64,000 nucleotides of DNA, from contig OZ037766.1 in the NCBI GenBank assembly GCA_964035545.1, forward strand, positions 9,042,722-9,106,721, read 5' to 3'. This document shows, one piece after another, positions 1 to 64,000 of the stretch. Position numbers and translations under genes: made by a program. The notes below the pieces were generated by a model. The model did no database searches. It saw only the letters and a program-made list of their open reading frames with translations, and was not told the DNA's origin. Numbering within the stretch: position 1 is the stretch's first letter; the number at the start of each line of letters is the position of its first letter. The DNA is from Bugula neritina (taxonomy: Eukaryota > Animalia > Bryozoa).

Positions 1-152
1 TTATCTTTGGCAGCAGTAAAACCATCACATTATGATGGCAAATTTAATAAAATTTTACGCATTTGGTAGCTATATACAGTCTCAATGAAATATAATGACA
101 ATTGCAAAATATACCAAACTAGTGCAGACTTATACATGTCATATTAATTTAC

Positions 153-2064
153 CTGGCAGTATATATATGAAAGCAGTAAATATGCAGAAAATAAACATTC
201 ATGGTGTCCTGTAGTAAAGCTAACTGCAGGCTGAGACCACCAGGCAGTCCTATAATGCCAATTACCATAAGCACCCTATCAAAGTAGGATCCAGCTATCT
301 TTAGGTACTCTAAATAAAAAGCATTTTACATAAGCTACATGACATGGTGATTTTTGAATCAGTTTTCTTTTAGAAATAGATCAACATAAAGCTAATTACA
401 TTAGTATTTATTAGTTATGTTAAAAACTGAAAAGAGCTCACCTGACCACAGCCATATATGGTACATGAAAAATCTACCAAGAAACACCGTGAGTTTTCCA
501 TTTAGTTTCAGCCCTGCAGGAACATCCATTAGCCACTCGAGTAACCAAATCATCTTTATGACCACCCACTATACAGTAGAAAGCACAAATCTCTTTCATT
601 GAATGTAGCTGAGCACAATGAACAAACGAAACATTACAATTGCACACGACAATATTACATTACAATTCACGATGCTGTACTCACACCAAAGAACAATTTT
701 GGGTATAGCTCAGGTAATTAATGTTTATACATTTACCTCCGTATACTGAAACAGTTCTGAAGAGAAAGCAGATCCATACAAAAGAAATAGAGTCAGTAAC
801 ACAGTGCCTAGCAGTATGTTGATGATACCATTTATCAACCATTGCCAGCATCTACATATGTTATATAACATACACAGTAAATATGAAGGATATCATTCGC
901 AGCTGAGAGTGAAATGTGTCGGCCAGCTAAGCAAGTCACAGACATACTATATCTACTTTACAGTGGAAAAACTATATATATAGTTTTAATGTAACTTAAA
1001 TTCTCTGTAAAAGTAATAAATCAAAACAATACAATTAATTGCAAGCCCATTTTATAAGCATGGTTATACCAACTTAATAAGGATATAAGGCATTTTTACT
1101 GCACTGAGTTCTTTATAATTAAAATTCTACAAAAACTTTTTCTCACAAGCTGCAAGAGAGTAAAAAAGTAACTTATCTTTAGTAGGCTTAGAACTCTTAT
1201 AGCACCTGCTCACTTAAAAGCATTAAGTAATCTCTTATATATTACACCACCTTACTAACTTGTGAGACGGAAGTACAACAATGAGCTTACCAAAGAGTTA
1301 TTATCCACTATGCAAAGCAGCTCTTGACTTATAATTTACATAGGTACTATAGGCTCTTACACTATAATAATTAATAATAATATTTTTCCATTTAATCTAC
1401 CTGAAATTTGTTCCGCAGAAGCAGTCTCCTGTTTGAATTCTTGTTGCATTGTTCAATTGATCGCTCTTGAGTGATAATTCATTGAATGTGGCTGAGATGT
1501 TAAATAAATATTCAGGAACGGCAAATACTCTACAATCAGAATCCTTAACGATTCAAACCTGTTCACTTGGCAACTGGTTTCTAAAATTGATTAGAATAAC
1601 AAAATGAAAATTAGCTACACAAAAAATAATTCAAGAGCTTACTTGCTGGGTTTTGCACTATCTAGAAATGTGCACAAAGTGCATGGAAATGATAGCCTTT
1701 TAGTTTGTGTAGAAGGACAACTGCACGTACGTATGCATATATCATCGGAGAGCTTATTGAAAGGCAACCCTGTGCTTGATAAACCTTTGGTTGAATGCAA
1801 AATAATATTTAAAGAGCTTTGCAAAGAATATTTGCAGCTAATTATTCTTTTGGTAGTTGAATTGACAAAAATAAAAATAGAATGTGAGGCTTCTTGACAA
1901 TCATTCTCTAAAACTTTAAAAAAATTTATTTTGCCATTGGTAACATTATAACAGAAAGGATCTTGTGCATAAATAATGCTATCTGCATGAGTAAAGGTCA
2001 GCTCAATACAGCCATCGCTGTCGGCTAATCCATGAATTGTAGAGTCTTGTATAACTAAATTCAT
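153..2064 (-). CDS. PIGQ: Phosphatidylinositol N-acetylglucosaminyltransferase subunit Q (Gpi1), 5' part; gene continues beyond the left edge. Exons approx 2064-1643, 1529-1401, 851-737, 568-442, 309-153
   Basis: Spliced translation contains [30 protein letters not shown] and [11 protein letters not shown], matching the Gpi1/PIG-Q motifs WLMGxPAGLK..LGRFF.YHI.LW and HIYCFYVY.AR. GT-AG sites keep phase. The N-terminal exons are less certain. A probable non-coding first exon ends at the donor at 2825/2824. Confidence 0.88.
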
Positions 2065-3504
2065 TCCCACCTGAAAGAGAACAAAATATGAATAGATACG
2101 AACAGTACACATATATCTATAATAATACATTAATGTGCATAAAACTAGGTACTATTTTGTTTATCTCAATGTTTGAAATACATGCATGTCGTTTTAGACA
2201 GCAACTACTTTATGGAACTTGAACATCAACCTTTTATTTGGAGAAATCTAATCAGTTGGAATAACTCAATAATTAAATAAAGTTGATTTGAAGAAGTACT
2301 ATAATTAGTCTTTTGAATCAATTGCTTAGAATAAAAACTGCTCAAATATAGATACATAGAAACTACTTAATCACTGAACAAATTTTTATAATCAATGATT
2401 TTTGTTGAATAAATATAAAGTACTAAGCTATTAACTTACACAACTAAAAATTTCACATTAGTATACTTAAACTTGTATTTGGGCACTAGTTGCAGTTGTA
2501 GTTGCTTAAAGTTAATGGGGGTAAAAATGTTTTTTGTTATTTAAAATAATAATTAGCAACCCAACTAAATAAATCAAAGTAGTAATAAAAAATTATCAAC
2601 AAAATTAACTTCAAGACTAAATGAGTAAACTTAAACAGTAAACTTAAAGTGATCATTCCAATTTATTCCCCATTTGCTTAGTAAAAGAGCCACTTACTTT
2701 TAATTTAATATTCTTACGAGCTAATACTTGACTAAAAACATTTTCACTGTGGGTTGCTGCAGACAATCACAATGCTAATTCTAATTCTTGCAGTTGCTAT
2801 ATATTGGACTTTTTTCTTTCTTACCGGAGATGCTCATAATGTGTTTCTCAAGGGCTCGCTGTGCGGAAATAGCAGCATACGATAGTTTTGGGTAAGATAA
2901 CTCTATGTATAAAACATTGCATAATTTGTTACCAAATCTTAGTATAACCTTAGAGTTGTATTTTTAAAAGTGATAATTATAATGGTGTGCCTTTATATAA
3001 TAATCTTTCTGTGGATAGTCTGCAGTTTTATATAATCTATTAAAGCTTTTTAGGAAGTCTACAGTGATTTTGTAATCTACCAACTTTACACACCTCCAAA
3101 CACAATTTACAGATTGGGAATATCTGCTGCGGATCATTACCATTTCAAGATCTACAACTCATAATTCTCAACAATTGCCAACTTTTACAGCACTCAAATA
3201 TGTACTTCGCTACTCCACAATCACAATAAAAGTTGACTATATTTTTATGTTTATTTGAACAATGTATCAAGCTAACAATTATACTAACAATAGCACAGAA
3301 GTTTTCCAAAAACTAGTCTATGCATGCTGTGTTGTGTAGGGAATCTACATAAAGGCATACAATCTACATTATAAATGTATAAATCTATATTAAGAATACA
3401 CTGGCAAAAGAAATATGCAACTTTTTATAGCTGTATAATATCAGCTTGTATAAAATAGGTAACCCTAGAAACAACCTATATTAATATACACAACTAAAAG
3501 AGAC

Positions 3505-6500
3505 TCAGTCTTCATCTTTTCCGGTGATTGTAGGTTTTTCTACATCTGATTCTTTGTAATGGCTGAGAGTTCTGGCTGAAGGGTCAGTAGCACCAATCCA
3601 TTTTGGCATCCACATGTATGGTGTCAGGTGAGCTCTAGAATATACAAAACACTATAGTGAAACCCTTGTTACTACAGTGTGACACTTGCTACTACGGTAT
3701 CACACTTACTACTACAGTGATACCCTTGCTACTAAAGTGTGACACTTGCTACTACAGTGTGACACTTGCTACTACAGTGTGACACTTGCTACTACAGTGT
3801 GACACTTGCTACTATAATATTACAAATGTGCATAACTAAAAAAACATAAGTTTACATTCGGGTGCAGTAATAGAGAAATCTCATTTAAGTTCTTTAATTC
3901 TCAAAACGAATTTTTGTCTATGATGCAAGTTGAAATTCTGGCAAAAATTTCTTTTGCTAAAAAATAACAGGCGCAACTATGAGCGAATGCCCGGCCTGAA
4001 ATCCCTATGAGCAATTGGGAATGGGACTATGGCATAGGCCCTATAGAACATGCTCTTAATAAGCCAACACTCTACCAACTGGGCCAAAGCTGCATGTGAG
4101 TTACTAAACTAAATGTTTGGTTTTTATTGGATTCTATAATTTGGATAAAACAGTTTTAGTATGAGTCTCTCTAACAGCCATCTATGTTTTACTTACATCA
4201 TTTAAAAAATAATTGTTGGTATAATAAACTGATGCATATTTTTTCTAGTTGCTTAAAATTTGAAACTATGCCAACGCTGTTGATTTTTATTGCGAAAGTT
4301 CAACTTTATTTCTCTGAGTGTAAAGTAGAGCTCTGGAGCTCAACAAAAGTTACTCTGCTAGTACCATTATCATCGGATAAAATCCATTTGCTCTGCGCCT
4401 AAAATGATGTCATACAGGGTTGTGGACAAACTTGAGCGTTGCATAAAAAGTTATAGAGTTCTGTTACTGTGAAGGATAAAAGAAATTGTATATACACACT
4501 AGTCACATGATTTACTTACTAGTTACAGGATTTATTGGCTATGCAAAGGTTAAGTTTTAAATGGCTGCAGCATATTGAGAATCAGCATTCAATTTCAGTT
4601 GCTAAATGAGTTTAGTAAAATTTTGTTTTTATTCACAATAAGTTTTTTAAGTTAAAGCAACAAATTTGGAGTATACAAACTCACTGGTCAGCGAAGTAGC
4701 TTTCAAAGACCTGTCTATAATAATACCCCTCTTTCGAGAGTGGAGTGTTCATTGGATATGTCTCAGATGCAGAGGCCAAATCTTGATCAGAAATCTAAAA
4801 TTGATACTTGAATTAATAATAACTATATGTTGTGCATAACAAATTTTCAGTTAGCAAAAGACCTTTTAACTAAAATACAACAATTGTAAAAACAATACAT
4901 GTATGGGTATTTTGTAGACAGACATAGCTCAGTTGCTTAGTGAGTAGAGTATTACTTACTGTCTTTTCAAAATTTTCTTGGATAATCTCAAACCAAGACT
5001 TTTTCTTAGAAGAAACACCGTCACTAAACGCCTCTTTAGGTCTCCACAAAATATCATCAGGGATCAGATCTAATCCAGTGAATGATGATCGTAGGAGGTG
5101 TTTCTCCACTCCTTCTTGTGGCTGCCTTGAGGCAGCTGGTAATGACAGGTAGTAAGATGTAAACTGATGATCAAGAAATGGTACTCGCAGCTCTAACCTA
5201 AAATAGGATTACAAGACCATGAAAAGTATGAATTATAAGAAAACTTTAGAAAAACATATAATTTGGTTAGTACAAAATACTACAATGATGTCATTTTAGC
5301 TATTAACTTATCACTAACAGTGTTGCAATTTTAAACCAACAAAATCTTTAATTTCAAAACAATAAATTTTAAAGAAATTTATGTGCAACCTACACAAATA
5401 TTTGAAGTCAACTTATGCAATGAAATACTGAGCTTTTGATGCAGTTATAAAGCTGATACACTTACAAAAAATGAGAATAAAATTGTATTCCACTGAGATA
5501 TCACAGTTATTACTCATAATTTTCCTAGCCTAAAAATGTTATCTATTTCAGCTTTAAACTTGGTTAAATGTGTTTGTTTACAGCCTGAAATGAGAAGAAT
5601 TGAGACTAAGCTTGAGTATAAACAGCAGCTGTGTTGAGTAGGAAGAGAAGGCTAGAATGGTATGGGGATGCACGCAGGAGAAAAAAAAGAGAACTTAAAG
5701 AGAGTTAGTACATTGAGTATTGAAGGCTAGAGAAAAAAAGGAAGCCCTTGACCTAGGTAAATGTATACCATGGTATGAGAGCGTGGAAGTTAAATAGCAA
5801 TGATAGATAACAGAGTTAGATAGGACCACCCGAAAAGACTAAAACAGCTATACAATGAGAAATGGTGAAAAATGATGAGAAACAGTGAGAAATATATTTG
5901 CCTACAAACATACCCATGTGCTGCTGTAGTTCGATCAGCTCTCAAATTATCATACAAGTATAAATCAGAGAGAAGTCGTCTGCTCTCAATATCTGCATCT
6001 TCAGGTGTTGGTGCTTTATGGAAGTAGATGTAGCCTTGGGCCACCTCATCAGCCCCTTCTCCAGAGAATATGATGATGTTATCTGTTTTAGTGCTGATGT
6101 ACTTAGACAGCAGGTACATTCCTGCAAGTATAAACTCATGCTAGTATGGGCTGACATAGTCTGAGATGAGGTGACAACACTTTTTACATATAATTCATTG
6201 ATATTGTAATAAATGTGTTGACAAATGCAACTGTTCCATTAGCCAACAGGACTATTGTGTTCTGAGCCACTATTTTTAAGTTATTTTCTGAACTGTTTGA
6301 AAACTTGGCATTGTCTACAGCAAAGCATGTCAACATATGTTCAAACTTCACTGCTTAGCTTATTTTCTTCATTGTAATGAGAACCTTGTAAACACAAATT
6401 ATATGTTATTTATGTGCAATATAGTGGGTGTTGATTTATATATTTTAGTAGTTGACAGGATTGATTATATATGGATTGCATAAACTGTATCTGCCAGAAT

Positions 6501-9500
6501 TGAATAACATACCATTTACAGTTAATATGGTTTGTCGGGTGCACAGGGGTTACATAATCTAATGTACTTGCTGAGTTAAACTTTTCTAAGATGAAAACTT
6601 ACCAACTGAAGCTCTAGTAGTAGTAATATCATAAGATTCATTGTGGTATATCACTTCTTTGATGGCTTCTAAACCTTCTTGAGCAGTAAATGAAACTTCA
6701 TGATGATCAGTGTCAAGATGCTCAGCTACCTGCAGGGAAGTGTCATGCCAATATTACACAAGAAAAATCATATATTTCATAAAAATATTATGATGTCTAA
6801 ATGATATATATAATTAGGTAACTGAATATCACAAGTACATTAACATACTATAAACATTGAGCATATATAATTTTTTAGTATAATTATTACTTTTCTCGCT
6901 GCTGCTATATCTGGACTTCCATCCATACCAATAGCAAATGTTTGTATCTTGTAACCCAACTTCATTTCCTTGGCAACTTTACATACGAGTGCTGCCACTA
7001 AACTTGAATCTAAACCTCCGGAGAGGAGGCAGCCAATTCTTCTTACACCCATCATTCTCTTACGGACAGCTTCTGTCAGCAGTAGACGGACATTGTCCTC
7101 AGGGGAGGGAGCTACACCAGGTGGAGAAAAAATTTAGAAAACAAAGTTGATATGCATAATAAGGTTGCACTATCATAATACAAATCAGCTCCTTTTAATC
7201 TAGTATCATTATTCTAAGTCGATAGCAAGTACAATTTTGAATTTGATTTTTGACATTTTGAGTGTAACCTTCTACTAAAGGTGTAATTAGAGAATTTTTT
7301 TGTGGCTATCATGAAGTTTTAAAAAATTTTCCCCTATATTTAATTGTATTTTTCGCATCAAATTCCAAAGTAGATACACTCATAAATGATTGTACGAGTA
7401 TTGAGCTTGCAATATTTACTGTATATCATTTACTACAAGCTGGTGTATTTCTTACCAAGTTCTGTCATCTTAGTGGTATATCTAGGAGCTTGTCCAACAT
7501 CATGAAACTGTTTGTCAAAAACAAGAGAGACTTTGCCAGCTTCATCAACTGCATACTGACTTACGTGGCCGGGTGGGTATGGCTCTAGTTTCAGTTTGGT
7601 ATTGGTGGAACCATTGGATAAATCGACAATACCCTTTGCTTCAGAACTGATTGCTAGGAACCCATCAGTTGAAGAAGTCCTGTCAAATTTTCCATGTCAA
7701 AATTTATAGTAATTACTTGCTGCAGGATGTTACATAGATTATTTCAGTAACTTGGTGGTGCTGAAAATGTCTCAAGAGGTGAAGTATGTGTATCATAACG
7801 GCATGTGGTAACCTAATTGATAAATAATAACAATCCGGTTGCCTAGTCTAGTGAATGCCATCTAGCTTACAACTGGCTACACTTAGATCCTTGATTTTCA
7901 ACTTATGATTAATCATCTCTAAGTTCCATAAAGGAACTACTTCAGTTCAAACTTGAATATTAAAAATTTAGATGAATACCATGAATGATTGTCCATGTTG
8001 TTGTTGATAATCATTACACCCAGCAATCAACGACATGACAATAGCTGTAAAGTCGCCATACCTAAAAGCAGGTCTCACTCCATACGTATCTCTTCCAACC
8101 AACACCTGTCTTTTGTCAGTGTCAAGAATTGTGAATGCAAAGACACCATCTAAATGGGCTGCTGCAAACTCCACTCCTCCTAATGAAGAATACCAGGTGA
8201 TAATCTAATGAGATTATGAATGTATATGAATAACATTTATTTGCAGACCTTACCTAGATAGTTGATTTATAACTGTCTATCAACTTTTAATTTTGAAATG
8301 ATCTTATATTCTGAAAACAACAGATTGTTTTTATCAAAGTTTGCTCATGCGAAGTAAAGCTGAACCATTGTACTAAGCCTGTACAAGCATGATTTGGGAG
8401 AAAATCATCAAAGAAATACAATAATTAAACGCAGGAGCTAGAGTATATACTCGTAGAAGCAAAGGAAATTGTAATTGAAGCACCTGCAAACCAAAGCTTA
8501 ATATTTATACTACAAAGAGTTGTTTACTGGGCTACTAGTTAGCCTTTGTCTATTCTATTCTATGTTTATTATAGCGTGCAGACTCTAGTAGAGAGTGATT
8601 ATTTCAGTGAATAGAATACATTGAATGTATACAGCTATTTACTAAATCTTGTTTACTGAACTCAGAATATTCCATCAATATTATCTGGGTATGTTATAGA
8701 CCAGCAAGTGATAAACAAATAGCCTTATGTTATAATAAATAATCTGCCTAGGGGTATATAATAGACGTGCCATAAGTATATACTTTTCTTGACTATACAA
8801 TATACAATCTCTCACAGGGTTTTGTCAAATTAGTAAATTATAACAATATAGAACTGTAGTAGAATATAAACTTTGTGTGTGACCAGACTCTTTTATCATC
8901 ATAGAAATTTTCATGCAATCAGCCGTGAACTATATCAGTAACTATGGCTACAAGAATAACAATAGTGTACTTTAGAAATTGATAACACAGCAGAGGCACT
9001 TACCCTTCATGTACAAGTGAAGTATACACTCCCCATCTAGTCCGGTTTCATAGTCAAAGCCCATTTGCTCTCCTAGCTACATAATAAACAACTTGTTTTT
9101 GTCTGACTAGGCAGGTGCTGTGCTTTTCTCAAACAATGATTTGGAAATATGACCAAACATAAGCTTATTTGCTTTGAAATTTGTAAATTGTACGGTTATT
9201 TGTAGCTAGTAGATGAATACAGACTCTTACAAGGAATAGTAATTATAGTGTCACTTTAGTTTTATGTACTTTTGTGGGAGCTGGTCTTGGCTAGAATGCA
9301 CATGTTGCACTCTTACTGAGAAAAGTACTCTTATAATTTAAAGTCTAGAGTAATAATGCAGTAATAGTAAAATTAAGGACCTACTAGTTTGAAGTTGTAT
9401 ATTTCGCCGTTGTAACACAATACCAGGTGAGGAAACTTGTGAACTCTATAAGGCTGCATCCCTTGCAAATCATCCATAATGGCCAGGCGGTGGAAACCGA

Positions 9501-9633
9501 ATGCACAGTTTTGGAAATGGTTGACATTCTCGATTCTAAAGGCATCTGGCCCTCGGTGGCGAATTTTCAAACATGATGGTATCTTTTTAGATACATCTTG
9601 GTCTGAGCCAAAGATAGCCCAAATTCCACACAT
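3505..9633 (-). CDS. ASNS: Glutamine-hydrolysing asparagine synthetase, 10 coding exons (9633-9385, 9076-9004, 8179-8062, 7679-7456, 7111-6891, 6729-6603, 6121-5914, 5197-4960, 4794-4685, 3634-3505), about 565 aa
   Basis: N-terminal MCGI (Ntn glutaminase Cys2), [51 protein letters not shown] and WMPKW..TDPSAR. All introns are GT-AG with consistent phase; stop TGA at 3505-3507. Confidence 0.97.
3652..3815. repeat. 20-bp minisatellite (CTACAGTGTGACACTTGCTA) x about 8 in the last ASNS intron
   Basis: Directly visible tandem copies, several exact. Confidence 0.92.
4040..4092 (-). mobile_element. Possible tRNA-derived SINE head fragment
   Basis: The minus strand reads TGGCCCAGTTGGTAGAGTGTTGGCTTATTAA, resembling a tRNA D-arm/Pol III A box and anticodon arm. 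No intact B box or acceptor stem. Confidence 0.35.
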
Positions 9634-10532
9634 ATTTTACTTTTGCTACAACAAAATTGTATAAGCTATCTAACACTTGAGGTAGTTGTATTGCATATTG
9701 CATGCTAGTGTAATAGGGCATAGCAGCTAATCCATAGCGATAGTATTATATTGTATTATGCTGCTTTCCAATAGGTATAGTATAAGTATAGTCTTACTAT
9801 AAAAGGTGGGTGCAGCGAAGGAGAAATTGAGAAAAGCCTGTGCCTTAGAGTTAGATGATAAATAGCAAAATATAGCAAAGCCAAAAGAGGTTATGTTCTT
9901 ACAAGATTTTCAACCTACATCCTAAACTAAAATTCATTGACAAAAAAACTTAGAAATTTCTCCACCAGCGCACTGTAAACAGGGCACTGTAAGCCAATTT
10001 AAAAAAGCTCAAATGACTGACAAAACAAAGCACAACTTTGAATGAATCAACAGTTGAATGTAGCTTATCTTTTGTAGCTTGTTGGCATATAAGTTAATTC
10101 TATGTTTACGAAATAAAACAAAGAAAATTAGAAAAGAACTTTTCCAAATGTTTTCAAATATTAAGGCATTGTGATTGCTTGCTTAAAATTTTATCTTTTC
10201 GAAATTTGCTTTGTTAAAAAAACAAAATTACCATGGGGAATTTATTTTCATCGAATAACCTTATTCTGGGTTTATTATCTAATAATTAAAGACCTTTGGA
10301 CAAAATATTCTGCTACAATTGCTACCAGATATTAGTAAATTCTGCAAAGTTTCTTAAAGAAATAACTATAAACTTAAAGCTTGAAAAGCATTTCTAAATT
10401 CAACAGTTTTATTTCAAAAGATACGTAGATTACACTAATCTAATGCACAGCATACAGTACATGCCCCTAAAATATATTTACTACAAAAGTAACATCAAAA
10501 TAACATTACGAATATAGCGGTTAGCCACTCAC

Positions 10533-10745
10533 CTCTCACCAAACAACACTGCCTACAAATAATTATGAGGAAAGGACGCCAAGCCACTAAGTGCAATAGT
10601 CTATTGTACGTGATTTATATACTCCGAGACTGGCGTAGTACAACACTACAACCCATTATATCAACGTATTGATTAGTCAGAAAAGGATGATGAAATGCCC
10701 ATATTGTTTTCTATGATTGGTCGAAGGAGCATGATGAAATGCATC
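10533..10745 (-). promoter_or_regulatory. ASNS core promoter and non-coding exon 1: donor GAG|GTGAGT at 10533/10532, Inr-like TTAGT (+1 about 10588), TATATAAA 10621-10614, CCAAT 10720-10716, two TGATGAAAT C/EBP-ATF elements (10688-10696, 10732-10740)
   Basis: TATAAA begins 31 nt upstream of the Inr adenine. The 12-mer ATGATGAAATGC occurs twice, 44 bp apart, and fits the CARE consensus TGATGxAAx. Confidence 0.72.
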
Positions 10746-12942
10746 TAGCCCATTGTTATTATAAGCTAGTCCAACAGTACTAATATCAAAATAATTGTCT
10801 ACCAAAACGGATACAAATAAAAACAGATAGTAAAGTACATGTACTCAAAGTTGAATATATTCAAAGTTGCCTATGGATAAACAACCGAAACTACGAAAGT
10901 TAGTAATGTGAGATAGTCCTTATATTGTTTCAGGGGAAAGCAATTGTACCCAAAGATGCAGGTCTGCTATCATTTAATTTAATTATTGAAGTATAAATAT
11001 GCCAGATCAGAGAATACATAGTGTTTTGTGTTTTTGCAGAGTAGATACTGTACAATAATGTAATATATTTACAGAGAATAATATGCTGGTAATGATTATA
11101 GTAGAGTTAACAATTTGAGTAGGCTATGTGTGGTAAATAGTTTGCCAAGTAAATGTAATTTGATAGTGGTAGTAAATTATAATTTAATTCCCAGAAAGTC
11201 AGAGTTCTTGGAAAGTGTGCTATTCTTGAGACAGTAAATGATTATAGATGTATGAGGTCTTCTTTCCTTTTTTTATGTTTAACTCTTACTTCTGTATTTC
11301 ACAAGTTATACCTTTTAGATATTCCACCAGCTCGCTGAAATATGGCTCCGTTGATTCTGAGGTTTGCCTGTCTCATTGAAACTTTCAGTGAGATGACTGT
11401 TGTGACAGATTGACGTAACTGTAAATTATTATACCTGCTCCGTCACGGTATGTAGACTACACTGTATCTACAAAATTCAAGAAAGACTATGGAATACATA
11501 TTCTGAAAGCAAAGACTTGTTACTTGAGTACAGGTGAAATTGAAACTTGTACTCAAATTTAAATGAGCTAGACGCCATGATGCTACATGGAAATTGCTTT
11601 AAACAAGAAATGCATTAATATACTAAAAGTAGGATAATGCAAATATAATATGCTTAGTAATATGGTATTATACAAGTAATTGTGGTATAGGGATAATTAC
11701 ATGTTTTGTTCACATGTTGGGATTTGTAATTTTTAACAATAATTGTAACATTGTAACATTAATTGGTAAACAAACATAAATGAAACTGAGACATATATAT
11801 TTATTCAGTCATACTAACATATGGATGATATTTAATATTCATTATATGCTTGATGAATTATACATAAATTACTATCATTTAGCGAGCACACTTTTATTTT
11901 AATTCACGTTTTAGCTTTTAGCAACTGAAACTGAAACTGAAACAGTTTCATATAGTTTGCATTTATTTCATTTCTTTTGAATTTGGTTATTATAATAATT
12001 TTATTGCTCTTATAATTTTTGTTTTCATATTCTTATCAAATAGATATTCTAAACGTATACAAATTTAATAGTTTCATTCATTTCCGGAGAGGCAGGTCTA
12101 AATTTGTCTCATGAAATTTCTAACCTGAGTGCTACCATTACACAATATACATAGAACCACACATATTGTTTATGCATGAATAATGTTGCCAAACCAAACC
12201 ATAAATAAACATTTGTCGAGCGAAGATGATTCCTATCTTCATTCCATAGTTACATGTATGCAAACTGGATTGCACACACAACATTTTAAAAGCAAAATTA
12301 TCAAGCAATATCTAAATTATGAAAAAAATTCCTCTGATCAACTCCACCAAGAAATTATCAAGTGAAAATTTATTTTATTTGAATAAAAAATTTATTTATT
12401 TATTTTTTTATTTTCGTTTGACAATTAGTATCAATTAACTTGCATGAAACCTTGGTAAAAAATTTTGTGGCAAGAAGTTACAGTTGTTAAGTCTGGCAGC
12501 TTCTTTGGCGAAAGTTCTCACCAGCAGGAGCACTAGAACAAAAATGCTGCAACATTATAGGTAACAGCTGCTTCATTTTTAGCACTGTTGCAAACTTGAG
12601 TTTTATAGCAGATATCATACAGCATTACAAAATACAAGCCCGGTAATTTACTAGCAAAAATACTTGAGCAATTGATGCAGCCAAGTGTTTTCGGAATATC
12701 TAATTAAAACAACTTTCTTTGAAGTCACTAAATTTAAGCAAAACAAAAATTCTGGTTTGCTGAAAATTTTGAAATGTTTAAGCACTTGATATTGCAGTTC
12801 TTTCCATTACTCAGCTGCCATTTATTTAGATTTATATTAGTCTACCACAAACATAATTATAACTTTCACTTGCATACTTAGCCCCGCATAGATAGAATAT
12901 GGATCGATGTCCATCCGTTGTTAAAAGATTTTGTTTGTAAAG

Positions 12943-13183
<241 letters not shown>

Positions 13184-13199
13184 CTTTTATGCTCATAAA

Positions 13200-13500
13200 T
13201 TCAACCTAGCGGTTACACCTGTCCACCTGTCAGATCTCCTTCCACGTGCGATAAGGCAACTCCCAATATGAAAATGAAAGTAATGCAAGTATCCCGAGGA
13301 ACGATAACTCTGTATTAATAGCATAGAAAACTCACGCAAGTTTATAGTCACTATCCCTGCGAGAAACCCCTGGTGGATAGGGTTGATAGCTGTTGATAAT
13401 ATGGGATTTACAATAATATTTTCCGAGTTGCTCACTCAATCCCAGCTTACAGTCACGATCGCTCAGGTCACTCGGTCAAAGTTTAACTGACCCAGTATTA
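13200..13500 (+). promoter_or_regulatory. Putative CpG-enriched promoter/first exon region of UBE2O
   Basis: Local rise in GC and CpG (GCGG, CACGTGCG, CCCGAGG, CACGATCGC, CTCGGTC) in otherwise CpG-poor DNA, 2.4 kb upstream of the first coding exon. That exon begins at a splice acceptor (15843), so an upstream exon must exist. Confidence 0.5.
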
Positions 13501-13739
13501 GCCATTTTTTAATAACCATATCATTTTCATAACGATAATTTAAATATTAGTATCACTCGTTAACCTAGGGTTTGGATTATAGTTACTATTAGTATTAGAT
13601 ATTGTTAATGTTATTAAATGCATATGCTTTGTTTATTGGTTTATATTGCTCAAGTAGGCAATTGTATTTTTTCACCTTGGGCCGCATTCGCATTTGATGA
13701 AATCATATTGATATTTCATTATTTGGTTCTATGCAGGTT

Positions 13740-14570
13740 GCGGCAATCTCAATCTGAACCTTACTCTTAGTCTTACTCCTAGTCTTAGTCTTACTCTTAG
13801 AGTCAGTTAGTAGTACTAGCAATAGTACCTGTACTAAGAGTAAGACTAATACTATAGTCATAGTGCTAGATAAACTTGAAGTTTTAGTTAAAGGTAGTAC
13901 TAGTAGTGCTTGACTATTAACTCTAAGTACTAAGTCTTACTTTTGAGTTCTAATAGTAATAGTACTTAGTACTTAGAGTTAGTAGTCTCGTAGTAGTAGC
14001 CTAGTACTAGTACTCAACTATTAGTAGTACTAGTAAACGTAGTGGCTTCAACTGAAACTTTAAGTTTAAGTTTATCTCAAATTTATGCTCTTAATATGAA
14101 TTTGACATAATGATAATCATAATGATAATAATTGATAATCAATATCAATGATTATCATAATAATAATCATCATAATCACTAAATCTAATCATAATGATAA
14201 TCACTAAGTCTTATCTGGTAATCAGTAAATTATCACTAAAAGTAAATGTAATTGCAAATGTTGAACTCGAAGTTAATGTAATCATTGTAATGCTTTTGCT
14301 AACTAAAAATTAATATCACTGACTATCACTATGACTATCAGTACGAGTATAACAGTAGCTATATAAGTATGACTGTGAAGTAATGTATGTGATTGATTAT
14401 CACTATCAGCCTCAGTTTTTGTTGTTTCTGATTATTTCAATTTAAGCTTAAAGTTTTGCACTTCAGTTACTGTTAGTTTTGCAGTTGAACTTACTTATTT
14501 ACTGCAACTATTATTATTGCTATTGGTATATAGTAATATACTATTGAGTATTGGTTATAATGTTAGACAT
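13740..14570. repeat. Degenerate hexamer-periodic quasi-palindromic tract 1 (UBE2O 5' region)
   Basis: ACTCTT AGTCTT ACTCCT AGTCTT AGTCTT ACTCTT from 13763; perfect 16-bp inverted repeat 13785-13800/13834-13849; many AGTACT/ACTAGT palindromes. Confidence 0.8.
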
Positions 14571-15906
14571 ATCGCGACTGAACCCAAGGCTACCCCTGGG
14601 CGCTAAGGCTTTTCAGTGTCTACTATCTAGCTTATGTACTATGAATGTAATAATAAGCATATCAACGTGCTGCTATAATAATCTATAATTGTACTTGTAA
14701 AAAGATCTCTTTATCAGAGCAGCTAATAACTGTTTTGTCATTTTGATGCTGTTTATTTCAAATTGCTTTCTCTTCAACAAAGAATCAACCTTGTCTTGTC
14801 ACTAATAATGGGTATATATATATTATATATACTCATTCTTCTTTGCACTACTAATAGTTGAACAATTTTACCAGAACCCATGCTTTGTTAGTACATTAAT
14901 GTCTTAAGACTTAACTTGAGTTTTAATTGTAAATGGGTCTAATATTCATGTTACATTCATTTATTAGCTATCACAATTATCATTTGGCTTATATTTGCAT
15001 ATGTTATATGTTTTACTATTACTAGTACTAATTTACTTTCATTGTTGGTACACAGAAGCTTTGTTTAATCATTGCATGCTACAATAAAAGAAACAGTTGA
15101 CTACACAAAGCAATATTTTCTGTAATAGTTAATGTATTAAAGTACATTTATGTGTAAATTCTGTTGATGTAGAAATTGTGAAATACTTTATATTAATTGC
15201 TAAAGAGTTTGTGCAACTGTATGTGCAATATTCATACTTATACTGAATGAAATATTTATGATCAGACAGAAATAGTCAGTTTAATAGTCATTTACTTAAG
15301 TAAAAATTAAGTAAATAAGTAATAAAATTAAGCCACCCTTGTGACTGTGAATCACTGATGGTCTCATGATGTTAATTTTTAATACAACATGAATTACCAA
15401 TAGTGTTAGTAATAGTTATGCTCTTTCTTATGCTGATGCTGATAGTGGTGCTTGTTCTGGTTGATACACTTGTACATTCACACTAACTGATTCGTTAATA
15501 GTATATCAAAGATTGACACTCATGTTCATGGTGCCCAGGTGTTTTTTTTTCAATAAAGCTGGTCTTTTAGAAGATGCAATTTATGTTTTTGGAAATAATA
15601 AAAATCTGGTTGCCATGGTTATACATAACTGTGATGTAGCTTCATATTTGTTTTCAAAATTGCATATCTAGGCTGTCAAAGATATGTGCAAAAAGTATTT
15701 AAATACTTTAGCAGAAGATATTGGACCGGCAAGTGTGCAACTATTTAAAATCTTGTTATAATCTCAATATTCAGTGTTTTTTCATTTTAAACAGATTTTA
15801 TAAAACTAACCTTTACTGTGAAAATGTTTTAACTATTTTGCAGATAAATTGTAATTTGTCCATCTGAAACATATGAAATACTGGCAACGAGGCGAAAGCA
15901 TTTAGT

Positions 15907-18900
15907 ATGGATAACCTGGAAAAGTCCGTTAAATATTTTGGAGAAGATATTATCAGTTTCATTGACTTGGACAATGTTACCGGTTTGAATAATAAAACAA
16001 ATAACCAGCATTATGGCCTAGTGATAGACAGCTATGCTGATAACGTCAGCGATGAAGAGATGTCTGATGATGAAAATGATATGAATCTGGAAGTGTCCAC
16101 TGCAAGAGTTGCATTTTATCCAAAAGGCAGGGCTTTTGTTCTTAATGAAGACCAGGTATGTGTTTTTATAATCATATTTATAGAACTTAATGAATATTGA
16201 ATGGATTTAAAACTGGTCTGTGTATGTATTTCTTGCAGCACCAACTCGAAGAGTTGAACTTTCACTCTTCTAAGAAGCTTACAAAGTATTTTACGTTAAT
16301 TTTTGACTCAATTGTGCTATTAATTATACCATTTGACATAAATGCTAATATAGTGCTTGCATTCACTAAAGTATGATTGGGGAGTGTCTAAGTAGATAAG
16401 CCCTTTTATTAACTTAAGTAAGATTTATGTATGTGTGACAGTGAAGGTCGTGAGATTACCAGATAATTTTATTAAGTTAGGCTAACAATTATGCAATAAG
16501 ATCAGTTGCTAAAAGTCACTTTTGTGTCATGGAGTGGTACGATTAAGGAATATATTGAAAAATGAACTAATAATTAGTAACTCATCAATTTTCAGTTTAT
16601 ACTAATAAATCAGCAGAATACAGATGTTAGTAAACATTATGCTACAGGCTAACCTCACTCCATGATGTTTAAAAACTAACATCTAAGTTTCAGTCTCTAT
16701 TTTAGCATGCAGCGTGCCTATAGAGACGCATTTCTCATGCCTAGAGTAACATGGTAGTTAATACTGCTAATATTGACTATTTTATGTAAAAGGAAAATGG
16801 AGTGATTTTACTTGCTGTCAATAAATGTTTTTACAATGACAAGATTTGATGTTGTGAAAGTCATCAATCGGAGAGACAATTCCTAGCAAAGCTTATATTT
16901 GAGCTTTTTAAGTGACTATAGTATCTTCATGAAAGCTGTATTTATAAATATCTAAGGGTTTATTCGAATTGTAGCTGAAGTTGGTTGACAGATCCCTGAT
17001 GCCAGGTGATGTCGTGAGACGTATGAGTGGCGGTGAAGTGAAAGGCTATGTCACTGATTGCCAGATGACTTGCTCTGTACTGATCAAAGGAACCAACAAA
17101 TTCATACATGGAGTTGATAGCAAACTATTTGCAGAAATTTCTAGTGTAAGTTTAATGACTATTGTAATATCCTTGTTAGCATATGCAAAGGTTAGATAGT
17201 TTATTGAAAGAAACTCAAAAAAGTATGGTGCATAATCTTAAAAAAGTCTTTGTTTCAGGCAACATTGCAATATTAAAGTTATAGTTTTTCAGTGTTTTTT
17301 TCTGTTTCCGATAGACATGTATTACTGCACTTTTTTGCAGAAGGTATTATAAGTCTGCAAGGACACTGGCTAAGTAGACAAGCTATTCAGTTATCAATAG
17401 CATCAAATCATATTAACTAGTTAATATAGCCATTTTTGTTTTTTATTTATAGGACATTCTTAATGAATCTGTGTACGTGGAGCTAGATGGGTGGATTGGA
17501 AAAACTATTGCAGGGCATTGTAAAACTAACTTATTGATCCAATTAGCTGATGGTGAAACGTAAGCTTGCTTTCAACTATATTATTCTAAACCACAGTAAC
17601 TGTCAAAACTTCAATGTTATTAGGATTAAAACAATGAAGACTTTATTTTCTAGCAGAATGTTTTCTTGTATTTTCAGGTTCAATGTTGATTCAAGTGAGG
17701 TGGAAGATTTTGAAGATTTGTTTGACAATGTTCTGAAAAAAGAAGAAGTAAGGCTTATTACAGTTTTGAATGTAGATAAATGTTTTTTGTTTGACTTACG
17801 CTTGTAACTCTGGAAAACAGTGTCAATGTTAAAAGATTTTGTTTTTTTTTCTGCAATGTAGTTGCCAATTTGCTTTAATATCATACAGATGAGTAAGGAA
17901 TGATATTTTGTTCGTTTCATTCTGATCCGATTAGACATCATTGCCAGAAATTGCTACTTGTTAAGAGGTCAAAGCATTGACTCTTTAAAGAACTAATCAT
18001 CACAGGCAATAATATTTAGATATCAGTTTTACTTATAGTCTTACTTGAGTGAAACATGTCTTTGTTGTATCTAAAATCAATGCTGTGGTGTGATGCCAAT
18101 GACCAAATACCAATTTTTCTAATTTGTTGAAAGTATTTTTTTTAGAGTTATCCAATTGAGCTAAAAAAATATTTGCGAATAAATTCACAAACATAACATT
18201 TTCTGACAGTTATATAATGTTCAGCTATATTATTCAGCATTTTATGGATAGCGATATTATGTTAAATGTTTAATATCGGGTCATCAAACTATGTCATGGT
18301 TTTAAGCTAATATATAGCTAAATCTATTGATACTCTATCCAGGAATCCCACTTTCTGTGCACCAGCTACTATAAAGGTCAGCAACTGAAAGGTCCATTAA
18401 GTAGTTTAAAGTCCGTCTGCCGAGTGACAGCTAAAGCTAAAAAGAAGAAGAAGAAAGAAGTTGTTATAACTGTGCTGGATGTATGTAAATGCATAACAAT
18501 TCATTATTGCTCCTTTTTACTATCTCTCAGTATGTTATATCGCCATCTTATAGTCACCTGGTGCCCAGTCAGGTCAACTTGTCTTACTCTTTCAAAGCTC
18601 TGTTGTAAATTGTAATAAGTTAATTTTATTTTCTACTCTTTTCTACCTTCTTCTCATTTTCTTTGTATCCCTTCTCTAGTATTGCTTTTCTCTTTCCGTG
18701 TTTTCTTTTTATTTACTCTATTTCTTGTTTACCATAATTTTATTATTTCACTACTATACTGCTTTGATTATATTCAATGCAAGTGTTATTTTATACAGCC
18801 CTTGTGCTAATCTTTAATTATATACATTTTATGGTTGTGGTTTATTTAATGATTAAGCAGTTTAATTGACATGAAAGTTTATGTTTAAAGTTATATAGTG

Positions 18901-21900
18901 AATATGGAATTACATTGTTTTTAGAAATGGTTTTTAAAAAAGGCATGAAACGCATAGTATGAAACAATCTGCTAATGTTTTCTTTTAAATTTTTTTCTTG
19001 TTTCTCGACTCAATCATATAAATGTTGATTTCTAACTGCAGATAAAAGTGACTCAAGTGAGTGTACAGTGGTTGAAGTGTGGTTTAACAAATTGTCCTGT
19101 GAGACCAGGGAGACATTTGCTAGAAGATGATATTAAAAGGTACAATTTTTATAAGTTTTAGTACAGTGAAATATTAGCTGTGGTAAGATTTCTATAATAT
19201 CTACCATTCACTCATCTAGACCAATTTAGATATTTATTTGTCATTGGTATGACAACTCTCAATATTATATGTTTTGATTAGAGTTTACCTTTTCACTACA
19301 CAAACTTACCTTATGACTGTGTCAGCATAATTCTTTATGCTTTATTGGATATGATTGGTTTAGAATGAAGCCCGTGGATGAGTTCTCATATGCGGCAGTA
19401 CAGATTGGTGACTGCTATTATTTTACAATTGCGGAAGAAGACAAAATAGAGCTCTGTCGACCATCTCAGTTATGCACATCTTTTTTGTATTCGACAGAGA
19501 AGGCCCATGTGAACATGGAGGTTAGGTGTAAATATCTTATTAAACTTTAAATGTTGAAAGCTGTAGTATCAAACATTCTTAAAAGAATTTTTAACAAGTT
19601 TTATTTTACACCAGCTCATGATTTATCTTTTGACAGACTAATAAGAATAGAATGCCTAGTCCTCACACTCACGGCAAAGAGCCATCTTGTAGTAAAGAAA
19701 CAGGTCCTGCTAGCAATGGTGAGATACAACTTCCCGACTCATTGGATGAAGGGGAGAGGGAAGTTTCCTGTTGCTCAGACGACGGTGAGGATGGTTGGGA
19801 AGACGTAGAAGAGCCTGTCAAGCCAGAAGGTAACAGGTTTTATTAGTATTCTCATCATGACCTACAGTGTATTGTTAGTTCTCACAAATCCTCTTTTACA
19901 TGGAGCAAAATCATGGTAGTGCTTAATTGATTTGAAATGTATCATTTTTTCAGCTAACCCAAAGAAAAGTAAGCGCACTCGAAAGGTCAGCAAAAAGAAA
20001 CAAATGCTGCCTTCTCTGAAAACTGATGTCTCCTTCAATGTTGGAGATCAAGTAGCTGTAGAGGTTGTGTTTGCGCAAACCAAAGTAGACGTCATGTGGC
20101 AGGTCTGTACTCTATATAAATCAGGCTAAATACTATCTTGTTCTATAAACATCATTTTGTGTAACTCAACTGTTATGTAATGTGAAAAATTTGCTTTCAA
20201 CATAATGAGTTGATTATCAAGTCTATTGGTGTTATAATCTCACTCTATGTATAAAAATATTCACTTGCAACCTTTCACATATATATTTATAGGATGGTGA
20301 ATTAGAGAGAGGTGTGGCTTCACACAATCTATATCCTGTGTACCATTTGGATGATTATGAGTTTTTCCCAGGAGATTATGTTGTAACTACAGAGTTAGAC
20401 ATTCACAGTGAGTATAGCGTCAACACGATGGTTGTTGGCTATTTCAAATGGCTATGCATGCAATTCCTGCCAACTGCTAATAATGTTGTGCTTTTGTTAG
20501 ATGTTGTTGATCAACCTAATAGAAGAAACCTTTATATGTTGCGTTGCATTATGTCCCGTGATTTTATTAAGCTTCCATTACCATAACTCTAATAATTGGT
20601 AACAGATACTTGGCTTGTAAGCATGTACCAGCAGACCTGGTAATATCTTCCCTTACACATAACTCTGCGAATAACTCTCTGTATATAATATTTTATATGT
20701 TGAATTGTAGCAAATGACCTTCAATATGGAGTTGTGGTCTCAGTTAATGAAGCCCAAAGAGTTGCTAACATCAGGTGGATTTACGTTCCGAATGGACAGT
20801 ATGAGTAAGTCAAGTTCTTGTTTGCTAAACTCTACATCATGTAATTGGCTGGTTAGATCGTCAATACATATCTTATACTCTGTACAGTAGTTCTAGTTCT
20901 AACATTTAATAGGTCTATTACTATGCCTAAAGCAGTTGATAAAATGACCATATGGTTCATTCTTTCAAATCAGCTGCTATGAAAGATGTATTTTTAGTTT
21001 TTTAGGTTGATTATTTCGAGTATTCTCGTGTTTTTCATCAGAATTAAAGAATCATTTTGGTTATACCCTTTAGCTTATTCATTTTTTAGTATTGTTTGAT
21101 GAATTCAAGTGGAATTGATTAAAATTTAAATTATATTTATGCATTTTGTTCAACTGCTGCATACAACAGGTTTTGGAAGATAATAGCTCAGAAGTACTTG
21201 TAATGTTTTGTCTGAGTTTATGCAGTGTCTACCAGTTGATGGTTACTGCTATAATATTTTAGTTACAGGCATCTCTTCTTTAATTTCCAGCGCTGCACCT
21301 CTGATCAATGACAGTGAAGTGGTGAGTGTGTATGAACTTAGAGATCACAGTCTGTTTAATTTCAGACCAGGAGCAGCTGTTGTAAAGGATACAGATTATG
21401 AGGTGAGTTTAGTAGGCTGTCAGCATTACTAAAAGTTGCTGCCGTATGTCTTTGAAAATCTTCATGTTTGGTATACATGGTATGTGTATAGACAACACAA
21501 ACTAAAAGTCATTAGTCTCTTCAGTCAATACAAATGCTAAAAGTTGAGTCATATTTTATCTTGTGAAATTAATGAGAAATGTGATTACATAATAATTCCA
21601 AGCAAAATTATATACATTTCCTGGACTTTTATATGAGTAGGAATAATATGCATTATATTAACTTGTAACCACCTAATAGTACTGAGAAGGCAGTTAGTAT
21701 TGTGTTGCTAAGTACTATAGAGATCATATATAAAGATACATATATACAATAGTTGTTGTTATGTATACTGAAAGATGGAAACTGGATGTGGAATGGATTC
21801 CGTGGGCTCCGTGCGCCATCTTGACTGTGATGGTTTAATGTCTGTTCATTGGATAGATGACTGCACCACACATCTCTATCCTCACCAAATCCAGCTGATT

Positions 21901-24900
21901 TCAAACTTAGTACGTAGAATTTCACATCACACTCTGAATATATCAGTCAAGGTATTTTTGTGTACTATGGGTAGAATTCACTTCTGTAAAACGCTGCTGT
22001 TGCTGTTACAGTATGAATCTGATTCGGACTCTGAGGATGATGAAAGTGAAAGTGGGGCAAGTAGTTGGGCCGATACTTTAGATGAGTCAAGTGATAGTCT
22101 GGCTGATAATACAATGCCGTATGTATTTACTGAGTTTGTGTATAAAAAATTACATATATGTTGTTTTTTTAATGTTTGAATCAAGCCATTAGGTGGTTGT
22201 TGTTATTTGTCAAAGATATGAGCAGTTAACAACTTTAAGTGTTAGTAGTTATTGAACCTTTGTGGAACAAACCTTTCCATTTACAGCTTTATTCTAAAGT
22301 ATTGGTCGAGTGCCAGGCCATTGTACTGTAACTGGATGTTCTACATGAAATATTAATATAATATAATATATTACTATTATGATATGATATAATAGTAATA
22401 TATTATATTATATTATAATATAATATATTAGTCTTATAATATGATATAATAGTAATATATTATATTAGAATATAATATATTGTAAATGTAACTACTCTGT
22501 CATTCTGTTAGTGAAAAGGAACTTGAAGATTTAGGTGAGGAGCTTTCAGTTCTGGTAAAGAACTACGAGAGAGTGTTGGAACCGATTCAGGAGATCCGAC
22601 AAACCTGCTCTCAGATGCCTTGGGATGAGTTTAATGCAATCCTAAGCCCTTTGCGTAAGGTAATACATTTAATTATATAACTATTTAATTATATATAATA
22701 ATATTTTGGTTTGATTCTGTGTGGTTTCCTGCTTGTTATAGTGGCATGCTCAATTAATCATCATTGTTCTCACCAGGATTTGAACTCTGAATTCGAAACT
22801 CATATCTTGGCTATTTAGCCATATCAATTTAAAATTTTCAGTAAAATATTATTGTTATTCCAGTACGTTGATCTTAGCTTTATACTATAGCAGGTGTGAA
22901 TGATTGGTGTGGGTCACAGGGCTAGCTAAATTTTTCGATGATAAAATACTCGATTATTTGTTGCTGAGACTTTTTTTTACAAATAAACTGATTAATATAG
23001 ATCGGCTACTAAAACTATGTATTGTGAATGTATTAGTCGATATAACATGCTATATATATTTTTTAAATTTATGCAGTTAAAATATTTTCACATGTAAGAA
23101 ACAAGTTGGTAATTTTTCTGTTGTTTTTAAGTTCTAGAAGTTAAATACAAGGATTATGAGTTATGCTGGGTTTGATTACTGGCTTGCTGATATATTTTAT
23201 GAAAATTGTTACTAGGCCAATGTTTTTGTAGGTAGCTGATGTGTACAGAAGTATGATCAGACTGGATAACTCAATAGAAAGGGCTGCGGAAATATCCATC
23301 TCTAGAAAGGACGTGGAGGTAACTTAGCTTATGAGCATAAAATTCTCAATTATTTTCGTAATGGTTTCATTTATTATGAATGCAAATAAAGAAAATTAAA
23401 GTTTAGTTTTGCAGTTACAGCTACTAGGCGTTTTATTATCTGCTTCAACTTTATTTTTGAAAAGTCGATAGTTTAAAGTTGGCCTATTTTTATTGAAGCT
23501 CAATTTTGTGTTGATGACATTAGAAGGATTAACAATCCAAGCTTCAGTTATTTATGAATAATTTGGTTTTAGGTTTGTCATTAGCCAACACTCTTGCTAT
23601 AAAAGGTGATGGTAGTTTTTGCCATGCTAAATTTGCTTGGTTTTTTTACAACTGAAATTTACTACAAATAATTTGTGAAGTTTGTCTAGACATTCCAATG
23701 CCAAGATGTTCCATAAACATCAACCATATTATTCACTCTTTATGTCTTGCTACTTTCATTTTAGTCATTTGTTGTCATTCATCAATTAGTTAGCTCTATA
23801 ATTATAATCCTTAAATTAATACAATAATTTATTACTTTCCTTCTACTAAATGCACTGACCAATGCTAAAACTATAATGGCATGTTTTGTAGGAGTTTCAA
23901 AAGTTACTGGAAATCTCTGATGTCTACAGTAACCTGTCATCCATTATGCAAGGGGTTTCCTCAGCTTTATCTCCACCTCTGTCGTATTTCCCCCTCATTC
24001 ACTCACTAGCTGCTTTCCATTCTCACCTGGTGAGGCATGATAGTTGTTTGTACAGTGCTCCCTTCGTATCTCACTAAGCCTTGAATCTCAAAAAATGTTT
24101 TGGCAGTAAAATACAAGATTTAACTCAAGGATCTGTTAAATTTGGCCATTTTGTCCCTATACACTCATACATAAGCTACAAAACAGGTGTCCGGGCCCTT
24201 CTCATGACCTATGGGATTTCGTGAGATATGAAACCGTGAGATATGTTGGGAACACTGTATTTATAAATCTGTGTTTTCAATTAATCTTTGGAAGTATATA
24301 TTGTATGCTGCTTTATGCTAACAATTCTGTATCCGTGTTAAATTGTAATGTTTTCCCTCAATTTCAGAAAGCTGCTCTTCAGAATTTTCCTGGCAGTACG
24401 GATGACATATGCCCAGTGTTTGTTTCTAATTTCGTTTCTGTGATGCAGTCAGTCAACTCTCTTCTGAGTCATCTGTCTGACGTATGTATCTCAGTGGAAT
24501 TGATATACATAACTTTTTTTGTAATTTGGCAACAATATTGCAGAATTTTCTAAAAAAAAGTGCAAATGAGAATACTGTTAATGTGCTTATTGGTTTGTTT
24601 TTTATTATTTTCATGAAAGTTTTTTTTGACCTCTAGGTAAAACTACAATAATGTGATTGTATTATTAGGGTACGGATAAATCTCACTTTAATCTTGAAGA
24701 ATTGATAGACTTGTGCCAAGAAAAAGGACATCCTGTTTCAAATGAAACAAACAATGATGGTGCTGATGAAGAAGCTCATGTCAGTTCTATTCTTTCTAAA
24801 ATCAAAACATTCGACCATTCGAAGGTTTGTGTCGAGTACATATGAGTATATCATTTTGAAAGTTTTGAGATACTGTTGATTATTATTGCTCAGTTACTAA

Positions 24901-27900
24901 ATCACTACATTATATATATTTTTTTTAAAGGTCAGCGATATACAGCGTCAAATCATAGATTTCCTTTGTAAATTCTTCACTCAAATGAAAGAAGTAACCA
25001 CCACCATCTTGGAAATGTATAAAAGCAGGTAATTCACATGTCTTCAACTATGCTTTTTTATCTATTTATGTATAAAACTATATTTATACTACAGTGCGTA
25101 AGGTTAGATAGAGCAAAAAATTATTTCTATGTGTAAATTTTGAGATAAAATTTACCATGTGGTCTGAATAGACATTAAATATGGAATGACGGCGTTCTCT
25201 TTAAGGTAGTGTGCGCTTTGGTCAGCATTGCAATAGCATTGAGAGCTTTATTCACCTTCTTAAAGGAAGCCATTTTTGAGATTTATAGGTGTTCGAGTTG
25301 ATTGTTGAAAATTATGTGTATATTTTTACAACATATATTATGGTTGTACTAAAGATATTCCATCTTTCTATCTTTCAGCCACGAGACAGCCTCTGGGACA
25401 GAAGAAACTGAAACTTTTAATAAAAATCCAGAACTTCATTTGGTATGTTGAGTTTACAAACCGCATAAATCAAGTCATTAAAGTCGAATTTCTGCTTTTA
25501 AAATTTATGGTTGTAATGGCTATAAAATGATCTATTGTTGGTTGTATTTTGCAAATATATAACTTTATTAAGGATGCAACTTGTTATTCACTTCACTTTG
25601 GCAATTTCACACAAGTGTACATAGATAAGTACAAATCAACTACACTAAATTTTTGCTTTTTGCTGCTGTTGATGGCATCTTTCTTTTCATTTACTTGCAT
25701 GTTTATATATAGGTATAGATACAACTATTGTTTTACTTGCGTCATTCATCTAAATTTAGACTGAGTCTTGCCCAAAACAAGAAGCACAGGATGCAGGAAC
25801 TGAAGAGTCAGAAATTGGTTCTTCAGCAGACAAGGAATGTGTTATGCAAGAATATACAAACGGTTTGTTCCACTTACACTCTTATGCAGTTGTAACAAGG
25901 CTATGGTATAACACACTGTTTCACAGTTGCTTGAGTTGTGGCATGTCCAAGGCATTTCACCTAGATTCATTATATTATCAGAAGTCTATTAAAGCAGACA
26001 TTAAGTTTTGGGCACAATTTTTTGAGACCGAATCTTTGAAGACGATTCAAGAAATTGAGTCAAGAGTTTAATGTTGGTTTCGAGAGGCTGTTTCTAATTC
26101 TATTCCTAAAAAGTGTTTTTTTGTGTATATGATGTAATTTTTGTTTAATAAAAATGGTTATACTGGTGAATTATGATTTTCTAACATTTTCTGGTTAATT
26201 TACAGGTGATAGTCAGGGAGCTACGAGTGATCAGAAGCTCAAAATTTCTGGGACTTGCCCCCCTTGTCACAAGTTTTATTCTATTTCTCAAAGCTGTTCG
26301 TTTGGTAGAAAATTTATTAAACTCTTACAAGGAGAAGTAAGTTATTTTTCTTGAGAGCATTTTGAGTTTTATCACTGACCGGTTTTGATAGACTGTCCTG
26401 TAAGCACCAAGTAATTGACTACAAGTATGAATGACTGTGTGGATCCAAGGAACCTTTGCAAAGTTTCTGCATCTATTTTATACCTACATAATATTTTTAT
26501 CTCCTGAATTACAGTTAAAGATCCTGGATAACAACCTTACCGATGGCATCATAGTTAAAGGTTATGAAGACCGTATGGTGAGTAGAGTAGTTGTTAAATA
26601 GTCTACATCATTTGGTATTTCTTTTAATTGTGTTTTTGTTAACTTTTTGATTAAATAGATATTTCTATTATTGCATGATGTCTAAAATTTTGTTCAAAGC
26701 ACTTTTTTCTTTGCTTCTTTTAAATTGTTAGAAACACTAAGAAAAAAATCATGCAATCAATCTGTTTTTGGCACCTCATGTTTAGTATTATTACAATCAT
26801 TTCTCTACTTGTACTACATAAATCATTTTAGTTACTGACTCTAAAACTCTTTAATTTTCGTTCCCACCATGACTAAGCATCTGTTATCGTTATATGTTTA
26901 AATGACTTATGATAGTTTGCCCATAGACTGTGGTAACTAAGGTTTTAATAATATTATATGTTGTTTCAATTATACAACACAATTGTTAACACAGCTGAAC
27001 TAGCTCAAACAAACGTTTTGGCGTGAGAGCAACTTTGACAATCGTTTATTGTTTTATAAATTCAGAACTGCTTCAGTGCGATGATTGTTGGGCCTAGTCT
27101 CACTCCATATGAAGGTGCTCTGTTCATATTTGATATCCAACTGCCTCATGACTACCCAGTTCGCCCTCCAAACATCCACTACCATTCGTACTCCTCGGAG
27201 AGATTAAACCCTAATTTATATGTCTGTGGAAAGGTACGTATCGTGAGTTGGTGTATCTTTTCTTATACAAATAAATATACAACTTCAAAAATTAATACTT
27301 CATCACTATAAAAGTTAGTATGGTATGTGTTTATCACAGTTGGGGTTGTTGTAATTTTCACCAAACGCCAAGCTGATTGAGGTCGAAATTAATTATCATG
27401 CAAAAATCTAAATGCACTGTAAAGAGTTGAAGTCTGCCAAATTCAAATATTTATTGCAGATCTGCAAATGAAGTCCACTGTCTCGCAAAATGTTTTTAAT
27501 TCACACAGCTTTTCAATGAAGCTTGTGAAACTATTTTCTGTGCTACAAGTTTTTATTTGTTATAAATATTTGAAATGTTATAAAAAAAATTTAAAGCACT
27601 TGAAATCACGTAGTATGTTTACCAACTTTTATTCAAGTTTGATTCGACGCTTTACTGTATCGGTGACTTGTGCTTGTTGTTTTTAAGTGATTAAAACTTT
27701 AAAGAAATGTTAAATTTATCAATTTTAATAATGATATGTTCTCTGACATGACAGCTAGAGAAGCAAATCTATATTTTATTCACTCGTGTTTTTGAAATTT
27801 AAATACAAATTTAAATAAGACATTTTTGAACTGGTTGTAAAAAATGTAGAACACTAAATAAGTAGTTTGCAGTAGTGGGAAACAGTTTAAACGTCACAAT

Positions 27901-30412
27901 CATCATTTGTAAAACACGTGATAATATGCAGCATTTCCTATTTTTTGTATCAGTGTCAGTGCAGTGAAGTAAAAAATTAAATGTGCATATTACTTGAAGG
28001 TTTGTGTTAGTTTACTGGGAACATGGACTGGGAAACCAGATGAGCTGTGGAATCCTTTGACCTCTAATCTCCTGCAAGTCTTGCTGTCTATACAAGGTAT
28101 GGTTTTCGTCATACTGTTTCCCTACCTCTCCCTCTCTACATACTGTTACCTCTCCCCTCTACATACCCCTATCTCTTCCCTCTACATACAGTTACCCTGC
28201 CAAGCAATTAATTATTGGAGTAACCTTTTGATATCCATGAAGTTGCTGTCCAATTTCTACCTCTTCTCTCTACATACCCCTACCTCTTCCCCTCTACATA
28301 CCTTACCCTCTCCCTCTCTACATACCCCTACCTCTCCCTTCTACATACCCCTACCTCTCCCCTCTACATACAGTTACTTTACCCTCTCCTCCTCTACATA
28401 CCCCTACCTCTCCCTTCTACATACCCCTACCTCTCCCTCTACATACTGTTACCTCTCCCCCTCTACATACCCCTACCTCGCCCTCTCTACATACAGTTAC
28501 CTTACCCTCTTCTCTACATACCCCTGCCTCTCCCCTCTACATACAGTTACCCTGCCAAGCAATTAATTATTGGAGTAACCTTTTGATATCCATGAAGTTG
28601 CTGTCCAATTTCTAAGTAGAGTTTAGACAGCATCTGCTGGTTATGTCCCAGTGACTACTGATTACCTTATATGAAGCTGTACTACTAACACATAGACTTT
28701 ATATACTTTGTTTATTTTGAAAGAAATTGTTATATTATTATTTTTGTTATTCTTTATTATAATTATCAGCATTAATGAAGATATACTACCAAATTGCTTT
28801 GTACCCACACCTTACTTACATTACTACATACAAACTACTTACAGTATATTAAATTGTGTTTTGTCCATGTTTTTAGGGCTGATTCTAGTCAGTGAGCCCT
28901 ACTACAATGAAACTGGTTATGAAAAGCAGAAGAACACTGCGTTGGGCTGTGAAAATAGCAAGAAGTATAATGAAATGGTGCTGGTACAGCTGTTGTATGT
29001 GAGTTGTCTTTTCTTGTATTTATGTGAAGTGTGTGACATAAAGATTGTAAAAGTCTGTCCACATTAGATGTTTTGTGGAAGACATGAATATTGAAACTGG
29101 CCATCACAAAATACAACTGTGATGAAATGAACATAGAGTGTTTTAGCATGAATATTTTTTGCTTTCAAAAGTTTCTATATTTAGTAGGAATACATAAATG
29201 AGGTTTTGTGAGGCACTTGGTTGACTACACTAACAGTGAGTCTTGTAAAAAAATGTTTCTCCTAAGCATCTCAGCCAATTGGAGTGTTTCAATGTTGAAA
29301 AAGTATCCGCTTATTCAAATGTTTGTGAAAGTGCAGAATGTGTGGTTTAAAATGCCACCAGTTTTATATAAATAATGGTGACCTAAAACAGAAACTTTGT
29401 AATATGATAAACCTTGACCATGCTAGAAGAAGATTTTTCCTTGTAACACATTTTAAAATCTGTACCTTTGTAAAAAAATGCGTGTTTTCGTAATCTTATA
29501 AAAACGGTTGTTCTAGCAAATGTCTATTATCACTACATTGATCATGTTGGGTGAAATTATGGTATTAGCGGCTTTATTTTGTCTAACTTATTGAAAATTT
29601 TGCTTGCTTGCAATATTTAGACAAAAACTGACAATGATAGTAACTATTTAAAAATTTTAATTGAAACTATTTATAGTTGCAGTTCTTACAGATGTTTTAG
29701 CTACTAGTCATTGCAGTTTAATTTTACAACCAACGTTTATGTTAACAGTTTCAGCGAGTAGATGTCATCATCTCTATTTTGAGCTGACTTGTGTTCCTGT
29801 AGTTTATGAATGTATCTGATAAACTGTTGATGAATAGTCCTGTTGTTGCCTGTGATGTGAATATTTGTCTATCAGTTAGCTAGAGGTTTATTTACAGAGT
29901 ATGATTGGGATGTTAGAGAGGCCCCACGCATCCTTTGAAAAAGAAATCTTAGACCATTGGCTAAAGCATGGTCAAAGGTTTGTTATCAGTTTATTTGTGT
30001 CTTTTTAAGCGCATGATGGATCAATGCTAATTTAGCAATGTTTTCTTCAATAGCATTTTATTAGCAGTCTGTAAAGGTATATGGTATAAGTCATCAATTT
30101 GGGCTCAAACTAATCAATTTGCATATCTTTTACCAGATCTGATCAAAATGATGTGAAATAAAATAAATTTACACGTGCATGCTTACCAACAGTTTGTTTC
30201 TCTGTGTCTTTAGCTTCATACAGAGGATTTCAACATACATCGGAGTGTCGGATTCCGCTAGAGCAGACAACCAATTAGAATCTGAGAAAGAAGAAAACTC
30301 CTGTCATAAGTATTTCCCTTTGCTGCCACTGTCTAAGGGCTGCCACCTAACTCTACAAAAACTGCTCAGTAAACTAGTCAATGCACTGAAAGATAGAAAT
30401 ATCTCAGTTTAG
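15907..30412 (+). CDS. UBE2O: E2/E3 hybrid ubiquitin-conjugating enzyme UBE2O, 29 coding exons, about 1220 aa (first coding exon 15907-16155; UBC-domain exons 26515-26577, 27066-27233, 28000-28096, 28877-28998; last exon 30214-30412)
   Basis: [34 protein letters not shown] and VSVYELRDH are UBE2O conserved regions. UBC domain [61 protein letters not shown] with the catalytic Cys; C-terminal [10 protein letters not shown] continuous phase-consistent GT-AG chain was traced. Confidence 0.95.
22350..22480. repeat. AT-only low-complexity tract with an internal duplication (ATGATATAATAGTAATATATTATATTA twice)
   Basis: Visible in a UBE2O intron. Confidence 0.75.
28121..28614. repeat. C-rich minisatellite (about 22-bp unit, CTCTACATACCCCTACCTCTCC) with an exact 69-bp unique segment duplicated (28191-28259 and 28546-28614)
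   Basis: Direct inspection; lies in the intron after the catalytic-Cys exon of UBE2O. Confidence 0.9.
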
Positions 30413-31353
30413 CATTCTTCCAAATTAGTACTCAATGAAAGTTCTGCTTTATGCCTCATTAAGTTATTTATTGTACTCTTCAAGTAATACTTGGATGAAA
30501 ACTTATTCTCATGAATCTCCAATTGCTTCCAGCGCTGCTTAAAACAGTTGTTACGTACTTTGATGTTGTATTTGTTATATTAGAAAATTCAGGCAGTTTT
30601 CTGATGTTGTGCAATTACCTCTAGTTTCTGTTTACTGCTGCATTGACTATATTTTGCTACATTTTTTGTGTTTCTGTAAAAATAAATGTGAAAGTCTCGC
30701 ATACTATTTAAAACCATTGCACAGGCATACAATAAGTCTTACGATAAGTTTAGTGGTAAGTTGCAGCTATATTTTTAAGGTTTTACTGTTATCTGTTAGA
30801 GTCTGAATTTCACTAGTCACTTGTGTTATCTCTACACTGATAAAGTATTCTATACATGAGTATAATAGAAACCTCATCTGTTAGATATGCTTGTTGGTGA
30901 TAAAATTATATCATGTTTACTGAGAACAGTGATAGCAAAACGCCCATCTACACCTTTCACTCTAATAGTAACCTGAAGCATACAGCGCTCTGGTGGCAGA
31001 ATATACGGTAAGTCTATCTTGCAGCTCATGAAATTGTATTAATATATTGAAAAACTCTCAAAAGATTTCATTGAATGTAAGTAAATGTAATGCCGGGTTA
31101 TTTATTGCATGCTTATAATATGTTGTGTTTCAGGTGATTATTCTAAAGAAGAGAAATAATCTAATAGATACTAAAATATTTTACAATACCTTGTAATTTT
31201 TATGTCTCCATTTTATTCTCTTTTAAAATTTTACTGATATTTCATTCAGCCGTCTGTATGATGTTATTATTGACTTGTTTTATGTTAGATCAAGGAGTTT
31301 TAAAACCTATACTCTGTTCCTGTATTTTACATGTATAGGTAAGATAAGTTAAG

Positions 31354-34300
31354 ATGGGTCTTCAGCGGGCCAGGGCCAGCCTCTTTCTGATTGCTGGAAT
31401 TATGGTGGCCAATATAGAAGCTGGAGTCAACAAAGCTATCTGTATGGGAAACATACCGCAGCCCCGTAAGTTGGCTCTTAGTTTTCAAATAGAAACTGGT
31501 TTTTTATTTAGTTTCTGTCAATGCACTTGACTCTTACAAAACAAAATACGCATTCTGTAATTTATCCTAATTTTTTAGCTATGGATATGATAAAGTGAAT
31601 TATACAAACTGCTATAGCATTCGACTTATAAACATTCCAGTCAACAAGTTCCATGTTGTGTGACTTACACTCGGTTACAAATGAGCACCTAGAATATGCA
31701 TCACTTAGTAGTGTGTACACTCATATGATATACTTAGTACGACATATACTCAGTATGACATATACTCAGTACGACATATACTCAGTGTGACGTATATTTA
31801 GCATGACATATACTCAGTGTGACGTACATTCGGCATAACACACTCAGTACGACTTCCACTTAGTAAGACATTCACACAGTGACGTATAGTCCGTGTGACA
31901 TACACTTAGTGTGACCTAAATTCGGTATGAGATACAGTTAGTGTATATCATACAGTGTGACATACACTCATAGCGACATTGGGATACAATCAGCTGTATA
32001 TTTATCTATAGACACAAACTCGCTGATAAAATTTAAATCTATATTTACTTTTATCTGGAGACCTTTGTCCATTATTCTCTCATCTTGACACAATGGAACA
32101 ATCACAAAATCCTATCCCATCACTCAACACACTGTAGCCATAAATACGTACCTGTTACCTATCACAGGCCACATAATTTGCTATATCAATTTAGAGTGCA
32201 TTGTATTGTGCTACTAATATTGTGGTGAAGATAAGTGTCACAACCCTTTACTGGAACCAGATAGATTCCAAGCACCCAGATAACCCCCTAATATTTAATC
32301 AAGAAAGTAGCTTTGTAATGAACTTGCATTAGCAGGGTTCCTACAGTTTTATTATTGGTTTTAAAAAATGTTATCTATTTCACAGTTATGGTGATAATAG
32401 TTATGCATGGTCCGTCATAGAACAAGATATTAACATTTTCAAAACAGATGACATTCATTATATATTTAATAATGTATATTGTAAGCATTTTTATATTATG
32501 TAATTTTGTAATATCTAATGAATCTAATAATTTATGAATTGTAAAAGTTGCATTGTAGATAAACTGCATACTAGTTATATATAAGCCTGCAGCCTACATA
32601 TTTATAGGATGTCAGAATTATAGATTAGCAAAACTGCAAACAGAATTAATTATGTTTATACTTTTTAGATGGAGTAAACTTTAGGTTATTTTTGTGTGTT
32701 TTAGAAGCGAAAGATTTCCCTCATATCCCAAACAACTTCCGGGCTGAATTTACTTGGAACATGGATACAGTGAAAACATCATTCTTCACTAGAGAAATGT
32801 TCTCAGATAATCTGAATGTTGGTGTGATGGAGATAGAGAACTTGCTGGGTCCAGCTGTTCGGTCCAAACTATATACCTTTGCAGACACTAATGAATATGT
32901 CTTCATAGACAGTAAGGCTGTACAGATATCTTGGTATTCTCTTCTCATATTTAAATTTATTTTGATATCTTCTATAAAATGTGTTATTCAACATAAACAT
33001 TGCTTCAAACAAGATAATGCAGGTATGGTTAGTAGAATATTGTTAACAGGGTCTAATGCTGTAAACACTCATAAATACACTAACTTGACAATTTAAAGTA
33101 TTTACTGACAAATTTTTTCAATGCAAAAGTTTTCTATGGGAACTGGTGATATGAGCTACTGGTATAATGAAGTTAGACTATGATAGACTTAGTATACTGG
33201 ATTTTTTGTTAGTACTTTGCTGCCTGTTTTATTTTAGTTGTATTTTTTATAAACATTTACATTTTTGTCATTTTACTTTGGCTTGCTCAAGTTATATACA
33301 TGTGTAAAAGTTTGCATTTCTGAGTTAGTGGACAGCGGTTATGTATAATAAAAACTTTAGCAAGCATTTTGGCTTAGATATTATTACAATAAATCTTGTT
33401 TTGTGTAATTTATATAAAATTTATCAATTCTAAGCTTAATCTAGTAACTGAAGAGTTTGTGTGTCATAAAAATAAATTATTTCCAAACATTCACGTTTTT
33501 TGGTATCATGTAAGAATTTTTGCAATATATACGCCATGGATAGTTTTGTACCATTGTTAACACAATAGATCATATAAATACTTCAACTATAAATTATGAC
33601 CTCATCATTTGTGTTCAATTGCCTTATTTCTTGTAGACTATGATGGACAGTATGGCGGGAACTGCACTGTTGATAAGCTCAACTTCAATGATTTTGCCTT
33701 TCCTTTCAGAGTAGTAAAAGGTCATGGTAAGAACAGTAACTTTTTAACTGTTCAGCTGTGTTGAGTCCTGAAAACACATAAAATGATTGCAATAGCGTTT
33801 ACTTATTCTAAAAGTTGGAGCATCCAGCATATAATTTGATTGAGCATCTCACATGGCATTATGTTGTCACAGATAAACTGGTTTCTGGAAAAGACGTTCT
33901 GCTGCTGGGAGGTACTTCTGCTGTCATGGATTATCTCGGCAACGATACAATAAATGATGTCGACGTTGACGTGTGGAATGGGTGCATATATATCAAAGAC
34001 ACGGATATGACTCTAAATGCTACATACTACTTTTCAGGTTTGTGCTCTGAATTTAAGACTATTTACTTAAAAACAGGAATTTTTGTTTGAAAGTCTTTTC
34101 CATACATGTATGTTTTCTAATGTTTCTTGGCGTCACGAAGTCAAACACCAATATTAAACATAACTCATTAGCTTTATTGTATAAGAACTCACAAACTCTA
34201 TTCAAAGTGTTTGCCTGAGATAGAACTTATATCTGTTTCTGACTTAAATCTGGCGTCTTGTATTTTCTTAGTGAATAACACTGTTGATCCCGACAAGTCG

Positions 34301-37300
34301 TGGCAAACAGCTTCTGGAATGAGTTCTGTTATCAAGAGAATTCATGTGATACAAGACAACTCCGCCGGTTCAGCCTCGTCAGAGAGTGTTTATGAATACG
34401 CTTATTTCTCCGAACTGTACGAAGAGAGTGTTGATGACCTTCGTCACTTTGAGGTGAACTCTCACTTGATTGGAATAACTAAACTAGTCTTGTTTAAGAC
34501 AGCAGGCGTCCATAAAAAGGAAATGGGTGTCATTTTATTTCATTTTTTCCAATAACTAATTAGAAGACAAATACAAGATATTAATAATGATGATTTAAAT
34601 GTTAAATTCAATTAAATATGTTTTGGACTTAATTTTAAACCATATGCTATTATCAGCTGATGCAACGTTTTATATATAGAAGCAGTGGGTCTATAGCCCT
34701 ATATGTGATCTACCAGCGTATAGCAATAGTTGAAAAACAACTTTACCTTTTGTAATGTTTGAACTTATTACACCAAGTTACTCACCACCACCACTTTGCC
34801 AGGTTAACTGTAAATTAAGACTATTAAGTTTATTATGAGCTCATCATATATTAAGGTAGTTTGTTATATATTCTATTAAATTGTTTTGTATTGTAATTTT
34901 GCTTTTGATACAGCCTCCACTTGGTGCATACTGTAAGAGAGAGTCAGCAGGTAAAAAGGTGCCAGAAGTACCCGATTACTTTTCTCTCTCGATGGAGCTT
35001 CATGACCCACAGCAGCAAATTCTGATATATACAGATGTGAGTGACTACGTGTTTTTTTCATGTTGAATTTTGAGCTGCATTTTTCATATATAAATTAATA
35101 CTGGCTTTGCGCATGCATCACCTTAGCTCACTGTATACACATTTTCTGCAGGAATGGTATGATTTCAAGGCCAATTTATCGAGAGTTGACTACAATACTA
35201 TGCAAGATCGGTCAAAAAAATCTGAGCCTGTGACAGTTATAAATGATTACGATACAGGTAAAAATTCTAAAATAATTTTTGTAGTAGTAATATATTTCTG
35301 CATTTGGAAATCTATCTGGTTTTTTTTAAAAGAAATTATCTTTGATTTTCTGTTAGCTACATTATGTCAGTCTATATTTATACATTATACATTTGCAGCA
35401 AACTGGCTCAAATTAATTTCATTCATGTCTTGCGAAGTTTTCCCATTTTAATTGAAACATTATACTATAATAGTCATCCGTTTTATTTAATTTGCAGGCC
35501 AGGCTTTAAATTCAGTTACTTGTATAAATTGGTTGAAATTTTATTTAGTTCTTGAATTTAATTGCTCGCTATGCAAATAATGTGATGGTTAGGTTGTTAG
35601 GTATTCATCAATTAACACAATTGTATTTTTTGAGCAGGTGTGGCCTATAAGATACACAGATACACTAAGAAGTGTGAAATTGACACTATCGATGCGTACG
35701 GCATAGATGATGAGCTGCTGCCCGGCAGCACTGGTGATAAGAAATTTGTACGAATAAGAACGCCAAAAGAGTTCTTCAACTTTGACGATTTAGAAGATCA
35801 CCCTTGGATTTACAGTGGAACTGTAATTAAACTTTACTTTCAATGAGCTAATAGAGCTATTCTAGCAAAAACAATAATACTTTTTGCAATAAATCTATGA
35901 AATTGAGAATTTAGGCAAATTTTTATGGAGATGTACAAAAAATATATTGCCCAGACTTTACATTAGTTTATTAGAGCTGTTCTTTCAACTTTTTTGTTTA
36001 TTCAATTTATCACATTATCAATTAGCATTAGAAGTCTCATTCTTTCTGTCAGAAATTATATTATATTATATTTTATTGTATTATTTCCTATTAAACTATA
36101 ATACATTGTGTTGTATTGTATGATATTATATTATATTATTCCCTATTAAACTATAATATATTGTATTGTATAATATTATATTATATTACATTATATTATA
36201 CTACGTTACATTATATTATATTATTATATACTATATTATATTACATTATATTATACTACGTTACATTATATTATATTATTATATACTATATTATATTACA
36301 TTATATTACATTAGTATATCATACTTTCTGTAGCATGTCATAAGATCAGTTGAGTGTGAAGTCTGGATATCCAAGAGGCCATATCCTACCAGGACCTCTA
36401 ATGTTGATGCATACTGGGAGTGGTACTTCACCAATGTGAGTTGATGGCTTCTACAATCAGCCAGTTTTTTTATTGACGCATTCTTATTCAACTTATAGCT
36501 ATGTTGTCACACATGTGGTTAAACATTATCTGGATAAATAGTCTTGAGGTAGCTCCCTTTATATGTTACAACTCTATAATGTATCAGGAAAACGCATTTC
36601 TTAAAGTTTATTGTTAAAAAAGATTTTTAATTTGTGTCTAGAATTGGTTGGTTAACTAAAACAGTCGTTTACTTTTGAAGTAATAATTAATAAATATATT
36701 TTGTAGAATAAATGGGTTCTATCTAATGGCGATGTTCTAGAAACCCTGGAACCATTCCGCATGGTTGTCACAGTGCCAGATGTAAGCTTAATATTTTTTC
36801 CTCCAAATGAAAATTGATTGATTATATTGCAAAATAATTTAAACTCTAAGCTTTACAAAGGAGTTTAAGCAAAAAACATTCACTAATGTGTCAAGTGCTT
36901 TTAGTTTAAACCATGTAAATTTAAAATATGAAAAAATATGGTAGTGCATGATTGATCGTATATTACAGAGCAACAATTACGGTTATCATACTCTATTCAC
37001 GTTACTGAGCCAGTTCTTAGTATAATTGTGGAGTTATTATATAAATAGCTGTGCCAAGTTTTTTTTAAAGTCTCAAGTTTCTGAGAGAATGTGTTTTTTG
37101 ATCACTGTTTGTGTGTTTAAGATATTCCTCGGCATTCTATTGATGGCGAGTTGCACTCTTGTAGCTAAACAACCAGATCACAGAGTTTAACGTCTACAGA
37201 TTCAACCAGGAACCTCCGGATAATGATTTCTATGATATTTCTTCTTGCTTCGATCTCCATGAACAAAGCCGGTCATACGAATTTGTAATGAATGCTGATG

Positions 37301-39329
37301 TGAAAAAATTCAACTTGGAATCGAATATTGGTATGCTGAAATACTGGACCACAGCAGCTTTGGAGGCTCAAGCTGATGTCAGGGCAGTTCGAATTCATGG
37401 AGTGGAGGTAAGAAAATATCAGAATTTTAAATATTTTGTCTAAATTCTGATGTAAGTTTTTACTGAACAAAGTTTTTTTGTCTAAATTACAGTGTGATGC
37501 TATTCTTGCGTAATTAAAGCTAATAGTTTTTAATTTGGTGTTTGAGTTTAAAGTGCATCTGCATTTTGTTAATAAGTGGCAAGTTATCACATTAGTATAA
37601 TTGTACAACAGGTTATTCTAAGTATAAGCTCTTATTTAAAAAAAGCACTGAGAGTTAATAATGCAGCTTTTGTGTTTTTATGTAGCATGGTAAGCAACTA
37701 GCAAAATCTAAGTTTATTGCTTTTGCACTGCAAAGTTGCCTAGTTGCAGAATTGTGACATTATCTGCCAGTTTATAGCTTTTGCAGAAAATCATTGAACA
37801 AATTTTTTTAGAATATTTTGTACAGTCTAATATCTAATAGCATTGGATTTGACTGCAATAATGTCTTTATTCATTTTTGTCTCTTATTGATCTAGGCTTA
37901 GAATTTTTGTAGTTTGAGCATGTTTACTGTGTTATATCATTGTAAAAGAACAAGTAGCTGATATGTATTTCAGTTTGAGTTTGACGAGACAAAAGTCTTC
38001 ACTCGATTTACTATTCTCGGCGTTCCAAAGATAAAAGGTGATGTGCCATTTCCTGTGAAACAAGTTTCACTGGATGAAGCTGAAGGGTTTCTCAATAGAT
38101 CTATAGGAGCAGGAAAATTTCTAGTTTATTACTTGATGAGGAATGGAAGGGTGAGATTGGCATTGAGTTTTGTTTTTTCTGAAGTTTATGTTGAAAAGGC
38201 TAGTCAGTTGATGTATCATATTGCATATCTCAGCTTTGGGCAGCATAATGCTTACACTGGAGAAATGTTAATAGATCCTGTTGGGGCACTGCAAATACTT
38301 GATTTTTGATTCAAAGCTGGAAAATCTGTTGAAGTTGCCTACTGCAAATATCTTGTTGGAACAATCTGGAATTACAGCAGAACTGTGTGAACCCATAACT
38401 TCTTAAGTTAGAAAGAAATGTTTTCTCTGTTTTAGTGTATAGCACACACTACGTGACTGCATTTAACAAGTGTTTTGAAATCTTGTAGGAAACACAGTTC
38501 CAGGTTGACAGTGAGAGTTTTGTGAGGTCAATAAATGTGGGTCGTGGACCCGGCTCATCAGTTTACTATGTTATTGATAATGGTAGGTACTATTTTATCC
38601 CTGTATTACTTTAGGGCTGTTTATAATAGTTTCTGATAAGTTTTCTACCACCCTGGCATTTTTTATATTGTTTTTATATACTTATTGTATTATTTATTCA
38701 AAAACTTGGTATTTATTAAATCTACCGAACATAAATATATGTATATCAAAAAAATTGTACAAAAGTTCTCATATAACAGTATACCTTTAGCAGTGACTTG
38801 CTCTTCTAATTTTTTCTGCATTGTAACTGTACCCCCCCCCCCCCAGTAATCTACTCGAAGTATGCATTTTAAATGTCTTGAATTTTGAACCATGCTGGTA
38901 AATATTTTCAAAGAATAAAAACCAAGTTGTATGACTATTTTGTTTAATTTTTGTTATTTTTATCTATTAGATGGCAGGCCAGTCACTGTAGCACCAGGTA
39001 CTACCCCGACTTCCAGTACCACCTCGGCCCAGAACTCTAGTACTACAGGCAATGCCAACTCTACTACTGCAACACCCAGTCCACACTCCAACAAGCCGAC
39101 TCATACTCCCAGTGATGTCACTAATAAACAGACTCCTCTACCAGTCACTGCTGAAGCTGTGAGACAAAACGCAGACGTAGCTCCAGGAGGAGCGGCAGCA
39201 ACCGCCATTGTTCTGTTTTTGATAGGCATCGCCCTTATAGTAATACCGTTTTACATCATTACTGTTCGGAGGCGAAAGCTGAATGATTTTAGCAGAAGTC
39301 AATTGACAATGAGTGAGTTACATGATTAG
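31354..39329 (+). CDS. Uncharacterised type I membrane glycoprotein, about 739 aa: signal peptide, two probable LolA/ependymin-like beta-sheet domains, Ser/Thr/Pro stalk, TM helix, short tail. Exons 31354-31465, 32705-32911, 33637-33726, 33873-34037, 34272-34453, 34914-35036, 35152-35257, 35638-35822, 36334-36435, 36707-36781, 37165-37407, 37974-38150, 38489-38582, 38971-39329
   Basis: Phase-consistent exon chain with no stops; hydrophobic N-terminus (SLFLIAGIMVANIEAG); internally repeated P..P..F motif (FPHIPNNFRAEF / VPEVPDYFSLSM); EWYDFKANLSRVDY..INDYDTGVAYKIHRYTKKC resembles ependymin-related proteins; TM AATAIVLFLIGIALIVIPFYIITV followed by RRRK. The fold assignment is from recollection of motifs, not a search. 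Confidence 0.8.
31705..31975. repeat. Degenerate 16-bp minisatellite (GACATATACTCAGTRY) x about 16
   Basis: Tandem copies visible in the first coding intron of the membrane-protein gene. Confidence 0.85.
36055..36315. repeat. Degenerate pentanucleotide (TATAT/TATTA/TACAT)n microsatellite
   Basis: Visible; source of the Tyr/Ile-rich spurious ORF. Confidence 0.9.
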
Positions 39330-40338
39330 CTGATCTGCTGTATATCATACATGGCTAGCGGCTGCAGTGGCAATGTCACGTGAAGCATATAAAACTTACA
39401 GACTAGAAAGTTAGGCACTGAATTCTTTGAAATACTTTTCCCGTTTGATATTTCTTAAGTTTTTAGCTGCCTAGCATTTTCTTTACTATTACAGAGCTTT
39501 AGATTTCCTTTTTCAAACCAACATGATGTTTTGTATTACTGTAAAAATATTTTTTATGTAAAAACAGATATACCCTGAAGATGCATAATGAAATTGAGAG
39601 TACATTTGCCGCTCTATATTGTTATTTGTTTTTTCTGATGCACATTTATTTATGCTAGAAAGATTTAGCAGATTTGTAAGTTTTCTAGTAGCAGAAGGTG
39701 GCAAATGACCTTATAACAACAAACAATATTATAATTTAATAAAGGACATTCCTGGTATTTTTCTTATTATTGTTACATTAATAATGTATGTACATTTACA
39801 TTGCACTAACTATAGACTGATAAGTTTTGGGCAAACAACCAGGTTTGACTTTGTATGTTCCAAATAATGGTATCATTAATTTTGTACTCTTATAAATCGC
39901 TCTTATAAATAAAAAAATTTATAGCACTGCTCAATAAACGTTGCTGCTCTTTATCTGCTAAAAGCAGTACATAGTAGAAAATATTCACGTTTATTTTTTT
40001 AATAAAAAATAAATATAGTGGACCAGATAAAACTTTTGATGAGCTCACAAACTTAATCGTTGGGTTTAACATCAAGTTTACTTATTTGATTCCCAAGAAT
40101 ATAAAGTTAAGGTAGATATAAACATACTTAGATGAAAACTTTGAAAATCGCTAAACGCAGCATAAAGTTTGGGGCCGGTGTGGAGTTCAGTGAATGATGT
40201 GGCTACTGGCTATATACATTATAATATAAACACTGCACCTAGTGACCCCAAACCTTGTGCTAAATTTAGCGATCTCCAAAATCTTTGCTAAGTCAACTTG
40301 CATTACACATGCAGAGCTGAGTAGCTTAGAAAAAGGTG

Positions 40339-43300
40339 TTAGTCGACATTGAGTCTTTTGAATGTACCAGTGACACCACCAACAGCATCAGCCTGTTTCT
40401 TGCTGTCACCAGAAACTGCCTCTACTTTCTTTATACCGTACTGTTCCCACGATTTAAATTCATCTTCACTAGCCTCCATAAGCTTGGCTACATCCTATTG
40501 TAACAAAACTTGAAACTATTATAATTATTGTAGTCTAAGTGTTGTCTCTAAAATTCCAGAGCTTGTGGAAAAATTTAAGATTTTGCCACTATTCATTGCA
40601 AATTGTATAAAGTTCCAACATTAGAAATTCAATTTCTCCTATGTGAGCAAGTATTAAAATAGTCAATTATAGTTTGACAAGATTTCATGGCTTGCAAATA
40701 TTCCTTAGATTGACAACTATCTGTTAGTATTCCCATCCCTTATTTGGGAATCCTATAACTCCAAGATCTAAATATTTTTATTTCTTGAGTGCTCATAATT
40801 GCTAATGGTAAAGAGTAATCCTTAAAATAATAATAACGATTTTCAACTGACATTGAAATGTAAAAACAGCCCTTACTTTGACATGAGGTTCGACATCAAG
40901 TTCTCCACCAAGTTCTTTTGGAATGATTTTTAGATCAAAATGATCTTTTAAGTATTCTGATGTAGAATGTATGTGAATCTAAAAATATAGTTTAATTGTA
41001 GTGTAACAATCATTGTTTCTGAAAATTTTCTTCATTTGACATTAACTACTTTGTGTGAACATAACAAAAACTGCTTAGGGTATTTTAAAGTTGTTAAACT
41101 CTTTTCACCAGGCAAGGCGCTATTATTATCATATATAAGCAAACTGATGCATTTATAACACTAGTATTTTACCAAAAATTTAATCAATTTTGAAATTGTT
41201 CACACATTTTTCCAATAACAATATTTATTTAAATTGTATCTAAGGTGGGACTACAAAATAATTAATTGTACACCAATAGAAGTTAATAAAACAGTGAAAC
41301 ACTATTCACATTTTAAATTTGAGCCTAATTAAAACATCACAACCGTAAAGCCCTTTGAGATGTATGTAAAAATAACTGCAAAATGTTTTAGTGCAGCAAC
41401 TCAATTGAAGTTAATTTAGAATTAACTAGTAAAAAACTCACCCTACTTTTTAGCTTTTCTGATAAAAATGGCTTTATCATTGCAAAAACATATTCAAAGA
41501 AACTTGGCACATTGATGTAGTGTATCCCCTTCAGTCTGCAGGGCATCGCTTGCTGCAACAAAAATGTACAAAATTGAGTTTTCAGCTCTAGCTTATAAAC
41601 TCTTCAGGCTGAATATTTATTTTGCTATATATGCTAATAAATAACAATGCTCTCATGGATAAATTAAATATAAATGTATATTATTTCAGCTATAACTCAA
41701 AACAATATGTAAATATGGTTATAGGCCTATATCTAACCCAATTGTTGTATATAATGTAATGGCTACAGAGATAATGATAGCTGCAAGAAAACATTATTTT
41801 GAAATTATGTTACAATGTTAAAATTAGCATAAAAGTAATATCCTTAAGGACCAAATTGCTGCTCTATTTAAGTATGTATACAAAAACATAGTAAATGTGA
41901 TACTAATCATACCTGTATAATCGATGTTGCTTTTTTAGCGATAAATGGGCTTAAACTTTTGACATGATTCCAAGTAAGATTTGACATGTCTGCCAGAATC
42001 ACCAAACCATTTACCTGATTTTCTTCTCGCTGTTTGCAAATATTGAAATATATTACATAAGCAACATTATAGACTTATAATGTTGAAGTGTTTTGCAAAT
42101 AGGTCTATGTTTATATACTTCATAAGATTATGATTGTTTCAAAAGCTTGTATGTTAACAAGAAAATAAATAGGCCTATGAAAATAAGGATACAAAAACTA
42201 TTTCTATACATATTTTTAACAAAATTATAACAAAAAACGATATGAAGATAATGAGCGTATAACTTTAGTTAGATGTTAAGTATAAAACTGTTTTATGCGC
42301 GTTTATAAATTATAGAGTGTCTTTTGTGTTAATTGAATATAATCAACCTACCCGAACCATTTTTTCAATTATCATTATGTTTCCTTTAAACAGATCATCA
42401 ATTGTAGCAGAAGTAGGGTCCCACATGGCTGCAATGCAAAAAGTCTAAGGTCAAATGGTTTAAATTCTAATAAAGGGAAAGCTTTATAAAATAATGTCAT
42501 TGGCTTAATAACTTTTTTGCCCTATTAACAATGCAAGCAAGATATTTTATTATAAAATAACTGCTCAATGCTTAGAAGTGAAATTTAAATTCCCTCCATG
42601 TAAACACACTTCTATCTAACTGCCTATAAACTATTAAATGAAAACAAATTGTATTTGTAACTTTTTTCTTGTAAGAGTGCTGGCATGTGCATACACAAAT
42701 ATCTGCATTACAAATTACTTTACTAAACAGTAACTGTTCACCTGTAACTAATGTGATTTTTGTTGCCTGCTCTTTATTTTATGGTAGAAACAGAAATTTG
42801 TGGAAAAATAAAGCATGCATGCAATACACTGACACTGCAGGACAGAAAAATTAGAAATCAGACACTATTATGTTTCTCTCTGAATGTTCAAAATTCCCAT
42901 TAAAGGAAAAATTCTTCCCTGGCTAGTAACCCCTGCTGTAGCGTATCTGACATACTATAACTGATATATTTAAGAAACCGCACCAGGTGACCCGTGTGGC
43001 TATAAACCATAGAGCCAGCATATTTGGTGGGGTCAACCATATAAAGCTACCTGCATGCATTGTGTTTGATTGAAAATTCTGTGCATTTGCGTAGGCAAGG
43101 CGGGTAGCAACTCGCTCAATAGAGTGAGCTAGAAGACTATAAGTTTTTATTTTTTTGCTACAAAATTATTTTGCCAAGTTAATAATTTATATATGTTAAA
43201 CTTTTAGAAAATACAGTATTAAACATAATATAGATAGTTCCTCTGTGGTAGTACCTACATTGTCTCACTGTGTATGGAATCTACCTGTTCTTATCAGGAT

Positions 43301-44673
43301 AGCTTGTGGATCTGTCTCTTTTACCTTTGGTAATGGAATATAAAGACCTTTCTCATAATTCTCTTTGCTAGATGAAGGCCGAAACATCTTGTAGAAGTCT
43401 GCATATTCCACTCTGACTTCATAGTATCTAGTTTAAGATGTAGTGTGTGAGAAGCTTTCAGATTTCATATGAGAAGAGTGTTAGGTTTAAAAACTCATCC
43501 ACGTAAAAGTTTTTACAAATAGTTTTAGGAGTCTTTCAGCAGCGTTTAGTAACTGATTATTTTAATACCTAGAGTAGAGTATAGAAGACTTTAGGACATA
43601 TGAGTTTACCCCAATACCTACTTTGAAAACTAATAATGGAATATTTCTTAGCTATAGTACATATTGTATTACAAGTTAATAGACTCAAACACTTGAAGTC
43701 ATGGCTGTACATCAAAACAGATTGATATATTGTTTTATATTTCACCAACTTATGTACACAATACAAATAAAAGCATAAATGTGTGTGCAGTCTGTGAAAA
43801 ATAAATATATTTTCTAGTTTTACCTGTGCACAAGACTAGCTGCTCTCTCAATATCAAATTTTCTAGCTCTCAAAAACATTAACAAAAATTCATCATCTTG
43901 AGGGCAGTGAAGAGCTGCAAGTACAACAATATTTGACTGGGGAAGTTAGAAATATGTAAAAAGCTGCTAATGCCAATAAAACAACTGCCGATTATATTAG
44001 AGGATTGAGCTTCATGACAACTTTGGCAGCTTTAGAAAATCCCTCAGCACTTGTTTGCAGCTTTCAAGGTAGTCAACTTAAACTTCAAACCAACAAAACA
44101 AACGACTCCAAAAAATAAAAGATCACCTCAACTACCAAGGCACATTCATACATAGTGTTGAAATATACTATAGCAAAATGAGTATAGGTAATTTCCTCTT
44201 TGTTCAAAGTCATTAATTCTAAAGTAGTTTGGGTTGTTTAATTCCAGGATTTAAAGTTAAACTGTTTTGTTTTGCTACAAGGACTGATAGAACTAATTCT
44301 ATTTAGACACCTTGCTCATTCTCCACAAAATTTAGTGATAGTACAAGTTTTTAGCCTGCTTATTTCAGTGAACTCTTATTTGTAAAAAAGATCTTAGGAG
44401 AGTTTTTATTTTGTAAGACTGGAAATGCATGCTATTTCAAGTTTTAAATGCAAGCGTGAACAACTGCCTTATTCATGCCGTTGAATCCTGGGAAGCTACT
44501 GCCCAAGCAAGCATTGCAATATGCTAAATGTGGAAGCAACTATTGTAAACATTCTTACCTAAATCTGATTCGAGACACTTTCTCAGTTTAGAAATATGTT
44601 TTGGCCGGTCTTCCAAATCTTCTTGAAGCTCTTCTTTTGCCTTCTTTTGAAGTGCCTGGCTAAGTGAGGTCAT
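40339..44673 (-). CDS. CRAL-TRIO lipid-transfer protein (alpha-tocopherol transfer protein-like/clavesin family), copy A, 8 exons (44673-44559, 43914-43824, 43427-43285, 42428-42352, 42029-41913, 41552-41442, 40978-40877, 40494-40339), 303 aa
   Basis: KKAKEEL.E, DDEFLLMFLRARKFD, QVNGLVILADM, MPCRLKGIHYIN, KPFLSEKLKSRIHIH, IIPKELGG and C-terminal GTFKRLNVD; intact frame. Confidence 0.94.
42920..43135 (+). mobile_element. Possible short non-autonomous rolling-circle (Helitron/Helentron-like) insertion in intron 3 of copy A
   Basis: GC-richer segment not seen in the paralogous intron of copy B. It ends CGGGTA..stem-loop CTCGCTC-AATA-GAGTGAG then CTAG (43111-43132). The 5' end is not defined. 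Confidence 0.3.
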
Positions 44674-45675
44674 GTTGAATAGACTAAGCAGTACAGCTGT
44701 TAGACTAGCTAGTAACAGGGTGGCATGCAGTTGCACAATACCTTATTGTTTGCATTTGATAACAAGAGCAAACATTTCTACACAATGTGCAAAGATAAAT
44801 TATCATGTAACACACGAACACTTGTTCACTGCAACCTGTGTGTAGAATAGTATTATATGGAGCATAATAAACCCTATATAATCTTTATTGCTGCAAATTT
44901 AGTAAAAAGTATGCTGTGATGTACTTAAGCTTTACAGCTCCCACACAGAAAGCGGAAGCTATACTGCATTTTGCTCAAAATTAGTTATTTATTGCAGTAC
45001 ATAATATATTATCTTTTACTACAACATGATAACAAATAAATAAGTTCACTATTGGAATTTATTCCTTTTCAACAAACAGGGGATAAGTAAAAATTATATA
45101 GATACTCAATTTTACCAAACAATCTCCACTTTCCTTGTGTCACAGAAGTTGTTATAAAAATTAATGAAGATCAAAGTATAAAAACATAACACAAGCAGAA
45201 CATGGACGGCATTCGTTAAAAATTGAGTATATATAGTAAAAATATAATTGTTAATTTTGTTATTATATTAAACATTTACTCATAATCTATGAAATTTAAT
45301 GAAGTGTATTAAGTTACTTTGCCAGTCAGTTTGCTAAAAAACTTAGTAAAATGATTTTTTTTTTAGTTTGGATTATTAAGTTGTGTGTAATTAAAAAAAA
45401 CCTTTATGTAAAAACCTCATACTCTGTTCAATAATCACAGGGATTCCTTAGTTTAATGGCTTTGAGCAGTTCAAAGGTATCGTAAAACAGAACTCCTTTA
45501 AGTTTGGTATTACCACACTTCTAGGACTGCTGTCTTGCATTTAGATAATAGAATAACTGAGTGTGTTGACACAAACTAGCACTTCATAGTGAACCGAAAC
45601 GAGTCATAAGCAGCATTGTTAATTCAGCAGCATAAGCTGGAATGTTTATAGATATAGATTCTAAGCTTCCTAGCA

Positions 45676-45808
45676 CTAATCAGTTTCTTGAATGTTCCAG
45701 GAATTTCTCCATCAGCATCACCTTGTTAATGGCTATTATCAGCAACTGTCTATTTAATGTCATGTCTCTCTCAAGATGTAAATTAAATTATCAACTCATT
45801 AGCCCAAT
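45676..45808 (-). pseudogene. Decayed copy of the last exon of CRAL-TRIO copy C (homology continues through 3' UTR-derived sequence to about 45100)
   Basis: GTTGCTGATAATAGCCAT..GGAACATTCAAGAAACT aligns with 53003-53158 but has in-frame stops and deletions; 45420-45680 aligns with 52755-53005. Confidence 0.88.
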
Positions 45809-46151
45809 AATAATGCGCTATATATAGAATGTCATGTGACAGGAAGATAATGCAGCAGCATGCGACTGTATCTGCGGCCAGACATGCCTAAAGTAGCTGG
45901 AGATGGTGACTCATGCCAATGACTGGTAACTGACAATTAGTGACTCTCTTCTGTCCTTCATTTTTAACTGGGTAGCACCAGGAATTAACACAAAATTCAA
46001 ATTTCACCCGGCCATACATTACAATACTACCTGAACAAATAATTTTGATTACAGCAATTAATATGACTCAAATCAAAATTTGAAAAGAAAATTAAAAACT
46101 TGAGTGTATTGAAATTTCTCATCTACTACTTCAAATGAGTTGTAGAAGGTA

Positions 46152-48800
46152 TTAGTCGACATTGAGTCTTTTGAATATACCAGTCACACCACCAGCAGCA
46201 TCAGCATGCTTTTTGCTGTCACCAGAAACTGTCTCTACTTTCTTTATACCGTACTGTTCCCAAGATATAAATTCATCTTCACTAGCCTCCATAAGCTTGG
46301 CTACATCCTATTGGTATTATAAAAAACAAACTTGAAATCATTAAACTTCTTGTAAAAGTGTTTTTAAAATGCTAGAGTTTAAAGTAAAAACTTTTTTTTA
46401 CTTCTGAAAATTTGGTACAATATCAACTTCAGGTGCTTAATTTTTCTAAAGCATGTAAACTGTCAGAACAATTTCACTGCCTTGCAAATTCCTCCAGTTT
46501 TTAGTCAGCTAAATATTATTATTGCCCGATCTCTTATTTCGAAATCTTATAGTCTTTCAAGTTCTAAACAGTTAATAGTGAACTTTTTGATTGATACTAA
46601 TTTCGAATGATAAACTATAGGCCTTATAACAGCTTTACTTAAAGCTTTAACTGACTATAAAAAGTAAAAAGGTAGCCCTTACTTTGGCATGAGGTTCGAT
46701 ATCAAGTTCTCCACCAAGTTCTTTAGGAAGAATTTTTAGATCAAAATATTCTTTTAAGTATTCTGGTGTAGAATGTAGGTGAATCTAAAAGTATGATTTT
46801 CTAACATGACAACTGTTTAAAACATGATATTTTTGACGTTGACTACTTTAAGTAAAAATTGAAAACTACAAAAACGGCTCATTGCCTATTAGTTGTGTAA
46901 CATTTTGTCACTATGCAAAGCAACATTAAAACTATAAGCAACCTATTAATTACGAAGGCTTTATTCAAATTGCATCCATAATATTGTTGGGACTTTACAT
47001 AAGTTGGGAAAGCTTTTCCCTAATTCATGATAGGTTTGCATGTATCATCACAGCTATGCCAGCTATATTATGCTTTTTCCACACTCATTATGGTTACTAC
47101 ACAATAGCTTAACTTTTTGACAGGTATAACCCCCAGCATTTTCACCTATCTGCACACTTGCATCTTACAACTTGACACTTGAAACTACATGATGTAACGG
47201 TTTCACATTGCTACTTTCTTTCAGTCTGCGACAATAAATATTTCTATATAATTTAAAACACAACACATATAAGATTATACAATTTTTAATCAACGCTAAT
47301 AGAAGTTTCTAGAATAACACAATACTATTTACATGTTAAATTCAAATTTGACTTCGGTAACAGAGCATCATAATATTATTTAACATAAAGGCACAAGAAA
47401 ATTGTGACACGTGATAGTTAAGGTCTATTTTAGAAATTTAAAAAAAACTTACCCGTTTTCTTAGTTTTTCTGAGAGAAATGGTTTTGCTATTGCAAAAAC
47501 ATATTCAAAAAAGTGAGGCACATTGACGTAATGTACTTCTTTCAGTCTGCATGGCATTGCTTGCTGCAACAAGAATACAATTAAAATTTCTGCTCTTAAA
47601 AAAACTATTTAAAAATGAACTTTCACTAAGCTATGTGTTAATGTAGTAAATACTTTCAAACGCTAAAATATTTCATTATCATGTAATATACTTATACTAT
47701 ATACTTATTATATATGTTGTATATATTACTTACTGACTTCAGAGATAATGATTATATCTGCTAGCAAACATATATTACAACATGTTTAAATTCGTGTAAA
47801 AGCATTAATCATGCAAATATGGCTAAAGTGTTGATTTTCTTTCAGATGTATGTATAAACATAGTAGACATAATGCAATCCATACCTGTATCACCGATGCT
47901 ATCCTTTTAGCAGCAAATGGGTTAAAACTTTTAACATGATTCCAAGTAAGATTTGATAAGTCTGTCAGAAACACAAAACCATTTATCTGATTTTCTTCTT
48001 GCTGTACACAAAGAGGTAAATAAACTATTATAGTCAATATATTTCCAAAATCGTCAATACGCACACAGTACCTTCAACAGAAGTTTAAATAAAAAGAATG
48101 CACTATAGAAATGATAAACTAAAAGGCATATAGTTTTAGCCTTTTTGCAAAAAATTTTAAGCATGAAACATTTTTTATGTATATGCTTATAAATTATAGA
48201 GTATTTTTTGAGGTAAATAGATATAAACTACCTACCCTAACCATCTTTTCCATCATCATCATCATGCTTCCTCTAAACATGTCATCAACTGTAGTCGTAG
48301 CAGTGTCCCACAAGGCTGCAGTACAAAAAGATGGGGTTTAAATTCTAATAAATGAAAAGCTTTATGGAATAGTAAAGCGAGAAAGTTTTATTGAAAGCGA
48401 AAATAATTGATCTCATCAAATTAAAAATGAGCTAAAATTACGCTTTATAGCCCCATATATTCACTTATAAGATTACATTTCCATTATAAAGAATTTCCAA
48501 CACTCCATATTTATGTATCATTTAAATATTCATATACATCTTAATTCTTAGCTACTATCTAAAGGCTGTTGGAGGATTGTATACCCAAACACATTTGTTT
48601 TATAATAAATTTTGTGACCGCGAGTCCTGAATTATTTGGATTTCAGACTTTCAGTGACTAAGCCATGTGCTCCTGCAGAAGCCAATAACAGCAGCAATGG
48701 CAATGAAAGTTAGCCATATAAATAAGTATCAGTTTTATAATACCCTATACAATCAGAACCTATTGGAAATGTCATCTAATAAATATAATATAGATATCTG

Positions 48801-48849
<49 letters not shown>

Positions 48850-51221
48850 GTGTGTTGTGTGTTGTGTGTTGTGTGTGTGTGAGTGTTGTGTGTTGTGTGT
48901 TGTGTGTGTGAGTGTTGTGTGTTGTGTGTTGTGTGTGTTGGTACATGTACATGGAATCTACCTGCTCTTATCAGGATAGCTTGTGGATCTGTCTCTTTTA
49001 CCTTTGGTAATGAAATATAAAGACCTTTCTCATAATTCTCTTTGCTAAATGAAGGCCGAAACCTCTTGTAGAAGTCGGCAAATTCCACTCTGACTTCATA
49101 GTATCTAGTTTAATATGAAGCTTGTTGACTAAAATTCTCTTCACATAAAATTTCTTTACACATAACGATAGACCGTCTATTTCTTGTTTGTGCATAACTT
49201 GTGTGAGCAGCTATCAAATTTTATATATAGAAATGTTGTTCAAATTCATATTTATGCCTATTTAGCCTGTTTTTAGGTTGCTTTAGTATCTAATTACTTG
49301 ATATACTAGGTAAATATTATTAAGTTTATAGACTCTAGTAAATATGCGCTGACCACAGTGCTTTAAAAACTAAAATAGTTATTGATCATAATACAAGCAT
49401 TGCTTTGGAGCTAAAGCTATTGTATTACTTTCCAAAGAACTGAATTACTTTTATCCAGGGGTTAACTTTTAAACAGACCAAGTATGATGTTGGAGATTAC
49501 CTTTGCATCAATTAACACACACAATACAGATTAACAGCATAAATAGTATGTTGTTGAAATTATAGACCTTGCTTAGTTTTACCTTCGAATAAGAGTAGTT
49601 GTTCTCTCAATATCAAACTTTCTAGCTCTCAAAAACATCAACAAAAAATCATCATCTCGCGGGCAGTGAAGTGCTGCAAATATAACAATATTTGACTAAT
49701 ATGAAATAGTTGGGTAAAAAACGTGCATCTGTTTTAAAGTTTTTCTCCTGTGAAGACCCTTGTCCTGTTATTAAGCAGACTAAGAACTTTGCCCCTCCCC
49801 ATGGAGATTTGACTTGTGGGACAGAAGCAATTATTGTAACTGCAACACCATTGATTGAGAGAGCACTGGTACAAATGGAAATCTATTTCCATTAATAATT
49901 ACTGTTTTAGTAACTCTCACCTCCTTAATGGTGAAGCCATACACTTGGGAGGAAAGATAACTGGAAGGAATACTTTGGAGGAAAAAATAAACTTTTACTA
50001 ATTCTTAGAGTTTAGACTGCTGTAACTCACTGACTAAGCTTATAGTATTGGCGTTTCTACATTATGAAATGGCTTTAAGTAGTATAACCAAGGCCCCACT
50101 ACCAAGCCTATTTAACTGTGCAGACATAGCTTTGGTAGTGACAGGCTTATCAAAGACCCCAAACAAAACTCTAAGGCTTAGAGGCTTGAGAAAGGGCCTT
50201 CAGTTGTAGTTGTAAAGAGACATTCCTCAGTATAAGATATGTGTTTGGTGCATTTTACTTTATAATAAAGCACTGTGCCTTATTACAAAGTAAAATGCAC
50301 CAAACACACATATGTACTGAGACATGTCTCTTTACAACTACAACCGAAGGCCCTTTTCTGGTATCACAAACGACCTTGTAAAAACTTAAATTCATGACCT
50401 ATACCATATTAGGCCAGCAGCCCAGCACTCTAATCACTAAACTCTAAACAGTAGCTGCTGCATCTATGAAAACAGTGAGAAATATTTGAAAAGCTGCTGA
50501 TGCTTAAGCCAATAAAAGTTGCCAGTTTTCTGGCAGCTTTAAGTAATGTAACAAGCAACTTTGGCAGCTTAAAAATGCATCATTTCAGTACTTACTTGCA
50601 GCTTTCAAAATAATCAACTTGAACTTCAAACCAACTCCAAAAAATAAAAGATCACAAAACTTGCCAATTAACATTAAATTTTATACATGGTTATATGTTA
50701 AGATACTAGGCTAATTATTACTATATAGTTGCATATGCACTCATTTTATGCTGCATGAATAATTGTACAGAATGTTATATTAGTTTAAACTCTCTAAAGA
50801 CATTAATTTTTAATTAACGTGAGGTTTTACTTTTTGATTTGATGTTTATGGTTGAAGCCTAACTGCTTTGTTTTGATGCAAAATATATTGATAGAACTAA
50901 TGCTATATGAAAGTTCTGGTGCAAAGCCTGTTTGTTGCAATGGGTTCCAATTTGTAAAATGAATCTTAGGAAAGCTTATAATTGAAAGACTGTTTCAAGT
51001 TTTAAATGCAAAGATGAACAACTGCCTTATTTATGCTGTTGAATACTGGCAAGCTACTGCACAAGCAAGCATTGCAATATGCTAAATGTGGAAGCAACAT
51101 TCTTACCTAAATCTGATTCCAGAGACTTTCTCATTTTAGAAATATGCTTTTGCCGGTTTTCCACATCTTCATGGAGCTCTTCTTTTGCCTTCTTTTGAAG
51201 TGCCTGGCTAAGTGAGGTCAT
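46152..51221 (-). CDS. CRAL-TRIO lipid-transfer protein, copy B, 8 exons (51221-51107, 49673-49583, 49104-48962, 48315-48236, 48001-47885, 47563-47453, 46784-46683, 46307-46152), 304 aa
   Basis: Same exon sizes and phases as copy A except for +3 nt in exon 4; high nucleotide similarity to A, including intron flanks; intact frame. Confidence 0.94.
48803..48938. repeat. Compound (GT)n / (GTGTGTT)n microsatellite in intron 3 of copy B
   Basis: Visible. Confidence 0.95.
50190..50358. mobile_element. About 168-bp near-perfect palindrome (fold-back/MITE-like) inside an insertion of about 770 bp in intron 1 of copy B
   Basis: AAAGGGCCTTCAGTTGTAGTTGTAAAGAGACAT...TGTGTTTGGTGCATTTTACTTT pairs with AAAGTAAAATGCACCAAACACA...ATGTCTCTTTACAACTACAACCGAAGGCCCTTT; centre GCAC-T-GTGC at about 50274. 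Confidence 0.75.
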
Positions 51222-53002
51222 GTTGAGTAGACTGAGCAGTGACCAACCACACAGTACAGCTGTTAGCCTAGCTAATAACAGGGTAGCATGCAGTTGCACA
51301 ATACTTTATTGTTAACAAACATCTCTTAACAATACATATTTTTATCACATTACTTACAGCTCACCTATTTCCCATGTATTGATCTTGCTGGATATTTGTA
51401 TTCCAGATTTTTTTGTTAGCTAGTTGTGTAGTTGCCTTCTCTGTGAAGGCTGCATATTCTTGAAAAATGAGCAATATTTATAGACCAAAATTATATTCTG
51501 TGTAGGACAAATTAGCTATTTATTTTAAAACAATAGATAACTCATAAATTGCATAAGGTGCAGCGCCATTGATACACCAAAAGACTACAATTATATGCCC
51601 TTGCCCTTCCAACAAAACAACTCTGTTTAATCTTACAGAATAAATTTACAGTGAACACAAATCTATAATTTCTAGCTAAGCAGCTCATCTGCAATTCTAT
51701 AAGGAAATAGCTGCTCAAAACAATCCATTAATGAACTATATTTATAAGTCATTTGCCTTTGGGTGCAACTTTAAAGCACTGCATTTAGTAAATTCCTAAT
51801 GTTGTAACTTGTAATACATTTTTATACCAGGTGGTAAATCTTGTTGGAAGAAATAAAAAATACTGAAAGCACCAGTAGAAATTGATTCTGCTGGAAAGCA
51901 GTGTGATGTTTTGTTACATGCACTGCGTTTCCATGACTGCTGCGAATGGATGCTCATACCAAATAATTTGCAGTTTGTATCAACTTATGGTTTCATTGAT
52001 AGTAACTGTTCCCACACATCTAATAAAAACTCCAATCGTATAATGGAAACGCAGTGTAAATAACTCGATGTAAGTATTCTACCTGCTGATGGGAGAGTGG
52101 AGACAGGTTAATGTGTAATGATAAGTTAGCAGCCAACACATTTGAACTATGACCTATGGTTGTCTAGCAGTGTTGACTAAACATGGGACACTATTACTAT
52201 TATGGTACTTTATTAAAGAGCATGTAGTGGCATAAAAGCACTTAAATTAAAAAAAAGAAACCTCAAAATTAAAACTGAACATCACAGACACTAAATTTGG
52301 TCTAGACTAATTAGAAAAATGCAAAAAAAAATACATATGATCTAAATTTAATGGTTTTGAAGAAATATCTCATAAGCAAGCAATGTAGAAAATAGTAAAC
52401 TTTGCAAAAATGTTTCCAATTTTGCATGTGTCACAGTTGTTATTGTAAAAAGTAATAGAGATAAAAGTACTAAGACATAAAACACAGACAAATAGAGTGC
52501 ATATAAGAGATTCTTGAAAATGTGAGTATCTTATCATATAATATTATAAAATAACTGTTAGTTTTTTGGCCCAAAAATTGGACACTACTTGCTATAAAAT
52601 AAACATTTGTGAGACCGAAATAAATTGAGTAATCTAGTCAGTTTTTTTGCTAAAAGGTTTGATAAAAATGGTTTGATTTGAAGCTCTAAAATTAATTACT
52701 TGGTCCACTAAATTATGTGTAGTTAGAAAACAAAACCTTCAAGTATAAAAGTCGTACTCTGTATAATAATCACAAGAATTCTTAGTTTAATCGTCTCAAC
52801 AGTTCAATGGTATTGAAAAACAGAAGTCCTTTTAGTTTGGTATAGCCACATTTCTAGGACTGCTGGCTTGCATTTAGGTAATAGAATAACTGAGTGTATT
52901 GACACAAACTAGCACTTCTTAGTGATCAAAACTTGTCCTAAGCAGCATTGTTAATTCAGCATAACTTGGAATGTTAGATATAGATTCTAAGACTTCCTAG
53001 AA

Positions 53003-56000
53003 CTAATCACAGTTGAGTTTCTTGAATGTTCCGGTAATTCCTCCGGCGGCATCAGCTTGTTTATGGCTATTATCAGCAACAGCCTCTACTCGCTTGATAC
53101 CGTATCTCTCCCGAGATATAAACTCATCTTCACTATTTGCCATCTCCTCAGCCCAACTCTGCATCGAAATAATACCTCGATTGATTTCTTAGTTATAAAT
53201 AAAATGTTTTATAGAATTCACAATAAGCATCTTATCCATTGTGCATCCAGCTTATAATGAGCCCAATTCGGTGAGACTACACAGCTGTTTCAGCTTGAAG
53301 GAACCATTAAAATTACAGATTATTAAAAAAATTGAGCTTATTTTCATTGAACAACTAAAACGGCAGAGACATCAGAAGAAAACTTTTTAAACTCTAAAGC
53401 TTGTCAATCCGTGGATTTTAGTAGTTCACCCTATCAGTTAATACAAATTAACACTATTTGAATATTTAGTCAACTCTTGGGCAGTTTCTATAAACTCCAA
53501 AACATTCATAGAAAAGTATGGACGAATTGTTATGAGCTGTCCTACATATTATTATACTAGACACTTGCTATTAACTAAGGTAATATTGACAGCTACCTTG
53601 ACATAAGGCTCAGTAACAAGAGTGCCCCCTAGGCTCTCTGGCAGCATATCAACACTAAAGTGCTCCTTCAAGTACTCAGGTGATGAGTGAATGTGTATCT
53701 GCAATATAAAATACAGCGTGTCTATATTATCTAAAACTGTTATGTAACATGGTGCAGGTGGTGCATACCCTTACATTGAGTTACACAAGTTACTTCAAAA
53801 CCTTGCAAATGATAGCAATTGCTGAGCATCTACACATGTCATATATGACTTTTAGGATATTATACAATCGAAGAAAATGTGTACTGCAGCTGTAAGTGCT
53901 CTTACGGTTAACATACACTGCAGCACTACAGGTGTCTTACAAAAAAAGAATTTTTTTAAAGCATGTCATGCATAACGTATGAAAGATCAAAACACTTCTA
54001 ACTTACTCTGCTTTTCAGTTTGTCAGACATAAACTGCTTGACCATGGCAAACACATATTCAAAGAAATGAGGTACATTGACATAGTGTATTCCCTTAACT
54101 CTGCAAGGCATGGCATGCTGTAAAACACATCAATGCTTAGTATAATCATAGAAATGAGGGGTAATATATGTAATATAGCTCAATCACCTCAACTTGATAG
54201 AGTTATAAAGATGGCTATCAATTTTGAACCTATTAATATTATGTTAATCTATATACATCAGAGAGATTAATTTCAATCAGACAAAGAATTAAGTGATGTA
54301 GGATGTTGCATGATTTGTTTTCAAAAATAATCTTACTGTATGATTTATCAAAATTTGTCTTTAAACAATATTTTTATGACCTTGTTAAATATTGAGTTAT
54401 TGCAAAAACGATTCGGGCAAACAGTCAGCTCTTGTTAGTTTCTATCAAGTTTACATTTTTGTGAGGTGACCAAAAATGGAATATCTTGAAACAGTTGTTA
54501 TTATAAGTCAACATAACTTTAAAATGCAGTGTTGAAATAAAATAATCAAGTTAATTTTGAGCATCAAAGCCACAATTAATACTGCTCAACAAATGCATAT
54601 TAAAAAAGAGTAGAATTGATTAGGACACCAACCTGCAAGATAGCCATAGTGCGTTTAGCAATAAATGGATTCATACTCTTAGCATGAGCCCAGGTGAGTT
54701 GGTTTACATCCATAAGCATCACTATCCCATTCACCTGCACCTCTTCACTCTAGCAAATGAAATGTCAGCCTTAATATTCATAAACCTTTCGAATTACAAA
54801 TACTTTGAACATTAGGAAACACTGCGAACAGATTTTCCTGTTGATGGGTACACTGAACTCTGTGTATATAGAACCATAAAATAAATCCCATTTTACTACA
54901 AACTTATATTATCAATTTTACAGTATAACTTTTCAGCCCAAATCAGGCGTTATTTTATTGGATAATTCTTAGAATGAAACTGCATGTGTATTTGAAGATT
55001 AGAAGATTATATGAAATTTTAAATGCAAAATTGTAAGTCTTTACCCGGATTACTTTCTCGACCTGCATAATGTTTGCTCTGATTACATCATCAAGGCCAC
55101 CAGTACTTGGATCCCAGAGAGCTGAAAATAACAACACATGTATTTTACTGAAACAAACAATCATACTAGCTACACTTGTATGACAGTAAAAAAAATTGAA
55201 TTATTTTTAAAGTTACCACTATTAACAAAATAAATGCATGTATAAAAAATTATCTAAATAACACAAAAAGGAAAAAGTGAAAAATTGAAATAAAAGCTAT
55301 ACATGATAATCTACAGCAAATATTAAACTTATTATAACTATTTACATCTTTAAGAAGTAGCTGATTTGAAAGTAATTCTAGCAAAAACATGATTTAATTG
55401 AAATTACAATGATACACGCACATCTCTTTAATGTTTAAAAATGATGCTTCATCGACTTTAAAGTTGAATATTCACATTTTTGCTTTTATACCTGAACTCA
55501 AACTAAACAGCCATATGTGAGTAATAATATAATACCTAGCCTAACCAGCAACGGCACAGGATCAGTTTCTTTTGACTTGGGCAACTTAAGGTACATTCCC
55601 TTTTCATATTTTTCTTTTGCAAACGACGGGCGATACTTTTTGTAAAAATCTGGGTATTCTATTCTGACCTCATAATATCTAGAGAAATTGAAGAATAAAT
55701 TATTATTTCAACCTTGAAACAGGGCACATCATCTTCATGCATATGAAACAGCAAACTCACAAAAACTGATTGTTTACAACCAACAATAGCACAACATTAA
55801 ACCTCAAAACCAAATATACCTTCTAACGAGCTTGGCAGCATTTTCATAGTCAAACTTACGAGCTCTCAAAAACATCAATAGGAAGTTATCGTCTTCAAGG
55901 GGACAGTGCAAAGCTACAATTATACTATATATTATGAAGTTGAATGAAAGTAAATGCTGGTTTATATAAATTTAATGCCACCAACAATGATGCAGATAAA

Positions 56001-56315
56001 CAGCTGGAAAATAACCACCTTATAAATAACAATATGCTAAATATCTGCATTGAATTGAAGATGCAAAATAAGTTTTGTTTTGTACTTTGGTAACACAGTG
56101 TATGTTCTTTTTACAGCTGTCAGCCATTGCATACTTGCATATGTTAGTGAAATGAATATTTATATGTACAATCTATAGATGTTTATAAAATAGATTTTAC
56201 CCAAATCTGACTTCAACAGGTCCCGCAATGCTTGAATGTCTCGATCTCTCCATTCCACTTTTTCACCTAGCTCATTTTTAGCCTTTTCTTGCAAGGCTTC
56301 ACTTAAGCTAGACAT
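53003..56315 (-). CDS. CRAL-TRIO lipid-transfer protein, copy C (most divergent), 8 exons (56315-56201, 55913-55820, 55678-55536, 55121-55045, 54749-54633, 54117-54007, 53698-53597, 53158-53003), 304 aa
   Basis: EKAKNELGEKVEWRDRDIQALR, DDNFLLMFLRARKFDYE, QVNGIVMLMD, MPCRVKGIHYVN, MLPESLGG and GTFKKLNCD; same intron positions as A and B. Confidence 0.94.
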
Positions 56316-56629
56316 ACCTGCCTTATTACGCAACTATTTTATCTAGAACAAATCAGTTCAGGATACAAGTTTAAAAGTACTGTACTTAGTAGTACAGCAT
56401 GGTAAGTCTCCCATTAAACTTTCAAAGATATAAGTAATACATTTATGTTCTTTGTTCCTGACATATATTAGTGAAGTATCTTGACCAATAGAATTTGTGC
56501 GCAATACTGTTGCCTGATGGAATAGTTATAGTGCTTTAAACCACATGTCTATGTCAGCAGGCTTTATGACTATTGCTGAAAATTTAGCTACAAGTCTAAA
56601 AACAGCTCAACGGATCAAATTTAATAATA

Positions 56630-57480
56630 TTAAATACATATATATTAGAGATAAGTATTACATTTACTGTACTACTATTAGTATTAGTATAAGTATATCT
56701 ATTTTCACATTGACTAAGTTTTAGAATAACTTATAATAATAATGATAAATATAAGTAAAGTTATATGATAAGTATACATTATAATAACATTAACAGTAAC
56801 ATTACTATTAGAAATAATAAATTAAATATAAATAATAATCATAATATTAATATGAAATCAGAAAGGCCCTCGACCGAGGTACACTTACACACTGACAACT
56901 GTAATACTTCAAAGTCTTTATAGTTCATACCGATAATGATAGCAAGCATAATAATATTAATAATATCATTAGACCTAGTAATAGACATATTTATAGTGAT
57001 AGTATAACTATAAGTTAAGTATAAGTAATAGTAATACTAAAAGTAATAGTAATAACAATAAGTAACACTAACAGTAACACTAATGACTAATAGTAATACT
57101 AATAGTAATACTAATACTCATTACAGTAATACTAATAGAACAATAGTAATACTATTAGTATTACTATTAGTATTAGTAATACTAATACTAATAGTAATAG
57201 TGATAGTAATACTTATAGTTATACCAATACAGTAAGGCTAAGTCTAAGAGTAATACTAATACTCTAAGACTAACACTAAGTCTAACAGTAACACAGTATC
57301 AGTATGACTATGAGTAATACTAATACTAATAATATTACTATTAGACATTAGTATTACTAAATTACTATAAGTATTACTGTAAGTGTAAGTGTAATAGACT
57401 AACAGTTATAGTAATAGTAATACTAATATTATTAATATTACTCTATAAGTGTTACTACTATTAGTATTACCATTAAATTT
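56630..57480. repeat. Degenerate hexamer-periodic quasi-palindromic tract 2 (5' region of CRAL-TRIO copy C)
   Basis: AGTAAT AGTAAT ACTAAA AGTAAT AGTAAT, AGTAAC ACTAAC AGTAAC ACTAAT, and inverted ACTATT AGTATT runs. Confidence 0.88.
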
Positions 57481-57484
57481 AATA

Positions 57485-57750
57485 GGCTTGCCCAGTTCAG
57501 TGATATTGCGCACGTAATAATTAAAATTAACGGGCCACTGACTTTGGCCTCGACCGTCTAACCTGGTGATCTCAGCTAGCGGTGATAGGTGCTGAGAGAA
57601 CAGTTTAGCAGGTTATAAGTTGTTGAATTTATATTGGATATAATTATCAACGGTAACGGTAAAAATACCTACAGTGTGTTAGCTTTGTCTCCTAAGTTAG
57701 CGCGCGTTAATATTGCATGGATGCCATCCGTGGTTAGGAACAGGCGTAAT
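57485..57750. promoter_or_regulatory. Putative bidirectional CpG-enriched promoter between divergent CRAL-TRIO copy C (-) and SIVA1 (+)
   Basis: About 270-bp GC/CpG-rich island (TGCGCACG, CGGGCC, TCGACCG, GCGCGCG, ATTGG box) roughly midway between two head-to-head start codons, each preceded by a candidate splice acceptor. Confidence 0.6.
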
Positions 57751-58600
57751 ATTTTAATTATAACACTAACAGTAACTGTAAGTCAGTGGTAGTATATGTA
57801 AGTGATTATGATTAGGATGATCGTAAAGTTAAAGATCTTTATAATCATGATGATATTAATTGAAATTGTAATAATTGTTATCTATAAGTATAACTAATAA
57901 CATTAAATATAATTATAAGTAATACTAATAAGTAATAAAGTATAATTTAAACTATAACTATAAGTATAACTATAAGTCATAAGTGATTACTATAACTATA
58001 AGTATAAATATTAAATAACTTAGTATTACTATTAGTATTAGTATAACGTTAACTATAAGATTAAGTATAAGAATAAGTATAAGACTAAGTAAATAACTAT
58101 AAGTGTAACTCATAAGTTCAATTTGAGCTAATGCTAATAGTAATACTAATAGTAATAGTAATACTAATAGTATAACTATAAGATTAAGTACTATTAGTAA
58201 TACTGAGTATTAGTATTACTGTATTACTATTAGTACTATAACTCTAAGACTAAGTCTATAACAATAACTATAAGTATAACTATAAGATTAAGTATAATAA
58301 TAAATATAAGTAAGTAAATGTATTAATGTAATTTTATTATTTATCTTAAATTTAATTGAAATATTGAATTTAATATTGGTATTTAAATTAGTGTTAGGTA
58401 CTGTTACGCTGTGACACATGCTCATACCATAGTGAGTTATATTAATCTCAAATTTATGTGGACTATCACTATGTATTGAGTTTTACTTTTACTGATATTC
58501 ATAAATCATGACATAAGCATAATGATGATGTAAAGGGCAAACTCTAGCACTAAAAGTAACTGTTAAAAATCAAACTAAGCATACGTTATTGATAGATGTT
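57750..58600. repeat. Degenerate hexamer-periodic quasi-palindromic tract 3 (5' region of SIVA1)
   Basis: AGTAAT ACTAAT AGTAAT AGTAAT ACTAAT AGTATA ACTATA AGATTA from 58139; ACTATA/AGTATA runs. Confidence 0.88.
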
Positions 58601-59118
58601 ATAGTTTTCTAATATTGTACTCTTAAATTTGAAAGTTACATGTTGAAAGTTTCAAGTCTCACACACAGGTTCCATATGCATTTTAGTTATTATGGGAAAT
58701 AGCTTAAATAGGTGTTGGTTTTTCTCTGGTTGTACATAGATTTAATTTCTGCAGTTTTTTATGTTGCTATAGGTTAAGGAAAGGGCTTCATTTTTTTTAA
58801 TTCTTTGGGGAAAGTTAGCAAAGTAGCCAATGCCTGTGTTCCTTTCTTTTATTCTGCAGGTGCATCAATTCCATCACTATTTGATCTTCAAAGACAACAC
58901 ATATTTAATTACTAATCGACACAAACTTGTATACCATTCCAATTTTGTGTAACTGCTGCAACTATAATTTTAATTATACCAGCATATGAACTGCAAATTG
59001 CTCCATATTTGTAGATTTGTTTTAGATTCTCCTTCAAAGTTTTGTGATATTTGAGGCTACAATTTTCCTTTGAATATAGCTTTGAGCTGAAAAATCTTCA
59101 ATACTTCCTTACTCCAAT

Positions 59119-61036
59119 ATGCCAAAAAGAAGTTGTCCTTTTGCCGAAAGCCATGCACCACAAATGAAGAATCACATTGGCTTAAAGGAGATTAATTTAG
59201 GTGTGACGAGTCATGAAAGAATGGAGGAAGTATATGGTAATTTCAGTCTACTTTAACTTAATTTATAATTTATAAACTGTGTCTTTGTTTTTGAAAATTA
59301 ATTCAAATTTTGATATAAATTATGTTTACATATATTTTTAGATAGAACACTGAAACTGCTTTATGACGGTGCCCGAAAGGAAAATTCATGTCCACAAACC
59401 CCTACAACTTACCCTGTCATTGTTCAAAAGCTGAATGTTCTTCCTGGCCAGCGTAAATTGAATTTTTATGGACAACTAGATGGCTGCTATACATCTAACC
59501 AGTGTGAGCTATTGCTTATAAATTTGTTGATAAAATTATTTTTGTGATCGAATTTAGGAGTCGTTCTCTATTTTCAGTGTCAAAACTGTGAAATTACAAT
59601 AAAAATAAATGAAATCTGAAGTATCACCACATTGCATAATGCTACAGTATGTTGGGCACTTTTGGAACATAAAGTTTTTTATATGTCACGACTTTCTTTA
59701 AAAAGCTTTTATATCAATTAGTGTAGCATAATTGCAGATTGAAGATTTTCAACAATAGATGATTTAAAGTTAAGCATGAATTCCAACATTAACAGTGTGA
59801 TTAAGAGATATGCCATTCCTACTGTGTACCAAATTGATTTTTTAGTAAAATTATGTTTTTATAGGTAAATCTCAGAAGAAATTTTTGCCGATAGCCTGCA
59901 GTTCGTGCCAGAGTATTCCATCTGTACCATCAACATGTCATTTCTGTGAGAAATGTTTATGTGAGATGTGTAGCCGTCTGTGCAGTGACTGCAACTACTC
60001 ATTCTGCTCAGACTGCTCCAGTCCCAGGTTTGTTATTTTTAATTTGTCATGTTCATGCTTTATCTCAAACCTTTTTTTGAATGCTGCAAATGTCCCACTT
60101 TTGTGATGAAACCAATATCCTAAACATTGACTAATGTAACTGCATATTATTATTTTTGCACAGTGTTTCTGACCCTGCAAAATATCCAGGGTTCATTATC
60201 TCATTACTAAAACCAGTAACCACCAAAAGTGATCGTGGTTTTTGCTGTACCTTTTTATATAGACAAACCTCAATTTCATTCAGTAATATATCAATAATAT
60301 GCAGCTACATAATCTAATATTTAGTATGTTGATTTCATCACAAAAACTGAGCCATTTGCAGCAGTAAAGCAAAGACTGGAGATGGTTCTTAAAATCGGCT
60401 TATTTTTATTGTCTGATCAGTTTAGGAATTATGTATTATACAAGTAAACAAGCACATTTTCTCACAGTTTTTCCTATCGGTCAAATTCGCAAGCACAGTG
60501 AAAAACTTTTCTCTGATTCTATTAAACAAAAATTTGTCATTTACGGAAATGTCTATTTTATTCATGCTGAAATGTATCACTGTGCTTTTTTTCTATGCTA
60601 TCCTTTTCACGAAACTGTTTCTATGCTGATAGACCTTCATCAGACAAGAAGCAGGCGTTTAGTGAGCCTAAAATACATATGGTTGCATTAATTCTAGTTT
60701 TTAGGCACTTGAGTCAGTAATTTTCTAGCCACCATTAGAATATATAAAACTTAGTTGCAATAAGGATCGGAGTTATCCACTTTTTATAATAATATATTGA
60801 TTTAGTAATTATGTTACCTTGGTGTACTTTTTGTTGCTTTGCATCAAATATGACTTGGAATATTCTTAGTTCTTACATCTTACTATTTGATACTAATATT
60901 ATGTTAGCTGTGTCGCTCAACCCATTATCATACATTCATTTTAATATTTGTGTAAGCATTATAACATTATATATAAATGTTTTGTAGATATGAATCTCAT
61001 GATGTGGAGAAATCTATATGCCTAAGCTGCATATGA
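59119..61036 (+). CDS. SIVA1: Apoptosis regulatory protein Siva, 4 exons (59119-59236, 59342-59503, 59865-60027, 60988-61036)
   Basis: N-terminus MPKRSCPFAE..QMK.HIG..E..EEVYDRTLKLLYDGA matches the Siva MPKRSCPF signature; C-terminal Cys-rich zinc fingers CSSC..CHFCEKCLCEMC..CSDC..FCSDC..ICLSC; phases consistent. Confidence 0.93.
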
Positions 61037-61629
61037 TGCAATCACTTGGAGCAAAAACTTTCAACTCAGTAAATAATTCTAGTCATTTCAGTAGTAAAGA
61101 TTTTTTCCAAGCGCTTCATTTATAGTACAGTCTTCATTTCATAAATCACCGATTTTTTTCAAAGAAATTCTGGAAAACTTTTTAAAAGCCATTTTATGTA
61201 TTTCTTTTTCTTGTTTTATCACCTTTCCATATTTTATTGACACTTGTACACGTGTATATTTTTGAAATTGGTGTAACAAAATGTTTTTGGTTTATTCCCC
61301 GGTTAATAAACAATTTTATATAAATCATTTCAATTTTTAAATTCCACCACATTTGTTGAGTGATCATTATTAATATACTTAAAACATAGAGTTTCATACT
61401 TTCACTTTTGTTGCTCTTACTTTTACTTCTAATAAATTCCACTTTCTTTCAGACATTTACTTTAATACTTTAATATGGCGATTGAAAAACACTGCAACCC
61501 ATTAAAAATAAAATAAAGATATGTCATGATTTGTTAAATACAAGTCATAATATTAGTGAAAGAATTACAATTAACAAAAGTTCACAAATCAACAGGACTC
61601 CAGTTATTTCAACTTGTTTTCTTGCACGA

Positions 61630-61885
61630 AATGTGGGGTTATCCTATCCCCAGTATTTTATAATCGCGCCGATAAATCTCTGAGTGTGCTTTTATTGGAT
61701 AACAACTTTTCGATTGCAATCGAAACTTTTTCATTTCCATTGTGTTCCCACTCATCGACCACACTTTCATTTTCAGGGATTCATATCTTTTATAATAAAT
61801 TTAATGCTCGTAAATGATGAATCTTGTGATAAAAAGCGATGCATATTGCAATTAATGCTATTCTTATAGACTGGATAATCTAATA
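61630..61885 (+). promoter_or_regulatory. Putative CpG-enriched promoter of the DDX46-like gene with a perfect 18-bp palindrome TTTCGATTGCAATCGAAA (61708-61725)
   Basis: ATCGCGCCGAT, ATTGG box and several CpGs between the SIVA1 3' end and the first coding exon. Confidence 0.55.
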
Positions 61886-62660
61886 GTGGTAGTTATAGTA
61901 ATATAAATATATAATTTTTACTTATAGTTATACTTATACTTATACTTATAGTTATAGTTATACTAATACTTTAAGTTTAACTTTAACTTAGTCTTATAGT
62001 TCGGTTATACTTATAGTTAATGTTATAGTTATACAATTATACTTATAGTTATACTTATTTAGTTTTATATTTACGTTTAGCTTTAGTTTTACAATTACAT
62101 TACGCTTACAGGATTACTGATTACTCATTAGACTTACTCTTAGTCATTGGTGATTAGTCATTAATATCACTTACACTTACAGTAACTCACAGTATAACTG
62201 TGAGTATTGTGTTTAGTCATTATGATTATTCATTATTGTTAGAGTTACTACTAGTAGTAGTACTAGTACTAAACCTAGTCATAGTGATAGTGGCTAATAA
62301 TTGCTCTATAATTAAGTTATACTTATACTTTATAGTTATAGAATCTTATAGTTATAGAGTAACTACTTACAGTTAGTGTTACACAATGACTATAAGTATA
62401 AGTATAATAATAAGTTTAATAAAATTTAATTTTATTGTTATTAATTTTAATTATATGTATATAGTTATATTTATTGTAACATCGACAATATATTAATTAT
62501 AATATAAATATAATACTAATACTAATAATTATACTATAACTAAGAGTGAGTAGTAGTAGTAGTAGTATTTGACTTAGTAATTACACGTACTAATTAATAT
62601 TATGATAATGATTATTATTTATTTATTATCATTATCTTACATAAATATGATTAGATCAGC
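61885..62660. repeat. Degenerate hexamer-periodic quasi-palindromic tract 4 (5' region of the DDX46-like gene)
   Basis: Eleven in-phase units from 61920: ACTTAT AGTTAT ACTTAT ACTTAT ACTTAT AGTTAT AGTTAT ACTAAT ACTTTA AGTTTA ACTTTA. Confidence 0.88.
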
Positions 62661-63214
62661 ATTTAAACTTAACATCAAATGTTGCAAAAGAATTAATACA
62701 AATGACAATATGCATACAGCTCTTTTCACTACTATTATTTAAAATTTTACTCAGTTTAATGATAGCATAAAATCTATGCTCTACCAGTTTTAATTTAAAT
62801 TTTAAAACTTTTCTCTGTTTCAACATAGTGATACTGGGCATTCTGAAGTAAAGCTAACTGCCATTCACATTCATAATTTCATTGTTATAGCTGATATTTA
62901 TAATCGTGGTTCCTAGTAGTAGAACTGATGTTAATATTTTATTATACCCAAACTTGAAATATAAATTTTACTTGAAAATAAGATTAAAGGTTGAGTTGTA
63001 CTGCAACTTGTAGTAGCAGAGAAATAAAGCTGTAGTAAACTTAGTAGTACTGGATTTGAAATAAATTCATGCTGCAATAGTATTGGCAGTAGCAGAAGTA
63101 TTGGTCTATTCTATGGTCTAGGTCAAAGATGTTATATTATGTTAATTTTTCATTGCCATTTGTAGAAAAAGAACTTTAAGTTTAAGGTTATAGTCAGCAA
63201 GTCATCAACTTAAC

Positions 63215-64000
63215 ATGCCCAGAGAAAGCAGGTAATGATTATTGCATAGTTATACTAGTTAATGTTTTGACTTGTGCATATTAATAAGAGTATGCTTTGA
63301 AGGATATGCAAGTTTAAGCATTTATACATTTCTAACAGACCCAGTAATTAATCAAAATTGAGGTTTTTGAAATTTTACTAAAACGCTTTATATTTATGCA
63401 ACCTGTAATATTATATTTTTATTACAATCGCCAACTCATTTCATGACGGTTAACTTGAATTTATAAGCCATAATAGAAAGTTTATTAAATGATATTTTAT
63501 GATAATACATTGCAATATAGTTTGTTTTGTCAACTGTCTTGTTCAGATGCTTACTGTGTGTTACCTGACTTTACTAGCTCAAAATGTTTTCAGATCCTAC
63601 AGAAAGAGAAGCAGGAGTCGATCAAAGTCTTCTGATCGAAAAGATGATAAAAAGACTTCTCGTCGGTCAAGATCCAGAGATCGTAAATATCGAAAACGAT
63701 CTCGCAGTCGAGATCGAAGGCGCTCAAGGTCTAGAGATAGGAAAAGGGCTAGGTCAAGAGACCGTAAGAGAAGTCGATCTGGAGATCGTAAAGAAAGGTG
63801 AAATCTGTAATGTTTTCATTGTACATAGCAGGTTGTTAATGTTAGCAAGACAATTTTTTGATTTCTTTTATTCGTTTGTTAATTCATCTCTCTGTTACAT
63901 TTTTTAACTTTGTTTTTAAATTTCATATGATTGCAGTCGCAGTAAGCGGAAGTCACGATCTCGTAGCAGGGAGAAAGATAAAAAAGAAGATAAAAGATTA
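63215..64000 (+). CDS. DDX46: RS-domain N-terminus of a probable DEAD-box splicing helicase DDX46/Prp5 (exons 63215-63231, 63594-63797, 63937->64000); continues beyond the window
   Basis: The spliced start MPRESR|SYRKRSRSRS resembles the DDX46 N-terminus MGRESRHYRKRS and is followed by RSRSRDR repeats and a KEDK-rich segment. The helicase core is not in the window, so another RS protein is not excluded. Confidence 0.72.

Follow-up and report, generated by a model that had tools for sequence, protein, structure and literature searches.

Promoter-proximal tracts of Bugula neritina carry a six-base flip-duplication signature, possibly left by hairpin-forming breaks

The hAT transposons (Ac/Ds, Hermes, TcBuster) leave footprints in which the target duplication is retained and the junction base is changed to its complement. 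Those of Ac/Ds are palindromes whose central base is complementary to the one adjoining the element (PMC5873905). TcBuster prefers transcription starts (PMC3499496). We analyzed a 64,000-nucleotide stretch of Bugula neritina DNA (the window) and found four tracts that resemble these footprints: a duplication is retained, a junction base is complemented, palindromes are centred on a single base, and the tracts lie at the 5' ends of genes. However, the target-site duplication (TSD) of the cited hAT elements is 8 bp, with a 7- or 8-nt scar, whereas the tract scar is 6 nt and implies a stagger of 7 bp. hAT families with 7-bp TSDs are mentioned as Repbase annotation (PMC4455052). In addition, hAT footprints are heterogeneous and include products with both junction bases complemented, whereas the tracts hold one uniform product, apparently stacked by hundreds of events per locus at thousands of promoters.

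P-nucleotides made by RAG and Transib are complementary to the terminal base and form palindromes with a 0-nt centre; in contrast, such palindromes are not enriched in the tracts. P-type elements favour gene starts, and their excision leaves pieces of terminal repeat and no complemented base. The 7-bp TSD consensus of Galileo (P superfamily), GTANTAC (PMC4168063), is also the commonest lattice 7-mer, but in the tracts C-TAnTA-G is as common as G-TAnTA-C. MULE, Transib and RAG systems form hairpin intermediates on flanking DNA that host enzymes open, as in the mechanism proposed below; however, more than 90% of Muta1 excisions are precise (PMC5499845).

Three further systems are similar in part. 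C. elegans PATCs are abundant, periodic, A/T-rich non-coding DNA in germline-active genes; they arose by mutation and turn over quickly (PMC4947018; bioRxiv 10.64898/2026.08.08.743475). Their period is 10 bp, they contain A/T runs, they stem from a Helitron minisatellite, and they have a shown function; they protect germline genes from silencing. In contrast, the tracts have period 6, scarce runs and no source element, and are restricted to the 1 kb or so that follows the promoter; the tracts had neither a 10-bp periodicity (lag-10 z from -0.1 to -3.9) nor enriched A/T runs. SD-MMEJ and Pol-theta snap-back repair place templated inverted bases beside short duplications (PMC5728401), but known junctions vary in size and the tracts are only 5+1. 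Microsatellites and cryptic simplicity share the short period, rapid length change and drifting units; microsatellites favour identical neighbours and the tracts avoid them. Literature searches found no published description of the 6-base flip-duplication pattern.

Four tracts between promoter cores and first coding exons

The four tracts were where the original prediction had placed them. A lattice model recovered segments at 13583-14529, 56610-57475, 57756-58565 and 61859-62639, with no other segment in the window; 200 kb of locally shuffled DNA gave 0. Lag-6 identity exceeded that of dinucleotide shuffles in every tract (z = 13-15; individually 13.6, 15.2, 13.1 and 13.0), with harmonics at 12, 18 and 24 that faded by about 30, and 6 was the most frequent A[CG]T spacing in 4/4 tracts. 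The refined lattice is (A-S-T)(A-W-T)n, where S is C or G, plus a minority T-S-A type. The centre is C or G at about 92% of lattice positions, and CpG is depleted threefold. Long A/T homopolymers had been described as scarce. Relative to shuffles, this holds for runs of at least 4 in three tracts (3 vs 8.0, 6 vs 12.6 and 6 vs 10.7); the UBE2O tract is the exception (8 vs 8.9).

Every tract lies between a CpG-richer core and a first coding exon (Table 1), and RNA contigs back the SIVA1 and CRAL-TRIO exons. The cores are CpG-elevated as predicted, but the enrichment is modest (91st-96th percentile of 300-nt windows). The core shared by CRAL-TRIO and SIVA1 can be aligned with the sister lineage, whereas its tract flanks cannot at 80%. 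The only DREF/BEAF-like motif signal in the cores was a weak CGATAA excess, which is confounded by selecting cores for CpG. Spliced gene models were searched one exon at a time. Splice acceptors are used in RNA, and 5' RNA pieces (about 26 nt for the SIVA1-like gene; also 6 nt) extend beyond the placed exons; no strong splice donor was found for CRAL-TRIO or ahead of the UBE2O tract. The tracts may lie in cis-spliced first introns or in outrons removed by spliced-leader trans-splicing. ASNS and two CRAL-TRIO paralogues in the same window have no tract.

Table 1. Positions of tracts, putative promoter cores and nearby exons in the window
Feature	Position	Strand	Basis and remarks
Putative UBE2O promoter core, CpG-richer	13200..13735		CpG 93rd percentile; conserved in sister lineage
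Flip-duplication lattice tract upstream of UBE2O	13583..14570		Lattice and lag-6; orthologue in sister-lineage contigs L039/L040, many 6n indels
UBE2O first coding exon, ATG 15907	15844..16155	+	ORF and splice signals; UBE2O Pfam matches on later exons
CRAL-TRIO gene first coding exon, ATG 56315	56201..56342	-	RNA contig X9 no. 25; CRAL_TRIO Pfam on a paralogue
Flip-duplication lattice tract, CRAL-TRIO side	56610..57480		Lattice and lag-6; density highest beside core
Putative divergent CRAL-TRIO/SIVA1 promoter core, CpG-richer	57480..57755		CpG 96th percentile
Flip-duplication lattice tract, SIVA1 side	57756..58600		Lattice and lag-6; tail aligned to L031
SIVA1-like gene, exons about 59080-59235, 59341-59503, 59865-60025, 60990-61345	59080..61345	+	RNA contig X9 no. 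28; Pfam Siva on 95%-identical P0001
Putative DDX46 promoter core, CpG-richer, about 300 nt past SIVA1 3' end	61560..61860		CpG 91st percentile; 6% divergence in sister lineage
5+1 event site	61782..61793		Window C-TTTTA-T, sister lineage C-TTTTA-G-TTTTA-T; unpolarised
Flip-duplication lattice tract upstream of DDX46	61859..62660		Lattice and lag-6; first 400 nt aligned to L031
DDX46 first coding exon, ATG 63215	63166..63231	+	Sequence; N-terminus same as Watersipora DEAD-box gene in L033

Raw-data contigs and sister-lineage tracts in separate assemblies rule out an assembly artefact. A fraction of 0.94 of sampled words was found in one sequencing run, 12-14 thousand sister-lineage contigs from three DNA runs map onto the tracts, and the orthologous tracts can be read in the separate assemblies. 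A coding origin (Ser/Thr alternation) was rejected because every frame is disrupted by stops and by 4-, 7- and 8-nt phase shifts, and none of the tracts has an ORF. An array of U1 sites was also rejected: GTAAGT is only about 3-fold enriched in the tracts, and the direction of transcription does not fix the orientation of the units, which face either way. Branch-point-like TACTAAY is plentiful, simply as a lattice component.

The 5+1 growth rule

As read from their sequence, the tracts grow by 6-nt insertions, each made up of five copied bases and one base complementary to a neighbouring C or G. The rule is S-X5-S'-X5-S: at a site S1-X5-S2 the 5-base spacer is duplicated, and the C or G that separates its two copies complements either S1 or S2. 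X5 is five bases, the first and last complementary, mostly T-nnn-A. The insertion product recreates its own target, so the lattice is self-propagating. The flipped-base repeat with X of 5 nt occurs at 14.36/kb, compared with 0.05/kb in background, and gave no signal at X of 3, 4, 6, 7 or 8 nt. The ends of X were complementary in 227/229 cases (T..A 218, A..T 9). X5-N-X5 occurs at 34/kb and X5-NN-X5 at 0.25/kb, and neither a 7-nt class with both bases complemented (S'S') nor a plain 5-bp duplication class is present in tracts. Palindromes with a 1-nt centre and arms of 9 or more are about 30-fold enriched (3.07/kb vs 0.10/kb), in part because they are built into the lattice. One palindrome, in contig L005, has arms of about 250 bp around a 1-nt centre.

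The order of C and G follows from the rule with no fitted parameter. The alternation was 0.664, and a growth model without a free parameter gave 0.669. C/G triples occurred at 0.425/0.490/0.085, compared with 0.420/0.499/0.081 in simulation (n = 539). On non-overlapping triples the flip model fits (p = 0.56), random C/G order is ruled out (p = 9e-17), and a first-order neighbour preference fits poorly (p = 0.008); a conditional-probability test by itself does not separate flip growth from Markov preference (p = 0.18).

These results support the view, one of two originally offered, that the tracts are scars of breakage and repair. Plain slippage is insufficient, as had been argued: same-base triples (CCC and GGG) make up 8.5%, compared with 25% at random and 98% in a slippage simulation. 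Two specifics of that view did not survive. A 6-nt staggered cut with fill-in would yield identical neighbours, which is the depleted class. Micro-inversion, suggested by TAGTA/TACTA, is unneeded, as alternation is similar in fillers without that symmetry (AAT 67%, ATA 60%, AAC about 80%).

Change between lineages and distribution of tracts

We found that the tracts change rapidly between the lineage of the window and its sister lineage. Indels occur at 3.9 per 100 aligned bases in tracts and 1.05 outside (about 4-fold). The predicted 6-bp excess was present: multiples of 6 account for 17/59 (29%) of tract indels and 12/193 of others (p = 1e-5). There are about 0.07 six-multiple indels per unit, compared with 0.078 substitutions per base, so a low event rate suffices. 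Substitutions (0.09-0.125 in tracts vs 0.078) are not suppressed relative to ordinary introns. C/G mismatches are in excess (19/147 in tracts vs 70/1440, p = 4e-4), although some may be misaligned indels. Only one clean informative 5+1 insertion separates the lineages (Table 1); its added G complements the left C, and its polarity is undefined.

In a random 200 kb, 4/4 clear tracts were directly upstream of a first coding exon. The signature marks gene starts from sequence alone. Extrapolation from this sample implies roughly 1,000-10,000 tracts genome-wide. The tract-bearing genes sampled are mostly housekeeping; the names NAA60, LIG3, SPTLC1, MTAP, PMS1, ZRANB1 and calcyphosin were assigned by reading translations of neighbouring exons. 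As anticipated, no single satellite or transposon consensus emerged. An all-versus-all comparison of 24 tracts and their flanks found no shared termini or conserved flanks, only lattice matches and one LTR beside two tracts. Mobile elements interrupt some tracts.

The signature appears to be lineage-restricted. Tracts are absent from the orthologous promoters in Watersipora and in one further species (two outgroup promoters), and 28 kb of Watersipora DNA contained 0 flipped-base repeats. Watersipora SIVA1 as a query matched only itself, and scans of metagenome contigs with SIVA1 exons and the lattice pattern found nothing. The CRAL-TRIO and SIVA1 start codons are 2.8 kb apart in Bugula, compared with 0.8 kb for the same gene pair in another species, and 5+1 growth appears to explain much of this expansion of 5' non-coding DNA.

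Mechanisms of tract growth

We suggest, with a probability of about 0.5, that the tracts are stacked scars of a hairpin-forming, hAT-like break of fixed geometry in promoter-proximal DNA. The fixed 5+1 size points to a geometry set by an enzyme. Most simply, the flank would be nicked one base in, and the ends of a 7-bp staggered break or target duplication would then be sealed as hairpins, as happens with hAT transposases. Hairpin opening would leave short overhangs centred on the complemented base, which could anneal where X5 has complementary ends, and the central G:G or C:C mismatch would be settled in either direction. The candidate enzyme, a transposase of the hAT type or a protein domesticated from one, would act where chromatin is open, immediately downstream of promoters active in the germline. 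On this view the tract would be a mutational scar and not a conserved code. Copies of hAT with open frames are present in the genome, among them copies at C1:30462367, C3:28905230 and C5:1593917; three of the hAT copies have equal scores. MULE domains with open frames are present too. However, about 330 kb of examined sequence, some 20 tracts included, yielded no element that combines terminal inverted repeats with a 7-bp TSD. Footprints of Tc1/mariner or Harbinger elements (TA or TWA target) were rejected, as the period 3 or reverse-complement insert pairs that they predict were not seen. If such breaks made the tracts, the role of promoter-proximal breaks in shaping introns becomes testable, and the tracts offer a fossil map of germline-open promoters. 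The enzyme, if found, would be a nuclease or transposase that is directed to promoters and whose repair product is unusually uniform.

A more specific version is tentative. A host enzyme, for example a hAT-type protein that has been domesticated and tethered to the promoters of housekeeping genes, might make the 7-bp staggered hairpin break in the germline without any mobile element. Each scar would recreate its target, and 5' non-coding DNA would be made at thousands of promoters and pushed outward. The CpG-poor lattice might perhaps be co-opted as a chromatin boundary or a landing pad for mobile elements.

Our results might also indicate, though we think this rather doubtful, that the same rule is carried out by polymerase fold-back, of the snap-back SD-MMEJ or Pol-theta type, where promoter-proximal DNA is nicked or broken. 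The nascent 3' end would pair X5 with X1 over a 3-base loop, copy the complement of the upstream C or G, and realign 6 nt back. This accounts directly for complementary X ends in both orientations and for the C/G preference, needs no transposon, and uses very short inverted primers, such as TA/AT, for which snap-back synthesis is documented (PMC5728401). However, loops and realignments should differ in size, yet 4-, 6- and 7-nt spacers gave no signal, and SD-MMEJ is conserved, yet the orthologous promoters in two other species lack tracts.

It is unlikely that slippage and selection maintain the tracts as a set of protein half-sites or as a DNA-mechanical element, whether A-G-T and A-C-T half-sites that alternate as in an extended heat-shock element, a boundary for nucleosomes or methylation, or a signal like that of PATCs. 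The strict location at 5' ends of mostly housekeeping genes, the CpG depletion and the retained C/G centre are consistent with this reading, and PATCs show that periodic intron DNA can be functional (PMC4947018). However, substitutions are no lower than in ordinary introns, indels are 4-fold higher, the spacer drifts freely, mobile elements interrupt tracts, and orthologous promoters function without one. Selection also gives no reason for alternation at 2/3, the value that the mutational model predicts. The original prediction of a selected element thus found no support in the substitutions, the fast turnover or the two other species, but a tract may have been co-opted later.

It is very unlikely that C was mutated to G in place (by a deaminase or abasic-site bypass) at A-C-T or T-C-A sites on slippage repeats near transcription starts. 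Of the C/G mismatches enriched between lineages, 16/19 are in A.T or T.A context, which speaks for this reading, but alternation could then reach at most 50%, not 66%, and the expected C-to-T decay is not evident, with AAT/ATT at only 3.5% of centres. Least probable is slippage-driven cryptic simplicity, or a decayed internal minisatellite of one transposon family, which the triple statistics refute as the main cause and to which the lack of common termini and the variation of units between and within tracts are also opposed, although tracts match one another at 65-85% on both strands, TRF reports arrays of period 6/12/18, and one sister-lineage tract contains an (AGT)n expansion.

Four tracts at gene starts

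The four tracts of the original prediction were confirmed, coordinates included. The pooled tracts follow a lattice, (A-S-T)(A-W-T)n with S being C or G, and a model of this lattice, applied to the whole window, picked these four segments and no others; shuffled DNA gave it no segment. Lag-6 identity was 13 to 15 SD above dinucleotide shuffles, a period-6 signal beyond composition. The tracts are not errors of the source assembly (G000; 216,009,554 bases in 321 pieces, with the window at C2:9042722-9106721): 94% of sampled words were present in one run, each of three DNA runs gave 12-14 thousand contigs on tracts, and orthologous tracts were found in separate assemblies. tzBugNeri2.1 (Bugula neritina) has 20,264 genes, a longest scaffold of 35.64 Mb and an N50 of 24.8 Mb (PMC11480708). 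Two predicted features held in part. Long A/T runs are scarce in three tracts, not in the UBE2O tract, and the adjacent putative promoter cores are CpG-enriched, only moderately (91st-96th percentile).

Features and their coordinates
Feature	Location	Remark
UBE2O tract	window 13583-14570
CRAL-TRIO-side tract	window 56610-57480
SIVA1-side tract	window 57756-58600
DDX46 tract	window 61859-62660
(AC)n run	window 12946-13182	237 bases
Acceptor-like site	window 13725-13740	conserved in sister lineage
Segment missing from sister lineage	window 14657-15271	616 bases
CRAL-TRIO paralogues	window 44500-56350	- strand
SIVA1 and DDX46, Bugula	window 59080-64000	tandem
SIVA1 and DDX46, Watersipora subatra	L033:1-18312	head to head
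Clean informative event	window 61782-61793
Near-perfect palindrome	L005:1340-1890 (G000:C6, near 15177160)	arms ~250 bp, 1-base centre
LTR element	L016:3635-6712 (G000:C2:14003635-14006712)	3.1 kb; TG...CA ends, 4-bp ATAT duplication
LINE-like junction	L043:1-330	sister lineage
hAT dimerisation-domain matches	G000 C1:30462367, C3:28905230, C5:1593917	563-aa open frames

With one tract as query, we found 2,786 candidate places. A random sample of 20 pieces of 10 kb held four clear tracts, which extrapolates to about 1,100-10,200 genome-wide. All four lay between a core and the first coding exon, the placement predicted from the window; we put the odds of this by chance at ~4 in 10,000, assuming that the 1.5-kb stretches preceding start codons cover ~14% of the genome. 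Of eight loci picked by their tracts, three had a start exon of a housekeeping gene that could be recognised at a distance of up to 1.5 kb (the other five were not assessable), and another tract lay 2.4 kb upstream of the gene for a proteasome subunit. In most tracts, motif density peaks beside the core and declines toward the coding exon. Among the window genes, ASNS and two tandem CRAL-TRIO paralogues had no tract.

RNA contigs confirmed the SIVA1 and CRAL-TRIO acceptors, leaving 5' pieces of about 26 and 6 bases unplaced; no good splice donors were found for two genes. The tracts may lie in first introns or in outrons. Database searches with spliced gene models took each exon separately. 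The three tandem CRAL-TRIO paralogues, with a tract only at the copy nearest the promoter core, may have a single promoter or 5' exon in common. An acceptor-like site immediately precedes the UBE2O tract, which may partly be a 5' UTR exon. The (AC)n run beside the UBE2O core is missing at the matching place in the sister-lineage contig L039.

Growth by complemented duplication

We found that the tracts grow, beside gene starts, by duplication of 5 bases together with a complemented C or G. The resulting motif, S-X5-S'-X5-S (S', complemented base; X5, 5-base spacer), occurred at 14.36/kb in tracts and 0.05/kb outside, only at a spacer of 5 bases, and not at all in 28 kb of Watersipora. The ends of X5 were complementary in 227/229 cases (T..A, or less often A..T). 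Because only one size is permitted, we infer a geometry set by an enzyme.

A simulation with zero free parameters, in which every new unit receives the complement of one neighbour, gave 0.669 alternating C/G pairs (observed, 0.664) and alternating, mixed and same triples of 0.420/0.499/0.081 (observed, 0.425/0.490/0.085; n = 539). On non-overlapping triples, this growth model fits (p = 0.56), and random C/G order (p = 9e-17) and a first-order alternation preference (p = 0.008) do not. A weaker conditional test pointed in the same direction and was not significant. Palindromes with a one-base centre were ~30-fold enriched at long arms, a count partly inherent to the lattice. The near-perfect palindrome inside a tract in L005 is recent, since ~190 arm bases are identical.

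Change between lineages and species

We assign the other runs aligned to the window to a sister lineage because they differ from it by ~8% in non-coding DNA and have differences in common. Substitutions per site came to 0.078 outside tracts (18,365 aligned bases) and 0.09-0.125 inside (1,506 bases); indels per 100 bases came to 1.05 and 3.9, respectively. Multiples of 6 made up 29% of indels inside and 6% outside (p = 1e-5), with gap placement in repeats being uncertain. C/G mismatches were 13% of differences inside tracts and 5% outside. The single clean informative event, unpolarised, reads C-TTTTA-T in the window and C-TTTTA-G-TTTTA-T in the sister lineage. Six-multiple indels ran at ~0.07 per unit, close to the per-base substitution level, and the tract process therefore need not be frequent. 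By eye, no terminal repeats were seen on the 616-base segment. The CRAL-TRIO tract in L043 continues into a LINE-like open frame, which either was inserted there or reflects a misjoin of the sister-lineage assembly.

The CRAL-TRIO/SIVA1 interval, 2.8 kb with 49 motifs in Bugula, is 0.8 kb with 0 motifs in a second species (SRR22824305; one promoter). In Watersipora, the upstream region shared by SIVA1 and DDX46 had no tract (one promoter). That interval holds a Tc1-like relic and a minisatellite, and no acceptor is evident directly before the DDX46 start codon.

Candidate mechanisms

We give about even odds (roughly 0.5) to a hairpin-forming, hAT-like break with a 7-bp stagger. Such a stagger would leave both opened hairpins with overhangs centred on the complemented base, and these would anneal where X has complementary ends, adding exactly 6 bases. 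Ac/Ds repair joints are palindromic about a central base that complements the element-adjacent one (PMC5873905), and one hAT element prefers transcription starts (PMC3499496). Copies of both hAT and MULE elements in the genome have open frames; no element with a 7-bp TSD was found in ~330 kb. Three equal-scoring hAT copies are likely a recently active family. The tracts work like hAT footprints but lack two of their features, an 8-bp target duplication and a mixture of products, and for this reason we do not class them as such; known hATs leave mixed footprints, whereas double-complement and plain-duplication classes are absent from tracts.

Fold-back by a polymerase is a doubtful alternative. 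That the tracts are a selected element, as the original prediction also allowed, is less probable still; their growth is fast and without sequence constraint. In-place C-to-G mutation is very unlikely. Slippage or a decayed element is the least credible, copying predicting 98% same-base triples, in line with the earlier claim that plain slippage does not readily give alternation.

By the features tested, the tracts are not a microsatellite, PATC or transposon-derived satellite. The Galileo target, GTANTAC, is the commonest lattice 7-mer, but excision in the Galileo family is not known to complement a base. A literature search, with most subscription journals outside its coverage, found no published description of the pattern.

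The LTR element in L016 sits inside a tract upstream of an SPTLC1-like gene, and an LTR 70% similar to it adjoins a tract in another stretch (L003); this family may favour promoter-proximal DNA. Seven small contigs (C66, C72, C85, C110, C114, C175 and C295) carry compact proteasome genes with in-frame TAA/TAG and are probably ciliate sequence remaining in the assembly.

Follow-up and report, generated by a model that had tools for sequence, protein, structure and literature searches.

The stretch of Bugula neritina DNA analysed here (64 kb, hereafter the window; 32% GC, CpG observed/expected ratio (O/E) 0.39) contains a short CpG-rich core between SIVA1, on the plus strand, and copy A of a CRAL-TRIO gene, on the minus strand. 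Both gene names given in the initial annotation were borne out by Pfam, with CRAL_TRIO_N at 55804–55971 (minus strand), in the next exon of CRAL-TRIO A, and Siva at 59086–59256 (plus strand). On either side of the core lies a tract of degenerate repeats with a 6-bp period. The features of the locus are:

56202–56342, minus strand: first coding exon of CRAL-TRIO copy A (ATG at 56315; acceptor AG at 56344–56343; RNA contigs X2, X5 and X7)
56651–57482, unstranded: left period-6 tract, predicted CRAL-TRIO A intron 1 (831 bp; A[CG]T-locked part 56958–57466)
56855–56915, unstranded: GC islet interrupting the left tract (its 9-mer at 56868–56876 is identical to core positions 57548–57556)
57485–57750, unstranded: CpG-rich promoter core, likely bidirectional (CpG content and RNA contigs)
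57563–57590, minus strand: predicted 3' end of the non-coding exon 1 of CRAL-TRIO A (donor at 57562; donor score)
57658–57777, plus strand: non-coding exon 1 of SIVA1 (begins at 57658 or earlier; most likely donor 57778, with 57772 as the alternative; X7 and X2 contigs and donor score)
57745–58320, unstranded: right period-6 tract, start of SIVA1 intron 1 (575 bp; weak tail to ~58580)
59080–59236, plus strand: first coding exon of SIVA1 (ATG at 59119; Pfam Siva, E 4.9e-09; RNA contigs)

The core measures 266 bp, with a GC content of 0.43, 13 CpG and an O/E of 1.09 against 0.39 for the window, in agreement with the GC/CpG core of about 270 bp described initially; only 0.31% of 3187 equal-size windows within the 64 kb reach 13 or more CpG. 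Internally, it consists of two GC lobes around an AT-rich middle at ~57600–57650. CpG is thus retained locally in a CpG-depleted genome, which suggests that the core may be unmethylated in a methylated genome; the accessible part of PMC12695648 reports that methylated invertebrate genes lose CpG. No flip of GC skew across the core was seen at gene scale (−0.09 and −0.02). The core is not a multicopy element: it had no self-matches in the window, its flanks are not common to the other tracts described below and, among the matches listed, no RNA contig falls on its part 57528–57633, whereas many unrelated contigs match the tracts.

Exon structure was taken from RNA contigs of a related Bugula lineage, possibly a sister, that differ by ~1–7% from the window and whose RNA status was judged from splicing. 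A contig of run X7 (record 10, depth 45.9) joins 57658–57743 to 59081 with 18 letters in between, 15 of which match 57751–57765 of the window. A contig of X2, from the same study (record 3), covers 57658–57765 with five letters missing at 57746, and SIVA1 contigs from two further studies extend 27 and 23 letters beyond 59081 on the 5' side. The X7 splice, a joint seen in one contig of one study, from a lineage 3–7% different and in material that cannot show starts, therefore places SIVA1 exon 1 in the right-hand part of the core, which it fills; intron 1 then begins with the right tract. A donor had been proposed at GC/GTAATA near 57746; this was not supported, as the exon of the related lineage continues past that point and lacks the five letters there. 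Beyond this point, GT next occurs in the window at 57772 and 57778, and the second of these sites has a donor score of 7/9. On the simplest reading, the mRNA of the related lineage is 6 or 12 letters shorter at the inner edge, hence by a whole number of hexamers. The predicted SIVA1 5' UTR (57717–57777 and 59080) contains two upstream ATGs, of 6 and 20 codons, which the deletion in the relative would alter. A homologue search with the SIVA1 exon returned no match, and a metagenome scan with a word from it returned 0 loci.

On the CRAL-TRIO side, the X2, X5 and X7 contigs align to 56201–56344, with 21, 12 and 26 extra 5' letters beyond this placement, and all three alignments end at 56344, which is the acceptor AG. 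The first coding exon aligns at 58% with the N-termini of the paralogues. Two minus-strand donors score 7/9 in 56345–57800, and only the one at 57562 is preceded by AG, as the end of the RNA alignment suggests. Exon 1 of CRAL-TRIO A is accordingly predicted from donor scores in the left half of the core, ~60–100 bp from the SIVA1 exon. The lack of listed RNA matches on core part 57528–57633 is uninformative on this exon.

Since SIVA1 exon 1 lies inside it, the core can be regarded as a promoter region, as had been claimed, and it is likely a CpG promoter shared by SIVA1 and the oppositely transcribed CRAL-TRIO A. Taken on its own, the architecture, a core with divergent genes and separate flanking tracts, is highly probable, and the head-to-head promoter itself is ordinary.

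CRAL-TRIO A belongs to three tandem paralogues on the minus strand (40300–44750, 46100–51310 and 53000–56344). Copies B and C have in common ~90 bp upstream of the ATG as well as intron sequence, both absent from A, and A alone faces a CpG core; the copies may therefore be divided into broad and tissue-specific promoters. We also observed that the region of the CRAL-TRIO 3' end is present once more, at 83% identity, between copies B and C (45401–45746 and 52736–53080).

Both focal tracts are ~80% AT and consist mostly of A[CG]T repeated every 6 bp. Pairs of A[CG]T exactly 6 bp apart number 51 on the left and 30 on the right, compared with 7.7 ± 2.4 and 5.0 ± 2.2 across 300 dinucleotide shuffles, which never exceed 16 and 12, and the right-hand tail to ~58580 adds 4 pairs against 0.4 expected. 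C and G alternate in 33/51 and 23/30 of these pairs, giving a 12-bp unit. TRF resolves the tracts into blocks of period 6/12/18 arrays with a 67–86% match, whose units change from block to block, and phase shifts within the tracts are frequent. Two tracts of ~850 bp with sharp inner and fading outer edges had been described: both are present far above chance, albeit with unequal lengths (831 and 575 bp), the inner edges are indeed sharp and the right outer edge fades, while on the left the outer boundary is rather abrupt (~56660).

The two tracts share vocabulary (k-mer likeness 0.48 direct and 0.35 inverted), and their best blastn match is in direct orientation (171 nt at 72%). The best inverted arms span 52 nt (87% identity) and 62 nt (73%) and are internal, so that the tracts do not form a long inverted repeat; in both respects the initial annotation was correct. 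Its symmetric architecture does not extend to mirrored sequence, both tracts being A-rich on the plus strand. The 9-mer common to the core and to the ~60-bp GC islet of the left tract has only these two occurrences in the whole window. The islet also holds a minus-strand donor-like word, and it is possibly a second promoter-factor site or an alternative exon.

We next asked where else such sequence occurs. A whole-window scan for lag-6 excess returned 8 segments: the two focal tracts, 13.6–14.5 kb, 61.8–62.7 kb, two weak pieces at 15.3–15.55 kb, an (AC)n run and a 23-mer minisatellite. The two further tracts are:

13733–14510, unstranded: UBE2O comparison tract, downstream of the CpG core at 13200–13560 and upstream of the UBE2O coding exons (plus strand)
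61868–62634, unstranded: comparison tract of an RS-rich gene, downstream of the CpG core at 61600–61850 and upstream of its coding exons (plus strand)

The RS-rich gene, which we take to resemble DDX46, has GT..AG joints at 63228–63591 and 63795–63935 in RNA contigs. CpG O/E is 0.94 in the UBE2O core and 1.21 in the RS-rich-gene core, and no tract was found on the far side of either. At the ASNS core (10500–10750, O/E 0.82; gene on the minus strand), the first intron has no tract (2 pairs, 1.2 expected). Upstream of CRAL-TRIO B and C (O/E 0.11 and 0.21) and of the plus-strand P0001 gene (O/E 0.49), there is neither a CpG core nor a tract. Tracts are therefore found at three of four CpG-rich non-coding cores picked in the window, of which the SIVA1/CRAL-TRIO core is the only one with two, as had been claimed. 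The proposed link between tract position and direction of transcription also held: all four tracts lie on the transcribed side, a rule counted in one 64-kb window, with RNA showing it for one tract and gene direction indicating it for three (the left focal tract and those of UBE2O and the RS-rich gene).

Because two genes leave one core, the symmetry is most plausibly explained by a one-sided feature downstream of promoters that is present here twice, back to back. Since the ASNS core lacks a tract, such a feature is not needed for a CpG promoter. A motif search common to the cores yielded just short words present in two or three of them. In a search for a divergent gene at either the ASNS or the UBE2O core, 12 ORFs in 11.2–12.7 kb gave 0 Pfam matches; small plus-strand exons are possible near 11330–11600 in the ASNS region, also without a Pfam match. 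The B. neritina protein EB796_022288 showed 93% identity over 54% of a single-exon query, with exons matching the window at up to 100%.

The four tracts are similar in length (575–831 bp), and C/G alternation at the other two reaches 21/42 and 21/36. The 8-mer cosine between unlinked tracts is 0.32–0.62 for three and 0.14–0.19 for the fourth, compared with a background of at most 0.12. Other repeats in the window, with periods of 2, 5, 16, 20 and 23, are located elsewhere: pentamer AT satellites and 16-, 20- and 23-mer minisatellites occupy other introns (22349–22479, 36055–36313, 3665–3814, 28123–28544 and 31728–31970), and a perfect (AC)118 run (12946–13182) stands directly upstream of the UBE2O CpG core. 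Faint, GC-richer period-6 stretches at 15284–15552 and 62870–63110 lie farther along the same first introns, as if the period-6 grammar faded with distance from the start.

When the four tracts were pooled, 318 of 672 G/C bases stood as A-S-T, and 24.6% of G/C spacings were exactly 6, against 4.2% in the background. Autocorrelation peaks at lags 6, 12 and 18 (1.8–2.5 at lag 6), with lag-10 values of 0.92, 0.94, 0.84 and 1.24. Runs of A4+/T4+ are depleted (3.6, 0, 8.0 and 10.2 per kb versus 21.6 in the background), and ApT is not enriched (O/E 0.86–1.0). Four of the five least stable 500-bp duplex windows fall on tracts, the UBE2O tract ranking eighth. Tracts occur in both orientations, with a sense strand that is T-rich in two, A-rich in one and even in one; the lack of a strand rule therefore fits a reading at the DNA level.

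Three candidate properties were rejected. A protein-coding reading yielded just sub-threshold Pfam matches to a hydrophobic frame, and splicing removes the right tract. Hairpins kept by selection were dismissed as well: folding gave z −6.76 on the left and −1.03 on the right, and the hairpin counts (6 and 1) equal those of unit shuffles (6.1 and 1.4). Finally, no strand logic of polyadenylation signals or U1 sites was seen in the tracts.

Tract words are common in the Bugula transcriptome: among the matches listed, 94 and 130 contig records fall on 56150–59300, mostly on the tracts, and 73–77% of them continue into unlike sequence. When genomes and viruses were scanned with a tract motif made of five units of a single word, at least 156 prokaryote or viral loci matched. 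Among the 156 matches listed, the median periodic extent is 93 bp, one reaches 400 bp, and 146 lack C/G alternation; a metagenome scan with a tract motif gave 0 loci. As these matches are short, pure microsatellites, the long mixed tracts are not a generic slippage product. Pontibacter is conspicuously frequent among the listed GTDB hexamer microsatellites (L003, L007, L011, L017, L023, L026 and others). A bacterial MAG contig and three IMG/VR contigs (L068, L133, L138 and L141) have in common a near-identical region that bears no relation to the window and contains an alternating 12-bp repeat with ~36-bp repeats after it.

To account for these observations, we tentatively favour, at a little under even confidence, a CpG core with SIVA1 exon 1 and likely CRAL-TRIO exon 1, in which each tract would be a separate promoter-downstream copy and likely a double-stranded chromatin signal. 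Slippage in steps of 6 and 12 bp, together with local inversions, would make the tracts grow and turn over. Across the first three to five nucleosomes, selection would retain a grammar in which A[CG]T recurs at 6-bp intervals and A/T runs are scarce. The tract would both offer many weak sites to a protein that reads repeats and serve as easily unwound DNA that helps broadly active promoters stay open. Selection is favoured because four unlinked sites share period, length and, in part, vocabulary, and other introns of the same genes do not. Against a signal stand the sequence turnover, the ASNS core without a tract, hairpins no more frequent than in unit shuffles and the unflipped GC skew, as well as the unit differences between blocks and the frequent phase shifts, which fit neutral slippage.

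A neutral origin is in fact a serious contender, nearly as likely as the chromatin signal. With the same architecture, the tracts could be a by-product of underwound DNA behind germline-active starts, where slippage and template switching would drive the sequence towards a small set of AT-rich hexamers; protection would be limited to the core and exon 1, which would explain the sharp inner edge. Block-wise units with phase shifts and local inversions, the hexamer-sized step between lineages, hairpins at the level of unit shuffles and the ASNS core without a tract all agree with it, and it explains blocks, turnover and the ASNS exception as well as a signal does. Unrelated prokaryotes, too, have developed microsatellites of one of the units, and the accessible part of a preprint offers a precedent in C. 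elegans repeats remodelled in a transcription-coupled manner (10.64898/2026.08.08.743475). However, one period with overlapping 8-mers at four unlinked sites, absent from other introns of the same genes, would call for a very specific bias, and A/T runs, usually favoured by slippage, are depleted in the tracts.

Descent from a promoter-seeking transposon is improbable. The tracts would then be relics of a Mutator/MITE or Helitron satellite with decayed ends, or the whole locus would be one foldback element, in keeping with the vocabulary common to the loci, with the many unrelated RNA contigs that carry tract-like pieces and with precedents in the accessible parts of reports on placozoans (PMC12221973) and nematodes (10.64898/2026.08.08.743475). 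Yet flank and core alignments are at chance (scores 19–29; random median 22, 95th percentile 28.6), the outer ends carry no inverted repeats (scores 40 and 23, where controls have a median of 28 and reach 49), the core contains a host exon, and no coding relic was found. Terminal inverted repeats of the Mutator, MITE or foldback kind were not observed, the four tracts have no termini or internal sequence in common, and no Helitron link was seen. An action in RNA, through arrays of 5'-splice-site-like or branch-point-like words or through avoidance of early polyadenylation, is very improbable: the first-intron location, the presence of donor-consensus words and the depletion of sense-strand AATAAA/ATTAAA (5 versus 16.5) would suit it, but the antisense strand is depleted alike (9 versus 22.0), donor-like sites are neither consistently denser than background nor strand-biased, and sense composition varies among the four tracts.

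Head-to-head CpG-island-like promoters have a short CpG-retaining core, divergent genes and non-coding first exons. The Bugula locus resembles them in its core, its divergent genes and its non-coding first exon, the second such exon being predicted, and differs in that its core has just 43% GC over 266 bp. Short tandem repeats in promoters and first introns, for instance GAGA, are slippage-prone, lie near starts without a fixed orientation and possibly act as weak binding arrays; unlike them, the Bugula tracts are much longer (0.6–0.8 kb), combine mixed units under one six-base grammar and occupy the downstream side only.

Other parallels come from more distant systems, each considered from the accessible part of the cited text. 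Like C. elegans PATCs, the tracts are non-coding, periodic, AT-rich intronic DNA of active genes with a distributed property (PMC4947018), and a preprint derives PATCs from repeats via transcription-coupled mutation (10.64898/2026.08.08.743475). An intronic position in an active gene is evident for SIVA1 and probable for the other three tracts. In contrast to PATCs, which are 10-bp periodic An/Tn clusters, the four tracts show neither 10-bp AA/TT periodicity nor An/Tn clusters; they have period 6, are depleted in A/T runs and begin at the promoter edge. The GP1 promoter-hub motif in placozoan 'Mutator TIRs' is likewise a lineage-specific repeat, found at some of the active housekeeping promoters of a compact animal genome (PMC12221973), although in another phylum; TIRs were not seen at the Bugula tracts, whose outer edges are diffuse and AT-rich. 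The repeating placozoan words are ACGG and ACAGT, the latter containing AGT (PMC12817080). The ApT 6mA domain also lies just downstream of active starts and looks two-sided at head-to-head genes; it is a base modification, whereas the tracts are a sequence feature without ApT enrichment, and the AMT1 pathway is lost in animals (PMC12695648).

In the literature, mostly outside subscription papers, we found no description of such bryozoan tracts or of a 6-bp periodic first-intron element, and this class of tract appears undescribed so far. To our knowledge, bryozoan gene regulation is almost unstudied. The B. neritina genome has 214 Mb, 35.26% GC and 25.9% repeats (PMC7576161); the accessible part of that paper mentions neither simple or low-complexity repeats nor introns, and that of PMC13326412 mentions no low complexity, introns, promoters or methylation. 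Bugula and bryozoans are likewise unmentioned in the accessible part of the preprint on PATCs (10.64898/2026.08.08.743475).

A sequence-encoded, orientation-free period-6 element over the first nucleosomes might mark a large class of broadly active Bugula promoters, where a lineage-specific repeat-binding protein would keep the CpG core open or tether these promoters into hubs; it would then be the spiralian counterpart of PATCs and placozoan hub motifs, written in a different code. We regard this combined proposal as speculative and rather unlikely. If the pattern is true genome-wide, annotation would gain a simple marker, readable from sequence, that shows where transcription starts and in which direction it runs. 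Along with nematode PATCs and the hub motifs of placozoans, constitutive genes would then provide three independent cases of periodic non-coding DNA. A period of 6 rather than 10 would separate models of protein reading or unwinding from those of curvature, and if the tracts are neutral, they would record a start-linked mutational process.
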